From positions 94,676,001-94,740,000 of the forward strand of contig NC_086107.1 of NCBI RefSeq assembly GCF_963921235.1: a DNA stretch of 64,000 bases. Direction: 5' to 3'. This DNA is from Mobula hypostoma (taxonomy: Eukaryota). The translations under genes and the position numbers were made by a program. Shown one piece after another: positions 1 through 64,000 of this stretch. Positions within the stretch are counted from its first letter, which is position 1. The number at the start of each line of letters is the position of its first letter. Under the pieces are notes generated by a model. That model had not been told where the DNA came from. It made no database searches and worked only from the letters and a program-made list of their open reading frames with translations.

Positions 1-2994
1 AGAGGGGTAGAAAAGTCAGAATCTTTCTTTCCCCAGGGTGGAAAAGTCAAGTTCTAAAGGACGAGGTGAGAAGGGGAAAGTTTAAAGATGAGTGGGGTAA
101 GTTTTTTTTTAAACAATGAGAGTGGTGGGTGCTTGGAATGGACTGCTGGGAGTAGTGTTGGAGGCAGATACAATAGTGGTATCAAAGAGACTGTTAGATC
201 CAGTACATAAATACGCAGGGCATGGGGGCATCTGGATCGTGTGCTGGTAGAAGGCATTGGTTCAGTTGTCATCGTCTCTGGTGCAGACATTGTGGGCCGA
301 AGAGCTCATTGCTGTTCTATAACAGTATCAGTTCGGCGTAAACAAGAATATGCAAGAGTGTGTGCGTCTAAGCTGAGGCAGTCGGTATTGCAGAGATGGC
401 ACAGAGACAGCTCAGAGACAGCTCCACACCCTCAAGTTCAAATTTAATTGTCATTCAACCGTACACACAGATACAGCCAAAGAAAGCAGTGTTTCTCCAG
501 GGCCAAGGTGAAAACCACAGTACCAACAGTCACACACAGCACAAAGCCCAATACAGCACACGTAATTATGGTAACAGAAAAACATAGGCGGTATACAGTA
601 GCCCTAGTCCCTGAGTGTCATGGTCTGCAGGTTGCTGGTGCAAGGGTTGTTCTCCTGGAGCCACGTTTCTGCAAGAACAAGCACGCGCAGTTCCCCATCG
701 CACGCTACTGCAGCCGCAAGCGCAATCTACCCAGTGAACACTGGGGGGCAGCGTTAATGGGAGGAAACATCCCCCAACCCAGCGTGGAATCCAGAGCACC
801 CTCTCCTCTCTCCCACACCACCTGTGCCTTTCCTCCCCTGGGCGGCTGCAACAGGCAATCCTGTGGCACAAGGGCCTGCTGCACCCAACACCTGAGGCCA
901 CGCAGCTCCCCTGCTATTGGTACACCAATGAACCAGTGTGTAAGACCATAAGACAGAGAACAGTACAGGGCCTTTGGCCCACTATGTTGTGCTGACCTTT
1001 TAACCTACTCTAAGATCAATCTAACCCTTCCCCCTACATAGCCCTCCATTTTTCTATCATCTATGTGCCTATGTAAGAGTTCCATAAATGCCCTTAATGT
1101 ATCTGCCTCTACCACCACCCCTGGCAATATGTTCCTATGTGAAACCCTACCCCTTGACATCCCCCCTATACTTTCCTCAAATCACCTTAAAATTATCCTC
1201 TCTTGTATTAGCCATTGCCACCCTGGGAAGAAGTGTCTGACTGTCCACTCGACCCATGTCTTTTGGCAGCTTGTATACCTCTATCAGGTCATCTCTCAAC
1301 CTCTTTCACTCCGAAGAGAAAAGCCCTAGCTCGCTCAACCTATCTTCATAAGATGTGGCCTCTGGTTCAGGAAGCGTCTTGATAAATCTCCATTGTACCC
1401 TCTCAAAAACTTCCATATCCTTCCTATAATGAGGCGACCAGAACTGAACACAATATTAGTTTAACCAGGGTTTTATAGAGTTACAACATTACTTTGTGAC
1501 TCTTGAACTCAGTACCCTGACTAACGAAGAATAATTAGACCATTTGGCCCATCGATTCTGCTGTGCCATTTGATCATGGTAACCTCTCGGTAACCTTTGA
1601 CACCCGAACTAATCAAGAACCCATCAACCTAAGCTTTAAATATACCCAATGACTTGGCCTTCATGGCTGTCTGTGGCAATGAATTCCACAAATTCACCAC
1701 CCTCTGGCTAAAGAAATTTCTCCTCATTTCTGTTCTCAAGGGATGTCCTTCTGTTCTGAGGCTGTGACCTCTGGTTGGTGTGATGTGTGGTCTGTGAGTT
1801 TATGACTCTAGAAGCTAAGTCGGGTTTTCAGACAGTACTGACAGAAGGAAGTTTGTAGATAAGGAACTGGAGGATCCCTAGATTAGATCTTCCAAGAATA
1901 CCAAAGTGACAGGAGGAGGAGCCATTGCAGAGGGAATCTCTATCGATAACGATACAGATAAGCATGGAAACGCAGGTTCCGCCGGATTTGTAAAGATAGT
2001 TTGGAAGTCCAGTTGTGAAGACCACACAAGATGTCAGTGGTGATGTGGGACATCCAGCAGCAAGGGCAGCATGGTGAGTAGTGGTCAGCGTAACACTATG
2101 ACAGACCCAGTGACCTGGATTCGAATCCCACCACTGCCTGTTAGGGGTTTTTTAATGTTTTCCCCATGGCTGTGGGCATTTCCTCCAGGTGTTCCAGACT
2201 CCTTCCACGTTCTAAAGGCTTTTGATTTAGTAGGTCAATTGGTCACAGGGGTGTAATTGGCTGCACAGGTTCGTTGGATCGAAGGGCCTGTTACCGTGCT
2301 GTATCTCTAAATTTAAAGAAAAATGTACAAAGTAAGCTCCCAGAAACAGCATGAGGTTACAGCCAATCAATCTGTATAGTTTTGATAATGGTGGTGTGGG
2401 AGATAAAGGCTGAGATGATCAATGGCTCCATTTAATTATCAGAGAATGTATACAATATACAACCTGAAATTCTTACTCTCCGCAGACATCCTTGAAACAG
2501 AAGAAAGGCTTTGTTTCAGAGAAAAGTTCCTATTTTCTTGGGATCTTTCACCACTGCACCAGCGCAGTGCAGACCTGCAGCGCGGACAGTGTGCTCGGAT
2601 CGCGAGTGTGGGGCCACCACCTGATTCAGATCAACCTGATGAAGGGTCTCAGCTTGAAACAGTGTTTATTCCTCTCCATAGATTCTGCCCGACCTGATGA
2701 GTTACTCCAGCATTTTGCATGTGTTGCTGTAGATTTCCAGCATCTGCAGAATCCCTTGTGTTTCTGATTCAGCACTGAGTTCTATCCATGAGTCACAATA
2801 CACACCCTAAGCAAATACTACAGCTGATGTGTTCACACCAAGGTAGATTTCTGCCGAGGGGCTTGGCCATTTGACACGGTTTTGTTGGTGTTGGTTAGAT
2901 TGGCTAAGCAACTGGGAGAACTGTTTTTTTTAAACAGTAGTAGGGTTTTTTTTCCTATATGCCAGTCTTAATTAGAGCCCTGTCATCGCTCTGT

Positions 2995-3330
2995 CACCAC
3001 AGCACAGTAGCGTTGCGGTTAGTGTAACACCTTACAGCACCAGCGATTGAAAGAATGGGGTTCAATTCCCACAGCTGTATGTAAGGATACTGTACATTCT
3101 CCCTGTGACTGTGTGGGTTCCCTCTGGTGCTCCTGTTTCCTTCCACATTCCAAAGACGTACCAGTTAGGGTTCGTAAGTTGTGGGCATGCCACGTTGGCT
3201 CCTGAAGCATGGTGACACTTGCAGGCTGCCCCCAGCACATTCTTGGACTGTGTTGGTTGTTGACGCAAACGACACATTTCATCCCACGTTTCCATGTACA
3301 TGTGACAGAGAAAGCTAATCTTTTAATCCT
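2995..3330 (+). mobile_element. V-domain (HE1-like) tRNA-derived SINE; related copies near 2060, 6340, 22750, 25550, 27840, 40620, 42190, 42660, 52560, 53140, 53670 and 54150
   Basis: tRNA-like head plus the V-domain 'TTCTCCC.GTGAC.G.GTGGGTT.CCTC.GGTGCTCC.GTTTCC.CCAC'. Confidence 0.75.
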
Positions 3331-4197
3331 TTATACTTTTTAAATGTCAGAAAACTAAGCATCACTATTTTGGATGCTGGAAGAGCTTGAGTTGGGATGT
3401 CATGTTACAAATGTACAAGTCAATGACGGGACTGTATTTGCAGTCTCGTGTGCAGTTCTGGTCGCCCAGCTGTAGAAAGCATGTTGTTCAGCTGGACAGG
3501 GCTCAGAAAAGATTCACGAGAATGTTACCGGGACTGGAGGGCTAGAATTATAAGCAGAGGTTTATAAAATCATGAGATGTATAGAAAAGCTGGGTAGACA
3601 GAAACACACAAGGGTCTCGGCCCAAAACATCGATTCTTTATTGTTCCTCCAGCATTTTGCGTATGTTGCCCTGGATTTCCAGCATCTGCAGAATCTCTTG
3701 TGTTTGGGTAGTCATAGGCTTTTTACCACCCCTATAGTAGGGTTTCAAGGAAAGACTTAATAAAGGGTAGTGGGTGTATAGAGTGAGAGGCCAGAGGAAG
3801 TGATAGAGGCAGGTACGGGAACACGGATAGGGAAGAGAAAGGGTCATGAGCCAAATGTGGACAAATGGGACTAGCTCAGGCAACGGCTGATTTGAATAAG
3901 TTGGGCCAAAGGGCATCTTTCTGCGCTGTATAACTCAAATTAATTCTACTACTTTCTCAAATCGCTATCTTTACACGCAACTTAATAAGCATATCGGATC
4001 TTGACTAACATACGATTCAAAAGGCAGCACATCCAGCTCAGCACCCATTCCGTATTGGGGTATTGGCCTAACCCGGAGCAGGTCCTGAACCTGCAACTTC
4101 CTGAACCAGACTGTGAACCCTGGCTCTGCATGTGGATGTTGGGGCACTCACCATCTCCCCTCTCCGTTCTCACACACACCCCTCCCCACACCCCAAG

Positions 4198-4373
4198 GTT
4201 AAGCAACGTTACGCCAAGACCATAGAAGATTTGAACAAGTACAACCCAAAGTACATGGAAGAGATGGAGATGGTGTTTGACCAGAGCCAACAGATGGAGC
4301 AGAAGCGCACAATCTTCCTCAAACAGATCTTCCTCTCCATTCATCGGCACCTTGACGTCACCAACAACGAAAG
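4198..4373 (+). CDS. PACSIN/syndapin-family gene, internal exon (F-BAR distal part): VKQRYAKTIEDLNKYNPKYMEEMEMVFDQSQQMEQKRTIFLKQIFLSIHRHLDVTNNE
   Basis: AG at 4196-4197 and GTGAGA at 4374; 176 bp, phase 0 to 2. Peptide matches the PACSIN 'L.KY.P.YME.ME.VFEQ.Q..E.KR..F' segment. No upstream exons recognised in the window. Confidence 0.93.
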
Positions 4374-5894
4374 GTGAGATTGTACGACAAAGGAGCATAA
4401 CTAGGCCATTTGACCCATCTTCTCCAATATTCCATCATGGCTGATTTATTATCCCTCTCAACCCCATTCTCCTGCCTTCACCCTGCAACCTTTGACACCC
4501 ATACTAATCAAGAATCTATCAACCTCTACTTTAAATATACCCATTGACTTGGCCTTCATGGCCGTCTGTGGCAATGAATTCCACAGAGTCACCACTCCTT
4601 GGCTAAAGAAGTTGCTCTTCATCTCAGTTCTAAAGGGACGCTCTTCTATTCTGAGTCTGTGTTCTCTTGTCCAAGACCCCCCCCCCACTATTGGAAAGAT
4701 CCTCTCCACTCCCACTCTATCGAAGATTTTCAATTTCAATGGGTTTCAATGACATCATCCTTCATTCCTCTAAGCTCCAGTGAGTATTGGCACAGAGCCA
4801 TCAAACGTGCGGTTAAGGCTGCATTGGGAGTGGACAATTCAGTGCTGAGTGATAAGAATACAAGGTACTGTTTGTTGAGTTTGTGTTTGGCCTCCCAATG
4901 CAGCAGACAAGGCAGAGGACAGTTGCTGTGGGAACAGGAAGGGAGGTTGAAATGAGAGGCAACTGAATGCTCATGGTGCTCATCCGCCCCCCCCCCCCAC
5001 CCCCAGTCTTAGAACATAGAACTTTGCATCACAGTACAGGCCCTTCGGCCCATGATGTTGTGCTGACCCTTTAACCTACTTTATGGAATAGCTATCTAAG
5101 AGTTTCTTAAATGTCCCAAATGTATCTGCCTCTACCACCACCCCTGTTAGGGGGTTCCAGGCATCCACCACTCTGGGTAAGAAAACTCATCTTTGACCTC
5201 CTCCTTATACTTCCCTCCAATCATCTTAAAATTATACCCCCTTGTATTTGTCATTTCTGCCCTGGGGAAAAAGTCTCTGGCAGTCCACTTGATCTGTGCC
5301 TCTTACTATCTTATACGCCTCCATTAAATCACCTCTCATCCTCCTTTGCTCCAGAAAGAAAAGCCCAAGCTCGCTCAACCTCTCCTCATAAGCCATGCTC
5401 TCTAATCCAGACAGCATTCCAGTAAATCTCCTTGCAACCTCTTTAAAGCTCCCATATCCTTCCTATCATGAAATGACCAGAACTGAACACAACACTACAG
5501 AGTTTTATACAGCTGTAACACTACCTTGCAGTTCTTGAACTCAACCAGTGAAGGCCAACACACCATACGCCTTCTTAACATTGTTCAGGCTTCCAGTTGT
5601 ACCTCCCAGTTTCTCGCTTGATTCCCTCCTCCCCTACCCACTTTCCCCCTCATCTGATCTCACCTATCGCCTCCCACTCTTCCTTATTCTGGCCTCTTCC
5701 CCATCCGTTCCAGTCCTGTTGGGTCTCAGCCCGAAACATCGACTGTTTATTCCCCTCCATAAATGCCCAGTTCCACCCGCATTTTGTATGCTTTTCTCCT
5801 TCATAAAGGGTTGCATCTCCGATGTAGCAGGGGGCAGATGTACCTGAAGCAGTTTCTCAATCAATCCCAATTCTTGTCACTTCTCTCTCTGCAG

Positions 5895-6015
5895 CTTCAG
5901 GAATATTTTTAAGGATCTACACCAGACCGTGCTATCAATAAATGACCAGAATGACTTAAAATGGTGGCGAAACACGTACGGCCCAGGGATGCCGACAAAC
6001 TGGCCGTACTTTGAG
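5895..6015 (+). CDS. PACSIN-family exon (end of F-BAR): SFRNIFKDLHQTVLSINDQNDLKWWRNTYGPGMPTNWPYFE
   Basis: Polypyrimidine tract plus CAG ending 5894, GTGAGT at 6016; 121 bp, phase 2 to 0. Hallmark PACSIN motif DL.WWR...GPGM..NWP.FE. Confidence 0.95.
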
Positions 6016-8361
6016 GTGAGTTTTGAAGCACCCTCTCCATTTGAGATAAAGATTAGCTTTATTTGTTACATGTACATCGAAATGCTAGTCTCAGAAGGAC
6101 CTAGACAGATTGGGAGAATGAGCAAAGTTGTGACAGATGGAATATTGTGTAGAGAATTGAATGGTAATGCACTTTGGTAGAAGGAATGAAGACCATTTTC
6201 TAAACCAAGAGGCAGAAATTCAGAAATCAGAGGTGCAAAGAGACTTGCAGGATTCCCTCAAAGTTAACTTAACAGGTTGAGTCGATGGTAAGGAAGGCAA
6301 ATACAATGCTAACGTTCATTTCAAGAGGACTAGAATATTTATTTTTATTTATGGATACAGCGCAGAGTGTGCACTTCCAGCCCAAGGAGCCGTGCTGCCC
6401 CAGCAATCCCTGATTCAACTTGGCCTAGTCATGGGACAATTTACAGCGACCACTTAACCTACTACCCAGAACGTCTTTGGACTGTGGGAGGAAACCAGAC
6501 CACCTGGAGAAAACCCACGCATTCCCCGGGGAGGAAGTACAAACTCCTTATAGTTGATGTCGGAATTGAACTCCAAACTCTGATGCCCCCAGCTGTAATA
6601 GCGTCATGCTAACCGCTACGTTGTGCCTGTGATCCTGGGGCTTTAAGGCATTGGAGGGTCCAGAAGAGGTTCATGAGAATAATCCCAGAAATGAAAGGGT
6701 TAATGCCTGGGGAGTGTTTGACGGCTCTGGGCCTGTACTCTTTGGAGTTCAGAAGAATAAAACATATCACATATTGAAAGGCCTAGATGGAATGGATATG
6801 GAGAGGATGTTTCCTAGATTGGGGGAACCTAGGACCAGAAAGAACAGAGATGAGGAGGAATTTCTTTACCCAGAGGGTGGTCGATCTATAAAATTCATCA
6901 CCACAGACAGCTGTAGAGGCCAAGTCATTGAGAATATTTAAAACAGAAGTTGATAGATTCTTGATTAGCCAGGGCTTCAAAGGTTAAGGGAGAAAGCAGG
7001 AGAATGGGGTTGAAAGGGAAAATAAATCAACCATGGTGAAGAAGGTGTGATGGGCTGATTGGCCTAATTCTGCTCCAGTGTTTTTATAGTCTATATAGGG
7101 AAATGGGCAATTACAGTTAGGAGCCAGTTACCGTCCCAGCTAATAATGTCCACCTCCCGACCACCGTCCTTCACAAGGTGGAACTCTCAGGACAGAAACT
7201 GGTTCAGCTGGCGAGCCTCTTGCCCAAGAGTCAAAGGTTGATAATTGAAAGTTCCCTCTAGATTATGGCCAACACTCCCAAGGCAGCACAGAATAATAGT
7301 GCAACTGCTGGATAGATCTATTTAATCCTGCCAACATCCTCCTGGCCTTCCAGCTACATCTCTGCCATTGTTCAACAGAAAACCAGGACAGTTCTCCCAG
7401 TAATGTGACTAATCTGGTTCGTGATCTGCTTATTAATTTACAGCTCCAGGGAACTTGTTGCGATTTGGAAACTGCCTCCTACACTTTACTGCTATCTCAT
7501 AGTCATAGATCACTACAACACAGAGGCATCTTCGGCCCATCTAGTCCATGATGGACTATTAATCTGCCTAGTCCCACTAACCTGCTCCAAGAGCATAATC
7601 CTCCATATCTCTCACATCCATGCACCTAACCAAATTTCTCTTAAAACTTGAAATCGAACCGAAATCCTCCACCTCCGCTGGCAGCTCGTTCTACACTCTG
7701 AACGATTACTTAGTTTCAAACCTAGTGCAAGATGAGGAACTGCTGCGTGCTTGTTCTTGCAGAAACATGGCTCCAGGACAATATCTCTTGCATCATCAAT
7801 CTTCAGGCCATGCCACTCAAGGACTTGTGCTAATATTATATTGTGACTGTATGTGCTACTCTAACACTATGTGGTGTGTGTGACTGTACGTAGTGTTTTG
7901 CACCTTGGCCCCAGAGGAACGATGTTTCATAGAGTCACAAAGAAGTACAGCACAGAAACAGGCCCTTCAGCCTATCTAGTCCGTGCTGAAACCACTTAAA
8001 CTACCTACTCCCATCGATTTACACTGGGACCATAGCCTTCCATACCCCTACCATCTATGTACTTCTCTTTAACATTGAAATCAAGCTCGCATGCACCACT
8101 TGTTCTGGCAGCCCGCACCACACTCTCATGACCCTCTAAGTGAAGAAGTTTCCCCTCTTGTTCCCCTTAAACTTCTCACCTTTCACCCTTAACCCATGAG
8201 CTCCGGTTGTAGTCCCACCCAACCTCAGTGGAAAAAACCTGCTTCATTTAACTGTATACTGTATGTGAGTATGGTTGAATGACAATGTTACTTGAACTAG
8301 ATCACCTGGACTGAACTCTGTGCTTTACTGGCATCTTAACGTTGAAGTTTTAATCTCACAG

Positions 8362-8447
8362 GAATGGAGCCCAGAGATGGAGAACATAACCGACAAGAAG
8401 GGGAAAGGACAGAAGGAAGGAGATAAGGTCGTACTTCAGAGTTTAAG
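8362..8447 (+). CDS. PACSIN-family exon (linker start): EWSPEMENITDKKGKGQKEGDKVVLQSL
   Basis: CAG ending 8361, GTAAAC at 8448; 86 bp, phase 0 to 2. Continues the conserved FE|EWSP junction. Confidence 0.88.
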
Positions 8448-10874
8448 GTAAACAGTGAGGATTCAGCTTCTTTCCTAAAGAACTGCTGCCCTCCTCTACT
8501 CATGTTTTCCCCCCTCTTCTATCCAACTTGCTTATTCGTCTACAGTGGCACCAAGCCCCTCTGTACCTCAACCTTCCTGCCCAGTGTACACACGCGAGCG
8601 TCCCCATCTTCCGCCTCAGAATACCAGCCTCGCTCGCTCCAGTTCAGACCGACTCTGTCAGGGTTACTGGATGGCAAGGACAACTAATCCTCCAGCTCAA
8701 AGCACCAAGTCCCTCTGTGGTATCCTGATCTCTGTTCACCAGGTTCTACAGAGTGGTTCAGATACTCCACACCCTTCAGGAGAACCAGGGATCGATAACG
8801 ATTTCATAATCCCCTGCACTGTCCTTTCCAATTAGGCATTTGCTGTTGCTTTGTAAGCAAGGACCATCAGGTAATTTCAAAGGAGCCCTTTGTCTGCCAA
8901 CTAGTGATTACATTTCAGATTGGTCCTCATTGCCCATGACCTGGGAGCTGTCAGGTTGTGAGAGATGTGTGCTCAGTTCTAGTCGCTTCAGTATGGGAAG
9001 GATGTGGAAGTTTTAAAGAGGGTGTAGAGATTCACCAGGATGCTGCCTGGATTAGAGAGCATGCCTTGTAAGGATAGGTTGAGCAAGGTAGGGTTTTGGA
9101 GCAAAGGAGTATGAGAGGTGACTTGAGAGAGGTGTACTTAATGATCAGAGGCATTGATTGAGTGGATGGGGTGGAAATGGCTAATAATGAAGGGGTATAA
9201 TTTTAAGGTGATTGGAGGAAAGTACAGGGTGAATGTCAGATGGAGTTCATTATTTTTACAGAGTGTTGGGTGCGTGGAACATGCTGACAGGGATGGTGAT
9301 AGAGGCAGATACGTTAAGGAGACTTAGGCACATAGTTGATAGAAAAATGGAGGGCTGGTGGGAAAGAAGGATTAGATTGATCTTGGAGTAGGTTAAAACA
9401 TTAGCACAATATCATAGGCAGAAAGGCCTGTACTGTTCTGTGTTCTAAATGCAAGCTCTTTTCCTCACTTCTTTGTGGACACAGCTCAGGCCAGGCATCA
9501 AGGCTGTATCCCTTCTGAAGGCGTAAGCATTCCCCGTGAATGGGGACGTTATGTAAGTGCAACAATCCATTTGCACAACAACCAGAGTGAGAAAGGAAGA
9601 GGGAACCGAGAGTGAGATCCATTTCATTTTGACTTTTTCACCAGAGAAGGGCCCCCCCCAAAAAAAAAACTTTGGTTCAATTTCCTATGGCCCATGATAA
9701 GAAGCATAGATCAAATGGACATCCAGGGCAGAAATGGCCAATAGCAGGAGTGCATAATTTTAAGGTGATTGGAGAAATGTATGGGGGGGGTGGAATGTTA
9801 AGAGATAAGTTTTGTTTTCACAGAGAGTGGTGAGTGTGTGGAACGCCCTGCCAGGGGTGATGTAGGAGACCAGAGTCGGATTGATCTTGGAGTAGTTTAA
9901 AAGGTCAGCACAACATCATGGGCTGAAGGGCCTGAACTGTTCTATGTTCAATGATGGAGTTCATGACTTAGGCACAGATTTAGGTGTCTTTGTCAAAGGC
10001 AGTAATTGCTTCTCAAAGGTTGCCCTGGGTGAACCACCTGCTCAGAATGCTGCAGATGTTCTGGTCAAAGTGTCCCTCTTGTGCCCCTGTCCTTCCAGCT
10101 ACCAGAGAGCTCAGGTCAGGGACATGATGTGTACTTCTGTTCAGTAATGGAGAAGGTAGCCAGATTCAACTTTGATGCTCTTCGTGGTCAAACATTATAA
10201 ATAATAATGAATTAATAGAAATGAGCAACAATGTGATGCTGAGGCTTTATAGCGCATTGGTCAGACCACACTTGGAAGCACTGAGAGCAGTTTTAGGCTA
10301 CTTATCCAAAAAGAGATTTGCTGGCATTGGAGAGGGTCCAGAGGAAGTCAATAAGAATGATTCTGGGAATGAAAGAGATAACACATGGGAGCATTTAAAG
10401 TGTCTTATTGAAAACTATCAAGCATTGAAAGACTTAGATAAGAGTGGATGTGGAGGGGTTTCCTATTGTGGGGGCGTCTGAGATCAGAAGGCACAACCTC
10501 AGAATAGAAGAATGTCCCTTTAGAACAGAGGTGAGGAGGAAGTTTGGCCCTGGAGGCCAAATCATTGAGTATATTTAAAGTTGAGGTTGATTAGTTCTTG
10601 ATTATTCAGGACATCAAAGGTTACAGAGAGAAAGCTGGACAATGGGGTTGAAAGAGGTGATAAATCAGCCATGATGGAATGGCAGAGCAGACTCAATGGG
10701 CTGAATAGCCTAATTCTGCTCCTGTGTCTTATGGAATATCGACAATCTTTGAAGTCAAAACAGAAGACGTCAGGACTATGCAGCAGGTCAGTCAGTAAAG
10801 TCAATTTATTCACCATGTACAACCCTGAGATTCATTTTCTTGCAGGCATTCCCAGTAGATCCTTCAAGAGAACA

Positions 10875-11120
10875 ACAACCTTGTTGTAGTTTGGAGGCTT
10901 GCTTGCCTCAGTGACCGGGAGAGCTACGTTGGCTGGAGTCAGAGCTTTGTGTTTTGGCTCTGGGTAAGGTCACCCAGGTTCGATGGTTCAGCTCAGGGCT
11001 AACAACACTTACTGGTCAAAAAAGTTGTTACGGAAACAGCAATGGGGAATCCTTCTACGTCTGAGTGTGACTGTTTCCTTCATTGCTGCCCTAAATGCCA
11101 GCGGCATTACTGGCAATAAT
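10875..11120 (+). mobile_element. RTE-clade 5'-UTR-like fragment
   Basis: ACCTTGTTGTAGTTTGGAGGCTTGCTTGCCTCAGTGACC...GAGCTA resembles RTE/BovB-type 5' ends (recognised from memory). Confidence 0.4.
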
Positions 11121-11651
11121 GATTCACAGTAGATACAAAGAAACAATAGAATCAATGAAAAACTACACAGATAACTAAGAACAAATTGCAATTTAAAAAT
11201 ATAATATTGAGAACATTAGTTGCAGTGTTTTTGAAGTTGGGTTTTTGAACGGTTAATGATTGATTGACCAGATGAAAGGTCACCAACTTGAAACATGAAC
11301 GGCTTCTCCCTCCACGGACACCCGAGTTGCTCTGTATTTCCAACATTTTCTGTTGCTTTAAGTTTCCAGAACCCGTAGTAGATTTGGTTTCCTCTCACTA
11401 CTCACTATCTAAGGCATCTCAAGCAGAGGAATCAAAATGCAATAAAGAATTGTTATTTCAATTCCTGGTCCTCGGACATGCCGATTGATGCCCAGGTTCG
11501 GAGCCTTGGATACAAACAGGGATCCAAAATGAGCTTGCTGTGAACAGGAGGCTCTCCCCAAACCCGATGGTGACCATGCCTCCATTGCAGACGCCGGTTC
11601 ACAGCCAGAGTTCGTTTTAAAAGCCACTCCTCTTTTGCTTTGGTTTCACAG

Positions 11652-11764
11652 TTTAAATAAAGGTTATTCCCTTGGCGAGGATGGCACAAACATCCCTGGC
11701 GTCAGAATCCGAGCACTGTATGATTACTCCAGCCAGGAAGCCGATGAGCTCAGTTTTAAGGCGG
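11652..11764 (+). CDS. PACSIN-family exon (linker end and SH3 N-half): SLNKGYSLGEDGTNIPGVRIRALYDYSSQEADELSFKAG
   Basis: AG at 11650-11651, GTAAGC at 11765; 113 bp, phase 2 to 1. SH3 motif ALYDY...E.DELSFKAG. Confidence 0.92.
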
Positions 11765-12705
11765 GTAAGCTCTATGTCATCAACTTATGCCTCGTAATGT
11801 TCCCCCAAAACGCAGGGCCGGAAGCTGCAGGAGAGAAGGGACTCTCGAGGTTGAATTCCTCCCCCTCCTGTACCCTCTGAACCTCATGGTTGGAAGACAT
11901 GCTCTCAATCTCTGTCTCTCCCTGAACTTTGCACAGTAATACGCAGCCTGTCCCTACAGATCAATGTTGCTATTCATGTTCTTTAAAAGACTCCTTGCAT
12001 TCTACTAAACCCAAAAATGTCATAGAGTACAACAGCACAGAGAGAGACTCTTCAGCCCATCTAGTCTGTGCTGGCCTGGTCTGTCTTGTCCCAACTACTG
12101 TTCTATAGCCCTCCAGACCTCCCTCATCCGTTTAAGACATTTAACATTTATCTCTCATTTAATACTTCTCTTAAATGTTACCAGTTGAACTCACATCTAC
12201 CACTGGCAGCTCATTGTATTCATCCACTCCTTTGTTCCTTGTATTACCCCATCTAACCAGTCTGGGATAAGGGGTTTATCCTGGATTGCCTACCTTTTTA
12301 TCCCATTCTGATACATGTGTTCATTTCTTCTATTATTCTTGTAGTTATCACCCCTTTTCTGGTCTTGTCTACCAGTACAAACATCATCTAATATTTATCC
12401 TATTAAACCTCACTTCAAAGAGTTTCAAAGCTTTGATCTCTTTCCTGGTGAAGGGTTCCTGCCTGCTCACAATTCCCAGATAATTCTAACCTTCGATCAT
12501 GTTCATCGTAATCATTTTTATGCTCCTTTTTCTGTATTATTTTTAGAAGTTCTCCACCTACTGTCATCAGAAAGTTTCCCTCACTGCCTGTTCTTTTCAC
12601 ACTTTCATTTCCTTACCCTTTTCTTTCCTGCTCAATCCTCCTGTTCCATTGAGTTTAGTTTCTTTACATCCACTTCTACTGGAGTTATCTCAGCAAAGCC
12701 ACCTC

Positions 12706-12743
12706 CAGTCCTGATGAAGGGTCTCAGCCCGAAACATCGACTG
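12706..12743 (+). ncRNA. Minimal type-I hammerhead ribozyme motif in a Penelope-derived unit (about 12705-12840)
   Basis: cagtc CTGATGA a ggg-tctcag-ccc GAAA c ATC gactg: stem I cagtc/gactg, conserved core, NUH triplet. Confidence 0.72.
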
Positions 12744-12941
12744 TACCTCTTCCTAGAGATGCTGCCTGGCCTGCTGCATTCACCAGCAACTTTGATGTGT
12801 GTTGCTTGAAATTCCAGCATCTGCAGATTTACTCGTGTTCCAGTTCTGCATTGTTCTGTTTGTTGAAGCCCTCACCAGTCTGTGCTAGCCCCTCTAACTA
12901 TGCCATAGTCATACAGCATTTCTTCTTTGATGGCCCCTCCA

Positions 12942-13080
12942 GGGTCTTGTATTAAATCATCTCCCTTGGCCCAAGCACAGTCAATACTCCATTACTTCCC
13001 GTTGTCTGACCCTGTGGGGTCTTGTTCTAAATCATCTCCCCTGGCCCAAGCACAATCAATACTCCATTACTCACCGTCTT
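12942..13080. repeat. Diverged 75-bp tandem duplication
   Basis: GGGTCTTGT..TAAATCATCTCCC.TGGCCCAAGCACA.TCAATACTCCATTACT at 12942 and 13017. Confidence 0.85.
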
Positions 13081-13195
13081 CGAGCTCCTCATCTCACCAC
13101 TGAGAAACTTCAGCTTCACATCTTCTTCATTCACACTCTTGAAATCTTCATCAAGATCCTGTTGGACCTACTTTATCACATCTGAGTTTCAGCCA

Positions 13196-14950
13196 TAAGA
13201 TCATAAGACATAGGAACAGAATTTGGCTATTTGGCCCAACGAGTCTGCTCCACCATTCCATCATGGCTGATTTTCCCCTCTCAACCCCATTGTCTTGCCC
13301 TCTCCCCATAACCATTGACACCCTGACTAATCAAGAACATATCAACCTCTGCTTTAAATATGCTCAATATCTTGCCCTCTACAGCCATCCGTGGCAATGA
13401 ATTCCACAGATTCACTACCCTCTGGTTAAAAAAATTCCTCCTCATCTGTTCAAAATGGTTATTCCTCTACTCTAAGGCTGTGCCCTCTGGTCATAAACTC
13501 CCCCACTATAGGAAACATCGTCCCTATCGATACTCTATACATTTCAATAAGGCCCCCACCCCGTCTCATTCCTCTAAACTCCAGCGAGTACAGGCCGAGA
13601 GTCATCAAACACTGCTCATACATTAACCCACTAACTCCCAAAATAATCCTTGTGAACCACCTCTGGACCCTCTCCAATGTCAGCACATCCTTTCTTAGAC
13701 AAGGGGCCCAAACCTCTCACAATACTCCAAATGTGGTCTAACCAATGCCTTATAAAGCCACAGCTTTACATCCTTGCTTTATTCTAGTCCTCCCGAAATG
13801 AATGCTTTGTCACCACTGACACAGCCTGTGAGTTGACCTTTAGGGGAATTCTGCACAAGGACTCCCAATTCCTTGTACCTTTGATTTTTCAATTTTCTCC
13901 TCATTTAGAAAATAGACTACGCTTTTATTCCCTCCACTATATTCTATCTGCCGTTTCTTTGCCCATTCTCCCAGTCCGTCCTCCTTCTGCAGACTCCCTG
14001 CTTCCTCAACACTACCCACCCTTCCACCTACCTTTGTATCAATTGCAAACTTGGCCACAAAGCCATCAGTTCCATCATCCAAATTACTGACATACAATGT
14101 GAAAAGAAGCGGTCCCAACACTGACCTCTGTCACCAGCAGCCAACCAGAATAGGACACCTTTATTCCTACTCTGCCTCCTGCCAGTCAGCCAATCTTCTA
14201 CCTGTGCTAGTATCTTTCCTGTAATACCATCGGCTCTTATCTTGTTAAGTAGCCTCATGTGTGGCACCTTGACAAAGATCTTATATAAATCCAAGTAAAT
14301 AACATACATTGATTTTCCTTTGTCTATACTGGCGGTTAACTACCTGAAGAACTCCAACAGATTTGTCAGGCAAGATTTCGCCTTAAGGAAACCATGGTGA
14401 CTTTGCCCTACTTTATCACACACCACGAAGTACCCAGAACTTCGTCCTTAATAACTAACTCCAACGTCTTCCCAACCACTGAAGTTAGGCTAACTGGTCT
14501 GTAATTTCCTTCCTCTTTCTCCCTCCCTTCTTAAAGAGTGAAGTGACATTTGCCATTTTCCAGACCTCCAAAATAATCTATTGATTCCTGAAAGATCATT
14601 ACTGATGTCTCCACAATCTCTTTAGCTGCCTGTTTCAGAACTCTGGGGTGTAGTCCATCTTGTCCAGGTGACTGTAGCTTTACACCTTTCAATTTGCCAT
14701 GCACCTTCTTAGTAATAGCAACTAAACTCACTTCTGCCCCGACACTCTCGCATTTCTGGCATACTACAGGAATTCTGCAGATGCTGGAAATTCAAGCAAC
14801 ACACATAAAAGTTGCTGGTGAACGCAGCAGGCCAGGCAGCATCTCTAGGAAGAGGTGCAGTTGACGTTTCAGGCCGAGACCCTTCGTCAGGACTAACTGA
14901 AGGAAGAGTGAGGACTGGCATACTGTTAGTTTCTTCCACAGTGAAGAATG
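13196..14950 (-). mobile_element. CR1-type LINE 3' half, degraded
   Basis: 'SPGQDGLHPRVLK', 'IYLDLYKIFVKVPH', 'LGPLLFTLYV...KFAIDTK', 'LERVQR...' fragments. Confidence 0.82.
14858..14895 (-). ncRNA. Minimal type-I hammerhead ribozyme motif in a Penelope-derived unit (14766-14914)
   Basis: Minus strand reads agtc CTGACGA agggtctcggcct GAAA c GTC aactg. The unit is flanked by the 10-bp direct repeat CTGGCATACT. Confidence 0.68.
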
Positions 14951-16817
14951 ACTTGATTGTTGAAGACACGCTTCCTAATAAATTTTGTTCCTCTGAAATG
15001 CAGGGTTAAGTTCAAATTTGATGCTAGTTGTTTTGTTAACTAGGAGGCTGGGACAATTCTGCATTAAGGAATGCCCCTTTTTAATTAGGATTAAAGCAGA
15101 AAAGAGGAGTTTTCTCTATTTACAGCAGCACTTGGTCTGAGGGCCTGCAGATCACAGAGCACTCTGGATCAAAGTGAATTGACCTTACTAGCATTATACT
15201 GGATTGGTGAAGACTGCATTCAGCTCAGCCAAGTATATAATGCTTAGATTGATGGGATCCAGATAGTCAGATGGTTATCACATGAGGTAAGTGATACAAA
15301 CATCCTAACTCCAGCCTTCATTTACGTGCCTGTTAAATGTCATATCGGTTCATAGCCTCCTCTACTGTCATGATGCGGCTGATTTCAAGTTGGAGAGAAA
15401 CACCACATTTTCCATCTGGGTAGCCTCCAACCTGACGGCATGAGCATCAATTTCTCTAACTTCCGGCAGTTTTCTCCCCTTCCCTTCTCTCCTTTCCCAA
15501 TCCCCATTTTGACTCCCTTTTTACACTGTCTTCTCATCTGCTTATCAGCTCCCTCTTCCTTCCCTTTCTCCCATGCTCCACTATCAGATTCTTCCTTCTT
15601 CAGCCCTTTACTAATCTACCTATTATCTTCCAGCTTCTTGCTTCCTCTCCCCCTTACCGGCCAACTTGTCCTCCTCCCCCACCGTATTCTCCCATCTTTT
15701 CCAGTACTGATGAAGGGCCTTAGCCCAAATCAACTGTTTATTTCCCCTCCATAGAAGCTGCCTGACCTGCTGAGTTCCTCCAGTATTTTGTGAGTCTTCC
15801 TCTAGACGTCCAGCAGCTGCAGATTCTCTGGTGTTTAGCAATTGGGAGTTCCCCCATAGATCATCTTGTCTGCCGTCCAGCTGGGATTTGGTCAGGGGAT
15901 TGTGAAGCAGAATGGGAAGCTGAGCAATTAAGTATCAGCACATTTAAGAAAAAGATAAGTTGGCAATTATTAAGTTTGTGAGGTCTTGGACCAAATCATT
16001 GCTTGCATGACTTGGGTAGAGGCTGACACCTAGTAACTGGAAGCAAGCTGGGTGATTTATTTTGGACACTGGGCAGAAAAATGAAATTATTCCAGAAATG
16101 CTGTATGTGAGGAGGAGGACATGCAATTGGGGAGATTTGACAGTGTTGCCAGAAACAAGAATTCTAGCTACACGAAAAATCAGGTGGGCTGGAGTTGCAT
16201 TCCTCCAACATCTTGGTTATTTCCTTTTGAGTTTTAGACCTGGAACAGACAAGTTATAAGGGATGGAAAAATAATGCTTTTCTCTGCTTGAGGCCATTGT
16301 AAACAAGCAGTTAAGGCAGATCAGGAAACGTTTGTGTGATCAGTGATTTGCAGAATAATATGCCAGGACTTGGGAACCAAGTTGCTCACGCTTGCTCTGT
16401 ATTCATATGTCAGAGCAACTCACACGAAATGCTGGAGGATCTCAGCAGGTCTGGCGGCATCCATGGAGGGGAAATAAAGGCAGTATGGGCCGAGACCCTT
16501 CATCAGGACTGGAAAGGATGGGAGAAGCCAGAATAAGAATCTGGGGGGTGGGGAGGGGAACAAATACACATGACAGGTGAGGGGGAAGGAGGGTATGAAG
16601 TAAGAAGCTAGGAGGTGATAGGTGGAAGAGGTAAAGGGCTGAGAAGGAAGGAATCTGATAGAAGGGGAGAGCAGACCATGAGAGAAAGGGAAGGAGGAGA
16701 GTCACCAGAGCGAGGTGATGGGCAAGTGAGAAGAAAAGGGATAAGACGGGAGCCAGAAAGGGGAATGGAAGAGGGTGGATGAGAAATCAATGTTCACGCC
16801 ATCAGGTTAGAACATGA

Positions 16818-16991
<174 letters not shown>

Positions 16992-19990
16992 AAAGCATTC
17001 ACCCAAAGAGGACATCTAAACCAAAGGTCTCTGCACCACCAGGAACCATCCCAAAGCGTGTCTCGACATCACCGCTTTCAAGAATTTTAGGTTATTTTTG
17101 TTGTTTTTAATAATTTAGCCTGTGGATACTAATGACACTATTACCTGGGTGGACTTAGCAAGTCAAATTATACAAGGGAGTCAGATTAATATTGTAAGTT
17201 ACTGATGCAGCCAAAATAGATTAGAGACTGTGGGGTATTGAATCGATTTTTATTGGCAGCTGGTTCATTGATAAATTTACAGGACATCCATCTGTTTAAG
17301 ATTTTCTAAGCTTGGCAATGTGAGAAAGTTAGAGCCACATTAAAACATTTAATGGTTACACAAATGAAGCCACACTGGTGTTAAGTTCCAGTGTGTTGTC
17401 AGGGAGACGACAATACTAACCAGCCAGCTTCCTGTCAAAATCACTTTGTCAAACAGTGATTGGTATCAAAGTTCTTTTCAGGTACAAGATCCCTCATGCT
17501 GGAAAATCTTCAACTTTTGATGAGGCCAGTTACCTTCAAAGTATTTTAGATGCTACTTTATGTACAGAGTTTTTAAACAAAGCCCACACCTTGTGCATCA
17601 TAAACACTTAAGTGAATGCACGAGAATCTCATACCAAACTGGAAAAGTCAAATGCATAAGTAAATAGTACAAGTTAACGCTCTAACATTCCCTGGCTAAC
17701 ACTAAGATCTTGTTAGACTCCTTCATATACCCAATACAAAACATTAACAATAGTTTACTCACCCCAAAACTGTAAATCCCACCTGCAGTACTTACAAACT
17801 GGTTCCATTTTCACAGAAATCCTTCAGTTGATTTTGTTTACAAGTTTCAAAATACACAAAAATCACTAAATATAGTAACCATACCTCTGGCACCATTGTA
17901 ATGAAAGGCATCAAAAGCACATAAGAATTACTAAAAGTGGAGAGAGAAGAGACTAGTTCTGCTGTTGTGTAGGAATTAACATACTATAAAGAGTGTACAT
18001 CAAACTTCTGAAGTTAACAGAAGTTTGTTCAGGTGCCTTTAAGTGGGCATTTATAACTCAGGATGGCCAATACGTGCCAGAGGGCTTTGCAGCCAAGCAT
18101 TCAGGACTTAATTCGGAAACACATGTTCAAATACAGCACCATAGCAGCTGGGGAATTAAATAAACCTTGAATTTAAAAAAGCAAATCTCAGTAAACTTCA
18201 AACACCAGACATCTGTAAAAAGAAATTTCACCCACACTTGTAGGGAAGGAAATCTACTGCCCTCGCTTGGTCTGGCCTGTTTGTAACTCCAGTCTCAGGG
18301 CAGTTCAGCCGGCTGATGCCCCACATCCCAGATACTTTTCACATTGTCCCCTGCAACACACCCACTAATATTGGCCCTAACCACTCTAATAATACTCAAT
18401 CTATTAATATAACCTTTACTGCAACTCTGAGAAATTCTAGACCCCTTAAAGTGACAAGCACAAAAAATACCCTTCAACCATCACAATATGCCCAGGTAAT
18501 TCTCTCCCTCAAAGCATGAAGAACCTCCTACCCATATGAAGGTCTGTACTTTTATTATTGACCATCGACTAACAGCAGAATAGAAAAATGTTAGAATTGC
18601 ACCTTTAGTCAAGACTTGATGAGAAACCTAGTTGCTACCAATGACAAATATTAGCCCTCCTCACCTCTGGTGCAGTTCCAGTACTGTCTTCTTTCAGGTG
18701 CTCAGCAGGTCGGGGGGCATCTATGGAGAGGAATGAACTGTAGATGTTTTGGACTGAAACCCTTCATCAGGTTCAGGGACAGCCTGAAACATCAGCTCTT
18801 TATGCCTCTCCATAGCTGCTGCCTGACTTGCTGAGCTCCTCCAGCATTTTGTGTGTTGCTCTGGATTTCCAGAATCTGTGTCTATGCTCAGCATTCAAAG
18901 CTATTTTTTTCTACATGAAACTGTAATCTCTGTAAATAAACTTATTTTAACTCAAGGGGTAGAGACTATTTGCAGAGTTACTGCAAACTGAGACCTTGAC
19001 ATCCAACGTCATACAAGAGTTCTATCTCCTAAATGAGAAGTTTTTTTTTGTTAAAATCACATTGTTCTATTTGTATTTTTATTGCAAGACCACTCTGAAA
19101 CAGTCAGTAAAGGAGAGTTCCATTTCATTACCACAAACTAGACGATGCTAGTGTAGCAGCAAGAGGAGCTATTGGCAGAGGGGAATAGTCATCCACCAAG
19201 TGCCTTATCATTTATCAATAATCCCTGTGGTCCAATGGATGTGGGAATCTGGCTGTGATTTCTTTTCCATCATCACATCCAACTGTTAATGACCAGCCTG
19301 AGGTTCTGATGGAGAGCATTCAGTGAATATCACAGGTGTACTGTGCCGTAGAACAGTGTCCTGATTTTCCTCAGCACTTAGGAATTATAACAGAACTATT
19401 ATCGTCTGTGGAAGCAAACTCCAACATGTCCCCTATCCTAGAAAGAGAGGAACAAGTAGAAATTGAAACTTGGATAATATATTCCTTACGAAACAGTGCA
19501 GTATTTCATATCCTAAGAGCAGGGGGTTCCCAACCCCTTTTTTTTAAACCATGGACCCCTACCATTAACCAAGGAGTCCCTGGAGTCCAGGTTGGGAGTC
19601 CCCATCCTAGAGAGATATATTCGTGAATTTTGAATAAATTCATTACAGCCACATTTCTAGCCTCCCCCCAAAAGGCAAATTGACCAGGATTTCCAGGTAG
19701 ATGCATTAATTATCCTGGCCAGAGGGGGTAAACTTGAAAGCCATTGTTATACCATCAAACTGACCGTTACAGACAGTTTATTCTCCTTTATTAGTTCAGC
19801 TAAGGAAGAACATTTTGGTTTATAGCTCCCTCCTTATGAACTGTGACGTTATGACAAAAACATCAAAGGAATGTTTTGTTGATTTATACAAAATATATAT
19901 TAACTGACAGGAAGCTACATTCACCAATCTTTGTACACTGCAAACGCTTTTGATTTCAATATGTAGCAATAAATTAACTTGACTGAGACG
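16992..19990 (+). other. Probable long 3' UTR of the PACSIN-family gene
   Basis: Mostly repeat-poor AT-rich sequence after the stop. AATAAA at about 18159, 18935 and 19968; dense repeats resume near 20080. True end unknown. Confidence 0.5.
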
Positions 19991-20329
19991 TTGAATCTTC
20001 TGCTGATTGTGTTCTCTTCACTTGGATCTGCTTATCTGAAGACTAGGAGATAGAAATGAAACAACAGTCTTTAAAGATTAGAGTAATTTTGTCACATGTG
20101 GAATGCGTCATTTGTGTCAAATCAAATCAGCACGGATTGTAGCCCGCAAGTATCAAAGTTCAAAGCAAATATACAAAGTACATACATGTCACCACATATA
20201 ATCCTGGGTTTCATTTTATTGTGGGTTTTCACAGTAAACATAAGAAACAATACAATCAATGAAAGAAAACCCCCGCAGTAAGTATGACAACAACTAATGT
20301 ACAGAAGAACACAAACTGTACAAATACAA

Positions 20330-21970
20330 AATGAGAAAACAATAAATAAGCAATAAATATTGAGAAAATGAGTTATAGAACCTTTGAAAGTGAGTCCATG
20401 GGTTGTAGGAACAATTCAGTAATAGGGCAAGTGATGTTATCTCTTCTGGTTCAAGATCCTGATGGTAGAGGGGTAGTAACTATTCCAGAACCTGGTGGTG
20501 TGGAGTCCAAGTCCTGCACACCACCTTCCTCATGGCAGCATCAAGAAGAGAGCACGACCTGGATGTTGGGGGTCCTTGACGATGGACGCTGTTTTTCTGC
20601 AACAGCGCTCCATGTCGATATGGTCAATAGTGGGAAGGGCAGTACCCATGATGGATTGGGCCGTGCCCACTACTTTTTGCAGCATTTTCCGTTCCAGGGC
20701 ATTGGTTTTTCCACACCAGGACATGATGCAACCAGTCACCATACTCCCCACCTCACATCCACAGAGGTCTGTCAAAGTTTTAGATGACGTGCTGAATTTT
20801 CACTGACTTCTAAGAAAGCAAAAGGCACTGTAATGCTTCCTTCGTAATGGCACTTACGTGCTGGCCCCAGGACAGATCCTCCGAAATGATAACATCCAGG
20901 AACTTGAAGTTGCTGACCCTCTCCGACTCTGATCCCCAATGAGGACTGGCTCCGGTTTCCTCTCCCTGTAATCAACTCCTTGGTCTCGCTGACACTGAGT
21001 GAGAGGTTGCTGTTGTGGCACCACTCAGCCAGATTTTTATTCTCACCTCTACATGCTGATTCGTCACTACCTTTGATTTGGCCAATGACAGTGGTGTCAG
21101 CAAGCTTGAATATGGCATCGGAGCTGTGCTTAGCCTCACAGTCATGTGTAAAGCGAGTACAGCAGGGTGCTGATCACACAGCCCTGTGGTGCACCTGTGC
21201 TGAATCTGAACCAACCGAGGCAATCGAGGATCCAGTATTGAGGCTAAGATCTTTAATCCTATTGATTAGTTTTGAGGGGATGATAGTGTTGAATGCCGAG
21301 CTGCAGGTGATAAAGAACATCCTGATGTATGCATTTTCACTGTTTCAAGTATTCTAGGGTTGAGTGAAAAGCTAATGAAATGTTGTTGACCTTTTGTGAT
21401 GGTAGGCAAATTGGAGCAGATCCAACTCACTTCTCAGGCAGGAGTTGATAGGTTTCATCATCAAACTCTCAAAGCACTTCGTTACAGAGGATGTAAATGC
21501 TACTGGACGATAGGTTCTTCTTAGGCACTGATAATTGAAGCAGGTGGATATCTCAGGCTGCCCAAGTGGGAGGTTAAAGATGTCAGTGAACACACCAGTT
21601 GATCACATGTCTTTAGAGTACTCAGCCAGGATGCCTTCTGTGGGTTCACCCTCCTGAAGGATGCTCTCACATTGGCCTCAAAGACTGAAATCACAGGGTC
21701 ATTGGGAGTTCGTGAAGGTCCTCAGCGGTTTGAGTCAAAGCCAGCAGAGAAGGTACTGAGCTCATCTGGGAGCGAAAGTTATTTTGCTTGGTTTCAGTTC
21801 GTAAGAGGTGATAACATTCCAACCCTGCCACAGCTGTCAGGTATCATTCACTGACTCACGTTTGGTTCAGAATTGCCACTTTGCATGTGACATAGTTTTC
21901 TGGAGATCACACCTGGACCTCTTGTATTTTGCTTGGTTGCTAGATCTGAATGCCACCCGGCCCTGCGTTT
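20330..21970 (-). mobile_element. Rex1/Babar-type LINE remnant between the two convergent gene ends
   Basis: RT remnant YRPVAFTSSVTKCFE...LQFAY and C-terminal 'LQKVVGTAQSIMGTALP...KDPQHPGRALF.LLP'. Confidence 0.75.
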
Positions 21971-22127
21971 ACAAGACCATCTCAGCCTTATTATCATAGC
22001 AATCATTTATGGTAAGATGACATTTTAAACTGCGGCACTCTGAACAATCAAACCACATCAATCCCTCTATTCGAAAACCAGCAATAATTCAATAAACTAA
22101 AGAGTCAATACAACTTTACAACCAATG

Positions 22128-23755
22128 TTTATTAGTTTACCTTGTGAACTAGTTGCTCAATAAACAGAAATTCAGGTCCTCTTTACACTTTTCTATAAAT
22201 GTAACAGACGTTATATATCGCCAATTCTTCTAACTGGAAGCTGCAAAATACTAACTTCTAAATCAGGGGTTCCTGTCTTGGGCCCACAGACCCCTCAGTT
22301 AACGGTAGGGGTCCACGGTATAAAAAAGGTTAAATCCTGTTTTCTGATTCCCGGATAGTTTCTGAAAGGGTCAACCCAAATTTGAGTAAGTGAAGCGGCC
22401 ATTATGATAGGAAGCAAAATGCTGAAATATTGAGAATGGATTTAAGGGAGCACCCCATGGAGTAGGGAACTGAATCTTGTGGGACGCAGCTTATCGCACT
22501 CGTGAGCACAATAATGAGTGATTACAGTAGGACTCCCATAATCGGGACATACGCAGGACTTTAATCATAGCTGGACTGAGAGATTTTCCAGATGGATGCA
22601 TGATTTAGACCTGAAATGTCGACAATTCCTTTACCCCCCCACACAGGTGCTTCTCAGCCTGCTGAGCCCCTCCAGTGGATGGTCCAGTGCCCCTGATTCC
22701 AGTATCTGCAGCCTCTTGTGTCTCCATTCAACCTTTGCTTTTGAAAAATGTACTGAGAGATAAAGCACGCTAACAGGCCCTTCCAGCCCAACGAGCCATT
22801 GCTGCCCAATTACACCCAGGTGGGTGTATTAACCAATTAACCTGCCAACCCGTGCATCTTTGGGGATGTGGGAGGCAACCCAGGCACCCAGAGGAAACCT
22901 ACATGGTCACAGGAAGAACGAACAACTGTTACAGACACTGGCAGAGCTGAACCCAGGTTGCTCGTGTTGTAATAGCACTGTACTAACCACTATACGACCA
23001 TGTCACCCACTGTGCTCCAGCCTTGCTCTGCAGACTCGACACTGCCCTGCCCCACTGTCATTCTCACCCTGCACCGTCTCGAATCTCAGCTACAACACTT
23101 CTGCTTTTTAAAATGTATCTTGAAGCTTCCAGGTTGAAACTAGGGCATTAACAGAACTTCCATCTTTTAGTTATGTTTATTACTTACAAGTAGAGAAATC
23201 CATTGCAGTTCTGCCTTTCGATAAACTTATTTTGTCAGCATGGATCAGAAAAGACCATTTCCATCTGCCACTATTGAGGCTGAAGGCGCTGAGACTGATA
23301 ATAACAAATCTTCACATCCACTGATTCACAGAGGATTTAAGTAATAAACTTTAACTGAGCAAATTAAACTTACTTAATACAACTATTGAGGTTGTAGGCT
23401 GCTTTTCAAATCATTTAAAGAAATTGCAGTAATCAATTTAATACAGATTGAGCAAAAATAATACAAACCAATCAAACTGCAGTACTCAAAAATGCTTCTG
23501 TCCTCTTAAAAGATAGGTTCATAAGAACTGTCTTAATTGCTCTATTCAATCCTCTAATTTTATGAAAAATCTAAATACTGTATATTTTTAAAAATCCCAC
23601 ATACAGACACAAACAGTTCCCAACCGCTGTCCACCTATCTAATTAAGAATTCTTTGGTCTGCATGGGTAGAGAGCATCTCACGACCCTACACAAGTCTAG
23701 GTTTCTCAATGCCACGACCATAACCTTTGACAAGGCAGGTCAAACTTGAGAAGTT
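22128..23755 (-). other. MED25: Probable MED25 3' UTR with candidate poly(A) signals
   Basis: Minus-strand ATTAAA at about 23437-23442, AATAAA at 23176-23181 and 22128-22133. Which is used is unknown. Confidence 0.4.
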
Positions 23756-23859
23756 TTAGATAAGGTCCATCAGAATTTCTTCCTCCAGCAGACTCGTACC
23801 TTGCTGCAGTCCAGCCTGGGCAACTGGACCTCGTGGACCTGAACTCATCATCATTTGAC
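23756..23859 (-). CDS. MED25: MED25 last coding exon: GQMMMSSGPRGPVAQAGLQQGTSLLEEEILMDLI*
   Basis: CAG acceptor (ctg 23860-23862), phase 1, TAA at 23758-23756. Matches the MED25 C-terminus GQM..S.GPRGPV.Q.GLQ....EDDILMDLI. Confidence 0.95.
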
Positions 23860-25876
23860 CTGCAGATTTAAAATGATGAAGGTTTACACCAATACAATCA
23901 TGAGTTCATTTACATTCCTGCTCCCTGAAACTAGAAAATCAAAATAAATACCAAATCCCAAGAGTTATAACTGCTGTGTTATAGTACTGGTGCCCACAGC
24001 AAGGGTGCGGTAGCAATAGACAAACTGGAGAAGAGATGCACCAGCATATTGCCTGCAGTGGAGGATGGTAACCACAAGGAGAGATTGGATAGACACGGTT
24101 TATTCTCACTGAATGGAGGAGGCTGAGAATGACCTTAGAGGCTTATAAAACTATTCAGGGCACAGGATAGGTGGATAGATTATTTCTCAAGGGCAGGGGA
24201 GTCTAGAACCAGACAGTCCAGATTTAAAGTTCAAAGTAAAATTTATTATTGAAGTACACGTTACTATATACTACCTCAAGATTTATTTCTTGCAACCATT
24301 TACAGGAAAATAAAGAAATACAATAGAATTTTTGAAAGACTATATATTACGGTCTGTGACACCACTTCCTGTTGCCTTTTCCATTCCTGGGCTTTGGTAT
24401 TAAAGGAGATATGAAGGACAAGTTTCTTCTCCACACACAGGGTGGTGGTTATGTGGTGTGGTGATAGCAGATAAAATTACAACAATTAAAGGGCATTTGG
24501 ACAAGGTGCTTGGATAGAAAGGCCTGCAGGGAAATGGGCCTCAAAACACATGTAATCACATGTATTACATTAGCATTATGTATAAGTATGTATAAGCATT
24601 ATGGTATCACAGACTAGGTGGCCCGTGATGGATGATCCCATGAAATCAATGTATCTGGGTAAAAATTATTAAAACTTACAAACACCAGTTAGCTCAAGTA
24701 ACTGCTGCTATTGGCCTTACCGGCAAAAACGAAAACGGACTTTTGTGTCACTGCTGCGACAAATAAACAGTGTACGGAATGATTTTGTTGCCTCGTACCA
24801 TTACACCGTTCAAGCTCCAAGCATTGAGGGAGGTTGCAAGTCAAAGTAAATTTATTATCAAAGGATGTATACATCACCGTGTGCCCATTTTCTTGTGGGC
24901 ATTTATTGGAAGATAAAGAAATACAATAGGATGTATAAAATAGGAAAAATTATAAAGACTGACAAACAACCAATGTGCAAAAGGCGACAAATTGTGGAAA
25001 TAATACAAATATATCAGCCCATAACGTTGTGCTGACCTTTTAACCTACTCCAAGATCAATCGAACCCATCCCTCTTACGTAGCCCTCCAATTTTCTTTTA
25101 CCCAGACACCTATCTAATTATTAAATCCCTCTGCCACCCACCACCCTGTGTAAAAGACCCCACGCCTGACATCCTCCAAACACCTTAAAATTAAGGCCCC
25201 TCAATCGTGATCTCCTGTTCTCCCCGTGTCTGTGTAGGGTTTCCTCTCACATCTCAAAGATGTGCTGGTTGGTACATTAATCGCCACCGTAAAGGTGATT
25301 GCTGGAGTCTGGGCAGTTGATGAAAATACGACATTAGATCAGTCTGGGATTAGTTTAAATACATGCTCAACGTTCAGTGTAGACTGAGTCAAAAGGCCGG
25401 TTTGTCTCTCGTTTTTTTTTACCTGACAACACTTAGACAAACTCAAAGGAACACCCTGAGTTCATATACAATGGGACGATGGGCAGACATCACTAAATGG
25501 AAACCAAACCTCGGATGTTCTGTTAAAAGGATCTTCACACACTTTTACTTAGAGACACAGCACAGTAACAGGCTCTTTCATCCCAGTGACTCTGCACTGC
25601 CCAGTCACACCCACGTGACCAATTACTAACCAGTATCTCTTTGGCACGTGGGAGGAAACGCACGCAGTCACGGGGAGAAGCTACAGACTCTTTACGGACA
25701 CTGGTGGACATTAACTCGGGTCGCTGGCTGTGTAATAGGGCTACACTAACTGCTACAATACTGCGCCGCCCCCATGATCTTACGATCATGCCTCATGTCC
25801 ATTCTCCCATCCAATCCCAAATTTACACATCACTAACGGGATATTTGATGCTCCAAAGCGGAATTGGACTTCTTAC

Positions 25877-26081
25877 CTTGTAAAGGCGGTCGCTGTGCCA
25901 TCTGACTGCCCCATGGTTGCCCAGGACCTTGGTGCAGCAGCTGCTGTCCTTGCATCTGCAGCTGCTGTCCTTGGGCGTGATGGGGCATCTGTTGACCCAT
26001 GGGCTGGTGAGACATCATCTGAGAGGCTTGCTGCTGGATGTGGTGCATGGGTTGTTGGGCCTGTGGAACTCCACTCTGCGA
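25877..26081 (-). CDS. MED25: MED25 exon, Q/H/M-rich: SQSGVPQAQQPMHHIQQQ...GPGQPWGSQMAQRPPLQ
   Basis: TAG acceptor (cta 26082-26084), GTAAG donor (cttac 25872-25876); 205 bp, phase 0 to 1. Confidence 0.9.
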
Positions 26082-29020
26082 CTAGGAGAGAAACAGGAGT
26101 AATACAAACTATTAGGATGCACAGCTGGGCTGAGAAGCGGCAGATTGAGTTCAATGTGGAAAGGTGAATTGATTCGCTTTGGAACGTTGTACTCTGCCTT
26201 TGAATACAGGATTAATGGCAGGATTTCTTAGCAGCGTGAAGGAACAGGGGGATCTTGGGGTCCATGTCAATAGATCCCTCTATGTTGCTACACAAGTTGA
26301 GAGTGTGGTTAAGATGACATATGGCATGTTGGCCCTCATTAGTCAGGGGTAATGAGAGTAGCTCTGTAAAGCTCTAGTTAGACCAGACTTGGAGTGTTGG
26401 GTTCAGTTCTGTCCCCCTCACTATAGGAAGGATGGAAGTTTTAGAGAGAGTGCTGAGGATACCTATGAGAATGCTGCCTGGATTAGAGAGGAAAGGTTGA
26501 ATGAGCTAGAGTGATGAATCTGTGGAATTCTTTGCCACAGACAGCTATGGAGGCCAAGTCTGTATGTATATATAAGGCCGAGGTTGATAGGTTTTTGATT
26601 GGTCAAGGCATGAAGGGATATGGGGAGGAGGCAGGAGACTGGAGCTGACAGGAAGATTGGATCAGCTGTGATGAAATGGCAGAGCAGACTTGATGGGCCA
26701 CATGGCCTAATTCTGCTCCGATATTATAAGGTCTTTTCTCTTTAGAGCGAAGGAGGATGAGTGGTGACTGATAGATGTGTCTGAGATGGTAACAGGCACA
26801 GACCGAATGGATAACCGAGAGTTTTTCCAAGGGCAAAAATGGCTGAAATGAAGAGGCATAATTTTAAGGTCATTGGAAGAATTTATGGGGTGGGGGGAAA
26901 TGTCAGAAATAATTTTAAAACACAGAGTGCTGGGTATGTGGAACCTAATTAGATGAACTAAGTGGGCTACAGTAACCAGGAACACACTACCATGGTTTGT
27001 AGAAATGCCTTTAAGAACCATAGCTTCATTAGATTTTTACATTACTCTAGAATTAAAGTTTGGAACAAAAAAAGAAGAAACATTTCTCCAATCTGATGTT
27101 TGACAAGTCTATCAACACATGCTTATCTAGACTTAACTCTCTCTGCGAGCTTGTTGGCACATTGGCAATTCCTTCAGAATTCTCTGACAAAGAAACATTC
27201 TAACTGAGAGCTGGCAAACGTTACTGCTGGTTGCTTTTCAAGTCGAAATCATTTCCTTCTTGGTAACCTTGGAGTCAGTAACTGCCATCTCAATCCATTC
27301 CCTTTTCTTGATGACAGCGCAATTTGGCAGAAACTTTTCCAGTAACACAAAACAGAACAGCTCTATGCAAACACACCTCATATTCCACCTGGGCAGTCTC
27401 AAAGCCGGTGGCATGAACATCGAATTCCCTAACTTCCGATAACCATTTCCACTCTGTCCCAATTCCCCCCTTTTCTTTCCTCTCTCCTCCTGATCCACGA
27501 GCCAACCCTCACAAAGTCTCTTTCCTCCCCTGCACCCATTCCATCTGCCCATCACCCGCATGTCCTCCCACCCATTCCTCTCCCCACCTCCCTCCTTTTC
27601 AAGCCTCACCTTCTTCTCCAATCAGATTCCACGTCAGCCCTTTGTCACACCCTCCTGGAATTTCTAGCAGAATAGGCAATTTCTCCCAATAAAAGCCAGA
27701 CAACTTATCCAGAAAAATGCACCTTAGAGGATATTACATCTTAATTAGCTACTAGGAATCAGCAGTCACTTAGGGCAGTGCACACACTAGGGCTGACTAT
27801 TAAGTTGTGCAAGCACTTCCGCACCAGAAGAGAGTGGAAATACTTTATTAGTCACAAGTGCATCAAACCATACAACAAAACGCAAAGTTTGTATCAACGA
27901 CCAACACAGTCCAAGGATGTGCTGGGGGAGTCTGCAAATGTCGCCATGTTTCCAGCTCACAAATCAGTAACCCTAACCTGTTCATCTTGGACTGTGGGAG
28001 GAAATAGCAAAGGCCTATTTTTCTGCAGATATGTGGGCCAGGGCTCTGACCAAACTATGAAGGCAAAGAATTTGGCATCTGCTACTCCTGCCTCAGCGAG
28101 TTGACAGCTGTTACTGGAAAGCAAAATACTGCAGTTGCTCAAAATGGAAATGGAAGCAGAAAATGTTGGGAATGTCCAGGCAAGCCAGCCAGTCTCTCTT
28201 GAATGTTGCATGATCAGAATTGTCCCAAGAGCTCTGCTTTTCTTTGTTTGCTGGAGGAATCCAGTAGGAAAAGCAGCATCGGTGGGGAGAAAAGGGATTG
28301 TTCACGTTTCAGGTTAAAACTCTGCATCAGGACTGAGGGTGTAGAGGTGAGAGGGAGGGCTTCCATAGATACTGCCCATCCAAAACACCCATTCCTTCTC
28401 CTTCCACAGATGCTGCTCAACCCAATGCTCCAGATCCCAGCATCCGAGTCTCCTGCCTCTTGCTGCCTTTGTCCATGTTTTCAGCAGCGTACACTCTGCT
28501 GGCCTTAATGTTGGAATCTCCCTGCCACAGCTAATGTTCCTCCAACCTGACAGCATGAACACTGACTTCTCTGGTAATTTCTCCCCCTTCCCTCCTCCTC
28601 TCTTTTTTCCATTTCCAAATCTGGCTCCCCCCTCATTCCTTCTCTTCTCAAATACCCTTCACCTCCCTCTGGTCCCCCTCCTCCTTCCCTTTCTTCCAGG
28701 GCCCACTCTCCTCTATCAGATTCCTTCTTCTTCAGCCCTTTACCCCCTACATTTCAGGTTCTCACCTCATTCCCCCACGTCCATCCCCACCCACCAATCT
28801 GGTCTCCCCTATCACCTGCCAGCTTGTACTCTTCCCACTCCTTATTCTGTTTTGTGCTGGGACCCTTCAGGACTGGACAAACATTTACTGTTTATTCCCC
28901 TCTATAGATGCAGCCTGACCTGCTGAGTTCCTCCAGCACTTTGTGTGTGCGCTTTACACAGTGACACGGTAAAGCAGCAGTGATCGCTGGGAGAGTGGAC
29001 GTGTGCGGGGTGGTACTCAC

Positions 29021-29185
29021 CGTCTGCTGACTGAGCAGCAGGCTGCGGAGCTGAGGGTTAGCGCCAGGGTTGGGCGGCCGGAGCAGGGCGCCCGCCTGCT
29101 GCGGAGCCGGAGGCTGACTCTGGGGCGGGCCGCTGGACTGCTGCTGCTGTGTCGCAGCCTGCGCTCTGAGCTGCATCTGCTGCTG
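29021..29185 (-). CDS. MED25: MED25 exon with the nuclear-receptor LxxLL box: QQQMQLRAQ...LLRPPNPGANPQLRSLLLSQQT
   Basis: GTGAGT donor (actcac 29015-29020); tandem CAG acceptors at 29177-29188; 165 bp. Conserved RP.NPGANPQLRSLLL. Confidence 0.93.
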
Positions 29186-31338
29186 CTGTTCGTGGGAGAG
29201 AGATGCGGAAAAACAAGTGATTAATAAAAGCAATTCCAAAGGAGAGAGAAGAACAGTGGCACTTTGATGAGCTGAACAATAAAAAATAGTTTCCAGGTTG
29301 CCCTGCGACTACAGGGGATAGCAAGGATACAGCCATCAGTCTTGCGATTAGTAAGAAGATAGAATCAACTATCTGGCCCACCGAGCCTGCTTCACCTTTC
29401 AATAAGATCATGGCTGACCTGGCCATGGACCTAGCTTCATCTACCTGCCTTTTCCCCATAATCCTCTGCTATGTAAATATCTAAGTTTTAAATATATTTC
29501 AAGGTATAGGCTCTACTGCTTCCCTAAGTAGAGAATCTAACAGATTCACTATCCTCTGGGAAAAACGGTTCCTCATCTCCATCTTAAGTTGCCTCCTTGA
29601 ATCTTGAGGCTACGTCCCCTAATTCCAGACTCACATATCAGTGGAAACAGCTTTCCTGCCTGTGTCTTACCCATCCCTTTCATAATTGCATGTTTCTATA
29701 AGACTCCCTTTCATTCTTCTGAATTCCAACAGGTATAGTACCAGGTGACTCAAATCTCTCCTCACAGGTCAACCCCCTCATCTCTGTAATCAACCTCATG
29801 AACCTCCTCTGCACTGCCTTCAAAGCCAGTATATCTTTCAAGTCAGGAGACCAGAACTACATGCGGTACTCCAAACGCGGCCTCACCATTAACCTGTATA
29901 GTTGTAGCACAACCTCCCAGTCCTTCAATTCAGTACCACCACTAATGAAGACCAGCATTCTATTTGCCTTCTTGATAACCTGTTGCACCTGCAAACCAAC
30001 TTTTTGTAATTCATGCACAAGCACTCCCAAGTCCCTCTGCACAACAGCATACTGCAGTCTTTCACCATTTAAGTAATCATCTGATCGTCTAGTTTTCCTG
30101 TCTAGATCTGTCTGCAGATTCTCCGCATCATCTGCACAGTTTGCTTTTCCAGATCTGGCTGTAGTCATTGGCCACGCTTTACTCATCAAGAATCTATCAC
30201 ACTTGCCTTAAAAAAAAAAGTACTGTCCTTGAAGGAAGAGTATTTTGAACCCTCATCACTCTTAAAAAATATTTTATATTGTGTATTAAGTGGTGAATTT
30301 CTAGTTCTAGACTCTCCCACACATCCACTTAGTCAACGTTTCTCAGGATCAACCAAGTCACCTCTCACTCCTCTGAATTCCAGTGGATATCCCATGACAA
30401 TCACAGATATTCCTTTTGTCCAATCGATGACCCTCCCTGCAACTTCAAACCAATGCACTCTCACCTTGAGCAACACTCACAAAATGCTGGAGGAACTTGG
30501 CAGGTTGGGCAGCATCTGTGGAGGGGAATAGACAGTCATGTTTTGGGCTGAGACCCTTCATCAGGACTGGAAAGGAAGGGGACCTTCCCAGTTTTAATGA
30601 AAGGTCTCCAACCTTAAGCATTAACTGCTTCTCTTTCTGCAGATGCTACCTGATCTACAAGAGTTTCTCAGCATTTTCTGCCTTTTATCCCACCAGAGCC
30701 AAATCTTTTATAAGATGACTTGCCGAGTCCAGGTATTATTTGATTCGACTTACCCTGCAAGGTTAACGTTTGGGTCATACTTGGTGCTGCTGCTACCATG
30801 GGTACAGAAGTCTGAAGTCCCATACGAGCAGGTCATGAACCAACCTGCACAATTCAAACCCTACCTCAGCAACAGAACACTATGGACCACGTGTTACACT
30901 ACCATAGACTTGTCTCTGTATAAACATGAGAGAGAGAGTGGGGGGGGGGGAGAGGCAGGGACAGCCCACAGGTGTTGCCACACATTCCAGCACTAGCACA
31001 GCATGCCAACAATATTCAGCAGAACAAAAGGTAACACAACAAAACAGAACATACCAAGCAATTAAGCAACAACAGCGAAACAAGCTCGTTCCTTCCTTCT
31101 TCCCACGCAGATACACAGTGCTCAACCCCAGGGCAGCCTTTTCTGTAGCCTCCAGTGCTGCACGCTTTGTAAGTGTAACCTCAGCCCTATATTCTGCATT
31201 CTCCTTATTGATTTTCCCATGTACTTCCTTAAGTACCTATGCTTGAAGTTATCTGTATTAATGGACTGCAAAACTTGTTTCTTTTTCCTCGTGACAATAA
31301 TAAATTAATACCGATGCCAAGACTGCAGTTAGACCTAC

Positions 31339-31422
31339 CAGATTCTGTTGTCGTTGCTGGTCATCCATCGTTGTCACCGTGTGAACCTGGGGTATCGAGG
31401 TGGTCACCGGCTGTCCTGGTAT
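31339..31422 (-). CDS. MED25: MED25 exon: IPGQPVTTSIPQVHTVTTMDDQQRQQNL
   Basis: CAG acceptor after a C-run/pyrimidine tract, GTAGGT donor; 84 bp, phase 0 to 0. Its end resembles MED25 'EDQ.R..QNL'. Confidence 0.82.
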
Positions 31423-31761
31423 CTGATGGGGGGGGGGGGGAGAGGAGAAAAATGTTTATTATCATTTAAATTATTAATGCTTGCCAAAAGGATCAGGGTT
31501 CATAGCCATCTTCTGTCAGATGGTAGATATCATGTTAGGGAAAGGATCTGTGGATTTTGGCCTATACAGCACATCTTGCTGACAATCAGCTCAATTTAGC
31601 AATCTCACTGCGTGGAGGTGCTGTACATAGTGTAGGTTGTTGTAGATTACAATGGGACACTGACAGGATGCAGAGCTGGCCTGACAAAGGGCAGGTGGAT
31701 TTCAATCCAGAAAAGAGTGAAGTGATTCACTTTGGAAGATCAAACCTGAAGGCAGAGTACA

Positions 31762-34700
31762 CGATGCCAAGCTCTTCTTCTGTCACTCAGTCTCCGAGCC
31801 CACTCCTTTGGCAAGAAGTCCCCAGCCCGCACTGATAACCACTTCTCCTGTCTCCAACCCTCCTCCTCTTCTTGGATACCCCCCTCTGGTCGTCTGCCTG
31901 CTCTGGATCTTATCTCTAATTGCCGACAAGACACTAACCGGCTCAACTTCAGCATTCCTCACTCCTCCTTGAACCTTACCCCTTCTAAGCTGCCCTCCAC
32001 ACCACTAAATGTGCAAAGGGGGTGTTGCTGTCGTGTTGGGGAGTGACCTCTACCTTTCTGAGGTCAAGTGGTGACTCTCAGACACCTCCTTTTACTTACC
32101 CCTTGAGAAAGGCCCCAGTCTGGACCATCAGAAAATTGCCTCCAACACCATCACTAACCTCATCAACTCTGGAGAACTCCCATCCACAGCCAGCAAACTC
32201 ATAGCTCCCTTACTCTGCACTGCTCATTCCGACCTTCTACCCAGATCCACAAACCTGACAGCCCAGGTAGACTTATCGTCTCTGCCTGCTCGTGCCCTGA
32301 CACCTAAACTCTATTCTGTCCCCCTTGGTTCAGTCCCTTCCCACCTATATCCATGACACTTCCCAAGCTCTTGATCTCCTCAACAACGTTCAATTCCTTG
32401 GCCCTGACTGCCTCATTTTCACCATGGATGTCCTGTCCCTATACACTTTTATCTCCCATCGTGGCCTTAAAGCTCTCTGCTTCTTACTCAGCAAAGGAAC
32501 CAACCAGTTCCTCTCCGCCATTTCATCACGGCTGATCTCGGATTCCATTCAACCCCATTCACCCGCCCTCTCACCATACCTCTTGATGCCCCGACCATTC
32601 AGAAATCTATCAACTTCTGCTTTAAATATATCTACAAACTTGGCCTCAACCATAGTCTGTGGCAGAGCATTCCACAGATTCACCACTCTTTGGTTAAAAA
32701 AATTCCTCCTTATTTCTGTTCTAAAAGGTCACTCCTCAATTTTGAGGCTGTGTCCTCTAGTTCTGGATACCCCTATCAAATGAGGCATCCTCTCCACATC
32801 CACCTTATCTAGTCTTTCCAACATTTGGTAGGTTTTGATAAGATCCCCACACATTCTTCTAAATTCCCGTGAGTACAGGCTGAAAGCTGCTAGATGCTCC
32901 TCATATCTTAACTCCTTATTTCCCAGAATCTTTTCTTTTCAAATCTTTTGTTATATTATACAACAGAAATAACACGAGTACACTGAAGTACAACACATAC
33001 AATGTCCCAAAAAAGATATTATCTTAAAGATTAAAAAAAAATTTGTGATAACAAAAAAAACCTACTAAGCAGAAAAAGTGAGAAAAAAAAACCATTAGGT
33101 GTACAACCCCGGAGCCATGTGTCATACAAAAACCTTCTAAAAATAAACATCAAACCACCAGCAAGGAAAGAAAATATACCAAAAAATTTACAATTAGATC
33201 GTGGAAAAAAAATCTATCAATTAGCTCAAATAATAACGAGCAAATGAGCCCCATCTTTTCTCAAAATCAAATAAAGGTTCAAAGGTTCGACTTCTAATTT
33301 TCTCCAAACTAAGACATAGCATCACTTGAGAGAACCATTGTGACAAAGTGGGAGCTGATATATCCTTCCACTTCAACAAAATGGCCCTCCTAGCTATCAA
33401 TGTAACAAATGCAATAACATGTTGGTCAGACACAGAAATATCATGAATATTTTGAGGAATTATTCCAAAAAGCACAGTTAATTTATTAGGTTGTAGATTA
33501 ATTTTAAGTGCTTTATAAATTGTTGAAAAATCTGACTTTCAAAACTGTTCCGATATAGAACAAGACCAAAACATATGTGTCAGTGTAGCTATCTCCGTTT
33601 TACATCTATCACAATAACTATCAACATTAGAAAAGATTTTTAAAGTCTCTCCTTCATCAAATGATAACGATGTACAATTTAAAACTGAATCAATGAATGG
33701 CTAGCACAAATTGAAGAAGAGTTAACCAGCTTCAAAATCCGCATCCAATCCTCCCGTCATAAAAGTCAAATTGAGTTCCTTTTCCCAATCCTGTTTAATC
33801 TTAGATAAAGGACGCTTATCCCACTGTAATAATAAATTATAAACTCTTCCACTAGAACCCTTGATCGAAGGATTCATATTCATAATAGTATCTAACAGGT
33901 CAGCCTCCAATATGTAAGGAAAACTACTTAAATATTTTTGTAAAAAATGTCTAACTTGAAGGTATTGCAGAAAGTGCGAGTATGAAAGAGAATATCAATT
34001 AATTGTCCAAATGACATCAATCTATCTTCTTTAAATAAATCCAAAACAGAATTAGTACCTTTATTTTTCCAAAATAAAAAAATTGGATCACTCAAAGAAG
34101 GCTTAAAAAAGTAATTTCGATAAATTAAACTACAAAGTTTAAATTTTTTAAGATTAAAAAAATTGCGGAACTGGAGCCAAATTTGTAAAGAATGCTTAAT
34201 CACAGGATATAGGTTTAAGCTAGCAACTTCAGCTAATTGTATAGGTAAAGCAGCTCCCAATAACGAGATTAAATAAAACTGTTTTACAACTTTCAGTTCC
34301 AGGTCTACCCACATTGGCCGATCACTCTTATCAACCCAATATAACCAGAAAGACATGTATTTTGATCCTCAGCCGAGATTTTAGGAAAAACAATCTTTCA
34401 TAAAAAAGCAAACAACAGGAATTCTGCAGATGCTGGAATTTCAAGCAACACACATCAAAGTTGCTGGTGAACACAGCAGGCCAGGCAGCATCTCTAGGAA
34501 GAGGTAGAGACGGTACCTCTTCCTAGAGATGCTGCCTGGCCTGCTGCGTTCACCAGCAACTTTGATGTGTGTTGCTTTCATAAAAAAGCATTCATTTCAG
34601 AAGAATCTAACAGACATTGGGATTTATAAAGTTCAGCATAAAAATCTTGAAAAATCTTATTAATTTCTTCATATTCCTGAGCCAAGGTACCATCTTTCCT

Positions 34701-37700
34701 ATGAATTTTCAAGATTTGTCTTTTGGCTGCAGCCATTTTTAATTGAGATGCGAGCAGTTTATTATTTTTATCTCCAAACATATAAAATTGGCTCTTTAAC
34801 TTAAGCAAATAGCCTTCAATGGGATGAGTTAATAACAGGTTATATTGTGATTGAAGTTCCATCCTTTGTTTAAATAAATCAATATTTTGGAGAAATTGCA
34901 TAAATATTATCTAAATCTTTAATTTGTTTTGAAGTTCTATCTAATTCTGCTTTAATCTGTTTTTTAAGTTTAGCCGAATAAGAAATAATCTGACCACGTA
35001 AAAATGCTTTAAATGTATCCCATATAATTAATTTAGACATACCCCCTATATCATTAAAAAGAAAAAATTCTTTTATCTGGGTTTCAACGAAGCTGACAAA
35101 GTCAGAGATCCGCAATAATGTCTGAGACATGCGCCATGGTGGGCGGGCAAGAATGACATCATCAAATTCAAAACACAAACTCAAAGGCACACGATCAGAT
35201 ATAGCAATAGCGTCATATTCACAATTTTTAACATTAGGCAAGAAGCGGGGATCGATCCTCGAACATTTTTATAAACATGTGAAAAGAAAGAATATTCTCT
35301 GTTATCGGGATAGAGATACCTCCACAAATCAATCAACCCAAAATCAATTAAAAAGGAATTAATAAATGACGTGGAACGATTTGGAAGTCGCTGATTAGTT
35401 GAGCTCTTATCAAACACAGGATTTAAGCAGCAGTTAATATCCTTGTCCATTATCAGCATATATTCATTTAAATCAGGCAGTAAAGCAAATACGTTTTTAA
35501 AAAAAGAAGGATCATCTAAGTTAGGACCATACAAATTAACCAAAACAACTTTTCTGTTACAAATTGTTCCTTTAACAATTAAAACTCTATCATTAGAATC
35601 TGATGCAATATCCTCTTGAATAAGCATATTAGATTTAATAAAAATGGACACGCCTTTTGTTTTACTCTGAGAAGTAGAGTGGGGTGGAACTGCAAACGAT
35701 TCCACCATCCAAAAAATCTATTTGATCTCCCGCCCTGATTGGTGTCCCTTGAGCAAAAATTATATCAGGTTGGAATCAGTTAATAATTTTAAAAGTCTTT
35801 TTTTGTTCAATAGGATGATTCCAATCACGTACATTCCAACTTATTATATTAATCCAATTAAATACCATATTATAATTTTATTCTACTTTATACATGCGCA
35901 GAGCACATACCAATATGGGATGATCAAAAATGGTGGCGATGAAGAATACAACCAGATAGAAAATACGCATACTCCGGAACCACCCAATGAGAAAAAGCAC
36001 CTAACTCTAATCCCACCCCCTTCCCGAAAACCCAAGAGAAAGGCAAGCAATCTGTGATAGAGTTCAAAGCCACTGACCACACCGTCTGTATTTTCTTTCC
36101 CTCCCCCCAGTTAGTAAAAAGAGTATTGTCTTTTTTACAAGGTCACTTTAAAGTCTCAGCCAAGAAAAGCACTTACATTCCATCATCTAGTAAACAAGAA
36201 AGAACCAAAATAACGTTATCTCTTAGAGAAAAACCAGCGTCATCTTTAAGTTTAACATTAACTCCCTAAAAAAACTTTAAATTCAATTATAAAATGTTAT
36301 AATAAAACAGAAAAAAATTAATAGTATATTTGACCCAGCTGAATTTTCAAAAATACTAATTAATATCATAAGTAATTAAACCGTCCCAAATATATATATA
36401 TATATATATAAAGCCCTATTAGTAGAAAAAAACTATCAATTAGCTGATTAAAAAAAACAAAAAATCAAACCAAATATTAAATTAAAGGAACAAATCCCCT
36501 TATCTTCTTTTCTCAGTCGAATGTTCAGATGATCATTTAGACAGTCATACTTGAGCCATAAATCTTCTTTCCAAAATGTGAATAATATACAGATAGCCAA
36601 ACAAACTTTCAGATAGTTCATTCAGTAGCGGCGGGTATAGCCTGAACAAAGTCCAGTGCAGCTTTTGGATCAAAAAAAGTACGAGGAGAATTAGCAGAAA
36701 AAACATTAATTCTTGTCGGATAACTCAGAGAGGGAAATAGTTTTTTTTTTAAATCATATGCCTGTTTCATTGCCGGGGCAAATTTTGATCTTTGTTCCAT
36801 TATCTCTCTCGAGTAATCTTTGTAAAAATGGAGCTCAGACTCCATAAATCTGAAAACTCTCTGTTTTCTTGCCTGTCGCATTATTTGATCTTTAATTTTA
36901 AAGTGATGAAAGCAAACCAGAACAGATCTTGGTTTACTAGAATCCTTCAGTTTCGAAGTAAACGCCCTGTGTGCCATTTCTATAGCAGGCGGCTTTGATA
37001 AAATGGTAGGAAATAAAGAGTGGAAAAGCTTACCAAAGTAAGCAGTTAAATCTCCATCTTCAGCTCCTTCTTGCACCCCAACAATTCGTATATTCTTTTG
37101 GCGAGACCTAGTTTCCAGGTCTATAATCTTATTTTGATATCTTTCCAAACGAGTATAGCTTCAGACCACTTTTGCTTAGTTATCTTCAATTTCTCTTCAT
37201 GCATAATAACTTCAGTTTCCAGGTCTTTTAAGTTTTCCCAGAAATGACTTCATTTCATTACTATTCTTTTCCAGTTGGTCTTTAATTGATTCCATCTGAT
37301 CCTTAATTGAATTCAGTGACGAGCGATATCTTCAGCCCACGATGGCATTTCATCAGATCTTTCCTTTTGCACCTTTCCTTCCCCCATTACCTCTATCACT
37401 GGGTTCAGGTAAATTCTTCCCACTTCTCGTAGACATAGATGTATTGTTCCCCCTCAAGAATCAGCAAATAAAAATTTTAAATTCAAAGATTAAACTAGGG
37501 GGAGAGAAAGAAAACTAAGAGCAGCACAAAATTACTGCTACTCCATTTGCAGACAGGGGCGGTCCTCTCTTATTTCCCAGAATCAATCTTGCGAACCTCC
37601 TCTGGACTCTCTCCAATAATAACACATCCTTTCCGAGATGTGGGGCCCAAAACTGTTGATAATACTCCAAGAGCAGCCTGACTAGTGGCTTATAAAGCTT

Positions 37701-39352
37701 CAGCATTATCTCCTTGCTTTTATATTCTATTCTGCTTGAAACAAATGCCAACATTGCATTTGCTTTCTTTACCACAGACTCAACCTGTGAATTAACCTTC
37801 TGGGAGTTTTGCACAAGGACTCCTAAGTCCCTCTGCACCACCACCATCCTCCATCTGGCAGAACTGGTCCTCATTCTCAACAAATTCTCTTTCAGCTCCT
37901 CCCATTTTCTCCAGACTCAAAGAGCACTCACAATGCCTCCAGCTATGCCTGCCCTTTCATTGGTTATGTAGAACAGTCCGTGTTCTGAGCTTTCCATGGA
38001 AATACTCCCCAACTCTTCCTGCGCTACAATGACGACTGCGTTGGTGCTGCTTCATGCACCCATGCTGAGCTCATCAATGTCATCAATTTTGCCTCCAACT
38101 TCTACATTGCCCTTAAATTCACTTGGTCCATTTCTGACACCTTCTAACCTTTCTCAATCTCTCCGTTTCCATCTCTAGAGACAAACTGTCTACTGGTATC
38201 TTTTATAAACCTACTGAATTCCCATGGTTATCTTGACTATACCTCTTCCCACCCGAAAAAAAGCTATTCCCCACTCTCAGTTCCTTCATCTCTGCCACAG
38301 GATGAGACTTCCCTTTCCAGGACCTTTCTTCCAAGTAATGGGGTTTCCTTTCCTCTACCACTGATGCTGCCCTCAATTACATCTTCTCCATTTCCCAGAC
38401 ATCTGGATTCCAGCCACTTTAACAGGGATAGCATGCCTCTTGCCCTCACCCCTTACCCAACACATCATTCTCTGCAGCTTCTGCCACCTTCACTGGGATC
38501 CTACCACCAAACACATCTTTCTCTCTTCCAACTCTCCACAGGGTTCGTTCCTCCTGTAATTCCTTTGTCCATTCGTCACTCCCCACTAATCTCCCTTCTG
38601 ACACTTACCCCTGCAAGCAACCAAAATGCTACATCTGCCCATTTACCTCCTCTCTTAACTTCATTCAGGGCCCCAAACACTCCTTCCAGATGAGGCAACA
38701 CTTCACCTGCAAACATGTTGGCATCATCTACTGTATCTGGTGTTCCTAGTTGTAGCCTCCTCTACCACCGCTGAGACCCAATGTAGGTTGTGGGACCACT
38801 GTTGTGAACCTTTGCTCCATCCACAAAAAGCACTATTTCCCAGTTGTCAACCATTCCAACATGTCAGTCCATTTCCTCTTCTTTTGGCACAATGAGGCCA
38901 CTCTCAGGGTGGAGGAGCAACATATCATATTCTGTCTGGGTAGTCTCCAACCCACACTGATTTCTCCCTTCTGGTAAATTTTCCCTCTCCCTTCTTCTAT
39001 TCTTCACTCTGGCTTCTTAACTCTTCTCCTCATCAGCTTATCACCTCTCCCAGTACCCGTCCTCCTTCCCTTTCCCTCATGGTCCACTCTCCTCTCCTAT
39101 CAGATTCCTTCTTCTCCAGCCCATTATCTTTCCTCACTCACCTGGCTTCACCTATCACCTTCTAGATCGTCCTCCTTCCCCTCCCCCTACCTTTTCACTC
39201 TGGCATCTTCCCCCTTCCTTCCCGTCTTGAAGAAGGGTCTTGGCCCGAAACATCAACTGTTTATTCATTCCCATAGATGCTGCCTGGCATACTGCGTTTC
39301 CCCAGCATTTTGTGTTTTGCTCTGGATTTCCAGCAGCTGCAGAAACTCTTGT
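31762..39352 (+). mobile_element. Older decayed Penelope-like element, split by nested CR1 and L1 insertions (pieces about 31762-32520 and 37838-39352)
   Basis: RT remnant 'VQSLPTYIHDTSQAL...IFTMDVLSLYT', RY.DD-like codons near 38022, GIY-YIG-like remnant near 38720-38780, terminal hammerhead-bearing repeat at 39222-39352. Confidence 0.8.
32931..37568 (-). mobile_element. L1-clade LINE with ORF1, APE endonuclease and C-terminal Cys/His knuckle; RT domain absent
   Basis: 16-bp TSD CTTATTTCCCAGAATC (32915-32930, 37569-37584). ORF1 'DLETRSRQKNIRIVGVQEG' at 36618-37148; endonuclease fragments 35181-35708; knuckle CDRCKTEIATLTHMFWSC near 33560-33615. Confidence 0.9.
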
Positions 39353-41207
39353 GTACAAGGTTAATGGTAGGATTCTTAGCAGTGTGGAGGAATGGAGGGA
39401 TCTTAGGATCCATATCAATTGATCCCTCAAAGTTCCTGCATACGTTGATAGAGTGGTAAACAAGGCAGATGGTGTGTTACCTTCCTTAGCTGGGAAATTA
39501 AGTTGAAGAGCCACAAGGTAATGCTGCAGTTCTATAAGACTCTGGCTAGACCATCCTTGGAGTATTATGCTCAGCTCTGGTCAACTCAGTACAGGAAGGA
39601 TGGGAAAGAGGGTACAGAGGTGCACCTGGATTAGAGGGCATGTCTTATGAGGAAAGGTTGAGCGAGCTAGGGTTTTTCTCTTTGGAGCAAAGAAGGATTA
39701 GTAGTGACATGATAGAGGTGTTCAAGAGATAAGAGGCATAGACCAAGATGACAGTGAGAGACTTTTTCCCTACTATACATTAAGCAGGTCAACCCCAGGT
39801 TTCAGATTGTTTGTACAAATTCCTACGAAGTGTATAAACATGGGCATTGAACACCAAATAGGTCTAGGTGCAACACTTGCAGCAATTAATAACCTTCCTG
39901 TGTTACTTGCAGCAGTCCTAGAACCTACCCTAACATAAACACCAGAGATTCTGCAGATGCAAGGAATCCAGAGCAACACACACTAAAAACTGGAGCAGGC
40001 CCGGCAGTATCTATAGAAATGAATGACAGTCGACATTCAAGCCGAGATCCTTCATCGGTGTCCTAACTTGCTGAGTTCCTCCAGCATTTTGTGTGTGTTG
40101 CAATGAACCTTCTGTATCAGCTTCTGTGATCAGTGAATACCGTAATCGGCAGCAGGCACACTTGGGCAAAGTACGACAAAGCAAACCGGTGCAGCACGAT
40201 ACCACAGTGGTCAGTGTAACACTACTCCAAAGGGTGGAGGGGGAAGCTCCTTGAAACCTAGCGAATACTGAGAGGCTTCGATAAAGTGAACATGGAGAGG
40301 ATGCTTCCTATAGTGGGGGAGTCTAGGACCAGATGGCACAGCCTCAGAATACAAGGACATTCCTTTGGAACAGAAATTAGGAGCGATTTCTTTAGCCAGA
40401 AGGTGTTGAATTAGTGGAATTCATTGCCACAAACTTGCTGTGGAGACCAAGTCATTTGGTATATTTAAAGCAGAGTTTGATAGGTTCTTTATTAGTCAGA
40501 GTGTTAAAGCTTATGGGGAGGAGGCAGGAGAATGGGGTTGAGAGGGCAAGTAAACCACCATGATGGAATGATGGGCCGAACGGTCTAATTCTGCTCCTAT
40601 TGTCTTATTATAGAGACGGCAAACCGGGCTCAATTCTGCTGATATCTGCAGAGAGTTTGCACGTTTTCTCTGTGATCACATGGGTTTCCTCCGAGTGCTC
40701 CAATTTCCTCTTGCATTCCAGAGACGTATGGGTTAGTAGGTTAATTGGGTCACGTGGGTGACTTGGTCTCATTGGGCAGAAGGCCTGTTACCATCTCCAA
40801 ACTAAATTCAGCAGACGGTACAAATCTAATCATGTTTGTGAAAGTTGGAAGGAAATGCTTCAGGAAAGAAATGGCACCACACTGCCCCCCCCCCACAACC
40901 CCACCCAGACATTAAAGAGACTTTTCCCTATGTAAGCTGGTCCAGTTAATTGGCCAGTCTCAGTGACCCTGCACTTTGGCAGCCAAGGCATTAGTCAAGC
41001 GCTTTTATTATGCCTGAAAAGTCAAGAACTACAAATGCTGGAAATGTGAAGTGGAAGCAGAAAGGGATGGGAACACTCAGCAGTGCAAGGGGCATCTGTG
41101 GAGAGAGCTAAGATTCCACTTTGTAATTTCACTCCTTGAAATGAGTGCAATGAGAAACAGCGTTCATTTGCTAAGTTGCATTCTGCAGCATGAAAATATT
41201 TTTTATA

Positions 41208-41234
41208 TTTATATATATATATATATATATATAT
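41208..41234. repeat. (TA)n microsatellite; another at about 36390-36410
   Basis: Seen directly. Confidence 0.9.
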
Positions 41235-41278
41235 CCACACTCAGCGACTTGAACACTACATTTTATAGGGGTGTTTTA

Positions 41279-41804
41279 CACTCAGTGGCTGCTTTATTAG
41301 GTGCAGCTGCTCATTAATACAATGATCTTATCAGCAACTCAGTGCATAAAAGCATACAGACATGGTCAGGAGGTTCAGTTGTTGTTCAGATCAAACATTA
41401 GAATGGGGAAGAAATGTGATCTAAATGACTTTGACCGGGAATGATTGTTGGTGCCAGATGGGGTGGTTTGAGTATCTCAGAAACTGCTGAGCTCTTGGGA
41501 TTTTAATGCATAACAGTCTCCAGAGACTGCAAAAAGCAAAAAAAAAAGCATCCAGTGAGCAGCAGTTCTGTGGGTGAAAATGCCTTGTTAATGAGAGAGG
41601 TCAGAGGAGAATGGCCAGACTGGTTCAAGCTGACAGGAAGGTGACAGTAACTCAAATAACCACACGTTACAACAGTGGTGTGTAGAAGAGCATCTCTGAA
41701 CGCACAAGTTGAACCTCGAAGGGCTACAGTAGAAGTCCATGAACATACAGGAAGTGACCACTTTATTAGCTGCAGGAGATCCCTAATAAAGTGGCCACTG
41801 AGTG
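41279..41804 (+). mobile_element. Tc1/mariner internal-deletion derivative (526 bp)
   Basis: 23-bp TIRs CACTCAGTGGCyrCTTTATTAGG (41279-41301, 41782-41804), TA on both sides, and a frameshifted transposase N-terminal remnant MGKKCDLNDFDR/MIVGARWGGLSISETAELLGF from 41403. Confidence 0.88.
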
Positions 41805-42046
41805 TATATTTATATTTACTGTGTCATTTTATTGCATTCTTTGTACTGCATCAGATCCAGAGTAACAATCATTTCATTCTCCTTTCCACTCGTAAACTGA
41901 TGAATGACAATACACAACCTGGAAACGAAATGACATAGGGTTGACAACTAAAACCAAGTGCAGGGGTAGATCATGTAGCTCCTCTAACCCGCTACACAAT
42001 AAGTTCAATGTCAACTGTATTTCAACATTCAGCTCAAACACGTCAC

Positions 42047-42154
42047 CTGCTGCTGCTGCACTGCTTGAGATACTGGCATTGCTCCAGGCGGCTTCTGCAT
42101 GAAGGCTGGATTGGGCATTGACCCAGTTCCCATCTGCTGCGTCCCCCCAAGTTG
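42047..42154 (-). CDS. MED25: MED25 exon: QLGGTQQMGTGSMPNPAFMQKPPGAMPVSQAVQQQQ
   Basis: TTTTTCTTTGCAG acceptor, GTGACG donor; 108 bp, phase 0 to 0, open frame. Q/G/P-rich like the post-ACID region. Confidence 0.82.
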
Positions 42155-43127
42155 CTGCAAAGAAAAAGTTAGATTAAAAAGGGAAATGAGCTTTATTTGT
42201 CACGTACGTCGAAACATATGGTGAAATGCATTGTTTGTGTTAAGTCAAATCACTGAGGATTGCGCTGAGCTGCCCTTGAATGTCACATGTTTCTGGCGCC
42301 AACACAGCATTCCTAAACACACTAAGCCTCACCCAGAGGAAACCCACACATTCACAGGGAGAACGTACAGACAGCGGGCGGCAGGAATGAACCTCGATCT
42401 TGCAGTCGCTGCTAACTGCTAAACTACAGTGCCACACGCACACATATATACTCTTGTTCTCGTCCAGCTGAGTCTAGGCCATACAGTCACACAACACAGC
42501 AATACCCCAACTCATCCAGACCAATCAAGATGCCCACCTACATTACTCTGACATGGCCCACCTAAACTTCTCCTATCCATGTCCCTTGTCTGAGTGTCTT
42601 TAAATGTTGTCCCAGTACTTCCTCAGGCAGTTTGCTCCATATACAGGCCAGCCTCTGTGCACCAACTCACTAACCCTACCCAGTACATCTTTGGGATGTG
42701 GGAGGAAACCGGAGCACCCGGAGGAAACCCACATGGTCACGGGGTGAAGGTACAAACTCCTTACCGACACGGGCGGAATTGAACCCGATCTTACAGTGGG
42801 AGGTGTAAAAGCTCTGCGTTAACCGTTACGCTACCACGCCGCCCAGTAATACAGTTATCCATCATCATTGCTTTAAAGTCTGAATGAAGCATTCAAGGAT
42901 CAACTTTATTTGCCTTGTATGTACATTTACATGTATCAGGGATTTGCTGTGGAGTGTCAGTCAGAGCGCTACATGCAACAACAAAAACCAACATTCAACA
43001 ATTATAAAGAATTATATAAAAATAAAGTTAGAAGTATGGATATGGAATAAAATGAGTGTAAATATATAAACACCGTGTATTTACAATGTAACCCAGTGAT
43101 GGGGGTAATAGATAGAGGGGGGTAAAT

Positions 43128-43440
43128 AAAGGCATCCGTTAGTCTTGTGAGACCATGGATCTGCGCCTGGAAAGTCTTCACTCTCCAGGGCGCAGGCCTG
43201 GGCAAGGTTATATGGAAGACTGGCAGTTGGCCATGCTGCAAGTCTCCCCTCTCCACAACACCAATATTGTCCAAGGGAAGGGCATTAGGACCCATACAGC
43301 TTGGCACCAGTGTCGGTGCAGAGCAATGTGTGATTAAGTGCCTTGCTCAAGGACACAACACACATTGCCTCGGCTGGGGCTCAAACTCATGACCTTCAGG
43401 TCGCTAGTTCAATGCCTTAACCACTTGGCCACGTACCCAT
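43128..43440 (-). mobile_element. tRNA-headed SINE with CORE-like segment and RTE-like tail, copy 1
   Basis: Minus-strand A box TGGCCAAGTGG, B-box-like GTTTGAGCC, then TGTGTCCTTGAGCAAGGCACTTAA; highly similar to 44732-45039. Confidence 0.72.
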
Positions 43441-44731
43441 ATAGAGGTGGTGGGAGAAGGCTAAATAGAATGGTTGATCAGATTAACTGCTTGGGGGAAG
43501 AAACTTTCAAGATGAAGTTTTTGTTTCAGGATACTATCAATATGTCCTAACACACAGAGAGGAAGAGAATTAGGAACACAAGGGAAAAGTAACCTGGCCA
43601 GTGACTCCAGTGACCGAAGAAATGCAGTGGGGAAATTTAAAAAAATGATTCCATCTCTTCTGAGTCTATGAATCCATGTTGCAGTTTCAAAGTTATGAGA
43701 GCAGAGAGTGGGGTATTCGGTGCCGTCTGCCTGCATTTCACTGGTCTCCCTCTCCCTCACTGCTGCCAGAGGAAGATGCAGGAGTCTTGGGTCTTGGGCA
43801 AGGTTGTGAATTGGACTCACTTTTAAAGCACTCTGCAGTCACGCTGTGTGTATCTGGTTACTCCTTTTTTAGAGATGGCTATTTTGCCCAATTTTGATTA
43901 TGACAGACTTCAGTCAACGAACGACACAGCGCTAAATTGAACATTCTTAGTCTGTTTCAAGGACTGTGGTTTGATGTTTAATACTCGCTGTGTTATTTAT
44001 CTTTTCCTGTATGCGCAATTTGTTCTTTTTTTTGTGTGTTGGGTGTTTAATGTTTTCTTTGAACCAATTGCATGGTGTTTCTTTGTTTCCTGATGGTCTG
44101 AGGGAGGACAAGTCTCAGGGTTGTATTCTATATACATACTTTGATAATAGATGTACCTGAAATCTTTGATCTCTTTCTTATTAAGAGCAACATGCTTCAA
44201 GTGTACACATGTCTTTTCATACACAGGATGGAGAATATATGGAACAAGCTGCCAGAGGTGGCTGAGTCAGGTACAGTAGTAACATTTAAGCAGCACTTGG
44301 ATAGGAGGATGGAGGTCAGGACTTGTAGGGATATGAAACACAGGAAATTGGGACTAGCTGGGTAGACAATGTGGTCAGCAGAGACTAGATGGGCTGAAAG
44401 GCCTGTATCCCTGCTATATTGCACTATTACTCTAATAAAGTGATGGCACAACTATTACATATTGTTAAATATTATGTATCAGTTACAAGCTGGGTTACAG
44501 GTACCATCACTTATAAGTATATTTTCTAAGATCACTGGTTAAATCTGTTAATGGTTAATAGGTTAATCTGTTCCATATCTTACAATATTTAATATTAATG
44601 CACTTTAGTTTGTTATTTGTGTGAGACTCATCTGTAGATTTTATCTTTATCTTCATAAGCTGTCATGTGTTATGTGAACTACTGTGTGTTACTCCCTGGT
44701 TCAGAAAAACGTTTTGTTTCTATATACATTC

Positions 44732-45039
44732 TAAAGGCATCCGTTAGTCTTGCGAGACCATGGATCTGCGCCTGGAAAGTCTTCACTCTCCAGGGCGCAG
44801 GCCTGGGCAAGGTTGTATGGAAGACCAGCAGTTGCCCATGCTGCAAGTCTCCCCTCTCCACGACACCAATGTTGTCCAAGGGAAGGGCATTAGGACCCAT
44901 GCAGCTTGGCACCAGTGTCGTCGCAGAGCACTGTGTGATTAAGTGCCTTGCCGAAGGACACAACACACGTTGCCTCGGCTGGGGCTCGAACTCATGACCT
45001 TCAGGTCGCTAGTCCAGACTACCTGGCCACGTGCCCACT
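44732..45039 (-). mobile_element. Same SINE family, copy 2
   Basis: B box GTTCGAGCC; near-identical body to 43128-43440. Confidence 0.72.
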
Positions 45040-46109
45040 ACATTATCTGGTTATATACCTTATATACATCTATTTAGTTAAATGACAATAAACTTGACTT
45101 GAAATCATGATTAAATCACTTGGATATTGTTCATGAGTGACCTAGATACTTAATTGAGATTGAGAGAATTTCCCAGTTGATGATACAAAAAATGGGGACA
45201 TCAAACTTTCAGCAAAGCCAGGGATGTTCCCTCCATGGTATGGAAGTTGAGAGGAGATCTGACCCCAGCACTGAAAAACTCGGGAGTCTGGGCTGGGCAG
45301 GATAGTGAGGCTCTGTTTTCACTGGTGAGATGGCCAAGAACCATTGGATTAAGGAAACTGGCAAAATTGCCAGGAATATATAATAAGCCAAGGAACTAAA
45401 CAGGTCAGGCAGCATCTATAGAGGGAAATGGATGGTCAATGTTTTGGATTGCGACCTTTTGTCGGGACTAGAGGAAAAGGGAGTAGCCGACATGAAAAGG
45501 GTAAGGGGAGGGAGTGGAGCAAGAGCTGGTGGTTGATAGGTGGATCCAGGTGAAAGGGAAGGGGTGATAAACAGACGGGGAGGGGGAGAGTGGGAATGAT
45601 GGACAAAGCTAGGAGGTGATAGGTGGAAATGACAAAGGACTAGAAAAGATGGAACCTGATAGGAGAGGATTTCATGTGATTAATAAATCAATCTGATCTA
45701 ATAAAGGGAGGAAAGAGTGGCATGAAGATTTCTTTTTGCCCTCCTTTTATACAAAGGCACTTTGGGTCTGGAAGTATGCTGCTGGGGTTACGTAGTAGTG
45801 CAGACGTGCTCAATTGCGGTGCTCAAAAACAAATGGCTGAGTACTTAAATGGGGGGAAAGAAAAAGAATCACACAGACCACGGGAAGAGGGGTGAAGGCA
45901 TGGTAGGCAGCCATTTGATTTGTCAAATTTTGTGAGTAAAATTGTCTCCTCTAACATGGTAACATCTGAGATACGATACACCCAATTGGATACATGGCAA
46001 TGGGCAAACTGACTTGAAATGACTGCGTCATCTCCTCCCTCACCCAAATGCAAGTTACACTGAGAGAAAGCCATTTTGTTAACCAGTGATGCCTAATAAA
46101 AGGGCTTAC

Positions 46110-46298
46110 ATTTCTCTGCTGTTCGATTTTCTGCTGCTGGGCTTTCTTGTGGTTGGTTATGACCAGTCGGATTCCATTCACAAAGCCACTCTGATCATTT
46201 GGAATCAGACCCATGAAGATTTTCTTCTTGGAGGAGTACAGCAGCATCAAGACTCTGACCTCGCACGGAGCACTGTGTGGGAAATGGACGCAGCCTGC
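46110..46298 (-). CDS. MED25: MED25 ACID/PTOV exon: [63 protein letters not shown]
   Basis: Near identity to the known MED25 ACID C-half; CAG acceptor and GTAAG donor; 189 bp. Confidence 0.97.
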
Positions 46299-47095
46299 CT
46301 GAAAGAAGCACAAAGATGCAGTATTAACACATGACAGAAATCTAGAGGAGAATGCATTCGGCTAATTTATTAAATTGAAATTATTCATAAGGCATTTTTT
46401 AAAGACGAACCATAGAAAGTACACTAATCAGATGCATCACAGATTAGTATGGCAATTGCTCTGCATGAGGCATAAGAAACTGCAGAGTTGTGGATACAGT
46501 TCAGTATATCACAGAAGCCAGCCTCCCTTTCTTTTGGACAGTACTGTAGCCGGTTCTCTTCAAGGCCTGACCTGCTGTTTTCAGCATTTCCAGTTTTCAC
46601 TTTAGATCGCCAGAAACCGAAGGATTATTTTCTGTTGATCTTCAAAGAATTAGACATGGAAACCACTAAGCAAGGCTATGTGTACAGTATTGTACCAGCC
46701 AATTCTCTCAGGTACACTGATGTGCAGTTTTATAAGAAAGTTGGTGCATTTTTAAAGGCAAAGGACGGCGACACCGAATATTGACTTGATTTAGTTTTTT
46801 TTTGCTGTTTACTGCTCTTTAGAGTAAGTTTTTAGATATTTAGAAACCTTTCATTTCATTATTTTTGAAAGCATCTTTGCTTTACTGAGTTTTTTTTAAC
46901 ATGTGCCCAAGACTTTTGCAGAGTACTGTATGTGTCAGATATGCACTTTATGGGAACTTGTACATCTCCAGAATACTTTTTATTATTAATACTACTGTGT
47001 TCACTGGGAGCACTTGCCCTTAACCTGAGGTTTACCAATGGAGTCATTTCTATTAGGGTCACTCCAGCACTACAGAGAAAGTCATATGCACTTAC

Positions 47096-47203
47096 AAAGC
47101 CATTGGCCATAATTCGATAAAGGCCCTTTAACGATTCCAAATCCTTGTTTGTGAACTGGAACTGGACCATCCGAGAATTCCGGAACAAATGGCCAAGAGT
47201 TGT
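47096..47203 (-). CDS. MED25: MED25 ACID exon: [36 protein letters not shown]
   Basis: Near identity to the MED25 ACID domain; CAG and GTAAG; 108 bp. Confidence 0.97.
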
Positions 47204-48207
47204 CTGCACATTGATGGACAAGAACAGCAAAACAACAAGATCAATAGGGACTAAATGTTTGCCGCTGATCCCTCTAAACATTATCCCCAATAAAACCACA
47301 GCGGTTTCTTCGCAAGTCTGTGTACGTATGAGTGCCTTTGTAAGCAAAGAATGAGCCTTTGACAGAAGGAAACTACAGAATTGATGGTATCTGGTCACGA
47401 TGTTGCAGTTTGTCAGGAGCTGGCTTGATGGAGAACCCGCCCTTTCTCCTGGGTACAATGGTGTAATGCTTGAATTGCAGGACTGCCGTACTGAATAACT
47501 GGAGACTCAAATTCAACTCCCGTGGATGGGTAAAATTTTAACTAATTAGCTCTAAAGTACATCTGCCTCAGTAGATATAACCACAGACCGTCACAGAACA
47601 AGTACAGCACTGGCGAGGTCATGTAGCCCACAATGTGTGCAATCTCGAAGCCAATTTATACTGCATATCCTCCTCCTGTGTATCATCCCTATCCCTCCAT
47701 TCCCTTCACATTTACGTGTCTGTTTAAAAGCTTCTTATAACTCTACCAAACTGTCTGATTCCACTACCAGTCCTGGTAAACCATTCCAGGCACCTATCAC
47801 TCTGAGAAAAACTTACCCCTCACGTCACCTATCAACTTCCTTCCTCTAACCTCTTTTGTTTGACATTTCTATCTTTACAGATAACATCTACACAGTTGAT
47901 GCATATTGTTCAAACTTACAAAGACCCTGATCTGCTCACTCCACTGCTCTGCTAGTAGATACTGTGGCATGTTAAGCACAGTTGAGGTAGTCAGAAGACT
48001 TACAATTTTCAATCCTTTTATTAAGCATTTCATGTTCTACTTGACACCACCCTGATAATTTCCACTTGACCCAAATTACATTGTCTACAGGTGGGAGCAA
48101 AAGGGAAACAGACTGAAAAACAAGTACAAGCCAGCTTGATACATCTAAAGAGTAAATTTATTTGTCACTTATACATCAAAACATACAGTGAGATGCATTG
48201 TTTGTAT

Positions 48208-48492
48208 TGTGGTGACCCATTTTCTGGCACACACGAATCGGCTCACAACAGCGCACGCAGGCAGAGGGCCGGCCCCAAAAAGGGCGCCAGGCCATCTTCA
48301 CCAGCAGAGGGAAAATCCCGCGCGCAGAAAGGGTCTGGGAATATGCATTCCCCACACCAATCCCGCCCATGGAGGGCGGGAACGGGAAGGCTTTAAAGCA
48401 GGCCGCGAAGTTTGAATAAATCTCTTTCATCACAACTCTAACTCACTGACTCCGTGTGGTTATTCTAGCGCTGTGTGTAGCACATCGCTACA
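48208..48492 (+). repeat. 5' LTR (285 bp)
   Basis: Direct repeat of 52279-52559; TATA-like TTTAAA and AATAAA inside. Confidence 0.95.
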
Positions 48493-48494
48493 AT

Positions 48495-48508
48495 TGGTGA
48501 CCCCGACG
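48495..48508 (+). promoter_or_regulatory. Primer binding site complementary to the tRNA-Trp 3' end
   Basis: TGGTGACCCCGACG 2 nt after the 5' LTR, the same as the start of the avian leukosis/sarcoma virus tRNA-Trp PBS. Confidence 0.85.
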
Positions 48509-48532
48509 GCCCAAACGATATTTGCACCAGAG

Positions 48533-49237
48533 ATGACCGATGCTGCATCTGTTCACGCAGTTTTGTTAAAACTGCCAAGCTTCTGGACGCTGCGACCTTA
48601 ATTATGGTTCGAACAAGCAGAAGCACAATTCCACATTCGGCAGATAACCTCGGAGTCCACTCGCTACTACTACGTGCTGAGCTCACTCGACCAGGGGACT
48701 GCTGCACAAGTTGAGGAGTTTATACAGTCGCCCCTGGAGGACGGCAAATACACAGCATTCAAAGCCCTGCTCATAAGGACTTTCGGACTCTCACGGCGCG
48801 AACGAGCACGCCGCTTAATGCACCTGGATGGTTTGGGAGACAGGCCGCCGTCAGCATTAATGAACGAGATGCTGGCCCTGGCTGAAGGACACAAACCCTG
48901 CCTCATGTTTGAGCAGGCGTTCCTAGAGCAACTGTCCGAGGACATATGCCTGCTGCTGTCCGACGCAGATTTCAGCAACCCCCAGGAGGTGGCGGCCCAA
49001 GCAGATGTGCTGTGGAATGCCAGGAAAGAGAGAGGGGCATCCGTCGCACAGATCACCAAGCCGCATGCCCAACGACAGACCAGACCAGACCTGGCAGCAG
49101 AGCCTACAAAACCCGGCGACAGGAGTGAGGAGCTCAACGAACAATGGTGTTTCTACCACCAGCGGTGGGGCACGGAGGCCCGCCGCTGCAGACCGCCCTG
49201 CAAATTCCCGGGAAACGCCAGGGCCAGCCGCCGCTGA
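48533..49237 (+). pseudogene. gag: Gypsy gag with an early in-frame stop
   Basis: ATG at 48533, MTDAASVHAVLLKLPSFWTLRP*LWFEQAEAQF (TAA 48599-48601), then the ORF at 48674-49237 ending in the Cys/His motif [19 protein letters not shown]. Confidence 0.85.
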
Positions 49238-52200
49238 TGGCTACGGCGGCTGGCCATCAGGACAGCCTCCTGTACGTCTGGGACAAGCAGTCGGGACGCC
49301 GCTTTTCGGTCGACACCGGAGTGGAGATCAGCGTTTTACCTCCAACGAGTTACGACATCCGCAACAGAGAACTGGGACCCACCCTGAGGGCCGCTAATGG
49401 CAGCACAATACGAACCTACGGCACCCACATGGTATGGCTACAGTTCAGCTCCAGCCGGTTCACGTGGGACTTCACACTGGCCGCCGTGGCCCAACCACTG
49501 CTGGGGGCAGATTTTCTACGAGCCCACAGCCTGCTGGTCGACCTGCAAGGGAAGCGATTAGTCCACGCCAAGACTTTTCAAACGTTCTCCCTGGGTGAAG
49601 CACAGTTGCCAGCCCCACACCTGGACTCCATCACGCTGTCCGACGATGAATTCACCAGGGTCTTGGCGGATTTCCCATCAGTACTGACACCACAGTTCAC
49701 GGCAGCCAAGCCCAGACACGGAGTACAGCACCACATCCCGACCCAGGGACCACCCCTCCACGCCCGTGCTCGAAGGCTTCCCCCGGACAAGCTCCGACTG
49801 GCGAAGGAGGAGTTCAAGAAGATGGAGGAATTAGGGATCATACGATGGTCCGACAGCCCATGGGCCTCCCCTCTGCACATGGTGCCCAAGGCAACGGGGG
49901 GCTGGAGACCATGCGGTGACTACCGCAGACTGAACGAGGCTACAACGCCAGACCGCTACCCTGTGCCGCACATTCAAGACTTCGCAGCAAACCTACACGG
50001 CGCAAGGATCTTTTCCAAGGTAGACCTTGTCCGGGGATACCATCAAATCCCTGTACATCCGGACGACATCTCCAAAACAGCACTTATCACCCCGTTCGGA
50101 CTTTTCGAATTCCTCCGAATGTCGTTTGGTCTAAAGAATGCCGCACAGACTTTCCAGCGGCTAATGGACGCGGTGGGACGCGACCTGGACTTTGCATTCA
50201 TCTATTTGGACGACATCCTCATAGCCAGCAGTAGTTGGCAAGAGCATCTGTCCCATCTCCGCCAGCTCTAGGGCCTTACAATCAATCCAGCCAAATGCCA
50301 GTTCAGACTCGACACCATCGACTTCCTGGGCCACAGGATTACTAAAGACGGGGCAACCCCGCTGCCCGCCAAGGTAGACGCGGTCCGCCACTTCCCCCGA
50401 CCCAACACAAAGGCCTGCAGGAATTCCTGGGTATGGTGAATTTCTACCACCGTTTCCTCCCCTCAGCAGCCCGAACCATTCGCCCCCTCTTCACTCTAAT
50501 GTCAGGTAAGGGCAAGGACATTACCTGGGACGAAGAGGCTGCAACCGCTTTCGTTAAAACCAAAGAAGCCTTAGCAAACGCCGCGACGCTAGTGCACCCC
50601 AGAACGGACGTTCCTATTGCCCTCACGGTGGACGCATCCAACACAGCGGTTGGTGGAGTGCTGGAACAACTCATCGAGGGTCTCTGGCAACCCCTGGCGT
50701 TCTTCAGCAAACACCTACGACCACCCGAACTCAAATACAGTGCTTTCGACCGGAAGCTATTGGCACTATACCTGGCAATCCGGCATTTCAGGTACTTCTT
50801 AGAAGGTAGGCCCTTCACCGCGTTCACAGACCACAAACCGCTTACCTTTGCGTTCATAAAGGTGTCCGACCCTTGGTCGTCCCGCCAGCAGCGACATCTG
50901 TCCTACATCTCCGAGTACACGACGGACATCCGGCATGTCTCTGGAAAGAACAATGTCGTGGCAGACGCACTTTCCAGACCGACCATACAGGTCCTGTCCC
51001 AGGGGGTGGACTATGCAGCGCTGGCAGAGGCACAGCAGGCAGACGCTGAGATCCCCAGTTACAGGACTGCAGTCTCCGGTTTGCAGCTCCAAGACCTCCC
51101 CGTAGGCCCAGGTGAGAGGACCCTACTATGTGACGTAGCTACCGGCCAACCCTGCCCCATCGTCCCAGCAGCCTGGCGCCGGCGGGTGTTCGAATCCATT
51201 CACAACTTAGCACACCCCTCCATCAGGACAACCGTCTGGCTGGTCGCCAACAGGTTCATGTGGCATGGGCTTCGTAAACAGGTCAGTGAATGGGCTAAAA
51301 CGTGTATGCAGTGCCAAACGGCCAAGGTGCAGCGGCACACCAAGGCTCCACCGCAGCGGTTCGAACCCACCCGCCGGAGGTTCGACCACATCCATGTGGA
51401 TATCGTGGGGCCCCTGCCAGTGTCACGAGGAGCGCAGTACCTCCTAACTATGATAGACCGGTTCACCAGATGGCCAGAGGCAGTCCCGCTCACCGACACC
51501 ACCTCCGAATCCTGCGCCCGAGCACTGATCGCAACCTGGGTAGCCTGCTTCGGGGTACCGGCCCACATTACCTTCGACAGGGGCGCTCAGTTCACCTCCA
51601 GCCTGTGGTCGGCTATGGCCAGCCTTTTAGGAACACAGCTACACCACACAACTGCCTACCACCCACAGTCGAACGGACTAGTGGAGCGCTTCCACCGTCA
51701 CCTGAAATCGGCTCTCACGGCCCGCCTGGAGGGGCCTAACTGGGTGGACGAACTTCCCTGGGTCCTGCTCAGAATCCGCACGGTGCCCAAGGAGGATCTA
51801 CACACCTCGTCGGCCGAGTTGGTGTACGGTGCGCCCCTGGTCGTCCCAGGAGAGTTCATACCAGCCCCAAGGGGGCAAGAGGAAGAACCCACAGCAGTCC
51901 TGGACAGACTACGGGAGAGGCTCGGTAACCTGGCCCCCATCCCCACTTCACAGCACGGACAGAGCCCGACCTGCGTACCCAAAGACCTGCAGAACTGTAA
52001 GTTTCTTTTTGTACGACGGGGCGGACACCAGGCACCGCTACAGCGGCCCTACGAGGGACCGTTTAAGGTGATCAGGAACAACGGGTCCACGTTCGTGCTG
52101 GACACTGGGGGGAGAGAGGAGGTTTTCATGGTGGACCGACTCAAACTGGCCCATGTGGACTTGGCGCAACCGGTCCAGGCTCAGGCACCGCGGCGCAGGG

Positions 52201-52463
52201 GCAGACCTCCCAAACAGAGGCCGATCCAGACTGTGGACACTGGGGGAGGTATCGCCGGTTCTGGCGGGGGGGGGGTTATGTGGCGACCCACTTCTGGCAC
52301 ACACGAACCGGCTCACAACAGCGCGCGCAGGCAGAGGGCTGGCCCCAAAAAGGGCGCCAGGCCTTCACCAGCAGGGGGAAAATCCCGCGCGCAGAAAGGG
52401 TCTGGGAATATGCATTCCCCACAGCAATTCCGCCCAGGGAGGGCGGGAACGGGAAGGCTTTAA
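49210..52463 (+). pseudogene. pol: Gypsy pol (protease, RT, RNase H, integrase), disrupted
   Basis: VDTG protease, YLDD RT, TVDAS RNase H, HHCC plus DDE integrase, PYEGPF (GPY/F) motif. TAG at 50269-50271 and a frameshift near 50408. Confidence 0.92.
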
Positions 52464-52559
52464 AGCGGGTCGCGAAGTTTGAATAAATCTCTTTCATCGC
52501 AACTCTAACTCACTGACTCCGTGTGGTTATTCTAGCGCTGTGTGTAGCACACCGCTACA
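52279..52559 (+). repeat. 3' LTR (281 bp)
   Basis: By eye about 13 substitutions and 2 small indels versus the 5' LTR. Confidence 0.95.
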
Positions 52560-53592
52560 GTATCAATGACCGCCACAATCCAAGTATATGCTGGGGGCAA
52601 TCTATGACTGTCATAATGTTTCTGGGGCCAACTTAGCATGCCCACAACCTATGAACCCTAACCCATCCGTCTTTGGAATGTTGGAGGAAACCGGAGCACC
52701 CGGAGGAAACTCATGCAGTCACAGGAAGACGCTGACCGCATGATTTTCCCTGACATCGACAGTGGCGGGAATTGAACCCCAATCGTGCTGGCGCTGTAAG
52801 GTGTTAAGCTGACCACTATGCTACGGTGCCACCCATCTGACCAGAGAACACTACACCCCAGAAACTTGCCCTTCGCCCCATGAAGCCTGTGCCTTGGTGC
52901 CATATAATCCATATCCCTCCCTCTGTTCCTTGAACGTTCATGTGCCTGTCTAAAAGCCTCTTTCACACCTGCTTCCACCATTATCTGTGACAGTGTGGTT
53001 CAGGTACCTACTGTCGTAACAGTAAAAGAACTTACTGCGCCAATTTATTTAAATGTTTCCCCTCTCACCTCAAATATATGCCCTCCAATATTTGAGTACC
53101 TACCCTGGGTAAAAGACTACCTAGCATTATGCTGACTGCTCCTCTGGTAATGCTTTACAGCACCAGTGATCACCGACTGCGGTTGAGTTCCCATCGCTGT
53201 CTATAAGGAGTCTGCATGCTCTCCCCGTGACCATGTGGGCTTCCTCCCAGTGCCTCAGTTCCCTCCCACATTTCACAGACGTATGGGTTAGGGTGAGTAA
53301 GCTGTGAGCATGCTGTGTTGGCACCGGAAGTGTGACAAAACTTGCGGGCTGGCCCCTGCACGTCTTCAGATTGTGAGGGCCACTGGTGCAAGTGAAGCAT
53401 TTCACTGTACGTTTCGATGATTAAGTTGCAAATAAAGTTGATCTTTAAATCTTTAGACATGGCAACTCAACTCCTTTTTGCCAACTACTCATCCACTTCT
53501 TTTCTCTCCCTACACCAAACATCAGATTGATCAAGTCACCTACTTAAAATGAACATTCAATTCACATAGAGGTACGCAAGCATCTCACTTAC

Positions 53593-53650
53593 CAACAGCT
53601 GCTGTGGGATAAGCTGCATGATCAACTTCTGAGGCCACTGGTCTGTCTTC
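53593..53650 (-). CDS. MED25: MED25 ACID exon: (L)KTDQWPQKLIMQLIPQQLL
   Basis: CAG and GTAAG; 58 bp, phase 2 to 0. Conserved QWPQKLIMQLIPQQLL. Confidence 0.96.
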
Positions 53651-55077
53651 CTGCAAAACAATTATTTATTTAGAGACAGTGCAGAACAGGCCCGTCCGGG
53701 CAAACCATCCGCATCGCCTAGCAACCCACCCATTTAACCCTAGCCTAACCACTGATCAATTTACATTGACCAATTAACCTACTAACCAATACGCCTTTGG
53801 AAGGTCGGAGGAAACCGGAGCATCCGGAAGAAACTCACGTGCACAGAGGAAGAACGTATAAACTTTCTCACAGAGGACGCCAGAATTGAACTCCAAACTC
53901 TGACACTACAAGCTGCAACAGCATTGCACTAAATGCTATGTGGCCGGGGTGCCCCATTCGGAGAGAGAAAGCGAATTCTTTGGGACAGGTACACTGGCTG
54001 GACACAAATACTGCCACCAACCAAGAATCCTGAAATATCTTCCACTCAAAACAATCACAAAATGATCACGTATATAAAGAGCACGAAAAGGTTTTCCCCC
54101 ATGGTAGGAGTATCGAAAGCAAGAGGGTTTAAAGATGATTAAAAGAATACCTTTATTTGTCACATGTACATCGAAGTATCAATGCCCAAAGCAGCCGGAG
54201 GATGTGCTAAGGGCAGCCCAGAAGTGTTGCCATCCTTGCAGCGTCAATGTATTTATACCCACTCATTGTGGAATGTGGGAGGAAACCAGAGCACCCAGAC
54301 GAAAGCCACGTGATCTCAGGGAGAACGTACAAACTCCCTACAGACCACAGAGAGAAACGAACCCTGGTGATCATTGACCTACTCCTTCCCCTTATTGTAA
54401 AGAGTTTTAATTGGAATTGAAGGGGATTTTTAATACACAGTTGTTGATATCTGGAATGAGGTGGTTGAATAAGATATGATTACTACATTTAAGACAGTAG
54501 GAGTAGTATAATCGCTCGACTATGATGTTCCTTTAAGGGTTCTGTTCTCTGTTGGTGGGTCCTCAGATGGGTGTAGAGACCAATCCGGGATCCATATCTT
54601 TAATGTTCAAGACGCATTTAAGCAGGTACTTGAATAGGCAAGGTACAAAACTAGTACAGACAAATGGAATTTGTGTAGATGGGCAAAAACGTCAGCAGAA
54701 GGCTGATAGGGCTGCTTCTACTGTGATTTTCTTAAAGAACTCAAGAAATAATTTTGCAGACATCAAAAAAAAAAGGCAAACTTGTGGATAGTTTGAAAGA
54801 TCAAAGAGTTCAGCAGGATATACATCAGTTGAAGATGCGGGTAGAGAAATGGCAGGGGGAAGATTAAACTGGCCATTTGGTCCATTAAGTCTGTTCTGCC
54901 ATTCCATCATGGCTGATCTATTAACCCTCTCAACCACCTTGTCCTTATAACCTTTGATGTAGAACATATCAACCTCCGCTTTAATTATACCCAATGACTT
55001 GGCCTCCACAGACTTGTGAGGTGTTGTGCTCTGGGAGGTCGAACATGAGAAGCTCTTGCACAGAAGTGCACTTAGAC

Positions 55078-55155
55078 CAGGGGTTCCCAACCTGGGGTCT
55101 ACAGACCCATCAGTTAATGGTAGGGGTCCATGGCAGAAAAAAGGTTGGGAACTCG
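55078..55155. mobile_element. hAT/Charlie-like MITE; related copies at about 19520-19604 and 22264-22339
   Basis: CAGGGGTTCCCAACC ... GGTTGGGAAC termini; imperfect 8-bp TSD ACTTAGAC/ATTTAGAC. Confidence 0.7.
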
Positions 55156-55259
55156 ATTTAGACAGATAGATGAACAGACAGGGATGGAGGGACATGGACC
55201 ACGTGTAAGCAGATGGCATTAGTTTAAATCAGTATCATGGTTTGCCCAGACAAGAAAGC

Positions 55260-55420
55260 CAGCTGGTGGCGTAGTGGCATCAGCGCTGGACCTTGGAGCA
55301 AAGGCTCCTGAGTTTGAATCCAGCCGGCTCCCTTGCACGCTTTCCATCCGTGCTGGGTTGAGCGTCGAGCTAGCAACTCGACCTTGTAAAAATAAGAAAG
55401 CCTGCTTAAAAAAAAAATGC
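55260..55420 (+). mobile_element. Short tRNA-derived SINE with A-rich tail
   Basis: A box TGGCGTAGTGG, B-box-like GTTTGAATCC, A-rich end; no clean cloverleaf. Confidence 0.55.
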
Positions 55421-55676
55421 CATCATGGCTGTGGGGAAGTCTAGGACCAGAGGGCACAGAGATGAGGATCCCACCCTTTCGTTTCTCCGATTAATCACAT
55501 TTTACTGTACGTTTCGATGTACATATGACAAACAAAGCAAATCTTCTCAAAAAAATGTCACCGTGAAAATGAGGTGGATGGAGTAAAATGGAAAAGTTTG
55601 ATTTCCACTTGGGATCTGTCAGGCAAGTTTTCTTTATAATAACATAACACCGGTTTATTTCAATTTGCATACTTAC

Positions 55677-55762
55677 AGGTTCTCTCCTGGGTTCACGTAC
55701 ACCTGGCACGGAAGAGAACGTGTGAGCTTCGCATTTAAATCTACCGAAGCCGGTTTAGGTTT
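55677..55762 (-). CDS. MED25: MED25 ACID exon: [28 protein letters not shown](L)
   Basis: CAG and GTAAG; 86 bp, phase 0 to 2. Conserved [26 protein letters not shown]. Confidence 0.96.
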
Positions 55763-55919
55763 CTGAGAAGAAAAAGTAAAAGTCAGCTTGGGCAACCAAG
55801 AGAGGCATGAAGCCAGTCTTTTAATGAATTATGTCAATGTAACTCAAGCCACACGTGCTGGAATATTTTCAGGAATACAATAATATATATTCCAACATGA
55901 AATTGTTGTGTGGTCATAA

Positions 55920-58900
55920 AGTCACAAAACATTACAGCATAGAAACAGGGCCTTTGGCCAATTAGTCCATGCCAAACTCTTAATCTGCCTAGTCCCATTG
56001 ACCTGCACCTGGACCATACCCTCCATCCCCCTCCCATTCATGTATCTATCCAAATTTCTCTTAAATGTTGAAATTAATCCCCCATCCACCACTTTCACTG
56101 GCAGTTCATTCCACACACTCACCACTCTGAGTGAAGAGGTCCCCCTTAAACATTTAACTTTTCACCCTTAACCCATGACCTCTAGTTCTAGTCTCACCCA
56201 GCCTCAGTGGAAAAAGCCTGCTTGCATCTACCCTATCTTTACCCCTCATAATTTTGTATACCTCTATCAAATCTCTCCTCAATCTTCTATGTTCTAGAGA
56301 ATAAATTTCTAACCTATTCAACCTTTCCCTATAACTCAAGATCTTAAGTTCTGGCAATATCTTTGTAAATTTTCTCTGCACTCTTCAATTTTATTGATAT
56401 CTTTCCTGTGGGTAAGTGACCGGAACTGCACACAACACTCCAAATTATGCTTGACCAATGTCAAACACATCTTAACACCCCATCTCCTAACCCCAATACT
56501 TTGATTTATTAAGGCCAATGTGCCAAAACCTCTTTACAATGCTATCTACCTCTGACGCTACTTTCAAGGAATTATGAATTTACATTGCCAGATCCCTCTA
56601 TTCTACCGCATTCCACAGTGCCTTACTACTCACTGTGCAAGTCCTATCTTGGTTTATCTTCCCAAAGTGCAACACCTCACAGTTGCCTGCATTATATTCC
56701 ATCAGCCATTTTTCAGTCCATTTTGCAGATGATCCAGATCCCTCTACAAGCTTTGATAAGACTTCTTCACTGTCTACTATGCCTCCAACCTTAGACCATA
56801 AGAGATAGGAGCAGAATTAGGCTATTCAGCCCATTGAGTCTGCTCTGTCATTCATCATGGTTGATTTATTATCCCCGTCAACCAAATTCTCCTGCCTTCT
56901 ACCTCTGACCCCTTGACTAATCAACTGCTTCTCAGCCTCTGCAATTTGCTGATCCAATTGACGACAGTGTCATCCAGATGGTTGATATAAGTGACAAACA
57001 ACAATGGATCTAGCACTGATCCCTGCAGCACACCAACAGTCACATACATCCAGTCAGAGGGGCAACCATTACTACCACTCTCCGGCTTTTCCTGCAAAGC
57101 CAGTGTCTAATCCAATTTACTACCTCATACTGAATGCCAAACGAGCGAACCTTTTTGACCAATTTCCTATGTGGGACCTCGTCAAAGGACTTACTAAAGT
57201 TCACGTCGACACACCCACTGCCTTGTTTTCCTCAACTTTCTTGGTAACTTCCTCAAAAAACTCTAAAATTTGTTAGACACGACAAAGCCATGTTGACTAT
57301 CCCAGATCAGTCCCTGTCTATCTAAATACTTATGTATCCAATCCCTTAGAATACTTCACAATAATTTTTCCACTATTGATGTCATACTCACCGGCCTATA
57401 ATTTCCCACCTTATTCTTACAGCCTTTCCTAAACAACGGAATAACATTAGTTATCCTCGAATACTCCAGCATCTCACCTGTTGCTAAGGACATTTTAAAT
57501 ATCTCTGCTAGGGACCTTGTAATTTCTGCATTTGCCTCCCATAAGGTCTGAGGAAACACCATGCCAGGCCCTGAGGATTTAGCCACCATAAAATTCGCCT
57601 CAGAACAGCAAACATCTCTTCCTCTGTAATCTGAATAGAGTCCATGCCCTCGCTGCTGCTTTGCCTCACTTCAATAGACTGTGCCCATCTCCCAAGTAAA
57701 CAGAGATGTAAAATATCCATTTAAGATCTCCCCATCTCTTTCTGCTTCAAGCTAAATGATCAGTCTGATCTTCAAGGGGACCAATTTTGTCCCTTGCTTT
57801 CCTTTTGCTCTTAATATATTTGTAGAAACTCTTGAGATTCTCCTTTACTTGGTCTGCTAGAGCAACCTCATGCCTTCTTTTAGCTTTCCTGATTTCCTTC
57901 TTACTGTTTCTTGCATTTCTTATACTCAAGTACCTCATTTGTTCCTTCCTGCTTGTATTACTATGCACTTCCTTCTTCTTAACCAGGCCTCAATATCTCT
58001 TGGAAACTAAGGTTCCTTAAACCTGTTATCCTTGCCTTTTATTCTGACAGGAACAGAAACTCTGAACTCTCAAAACTTCACCTTTGAAGGCCTCCAACTT
58101 ACCAAGCACACCTTTGCTAGAAAACAACCTGTCCTAATCCACACTTGCCAGACCCTTTCTGATGTCATTAAAACTCCAATTTAGAACCCCAACCCAAAGA
58201 CCAGAATTATCCATCTCCATAATTATCTGGAAACTAATAGCACTATGATCACCACATGCAAAGTGTTCCCCTATACAAACTTCTGTCACCTCCCCTGTCT
58301 TATTCCCTAATAGTATCACATTCTCTTTAGTTGGGACCTCTATATATTGATTAAGGAAACTTTCCTGAACACGTTTAACAAACTCTACCCTATCGAGCTC
58401 TCTTGCAGTATGGGAGTCTCAGTCAATATGTGGAAAGTTAAAATCATCTACTATTATAATCTTATGTTTCTTTCAATAGTGCACAATCTCTACGAATTTA
58501 CTCCTCTAAATCCTGCTGACTACTAGGTTGTCTATAATATAATCCCACTAATATGGGTAGCCCCTTTCTTATTCCTCAGTTCCACCCATATAGCCTCAGT
58601 AAACAAGGTCTCCAGTCTGTCCTGACTGAGCACTGCTGTGATATTTTCCCTGTCTAGCAACACCAGCCCTTCTCCTTTAATCCCTCCTGCTCTATAATAT
58701 CTAAAACAATGGAGCTCTGAACACTGAGCTGCCAATCCTGCCCCTCCTGCAACCTAGTCTCACTAATAGTAACAAAATCATAATTCCATGTGCTGATCCA
58801 TGCTCTAAGCTCATCCGCTTTTTCTACGAAAATCCTTGCATTGAAATTCATTAGTCTCACCATGCTCAACCATTTAATTCTTGACTTTTGCATGTAGACT

Positions 58901-59880
58901 TAACAACATCTTTCCGCACAACCGCTCTATTTGTTTTGTCACTCTGGTTCCCATTCCCCTGCAGTTCTAGTTTAAACACCCTGCCCAGCACCAGCAAAAC
59001 TTTCTGCAAGGATATATAGACCCCACCAGTGCAAGCTGTCCCATCTGTACAGGTCCCCCCTTCCCTGGAAGAGAGCCCAATGATCCAAAAATCTGAAGCC
59101 TTTCCTCCTGCACCACTTCCTAAGTCACACGTTAAACTGTATTATCTTCCCTGTTTCTGGTGTCACTATTACATGGCACAGGTAGCAACCCTGGAGAGTC
59201 TTGCCCTTTAACTTAGCACCTACCTTCCTGAACACACTTTGCAGGACCTCATCACCCTTCCTACCCATGTCATAGGAACTGATGTGGACCACAACATCTG
59301 GCTGCTTACACTTCACTTAAGCTGTGAACTCGATCCAAGATATCCTTGACTCTGGCACCTGGGAGGCATCATACCATCCGGGAATCTCATTTGCTTCTTC
59401 TCTCCTCTTTCCTTTTGAACCACAGTGCCAGAGACCTGACCACCGTGACCTTCCTCTGCTAAGTCACCCCACCCCCCAACAGAATCCAAAGCAGTATACC
59501 TGTAATTGAGGGGAATAGCCACAGGGGTACTCTGCACTGGGTGCCTATCCCCTTTCCCCCTCCTGATGGTTACTCAGTTACCTGTGTCCTGCCCCTTGGG
59601 TGTAACCATCTCCCTGAACGTCCCATCGATCAACTCCTCGGCCTCTCGAACGATCCGGAGTTCATCCAGTTCCAACTCCAGTTTCTTAACATAGCCTGAA
59701 TGGAGCTACAGCTGGATCCAACTACTTACAGGTGCAGTTGTCAGGGACACTGGAGGTCTCCCTGCCTTCCCACATTCTACAAGAGGAGCATTCCACTATC
59801 CTGTCTGGCATCCCCACTACTCTAACTCTCTAACTGTGCAACGAGAAAAATTAAACAAAAAAAAAATCCACCTGCACCCT
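55920..59880 (-). mobile_element. Long decayed CR1-type LINE (esterase-like ORF1, endonuclease, RT remnants, 3' end)
   Basis: ORF1 'PVAIPLNYRYTALD' and 'QPDVVVHI'; endonuclease 'NARI...KADELRAW...ISETRL' and 'GDHSAI'; RT 'NYRPVSMTSIVEKLL'; C-terminus 'LEHRRLRRDLIEVYKI'. Confidence 0.85.
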
Positions 59881-60579
59881 TCGCCTATCTTGCCAAAGCC
59901 TCAAATCCCCCACTCCAGCACTGGCCCACTCACAAAGTGGCCACTCCGCTTAAACCCAATTTCTTTTTATTGGCCTTTGTCAAGGGCCTAATTACAAATG
60001 TATATACACTCCAATGTCTCCTCAGAAACTTGGCACACATATAGCAAGAAAATTCTATGTTTTTCTTTGGAAATCTTTTGATGGGGCATTTTATGAGAAA
60101 GAGCAAAAGTTTCACGAATTTGGATTACCACATGCTAGCACAATACCACGATCGAACATTGAAAGGTCTAGATAGACATGGATGGTTTCTGGGGATGTCT
60201 AGGACAAGAGGGCACAGCCCCAAAACAGAAAAACATTCATTTAAAACAGACATGAGAGAAATTTCTTTAGCCAAGGGTCGTGAGTCTGTGGAATTTATTG
60301 CCATAGATGGCTGCGGAGGCCAAGTCTTTGGGTATCTTTAAAGTGGAGGTTGATAGTTTCTTGACTGCTAAGGGCGCAAAGGTTACGGGGAAAAGGCAGG
60401 AGAATGGGGTTGAGAGGGATAATAAATCAGCTATGTTGCAATGGTGGAGCAGACTCAATGGGGTGAATGGCCTAATTCTGCTCTGGCTTATGCCATATTT
60501 TGAAGTATATCTCAGATCATACAGACTTTCTCTTTTAAATTAGTTCTATAAGCAAAATACCAGATGGGCTCTGTCTTAC

Positions 60580-60693
60580 CTCCTGCCACTCCAAGACCCC
60601 GCTCCACGCTAGGATTTTATTGGCAACTGAACCGGGTGTGGGGGCTACAGTTACTCCACACACATTTCCAGCGCTTGTTCCAACACCTACAGT
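60580..60693 (-). CDS. MED25: MED25 exon, start of ACID: TVGVGTSAGNVCGVTVAPTPGSVANKILAWSGVLEWQE
   Basis: CAG acceptor (ctg 60694-60696), GTAAG donor; 114 bp. Conserved NK.LAWSGVLEWQE. Upstream exons (VWA domain) lie beyond the window. Confidence 0.94.
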
Positions 60694-61498
60694 CTGTTTC
60701 CAAAACAAGAAAACATCTTAATTATTTAATTATAGGTGCAAAATTCCTCCTACTTTGTTTCCTTCATGTCTTAAAAGCATCAATTCAAAAAATCAGGCAC
60801 AGTCACAGTCTTGACCGGGCTCAGTCAGACGCACAGAAGTAATTGCTGGCAAGACGGAAATGAGGAAGAACTCCCTGCCCAACTTTTCTTACATTGCTGC
60901 TTAAAACCTTTCCAGTCAAGCTCTCGGGTCAGCTGTCTTAACATCCCCTTAAGTAGTTCTCATATGACATGGGAGGGCATTCAGGAACCTTCGAATCCAT
61001 TAATGCTGATAAATCTCAGACCAGAGGGCACAGTCTCAGAATAGAAGGATGTCCCTTTAGAATAGAGATGAGGAGGAATTTCTTTAGCCAGAGGGTGGTA
61101 TATCTATGGAATTTATTCCCACAGATGGCTGTAGAGGCCAAGCCACTGGGTGTATTTGCAGTGGAGGTTGATAGGTTCTTGATTATTAAGGGCATCAAAG
61201 GTTACAGGGAGAAGGCAGGAGAATGGAGTTGAGCGGAATTATAAATCAGCCATGATGAAATGGCAGAACAGACTCAATGCGCCACACGGCCTAATTCTGC
61301 TCCTATGTCTTATGGTCTTAGTAATCCCATCAATTCCATTCCCCATCAACTTCACCCAAAATCACCAACCACCCACCAGTATTTGCAGTCAGTACCTTTG
61401 TAGTTCATTAACCTATTAACCAATTTTTTTTAAAACCAGGAGAACTTGATGCTCATGTCCCCAGGTTGGAGGCTACACAGATGGAATAAAAGGTGTCA

Positions 61499-61980
61499 AA
61501 TAGAGAATTAACGCAAGTAAAGGGAAAGATTTGGGAAAGGGATAAAAGATGAAAAAAATAAGTAAATAAGTACATAAGGATTGGATAATTATGTCTGCGG
61601 GCAGGAGCAAGCATGAACAAATTAGGATATAAACACCTACAATGGTTGTTACATAGGCTTACATACAACATTTTGGACCAGTGGAAATGGTCCAGAAGAG
61701 TTATATGGAAACTATTATTACTATTTTTCTTAACAACTAATACCATTACTTAGCCTAATAGATTAGAATTACCACAGTACATAATTATCTATTTAAGTGT
61801 CTAATTTCCTTTTATATCATCTCAATGTGTACTTAAGAATGTATAAATAATTATAGTTTTATACATATAAAAAAATGGAAAAGGTTATATGTGTGAAAAA
61901 AGTACATGATATTTGTGAATTCCTTATCCAAATAAAAATAAAATTAAAAAAAAATAAATAAATTACAAAAGAAAAAAAAA
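61499..61980 (+). mobile_element. Short AT-rich poly(A)-tailed retro-insertion (L1-like 3' fragment) inside a Penelope-like remnant
   Basis: 16-bp TSD GGAATAAAAGGTGTCA (61483-61498, 61981-61996); A-rich tail at about 61930-61980. Confidence 0.8.
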
Positions 61981-62430
61981 GGAATAAAAGGTGTCACTCC
62001 TCCACCCTGAGAGTGCCCTCCTCATGGCACAAGACAACACCATGGACCGCATGCCAGAATGAGAATTGGTATTAAAATGTTTGGCCACCAGGAAATTCCA
62101 CTTTTGGCAGATGCAGCAAAGGTGCTCGACGAAACGGTTGGCCAAATTACGACAGGTCTCATCAATGTAGAGGAGGCCGCATTGGGAGCGCCAGACACAA
62201 CAGGTGCCCCAGCAGATTTGCAGGTGAAGTGCTGCCTCACCTGGAAGGACTGCTTGGGACCCTGAATGGAGGTGAGGAAGGAGGTGAATGGGCAGATGCA
62301 GCACTTTGGCTACTTGCAGGGATAGGCGTTGATAAGGATGAACAGACGCGGGAATCACAGAGGGAGCGATCCGTGCAGAAAGCAGAGAGGAGGAAGGAGG
62401 CAAAGATATGTTTGATAGTAGGAGATAACA
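61981..62430 (-). mobile_element. Penelope-like GIY-YIG endonuclease remnant
   Basis: 'RQHFTCKSAG' and 'CSQCGLLYIDET.R.LANRFVEH...VAKHFN' fragments across frames. Confidence 0.7.
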
Positions 62431-62699
62431 AGAGGAACTTTATCACTGTTGAGGTGGGAGGAAGATGGGGTGAGTGCAGGGACTCACTGCTTTATTCTCT
62501 TTTTGCACTACTGCTGTATTGTTTTATATTTGTTTATTATGTTATTTTTTTCATGCATTGCACTTTACTGCCAGAAAACAAAATACTTCACAATTGTCAG
62601 TGATAATAAAGCTGATTCTGATCAACATTTTAGTAATTTACACAGGCAAGACGGATTCCACCATGAAATTTGCTGGGGTAAATGCAAGCTCTGAGTATT

Positions 62700-62701
<2 letters not shown>

Positions 62702-62734
<33 letters not shown>

Positions 62735-62767
62735 GAGTATGGTCTACAAACTCAATAATAATAATAA
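62702..62767. repeat. (TAT)n followed by a short (AAT)n microsatellite
   Basis: Seen directly. Confidence 0.85.
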
Positions 62768-63161
62768 AAGTACAATGTTTCCAAAAAGACCATAAAAGCC
62801 ATCAAGTAGAAAGAATCGCCAGAACCTTGCTTGGCTGGCAGTGAGGATCCTTCCCCATCAAATCCCTTCTGAAATGTCACTCCCAACCCTGTGCAAATGC
62901 AATGATCATTCACTTCTTTGTGAACTGTGTTTTTGCCATGGTCTGCAAAAAAGATGGCAGCTGCATAAAGGACTCTGAGATCTAAAGGCTGTTCCCAGGG
63001 AGACAAGTACCGATCTGGTGAACAGAACACTTTGTTCTGCCCGAAACTTTGACCATTTCTATAGATGTGTGGTGGTGAGCATACTGACAGGCTGCATCAC
63101 AGACTGGTATAGAAACCAGACATCCCACCTCTCCCAGAAGTTCCGGGAGTCTCCCGCATTT

Positions 63162-64000
63162 GAGGTAGAACGCTCTGTTCTCAGTAAGGGCCTCACCTTT
63201 GTCCCCGTTCGCCCACACCTCAGCAAGTTCCGTGTTCGCCATGATGCGGAACTTTTCTTCCGCCGTCTCCGTCTCCGAGCCTACTTCTTCGGCAAGGACT
63301 CTTCCACCCCCACCGATGACCCCCTCTCCCGTCTTCAACCCTCCTCTTCTTCATGGACACCCCGCTCTGGTCTTCTGCCTGCTCTGGATCTCTTTATCGC
63401 TAACTGCCGACGGGACATCAACCGTCTCGACTTCACCGCACCTTGTTCCCATTCCAACCTCACTCCTTCGGAACGCTCTGCTCTCCACTCCCTCTGCACT
63501 AATCCTAACCTTATTATTAAACCCGCCGATAAGGGGGGTGCTGTTGTAGTCTGGCGTACTGACCTCTACCTTGCCGAGGCACAGCGACAACTCGCGGATA
63601 CCTCCTCTTATTTACCCCTCGATCGTGACCCTACTAAGGAGCACCAGGCCATTGTCTCCCACACCATCACCGACTTTATCCGCTCAGGGGATCTCCCATC
63701 CACTGCTACCAACCTTATAGTTCTCACACCCCGCACTTCCCATTTCTACCTCCTACCCAAGATCCACAAACCTGCCTGTCCTGGCCGACCTATTGTCTCA
63801 GCTTGCTCCTGCCCCACCGAACTCGTTTCTGCATACCTCGACACAGTTTTATCACCTCTTGTTCAATCCCTTCCGACCTATGTTCATGACACTTCTCACG
63901 CTTTTAAACTTTTCGATGATTTTAAGTTCCCTGGCCCCCACCGCTTTACTTTCACCAAGGATGTCCAGTCCTTATATACTTCCATCCCCCATCAGGAAGG
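63162..64000 (+). mobile_element. Penelope-like element reverse transcriptase, uninterrupted frame running off the window
   Basis: Hand translation from 63162 gives about 279 codons with no stop: VLSKGLTFVP...FFRRLRLRAYFF...SNLTPSE...IIKPADKGGAVVVW...FYLLPKIHK...PGRPIVS...DVQSLYTSIPHQEG. Confidence 0.9.

What the first reader, a model, noticed from the sequence alone, without database searches (positions are those of the whole stretch)
2630..45470. Dispersed family of minimal hammerhead ribozymes on short Penelope-derived units
Seen: a unit of about 130-170 nt recurs with consensus cagtc-CTGATGA-a-gggtctcggccc-GAAA-c-GTC-gactg. Copies are at about 2636(+), 3611(+), 5711(+), 12706(+), 14858(-), 15702(+), 16480(-), 18737(-), 28300(-), 30533(-), 39222(+), 40027(-) and 45433(-). 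This is a type-I hammerhead layout: stem I cagtc/gactg, CUGANGA and GAAA core, stem II, NUH cleavage triplet. Stem III is reduced to the palindrome ACGU with no loop. Established: Penelope-like element termini and retrozymes carry such minimal hammerheads, which are thought to cleave as dimers. Inference: this genome has a very abundant hammerhead-carrying family (about one copy per 4-5 kb here) inside the pre-mRNAs of both genes. Most copies look damaged (ACGT to ACAT, CGAAA to TGAAA/CAAAA). I cannot tell whether this family is already annotated.
Basis: partly seen in the sequence, partly recalled or inferred. Interest (0 to 1): 0.85.

Follow-up and report, generated by a model that had tools for sequence, protein, structure and literature searches.

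The report
Decayed hammerhead motifs on Penelope-element tails
The repeated unit is the tail end of a Penelope-like jumping gene that carries the small "dimer-type" hammerhead ribozyme motif already known from such elements; it is extremely abundant in this cartilaginous-fish genome, but every copy in this window is mutated.

Summary
Twelve of the 13 listed sites match the 38-nt motif (0-2 hits in shuffles). The 13th is found by BLAST of the unit.

The units are not a discrete 130-170-nt element. They are 5'-truncated 3' ends of a Penelope-like element (PLE). In two copies the motif lies 240-252 nt after the end of a decayed ORF, on the sense strand. Relatives of that ORF carry RVT_1 plus GIY-YIG domains.

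The motif has the core and the four hallmarks published for PLE minimal hammerheads (PMC4209133).

No copy in the window passes a strict descriptor, and copies decay neutrally with CpG loss. The motif is nevertheless almost invariant between two subfamilies whose tails differ at 19 of 79 sites. In a DNA run of the same organism, 77,826 contigs match the unit, and the majority letter restores ACGU.

Cleavage is untested. Rfam models do not detect the motif, and folding energies favour a rival hairpin. Verdict: a correct catch and a new member of a known kind. The notable point is its abundance.

The parts
12704..12839 (+). Best-preserved unit (younger subfamily). Hammerhead motif at 12706-12743, tail to 12839. 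All core letters are present. G16.2 is mutated to A (12736), which breaks the ACGU palindrome.
   Evidence: Unit ends come from loose ends at 12704/12707 and 12839. The descriptor fails as the copy stands and passes with the run's majority G at 12736.
14768..14897 (-). Second copy of the younger subfamily. Motif at 14858-14894. It keeps ACGUC and the core (N7=C), but C11.1 is U and the first pair of helix I is broken.
37816..39355 (+). Longest copy: a 5'-truncated PLE. It holds a decayed RT C-terminal part and GIY-YIG ORF (37816-38998, stop at 38975), then a decayed motif at 39222-39259 (UUGAAGA core), then the tail to about 39355.
15342..15836 (+). 5'-truncated PLE copy. GIY-YIG C-terminal remnant at 15342-15541. 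Motif at 15702-15736, with deletions in GAAA/stem III. Tail to 15836.
16414..16775 (-). 5'-truncated copy with about 260 nt of 3' UTR upstream of the motif (16478-16511). The GAAA/stem III region is deleted.
2635..2777 (+). Unit copy. Motif at 2635-2663 with the stem III/cleavage region damaged. Tail complete.
3603..3705 (+). Unit copy holding only the 3' half of the motif (3610-3635), with an internal deletion in the tail.
5680..5775 (+). Unit copy. Motif at 5711-5745 with a 3-nt deletion in the CUGAUGA box. The 3' part of the tail is missing.
18703..18880 (.). Head-to-head inverted pair: a minus copy at 18703-18777 (motif 18738-18771, G12 to A) and a plus copy at 18760-18880.
28248..28345 (-). 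Decayed copy. Motif at 28300-28335 (A9 to C, helix II decayed). MED25-sense, intronic.
28540..28950 (+). 5'-truncated copy with about 300 nt of 3' UTR. The motif is largely deleted. Tail present.
30469..30590 (-). Unit copy. Motif at 30533-30569 (G12 to A, 1-nt deletion). MED25-sense, intronic.
34411..34577 (.). Inverted pair of tail-only copies of the younger subfamily, both truncated at the same point. The arms are 94.8% alike and form a near-perfect hairpin.
39940..40070 (-). Unit copy. Motif at 40027-40058 (U4 to C, GAAA damaged).
45401..45476 (-). Weakest listed copy. The motif at about 45433-45470 is heavily decayed.
   Evidence: Below threshold.

Best explanation
The repeat is the 3' end of a Penelope-like retrotransposon, probably Neptune-like. 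Most insertions are 5'-truncated, so what litters the window is the last 70-500 nt, and once about 1.5 kb.

About 245 nt after the ORF stop and about 100 nt before the insertion's 3' end, the element's sense strand encodes a minimal type-I hammerhead. It has helix I of 5 bp (CAGUC/GACUG), the CUGAUGA box, one extra A, helix II GGGU/GCCC with a tetraloop, GAAA, and a loop-less 2-bp helix III (ACGU). Cleavage is predicted after GUC.

ACGU is a palindrome, so the catalytic fold can form only when two copies pair. These could be two RNAs or two pLTR copies on one tandem transcript, and the element's own protein may help. This is inferred by analogy with published PLE hammerheads.

In active master elements the likely job is trimming read-through or tandem transcripts. 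The copies in this window are dead relics, decaying neutrally and by CpG loss. None should cleave, and they have no role in the host gene.
For: Shown here:
- Recurrence above chance: 12 loci against 0-2 in shuffles.
- 5' ends are scattered and the 3' end is shared. Loose ends place the unit's 3' end at 12839, and a conserved upstream continuation appears in other genomic copies.
- The stretch 38150-39082, read with X at 8 stops, has 270 relatives at E<=1e-3, 12 of them at E<=1e-10.
- I took 12 of the 150 listed relatives to Pfam, chosen for length or rank. 7 have RVT_1 + GIY-YIG, 3 have GIY-YIG only, and 2 have nothing.
- tblastn places these relatives at 37816-38998 and 15342-15541, on the same strand as the motifs.
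- The distance from the stop codon to C3 is 252 nt in one copy and 240 nt in the other.
- A CX4CX2C linker is visible in P0001.
- With the run's majority G at 12736, the 12706 copy passes a strict descriptor (helix I 5 bp, helix II 4 bp, tetraloop, palindromic III). That descriptor finds 0 hits in 40 simulated windows.
- Between the two subfamilies the 38-nt motif differs at 1 of 37 comparable sites, a CpG site. The tail differs at 19 of 79 (Fisher p=0.003).
- In DNA run X1, no site in 12704-12734 shows another letter in >=10% of depth.

From papers:
- All four descriptor-independent hallmarks of PLE minimal hammerheads are present (PMC4209133).
Against: - No Rfam hammerhead model matches, even at E<=10.
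- 0 of 13 window copies pass the descriptor.
- No compensatory change was seen in any helix.
- Nearest-neighbour energies favour a rod-like hairpin or duplex that pairs GAUG with CGUC. For the consensus, the dimer MFE is -33.7 kcal/mol against -19.9 for the double-hammerhead fold.
- Old copies have decayed slightly faster in the motif than in the tail: 100/450 against 146/873 mismatches, p=0.017. There is therefore no selection on resident copies.
- In the one PLE studied biochemically, the hammerhead cut only when the protein was present and was not needed for insertion in vitro. No RNA-seq reads ended at its cleavage site (PMC11167929, passages).
- Naiad PLEs thrive without hammerheads (PMC8557442).
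Confidence: 0.8

Rival explanations
1. The short units are a separate non-autonomous, retrozyme-like or SINE-like element. On this view it borrowed the PLE tail, has a defined 5' end at the hammerhead, spreads on its own, and may do so through small circular RNAs from tandem copies.
For: - The 12706 copy starts exactly at helix I.
- In run X1, 607 contigs break at 12707 into flanks with no consensus (agreement 0.34).
- A few head-to-tail joints exist, for example 12809->12706 in 3 contigs and 12824->12707 with 7 nt between.
- A 2026 preprint derives animal retrozymes from PLE pLTRs and reports them in one chondrichthyan (10.64898/2026.07.22.740005; abstract and Results part 1 read).
Against: - There is no tandem array of the unit in the window.
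- The 5' ends of the 17 copies are scattered, from inside the tail to 1.4 kb upstream.
- Two copies run without a break into the PLE ORF.
- Head-to-tail joints are a handful among 77,826 contigs, and none is shared with the three putative RNA runs apart from single contigs.
Confidence: 0.12
2. The conserved 38-nt block is not a working ribozyme. It would be a hairpin recognised by the PLE protein (for RNA binding or priming) that resembles a hammerhead by descent or by chance.
For: - The predicted lowest-energy fold is a rod that sequesters core letters.
- The fold of the whole unit is no more stable than shuffles (z = -1.1).
- Published PLE minimal hammerheads cleave poorly in vitro (PMC4209133).
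- Cleavage is dispensable for insertion in vitro (PMC11167929).
Against: - Every invariant core letter is kept between subfamilies whose tails have diverged by about 24%.
- The extra nucleotide after A9, the G10.1-C11.1 pair and the palindromic 15.2/16.2 are the hallmarks of the published family. A protein-binding hairpin would not need them.
- The C3/G8 mutant and rescue data in the Anolis element show true ribozyme chemistry in a related PLE.
Confidence: 0.1
3. The intronic copies have been taken over by the host and cut or regulate MED25 (or neighbouring) pre-mRNA.
For: Five copies lie in the sense orientation inside MED25 introns: 28300, 30533, 34512, 40027 and 45433.
Against: - Every one of them has a broken core or lacks the motif.
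- Copies decay at or above the rate of the neighbouring tail.
- A single minimal motif cannot fold alone.
Confidence: 0.02

Closest known systems
Minimal type-I hammerhead ribozymes in the pseudo-LTRs of Penelope-like elements (Cervera & De la Pena 2014, PMC4209133). Dimer cleavage was reported by Lunse, Weinberg & Breaker; I saw that paper only as a citation, and it is not held.
   Same: - Core boxes.
- Helix I of 4-5 bp.
- Unpaired nucleotide between A9 and G10.1.
- G10.1-C11.1 pair.
- Loop-less palindromic helix III, which implies action as a dimer.
- Location on the sense strand of a PLE outside the ORF.
- Mostly single, dispersed, truncated copies.
   Different: - Helix II is short here (4 bp plus tetraloop), whereas 6-8 bp is described as usual for metazoan PLEs.
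- The host is a cartilaginous fish, which that paper's main text does not mention.
- The copy number appears far above the 4,000-9,000 motifs quoted there for coelacanth and Xenopus.
Poseidon element PAc of Anolis carolinensis (Frangieh et al. 2024, PMC11167929)
   Same: A vertebrate RT + GIY-YIG PLE with a stem-III-less hammerhead in the pLTR. Insertions are 5'-truncated and share a 3' 'tail' signature.
   Different: - In PAc the ORF starts inside the hammerhead.
- Here the motif is seen 240-252 nt after the ORF stop. Its position relative to the next ORF start could not be seen, because no full-length copy of this family lies in the window.
- The linker motif suggests Neptune rather than Poseidon.
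Non-LTR retrozymes of animals (Cervera & de la Pena 2020, PMC7229834; Li et al. 2026 preprint)
   Same: Type-I hammerheads that need dimers in vertebrates, kinship with PLE pLTRs, and very high copy numbers (126,247 motifs in axolotl).
   Different: Retrozymes are tandem arrays of 170-400-nt units expressed as circular RNAs. Here copies are dispersed singles or inverted pairs, and they are physically continuous with a PLE ORF.

Membership tests
Hammerhead ribozyme, minimal PLE type | Invariant core: C3 U4 G5 A6 N7 G8 A9, G12 A13 A14, A15.1-U16.1, H17 | tested here: met
   Present in the family majority sequence, that is the 12706 copy with the run's majority G at 12736. 2 of 13 window copies (12706, 14858) keep all core letters, and the other 11 carry at least one core change or deletion.
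Hammerhead ribozyme, minimal PLE type | Helices I and II flanking the core; helix III reduced to a palindrome (dimer type) | tested here: met
   The descriptor gives helix I 5 bp, helix II 4 bp, loop 4 nt and a palindromic inner pair CG on the majority sequence. It finds 0 hits in the window as it stands and 0 in 40 simulations.
Hammerhead ribozyme, minimal PLE type | Hallmarks outside the search descriptor: extra nucleotide between 9 and 10.1, G10.1-C11.1 pair, palindromic 15.2/16.2 | tested here: met
   Read directly from the sequence CUGAUGA-A-G...C-GAAA-CG-UC. The criteria are quoted from PMC4209133.
Hammerhead ribozyme, minimal PLE type | Covariation (compensatory changes) in the helices | tested here: inconclusive
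   No compensatory pair was seen among the 13 copies. The two subfamilies are identical in the motif, so there is conservation but no covariation. Other PLE families of this genome would be needed.
Hammerhead ribozyme, minimal PLE type | Match to curated covariance models (Rfam hammerhead families) | tested here: not met
   No hammerhead hit at gathering score or at E<=10 in the whole window. By my inference this is expected, because the motif lacks the helix III hairpin.
Hammerhead ribozyme, minimal PLE type | Site-specific self-cleavage | not testable with these tools
   Only contigs were available, and these cannot show RNA ends. No bench data.
Penelope-like element (EN+) | Single ORF with reverse transcriptase followed by a C-terminal GIY-YIG endonuclease | tested here: met
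   Relatives of the decayed ORF at 37816-38998: of the 12 taken to Pfam, 7 carry RVT_1 + GIY-YIG and 3 carry GIY-YIG only. The window aligns across both domains. Pfam on the decayed ORF itself found nothing.
Penelope-like element (EN+) | High 5' truncation, partial tandem or inverted arrangements, hammerhead near the 3' end | tested here: met
   Scattered 5' ends. Inverted 5'-truncated pairs at 18.7 and 34.5 kb. Inverted and a few head-to-tail joints in DNA contigs. Motif about 100 nt from the 3' end. No pLTR-ORF-pLTR unit of this family is complete in the window.
Neptune clade of PLEs | Extra Zn-finger-like CX2-5CxxC motif in the RT-EN linker | tested here: met
   CKQPKCYIC (C-x4-C-x2-C) lies just before the GIY-YIG part of P0001. 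The criterion comes from PMC8557442. No RT phylogeny was made, so the clade is provisional.
Non-LTR retrozyme | Head-to-tail tandem arrays of short hammerhead units | tested here: not met
   Tandem Repeats Finder finds no array of the unit. Only rare 'goes back' joints occur among 77,826 contigs.

The most novel reading that the evidence does not exclude
This ray- or shark-type genome may hold the largest hammerhead reservoir yet seen. A Neptune-like PLE lineage could have left on the order of 10^5-10^6 tails, with a large share of the younger subfamily still carrying an intact minimal motif.

The unit is present in thousands of putative RNA contigs. Closely spaced sense copies, or inverted pairs in introns, could then form working dimers or long hairpins. 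These might cut host pre-mRNAs or feed small-RNA pathways.
Probability: 0.1. Interest if true: 0.6.

Novelty: new member of a known kind. Interest (0 to 1): 0.3.

Why it matters
It extends the PLE-hammerhead association to a cartilaginous fish. My searches of the held library and text look-ups in the main hammerhead/PLE papers found no specific report for this group. Repeat libraries such as Repbase or Dfam could not be consulted and may already hold the family.

It also shows a clear contrast. The ribozyme block is nearly frozen between element subfamilies, while every resident copy decays freely. That pattern is what selection at the level of the transposing RNA predicts.

The very high copy number makes this genome a good place to count intact and broken motifs, and to look for cleavage ends in vivo. 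The biological role of PLE hammerheads is still open.

Tried and rejected
- Exact pattern search: 0 hits, too strict for decayed copies.
- Rfam at both thresholds: no hammerhead. Only sub-threshold miRNA-like hits on the 34.5-kb hairpin.
- The whole genome is not held.
- Word-index protein search of the decayed ORF in 'longer' mode found nothing, and Pfam on it found nothing. The full HMMER search then succeeded.
- Pfam on nine ORFs near long copies: nothing.
- Folding: the unit is not more stable than shuffles. The cofold does not favour the catalytic dimer. I treat this as weak evidence, because nearest-neighbour models ignore the hammerhead's tertiary core.
- Sequencing runs: no listed holder is on record as RNA, and X9-X11 are only guessed to be RNA.
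- Reads laid were contigs only, so RNA starts, ends and circles cannot be judged. Table 6 listed no places where many molecules begin or end.
- The motif part has relatively less summed depth than the tail in the putative RNA runs than in the DNA run. The tool states that contig depth cannot rank parts, so I draw nothing from it.
- Summed depth in the unit is 10^5-10^6 times the flank depth, but the tool warns that this is not a copy number. I use it only as an order of magnitude, alongside the window's own density of 17 copies in 64 kb.
- A hammerhead-like remnant upstream of the open PLE ORF at 63.0 kb aligns only weakly and was not used.
- The paper by Lunse et al. on dimer cleavage is not held.
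- Earlier scan notes: none for this genome or this sequence. A word search returned PLE-hammerhead notes from other genomes, which did not alter my reading.
- Supplements of PMC4209133, which hold the alignments of vertebrate motifs, were not opened. They may already contain related fish sequences.


Full report
**Observation**

- A local-alignment scan found 12 loci with score >=38, at the coordinates and strands given. Five shuffles gave 0, 2, 0, 0 and 0.
- The 13th site (45433, minus) appears only when the whole unit is used as a BLAST query.
- Only two copies lie within 3 mismatches of 33 nt of the consensus: 12711-12743 and 14858-14890.
- An exact core pattern has no match.
- Four further pieces of the same unit were not listed: 18760-18880(+), 28850-28950(+) and the inverted tail pair at 34411-34577. 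This gives 17 copies between 2.6 and 45.5 kb.

**What the unit is**

It is not a discrete 130-170-nt element.
- Copies share a 3' end, at 12839 in the best copy. There, contigs of a DNA run break into unrelated flanks.
- Their 5' ends differ widely. Some start inside the tail (34.5 kb), some at the motif (12704), and others 60-360 nt upstream (5711, 45433, 28866, 16480, 15702). One starts about 1.4 kb upstream (39222).
- Upstream of copy 39222 the plus strand reads as a decayed ORF. Translated with X at its 8 stops, it has 270 relatives at E<=1e-3 in a full HMMER search.
- Of the 12 relatives I took to Pfam, 7 carry RVT_1 plus a C-terminal GIY-YIG domain, 3 carry GIY-YIG alone and 2 carry nothing.
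- RT followed by GIY-YIG is the defining ORF of endonuclease-positive Penelope-like elements (PMC4209133; PMC8557442).
- tblastn with ten of these proteins places the homology at 37816-38998 and 15342-15541. Both lie on the same strand as, and directly upstream of, motifs 39222 and 15702.
- The stop codon, or its aligned codon, lies 252 nt before C3 of the motif in one copy and 240 nt in the other.
- A C-x4-C-x2-C motif just before the endonuclease part fits the linker described for Neptune-type PLEs. I made no tree.
- Other PLE ORF remnants lie at 31795-32498(+), 27287-27439(+), 4963-4856(-) and 62434-61991(-). An open frame at 62979-63998(+) runs off the window.

**Anatomy of the motif**

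In hammerhead numbering the majority sequence reads:
- helix I: CAGUC
- C3-A9: CUGAUGA
- one extra A
- helix II: GGGU-(CUCA/CUCG)-GCCC, with a G10.1-C11.1 pair
- G12-A15.1: GAAA
- C15.2, G16.2, U16.1, C17
- helix I: GACUG

The extra nucleotide after A9, the G10.1-C11.1 pair and the palindromic 15.2/16.2 pair are the features Cervera and De la Pena list as emerging independently of their search descriptor. A helix I of 4-5 bp is also typical there. Helix II is shorter here than the 6-8 bp they describe.

A strict descriptor of my own accepts the 12706 copy once the majority G is placed at 12736. It accepts nothing in the window as it stands, and nothing in 40 simulated windows. Rfam's hammerhead models find nothing, even at E<=10.

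**Conservation**

The window holds two subfamilies. The younger has four copies that are 91-97% alike: 12706, 14858 and the 34.5-kb pair. The older has thirteen copies.
- Between their majority sequences the 38-nt motif differs at 1 of 37 comparable sites, and that site is a CpG. The tail differs at 19 of 79 letter-to-letter sites (Fisher p=0.003). Counting gaps, the figures are 1/37 against 38/98.
- In the DNA run, contigs that match up to 12743 and then switch to the other subfamily's tail form the largest class of loose ends: 2,313 contigs.
- The motif is therefore the longest block held fixed while the tail drifted.
- Among resident old copies the motif has decayed slightly more than the tail: 100/450 against 146/873 mismatches.
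- The common changes are CpG transitions. The window's CpG observed/expected ratio is 0.38.
- Selection thus acted on the transposing lineage, not on the inserted copies.
- No compensatory change was available to test the helices.

**Abundance and arrangement**

- One DNA run of the same organism yields 77,826 contigs at least 80% alike to the unit. Of these, 9,205 are >=99% alike, 21,280 are 95-99%, 33,826 are 90-95% and 13,515 are below 90%.
- Summed depth in the unit reaches about 11.6 million, against about 12 in the unique flanks. The tool warns this is not a copy number.
- Together with 17 copies in 64 kb, it points to the order of 10^5-10^6 copies.
- At 12736 the run reads G in 72% of depth, which restores ACGU. 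The CpG sites 12735, 12738 and 12739 vary in 8-11% of depth. No other letter reaches 10% in 12704-12734.
- The window has two head-to-head inverted pairs (18.7 and 34.5 kb) and no tandem array.
- The run shows inverted joints and a handful of head-to-tail joints. These arrangements are described as typical of PLEs.

**Context**

- MED25 lies on the minus strand, with ten coding exons between 23759 and 60696. They are 91% identical on average to a stingray MED25, more than to the shark, skate, gar or cat proteins tried.
- The host is therefore a cartilaginous fish.
- The copies at 28.3-45.5 kb are intronic. The five copies in the gene's sense orientation all have broken cores or lack the motif.
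- For the copies at 2.6-18.8 kb I found only an SH3-like exon hint at 11533-11877(+).

**Mechanism and rivals**

Shown: the unit is a PLE 3' end carrying a hammerhead-type motif on the sense strand.

Inferred: active elements fold the motif as a dimer and cut after GUC, trimming tandem or read-through transcripts.

Points against the catalytic reading:
- The energy model prefers a rod-like fold.
- Metazoan PLE motifs cleave poorly in vitro.
- In the Anolis element, cleavage needed the protein, was dispensable for insertion in vitro, and left no RNA-seq ends.

Rivals:
- A separate retrozyme-like short element is weakly suggested by copies that begin at the motif and by rare tandem joints. The scattered 5' ends and the ORF-bearing copies speak against it.
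- A protein-binding hairpin without catalysis is not excluded.
- Host co-option is very unlikely.

**Novelty**

This is the known PLE minimal hammerhead in a new host group and at very high copy number.
- Three searches of the held library found no report for cartilaginous fishes. The main text of the founding paper does not mention them.
- A 2026 preprint reports PLE-related retrozymes in one chondrichthyan, without detail in the parts I read.
- Repeat databases could not be checked.

Noticed in passing
window 34411-34577: Two tail-only copies of the younger subfamily lie head to head, truncated at the same point. They form an ~85-nt near-perfect hairpin. It gives sub-threshold hits to several Rfam miRNA models (best is mir-4529, 64.6 bits against a gathering score of 88). 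It sits in a MED25 intron.
   Followed up: partly
window 48296-52559: A Ty3/gypsy-type LTR retrotransposon inside a MED25 intron. Its direct repeats at 48296-48492 and 52363-52559 are 96% alike. It has long open frames of 380 and 705 aa with RVT_1, RNase H and integrase domains, and a DUF7041 frame upstream. I only described it.
   Followed up: partly
window 62979-63998 (+): A 340-aa frame without stops runs off the window end. It is 44-56% identical to the N-terminal and RT part of PLE proteins, so it may be a younger PLE. About 100 nt upstream of the homology (about 63023-63075) lies a weak hammerhead-like remnant: CUGGUGA, a different 6-bp hairpin, then CCCGAAAC.
   Followed up: partly
window 62434-61991 (-), 27287-27439 (+), 4963-4856 (-), 31795-32498 (+): Further PLE ORF remnants: three GIY-YIG remnants and one RT remnant. 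No recognisable hammerhead unit lies downstream of them. The stretch after the 62-kb remnant is AT-rich.
   Followed up: partly
window 6462, 22846, 42676, 52658, 53782, 54253: A different interspersed family with a conserved core (GGGAGGAAACCGGAGCACCCGGAGGAAACCCAC...). One copy lies next to a weak tRNA-like Rfam hit at 42765-42840(-) (24.5 bits, below the gathering score of 29). It looks SINE-like.
   Followed up: no
window 1523-1787, 4418-4682, 13241-13505, 32509-32773: Another repeat family of about 265 nt or more (D1), unrelated to the hammerhead unit. The copy at 32509 abuts the PLE RT remnant that ends at 32498.
   Followed up: no
window 12704-12847 (runs X9-X11 against X1): In the three runs guessed to be RNA, the unit is covered by 4,253-7,290 contigs while its unique flanks have none. 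The motif part carries a smaller share of the summed depth than in the DNA run. Contig depth cannot be interpreted this way, so this is only a pointer for a raw-read analysis.
   Followed up: no
window 11533-11877 (+): An open frame with a partial SH3_1 match (E 1.4e-5). This may be an exon of a second, plus-strand gene downstream of MED25's 3' end.
   Followed up: no

What the first reader, a model, noticed from the sequence alone, without database searches (positions are those of the whole stretch)
2630..45470. Dispersed family of minimal hammerhead ribozymes on short Penelope-derived units
Seen: a unit of about 130-170 nt recurs with consensus cagtc-CTGATGA-a-gggtctcggccc-GAAA-c-GTC-gactg. 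Copies are at about 2636(+), 3611(+), 5711(+), 12706(+), 14858(-), 15702(+), 16480(-), 18737(-), 28300(-), 30533(-), 39222(+), 40027(-) and 45433(-). This is a type-I hammerhead layout: stem I cagtc/gactg, CUGANGA and GAAA core, stem II, NUH cleavage triplet. Stem III is reduced to the palindrome ACGU with no loop. Established: Penelope-like element termini and retrozymes carry such minimal hammerheads, which are thought to cleave as dimers. Inference: this genome has a very abundant hammerhead-carrying family (about one copy per 4-5 kb here) inside the pre-mRNAs of both genes. Most copies look damaged (ACGT to ACAT, CGAAA to TGAAA/CAAAA). I cannot tell whether this family is already annotated.
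Basis: partly seen in the sequence, partly recalled or inferred. Interest (0 to 1): 0.85.

Follow-up and report, generated by a model that had tools for sequence, protein, structure and literature searches.

The report
Penelope retrotransposon ends carrying minimal hammerheads
The repeated 130-170 base units are the broken-off tail ends of a very abundant Penelope-like jumping gene, each carrying a minimal hammerhead ribozyme motif of a kind already described for such elements, so the finding is correct but ordinary.

Summary
All 13 named copies exist, and nhmmer finds 20 pieces in the window, including five head-to-head pairs. The units are not a separate short family. They are the 3' ends of 5'-truncated Penelope-like elements (PLEs): end of the pseudo-LTR, a 38-nt minimal type-I hammerhead, then 70-110 nt up to one of two alternative 3' termini.

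Elsewhere the genome holds 3.5-kb copies with a 1043-aa open frame (reverse transcriptase, then a C-terminal GIY-YIG nuclease) flanked by the same hammerhead. ORF copies are 98-99% identical to each other.

The motif meets the published criteria for PLE minimal hammerheads: CUGANGA, an extra base before G10.1, GAAA, palindromic ACGU with no loop, and GUC. Rfam models do not detect it.

None of the 14 hammerhead-bearing window copies is intact.

Evidence for ribozyme function here is mixed. The hammerhead block is the best-conserved part of the unit and N7 is its most variable core base, but there is no significant covariation. One proliferating subfamily has A6 changed to C, and the youngest has G10.1 opposite U11.1 (29,805 exact copies). 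No RNA data could be obtained.

Verdict: a new member of a known kind, of low to moderate interest.

The parts
12701..12841 (+). PLE 3' terminal unit with the long 3' end. The hammerhead motif is at 12706-12743. The core is intact, but ACGU is changed to ACAU (G16.2 to A).
14766..14914 (-). PLE 3' terminal unit of the young subfamily. The hammerhead is at 14858-14895 (UAGUC CUGACGA ... GCCU GAAACGUC AACUG; G1.1 changed to A). It is flanked by a 10-bp target-site duplication, AGTATGCCAG, at 14915-14924 and 14756-14765.
2635..2767 (+). Damaged unit, truncated at the 5' strand of stem I. Stem II and the GAAACGUC region are mutated. Long 3' end.
3610..3708 (+). Damaged unit. CUGAUGA is missing and GAAA is changed to AAAA.
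5705..5793 (+). Damaged unit with a deletion in CUGAUGA. The upstream pseudo-LTR is present.
15696..15839 (+). Damaged unit. GAAA is lost.
16404..16518 (-). Damaged unit. The GAAACGUCGA stretch is deleted.
18697..18889 (.). Head-to-head inverted pair: 18697-18771 on the minus strand and 18781-18889 on the plus strand. The junction lies inside the hammerhead.
28249..28338 (-). Damaged unit. C17 is changed to G.
28848..28950 (.). Head-to-head inverted pair: 28848-28877 on the minus strand and 28880-28950 on the plus strand.
30465..30679 (.). Head-to-head inverted pair: 30465-30577 on the minus strand and 30583-30679 on the plus strand. Both arms reach the hammerhead.
34405..34582 (.). Head-to-head pair of tails without a hammerhead. 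The arms meet at about the predicted cleavage site (model positions 49 and 46). The pair forms an 85-nt perfect hairpin at 34468-34552.
39217..39365 (+). Damaged unit (C3 changed to U), contiguous with an upstream PLE ORF relic.
39933..40121 (.). Head-to-head inverted pair: 39933-40057 on the minus strand and 40062-40121 on the plus strand.
45391..45472 (-). Heavily damaged unit.
22604..22715 (+). Weak tail-only match (E 1.1e-4). Membership is uncertain.

Best explanation
Each unit is the 3' terminal module of a Penelope-like retrotransposon (PLE). It consists of the last bases of the pseudo-LTR, a 38-nt minimal type-I hammerhead, and 70-110 further bases that are the leader or start of the open frame of the next tandem copy. 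The hammerhead has stem I of 5 bp, CUGANGA, one unpaired A, a 4-bp stem II with a tetraloop, GAAA, the loop-less palindrome ACGU standing in for stem III, and a GUC cleavage triplet.

Shown here:
- The full element is about 3.5 kb, with a 1043-aa RT + GIY-YIG open frame and the same hammerhead on both sides.
- Insertions end at one of two sites about 36-40 nt apart.
- Most insertions are 5'-truncated, have short target-site duplications, and are often paired head to head.

Inferred from published work on PLEs:
- New copies arise by target-primed reverse transcription that starts inside the RNA at those two sites and usually stops early, leaving only the hammerhead plus tail.
- Priming on both DNA strands gives the inverted pairs.
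- In transcripts of intact tandem copies, two hammerheads pair through ACGU and, probably with help from the element's protein, cut after GUC. I put in-vivo cleavage at about 55%.

The copies in this window are dead relics with no expected activity.
For: Anatomy. The GIY-YIG C-terminus (..LRLEEQHLIFRLGSLQPDGMNIDFSNFR*) lies 290-430 nt upstream of the hammerhead in longer copies.

Full-length copies. Five fetched copies each carry a 1043-aa open frame between two same-strand hammerhead units 3,512-3,516 nt apart. Each is preceded by a partial tandem copy, and one also by an inverted copy.

Domains. Pfam finds RVT_1 at residues 534-696 (E 3.8e-5) and GIY-YIG at 946-1020 (E 1e-3).

Homologues. 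901 proteins match at E<=1e-10, with precomputed RVT_1 and GIY-YIG domains.

Recent activity. 78 further scored ORF matches are 98-99% identical, and at least 8 have exactly 1043 open codons. The young 38-mer occurs 29,805 times exactly, against 0 in the control.

Two 3' termini. Of 92 hits, 30 end at model positions 106-125 and 40 at 146-155. This matches the optional 30-40 bp PLE 'tail' between two RT start sites described in PMC11167929 (main text read).

Target-site duplications. AGTATGCCAG in the window. L010 and L009 also show them.

Head-to-head bias. Among the first 100 listed places there are 10 (-,+) pairs within 800 nt and 0 (+,-) pairs (my count). There are five such pairs in the window.

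Motif criteria. The criteria of PMC4209133 (read) are met by the consensus: an extra base between positions 9 and 10.1, G10.1-C11.1, and palindromic 15.2-16.2.

Conservation. At non-CpG sites the hammerhead block is 87.4% identical to the majority residue, against 78.1% and 81.0% in the tail and 62.8% upstream. This is from 52 copies not chosen by their hammerhead. N7 is the least conserved non-CpG base of the block at 0.61.
Against: No Rfam hammerhead model matches, even at E<=10. This is expected when stem III is missing, but it means membership rests on a hand-read motif.

Both Pfam domains score below their curated cut-offs: RVT_1 23.9 against 29.6 bits, and GIY-YIG 19.7 against 22.6 bits. 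No homologue is named Penelope by its source.

There is no significant covariation in stems I and II. The score is 0.216 against a shuffled mean of 0.198, and 65 of 500 shuffles are as high.

A subfamily with CUGCCGA (A6 changed to C, a core base I recall as essential) has spread. It accounts for 4-5 of 32 unselected copies and 123 exact 28-mers.

The youngest and most prolific lineage has U at position 11.1, giving G.U, and a weaker hammerhead-type fold: -7.7 against -11.2 kcal/mol.

Published work reports low in-vitro activity for such minimal motifs (PMC4209133), insertion in vitro that is unaffected by hammerhead mutations, and no RNA-seq ends at the cut site (PMC11167929).

No cleavage or RNA evidence was obtained here.
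Confidence: 0.85

Rival explanations
1. The units are PLE 3' ends, but the hammerhead-like block is no longer (or never was) needed as a ribozyme. It would be kept for another role, such as protein or RNP binding near the RT start sites, or simply carried along. Lineages with crippled cores would then transpose just as well.
For: The A6-to-C subfamily is frequent: 4-5 of 32 unselected copies and 123 exact cores against 0 in the control. The most successful young lineage has G10.1 opposite U11.1. There is no covariation. PMC11167929 (read) reports that hammerhead catalytic mutants do not change insertion in vitro and that no RNA-seq reads end at the cut site. PMC4209133 (read) reports low activity in vitro.
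Against: Two of the three subfamilies seen keep every invariant core base. N7, the one free core position, is the most variable non-CpG base. The ACGU palindrome and the GUC triplet are kept in the consensus forms. A G.U pair at 10.1-11.1 may be tolerated. The A6C masters may have been mobilised in trans.
Confidence: 0.3
2. The short units are an independent non-autonomous family, SINE-like or retrozyme-like. They would be transcribed from their own copies and mobilised by PLE protein, rather than being truncated ends of full elements.
For: Some copies begin at or within about 12 nt of the 5' edge of stem I and have target-site duplications (L009, L010). Some head-to-head pairs of exact hammerheads are separated by only -2 to 43 nt. 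A 2026 preprint (10.64898/2026.07.22.740005; abstract and passages read) argues that animal retrozymes derive from PLE pseudo-LTRs.
Against: The 5' ends are spread along the whole unit and further upstream into the pseudo-LTR and ORF. Once copies chosen for an intact hammerhead are set aside, enrichment at stem I is weak. The unit sequences are the same as the ends of full-length copies. No tandem arrays of the unit were seen. The one 460-nt same-strand pair examined was two nested insertions of different age.
Confidence: 0.07
3. The hammerhead resemblance is a chance feature of a repeat.
For: The strict core pattern alone is not enriched in the window, and Rfam finds nothing.
Against: The consensus meets all sequence criteria of the published PLE minimal hammerhead. 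It sits where PLE hammerheads sit, between the pseudo-LTR and the ORF (PMC4209133, PMC11167929). It is the best-conserved block between subfamilies whose flanks differ.
Confidence: 0.02

Closest known systems
Minimal hammerheads (min-HHR) in the pseudo-LTRs of metazoan Penelope-like elements (Cervera & de la Pena 2014, PMC4209133, read; dimer cleavage by Lunse et al. 2017, known to me only through passages of the review PMC6765202)
   Same: Type-I layout. CUGANGA / GAAA / UH core. One unpaired base between positions 9 and 10.1. G10.1-C11.1 in the older consensus. Palindromic 15.2-16.2 with no loop 3. Location in the PLE flanking repeat. Thousands of dispersed, mostly solitary and variable copies, some in opposite strands 100-700 bp apart.
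   Different: Stem II is short here (4 bp plus a tetraloop), against 6-8 bp in the schistosome and Drosophila examples. The dominant young lineage has G.U at 10.1-11.1. One subfamily has C at position 6. This species and family are not named in the papers I read.
Poseidon PLE of Anolis carolinensis, PAc (Frangieh et al. 2024, PMC11167929, main text read)
   Same: Hammerhead at the junction of pseudo-LTR and ORF. Insertions end downstream of it at two nearby sites that define an optional 30-40 bp 'tail'. Partial tandem organisation. Both DNA strands are used, which fits the head-to-head pairs seen here.
   Different: In PAc the ORF starts at stem II, and reverse transcription starts in an AC-rich stem-loop 111-118 nt into the ORF. 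Here the young variant has no AUG in CUGACGA. The open frame opens about 90 nt after the hammerhead. The short terminus lies in a GU-rich stretch (UGUGUGUUG).
Non-LTR retrozymes of animals (Cervera & de la Pena 2020, PMC7229834, abstract only; Li et al. 2026 preprint, abstract and passages)
   Same: Type-I hammerheads with a very short stem III that need two copies to cleave. The preprint proposes descent from PLE pseudo-LTRs.
   Different: Retrozymes are tandem arrays that give small circular RNAs. Here the units are dispersed single or inverted copies, continuous with a coding PLE. No arrays were seen.
Rfam hammerhead families
   Same: Same catalytic core by eye.
   Different: No match at gathering score or at E<=10 over the whole window. 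The Rfam models expect a stem III.

Membership tests
PLE minimal hammerhead (Cervera & de la Pena 2014) | Conserved core: C3 U4 G5 A6 N7 G8 A9 ... G12 A13 A14 A15.1 ... U16.1 H17 | tested here: met
   The core is present in the older consensus (1,635 exact cores) and in the young variant (29,805 exact copies). It is not met in the CUGCCGA subfamily, nor in 12 of the 14 window copies (read by eye).
PLE minimal hammerhead (Cervera & de la Pena 2014) | Type-I topology, with an open stem I of 4-6 bp | tested here: met
   CAGUC/GACUG gives 5 bp. UAGUC/GACUG gives 4 bp plus a G.U pair. Stems I and II both appear in the minimum-energy fold of the monomer.
PLE minimal hammerhead (Cervera & de la Pena 2014) | One unpaired nucleotide between A9 and G10.1 | tested here: met
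   An A follows CUGANGA in all consensus forms.
PLE minimal hammerhead (Cervera & de la Pena 2014) | G10.1-C11.1 closing pair of stem II | tested here: inconclusive
   The pair is G-C in the older consensus but G.U in the young, most abundant lineage. Across 31 distinct copies the pair types are GC 17, GU 8, AU 1, other 4.
PLE minimal hammerhead (Cervera & de la Pena 2014) | No stem III or loop 3; palindromic 15.2-16.2, so that two copies can form stem III together | tested here: met
   The sequence is GAAA-CG-UC, so A15.1 C G U16.1 is the self-complementary ACGU. The palindrome is broken in the 12706 copy, which reads ACAU.
PLE minimal hammerhead (Cervera & de la Pena 2014) | Lies in the flanking repeat of an element encoding RT + GIY-YIG | tested here: met
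PLE minimal hammerhead (Cervera & de la Pena 2014) | Self-cleavage after H17, as a dimer | not testable with these tools
   No bench test was possible and no RNA reads were available.
PLE minimal hammerhead (Cervera & de la Pena 2014) | Compensatory changes in the stems within consensus families | tested here: not met
   The covariation score is 0.216 against a shuffled 0.198, with 65 of 500 shuffles as high. 87.2% of cells are paired, against 86.4% when shuffled. Power is low, because the copies are decayed descendants of a few closely related masters.
Penelope-like element | A single ORF with a reverse transcriptase followed by a C-terminal GIY-YIG endonuclease | tested here: met
   RVT_1 lies at residues 534-696 and GIY-YIG at 946-1020 of the 1043-aa frame, in the right order. 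Both are below Pfam's curated cut-offs. Homologues carry the same precomputed domains.
Penelope-like element | Partial tandem (pseudo-LTR) and inverted arrangements, with 5' truncation | tested here: met
   Upstream partial tandem copies of 600-1,730 nt in 5 of 5 full-length loci, and an inverted copy in 1 of 5. Head-to-head pairs.
Penelope-like element | Optional 30-40 bp 'tail', meaning two alternative 3' termini | tested here: met
   End positions are bimodal: 30 and 40 of 92 hits fall in two clusters about 36-40 nt apart.
Rfam hammerhead families | Score at or above the gathering threshold of a hammerhead covariance model | tested here: not met
   0 matches at gathering score. No hammerhead family appears among the 20 matches at E<=10.
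Non-LTR retrozyme | Tandem array of hammerhead-bearing units | tested here: not met
   Copies are dispersed or inverted. The one close same-strand pair examined is two nested insertions. No genome-wide tandem search was done.

The most novel reading that the evidence does not exclude
This genome is a natural experiment on whether PLEs need their hammerhead. The lineage that has recently spread most widely carries a weakened stem II (G10.1 opposite U11.1). It has 29,805 exact hammerhead copies and ORFs 98-99% identical to each other. An older, frequent subfamily carries C at the invariant A6. If these variants are catalytically poor or dead, ribozyme cleavage is dispensable for PLE retrotransposition in vivo, and the conserved block is kept for some other reason.
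Probability: 0.3. Interest if true: 0.5.

Novelty: new member of a known kind. Interest (0 to 1): 0.25.

Why it matters
Minimal hammerheads at the ends of Penelope-like elements have been in print since 2014, and their abundance in fish, amphibian and reptile genomes is known. The finding therefore adds a family, not a principle.

Its practical value is for annotation. A rough extrapolation from 7 hits in 80 kb suggests on the order of 10^5 such pieces, which would otherwise look like unexplained ribozyme candidates inside genes.

The modest scientific hook is that this genome offers three natural hammerhead variants, each at high copy number: the canonical form, a form with G.U at 10.1-11.1, and a form with A6 changed to C. 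It also has many ORFs that are still open. This makes a direct test possible of whether cleavage matters for PLE spread.

Tried and rejected
Rfam over the whole window gave no hammerhead family, either at gathering score or at E<=10. The only notable hits were sub-threshold miRNA models on the 34468-34552 hairpin.

RNA evidence: no RNA holder was listed. All 22 runs offered were assembled contigs of uncertain kind. Laying four of them showed only that contigs of several coded organisms cover the unit. No places where molecules begin or end were reported. This says nothing for or against expression, cleavage, splicing or circles.

Helix covariation by genome-wide pattern searches: the core-anchored lists show mostly UAGUC or CAGUC paired with GACUG, plus scattered single changes. 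The formal count on 31 distinct unselected copies shows no excess.

A 5'-end hot spot at the edge of stem I, and a possible 3' splice site there (polypyrimidine tract plus CAG, as reported for Drosophila virilis Penelope in PMC4209133): the enrichment of 5' ends is weak once hammerhead-selected copies are excluded. The contig 'joints' to that position have unknown letters in between, and I read them as divergent pseudo-LTRs of other subfamilies rather than splicing. Not supported.

Retrozyme-like tandem: the single 460-nt same-strand pair examined is a young copy inserted next to a 90%-identical older copy.

A larger random sample of the genome for copy number was not possible.

The paper by Lunse et al. 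2017 (PMC5785218) is not held. I did not check the supplements of PMC4209133 that list species and accession numbers, so I cannot say whether this species was covered.

Earlier scan notes returned nothing, by place or by sequence.

A PDB sequence search with the ORF gave no match.

Full report
THE OBSERVATION

The window lies in a 3.48-Gb, 200-contig genome. A profile built from 20 genome copies finds 20 pieces in the window at E<=1e-3.

The 38-mer occurs 76 times exactly in the genome, against 0 for the reversed control. Its 28-nt core occurs 1,635 times, against 0.

The strict core pattern alone is not enriched in the window: 3 matches against 1.03 expected, with 8 of 100 shuffles reaching 3. 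This is because the copies are damaged. By my reading, none of the 14 hammerhead-bearing copies has the whole motif. Two keep all core bases:
- 12706-12743+ has ACGU changed to ACAU.
- 14858-14895- has G1.1 changed to A.

Rfam finds no hammerhead at gathering score or at E<=10.

WHAT THE UNIT IS

I fetched 8 kb around 20 exact copies of the consensus. The homology extends up to 434 nt upstream and about 110 nt downstream of the motif.

The upstream part is a C/T-rich non-coding stretch. It is preceded by the decayed C-terminus of a GIY-YIG nuclease, ending ..LRLEEQHLIFRLGSLQPDGMNIDFSNFR*.

One neighbouring copy has a 549-aa open frame with RVT_1 and GIY-YIG matches. That frame is followed about 290 nt later by a hammerhead unit.

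Searching the genome with this frame gave 79 scored matches. Of these, 78 are 98-99% identical, with open frames up to 1,054 codons, and at least 8 have exactly 1,043. The tool's first look counted 270,777 candidates.

Five copies with the 1,043-codon frame all show the same plan:
- a hammerhead unit;
- an open frame that opens inside the unit's last 50 nt;
- a stop codon;
- a pseudo-LTR of about 295 nt;
- a second hammerhead unit, 3,512-3,516 nt after the first;
- an upstream 5'-truncated tandem copy of 600 to more than 1,730 nt in all five, and an inverted copy in one.

On the full frame, Pfam places RVT_1 at residues 534-696 (E 3.8e-5) and GIY-YIG at 946-1020 (E 1e-3). Both are below the curated cut-offs. 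A search of the protein collection found 901 relatives at E<=1e-10 with the same precomputed domains. The closest named ones are uncharacterized proteins of a bamboo shark at 69-72% identity, and none is named Penelope by its source.

From established knowledge, RT followed by a C-terminal GIY-YIG nuclease, with partial tandem and inverted arrangements, is the signature of Penelope-like elements.

HOW THE SHORT UNITS ARISE

The 3' ends of 92 profile hits fall in two clusters about 36-40 nt apart. Thirty end near ..UGUGUGUUG and 40 near ..CUCUUGUGUUUG (the five full-length copies use both).

This is the optional 30-40 bp 'tail' that Frangieh et al. traced to two internal start sites of reverse transcription in an Anolis PLE. 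In that element the hammerhead also sits at the junction of pseudo-LTR and ORF (PMC11167929, main text read).

The 5' ends are scattered, from inside the tail to far upstream. That pattern is expected from premature termination.

Target-site duplications are visible: AGTATGCCAG around the 14766-14914 copy, and others in L010 and L009.

Copies are often paired head to head. There are five such pairs in the window. Among the first 100 listed exact copies of the young motif, 10 (-,+) pairs lie within 800 nt and no (+,-) pair does (my count). This fits the published observation that the PLE protein cleaves and extends both DNA strands, but the link is my inference.

The units are therefore truncated PLE ends, not a separate short family. 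The one close same-strand pair I examined was a young copy inserted beside an older one.

IS THE HAMMERHEAD REAL AND FUNCTIONAL?

The consensus meets the sequence criteria that Cervera and de la Pena set out for PLE minimal hammerheads (PMC4209133, read):
- CUGANGA;
- an unpaired base before G10.1;
- G10.1-C11.1;
- GAAA;
- palindromic 15.2-16.2 without a loop;
- a UH cleavage site.

Stems I and II appear in the minimum-energy fold.

In 52 copies not selected by their hammerhead, non-CpG positions of the 38-nt block match the majority at 87.4%. The figures are 78.1% and 81.0% in the tail and 62.8% upstream. The least conserved non-CpG base of the block is N7, at 0.61, which is the one free core position. 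Subfamilies whose flanks differ strongly share the block.

Several results point the other way:
- Stems I and II show no significant covariation. The score is 0.216 against 0.198 when shuffled, and 65 of 500 shuffles are as high. The copies are decayed descendants of a few related masters, so the test is weak.
- A subfamily with CUGCCGA (A6 changed to C), which also shares its own changes at the start of the tail (my reading), makes up 4-5 of 32 unselected copies. It has 123 exact cores in the genome.
- The youngest lineage reads UAGUC-CUGACGA-A-GGGUCUCGGCCU-GAAACGUC-GACUG. It has G10.1 opposite U11.1 and a less stable hammerhead-type fold, -7.7 against -11.2 kcal/mol. Yet it has 29,805 exact copies.

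That A6 is essential is something I recall, not something tested here.

Published work reports low in-vitro activity of such motifs, protein-assisted cleavage, insertion in vitro unaffected by hammerhead mutations, and no RNA-seq ends at the cut site (PMC4209133, PMC11167929; review passages in PMC6765202).

I could obtain no RNA data. I therefore put in-vivo cleavage by intact copies at about 55%. A non-catalytic or dispensable role is the main rival.

ABUNDANCE

Eight 10-kb stretches taken at arbitrary places held 7 pieces, covering 826 bp or about 1%. This extrapolates to the order of 10^5 copies, with wide error. The window is about 3.6 times denser than that sample, with 20 pieces in 64 kb against 7 in 80 kb.

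COMPARISON AND VERDICT

This is a member of a known kind: PLE minimal hammerheads, described in 2014 for many metazoans including fishes. It shows the PLE tail described in 2024.

It differs in detail from the published examples: a short stem II, a G.U closing pair in the dominant lineage, an A6C subfamily, and an open frame that starts after the motif rather than in it.

Whether the family is already in repeat libraries could not be checked. I did not read the supplements of the 2014 paper that list species.

Noticed in passing
window 34468-34552: Two tail pieces joined head to head form an 85-nt near-perfect hairpin. It scores 64.6 bits against Rfam mir-4529 (gathering score 88), and it also hits several other miRNA models below threshold on both strands. 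This is probably just a transposon palindrome, but such hairpins could feed small-RNA pathways.
   Followed up: partly
window 48602-52463 (+): An LTR-type retrotransposon body with long open frames. Pfam finds DUF7041, RVT_1 (77 bits), RNase H-like domains, an integrase zinc-binding domain and an integrase core. The region is the most GC-rich part of the window, at 0.567. I only observed it and did not analyse it further.
   Followed up: partly
window 28369-28926 (+), 32301-32783 (+), 38148-38693 (+), 61963-62439 (-): By eye, these open stretches resemble parts of the PLE ORF: RT-like, the zinc-finger linker, GIY-YIG-like, and the C-terminal ..QPDSMNTDFS. Two of them lie just upstream of hammerhead units (28880+, 39217+). 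Pfam found nothing for the two that I submitted.
   Followed up: partly
window 35181-37160 (-): Two open stretches of 178-180 aa that look by eye like LINE ORF pieces. Pfam gave no match.
   Followed up: partly
L019:3778-3978: Four tandem repeats of a 56-nt piece made of an inverted tail fragment plus a short flank, directly upstream of a hammerhead unit. The origin is unexplained. It may be repeated abortive priming at one target.
   Followed up: no
hammerhead consensus, e.g. L010:4001-4038: The cleavage site sits in the 6-nt palindrome GUC|GAC, which overlaps the ACGU palindrome. A GUCGAC self-duplex between two RNAs would compete with the ACGU pairing needed for the active dimer. In the 34405-34582 pair, the two arms meet at about this point.
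   Followed up: no
upstream of stem I, e.g. L023:1640-1680, L014:3960-4003: The pseudo-LTR ends in a long polypyrimidine run followed by CAG, directly at the 5' edge of stem I. This resembles a 3' splice site. In Drosophila virilis Penelope an intron is reported to end at that edge (PMC4209133). I found no evidence for splicing here.
   Followed up: partly
window 42765-42840 (-): A sub-threshold tRNA model match: 24.5 bits against a gathering score of 29. L017 also holds a tRNA-like sequence just upstream of a PLE end. Not examined.
   Followed up: no
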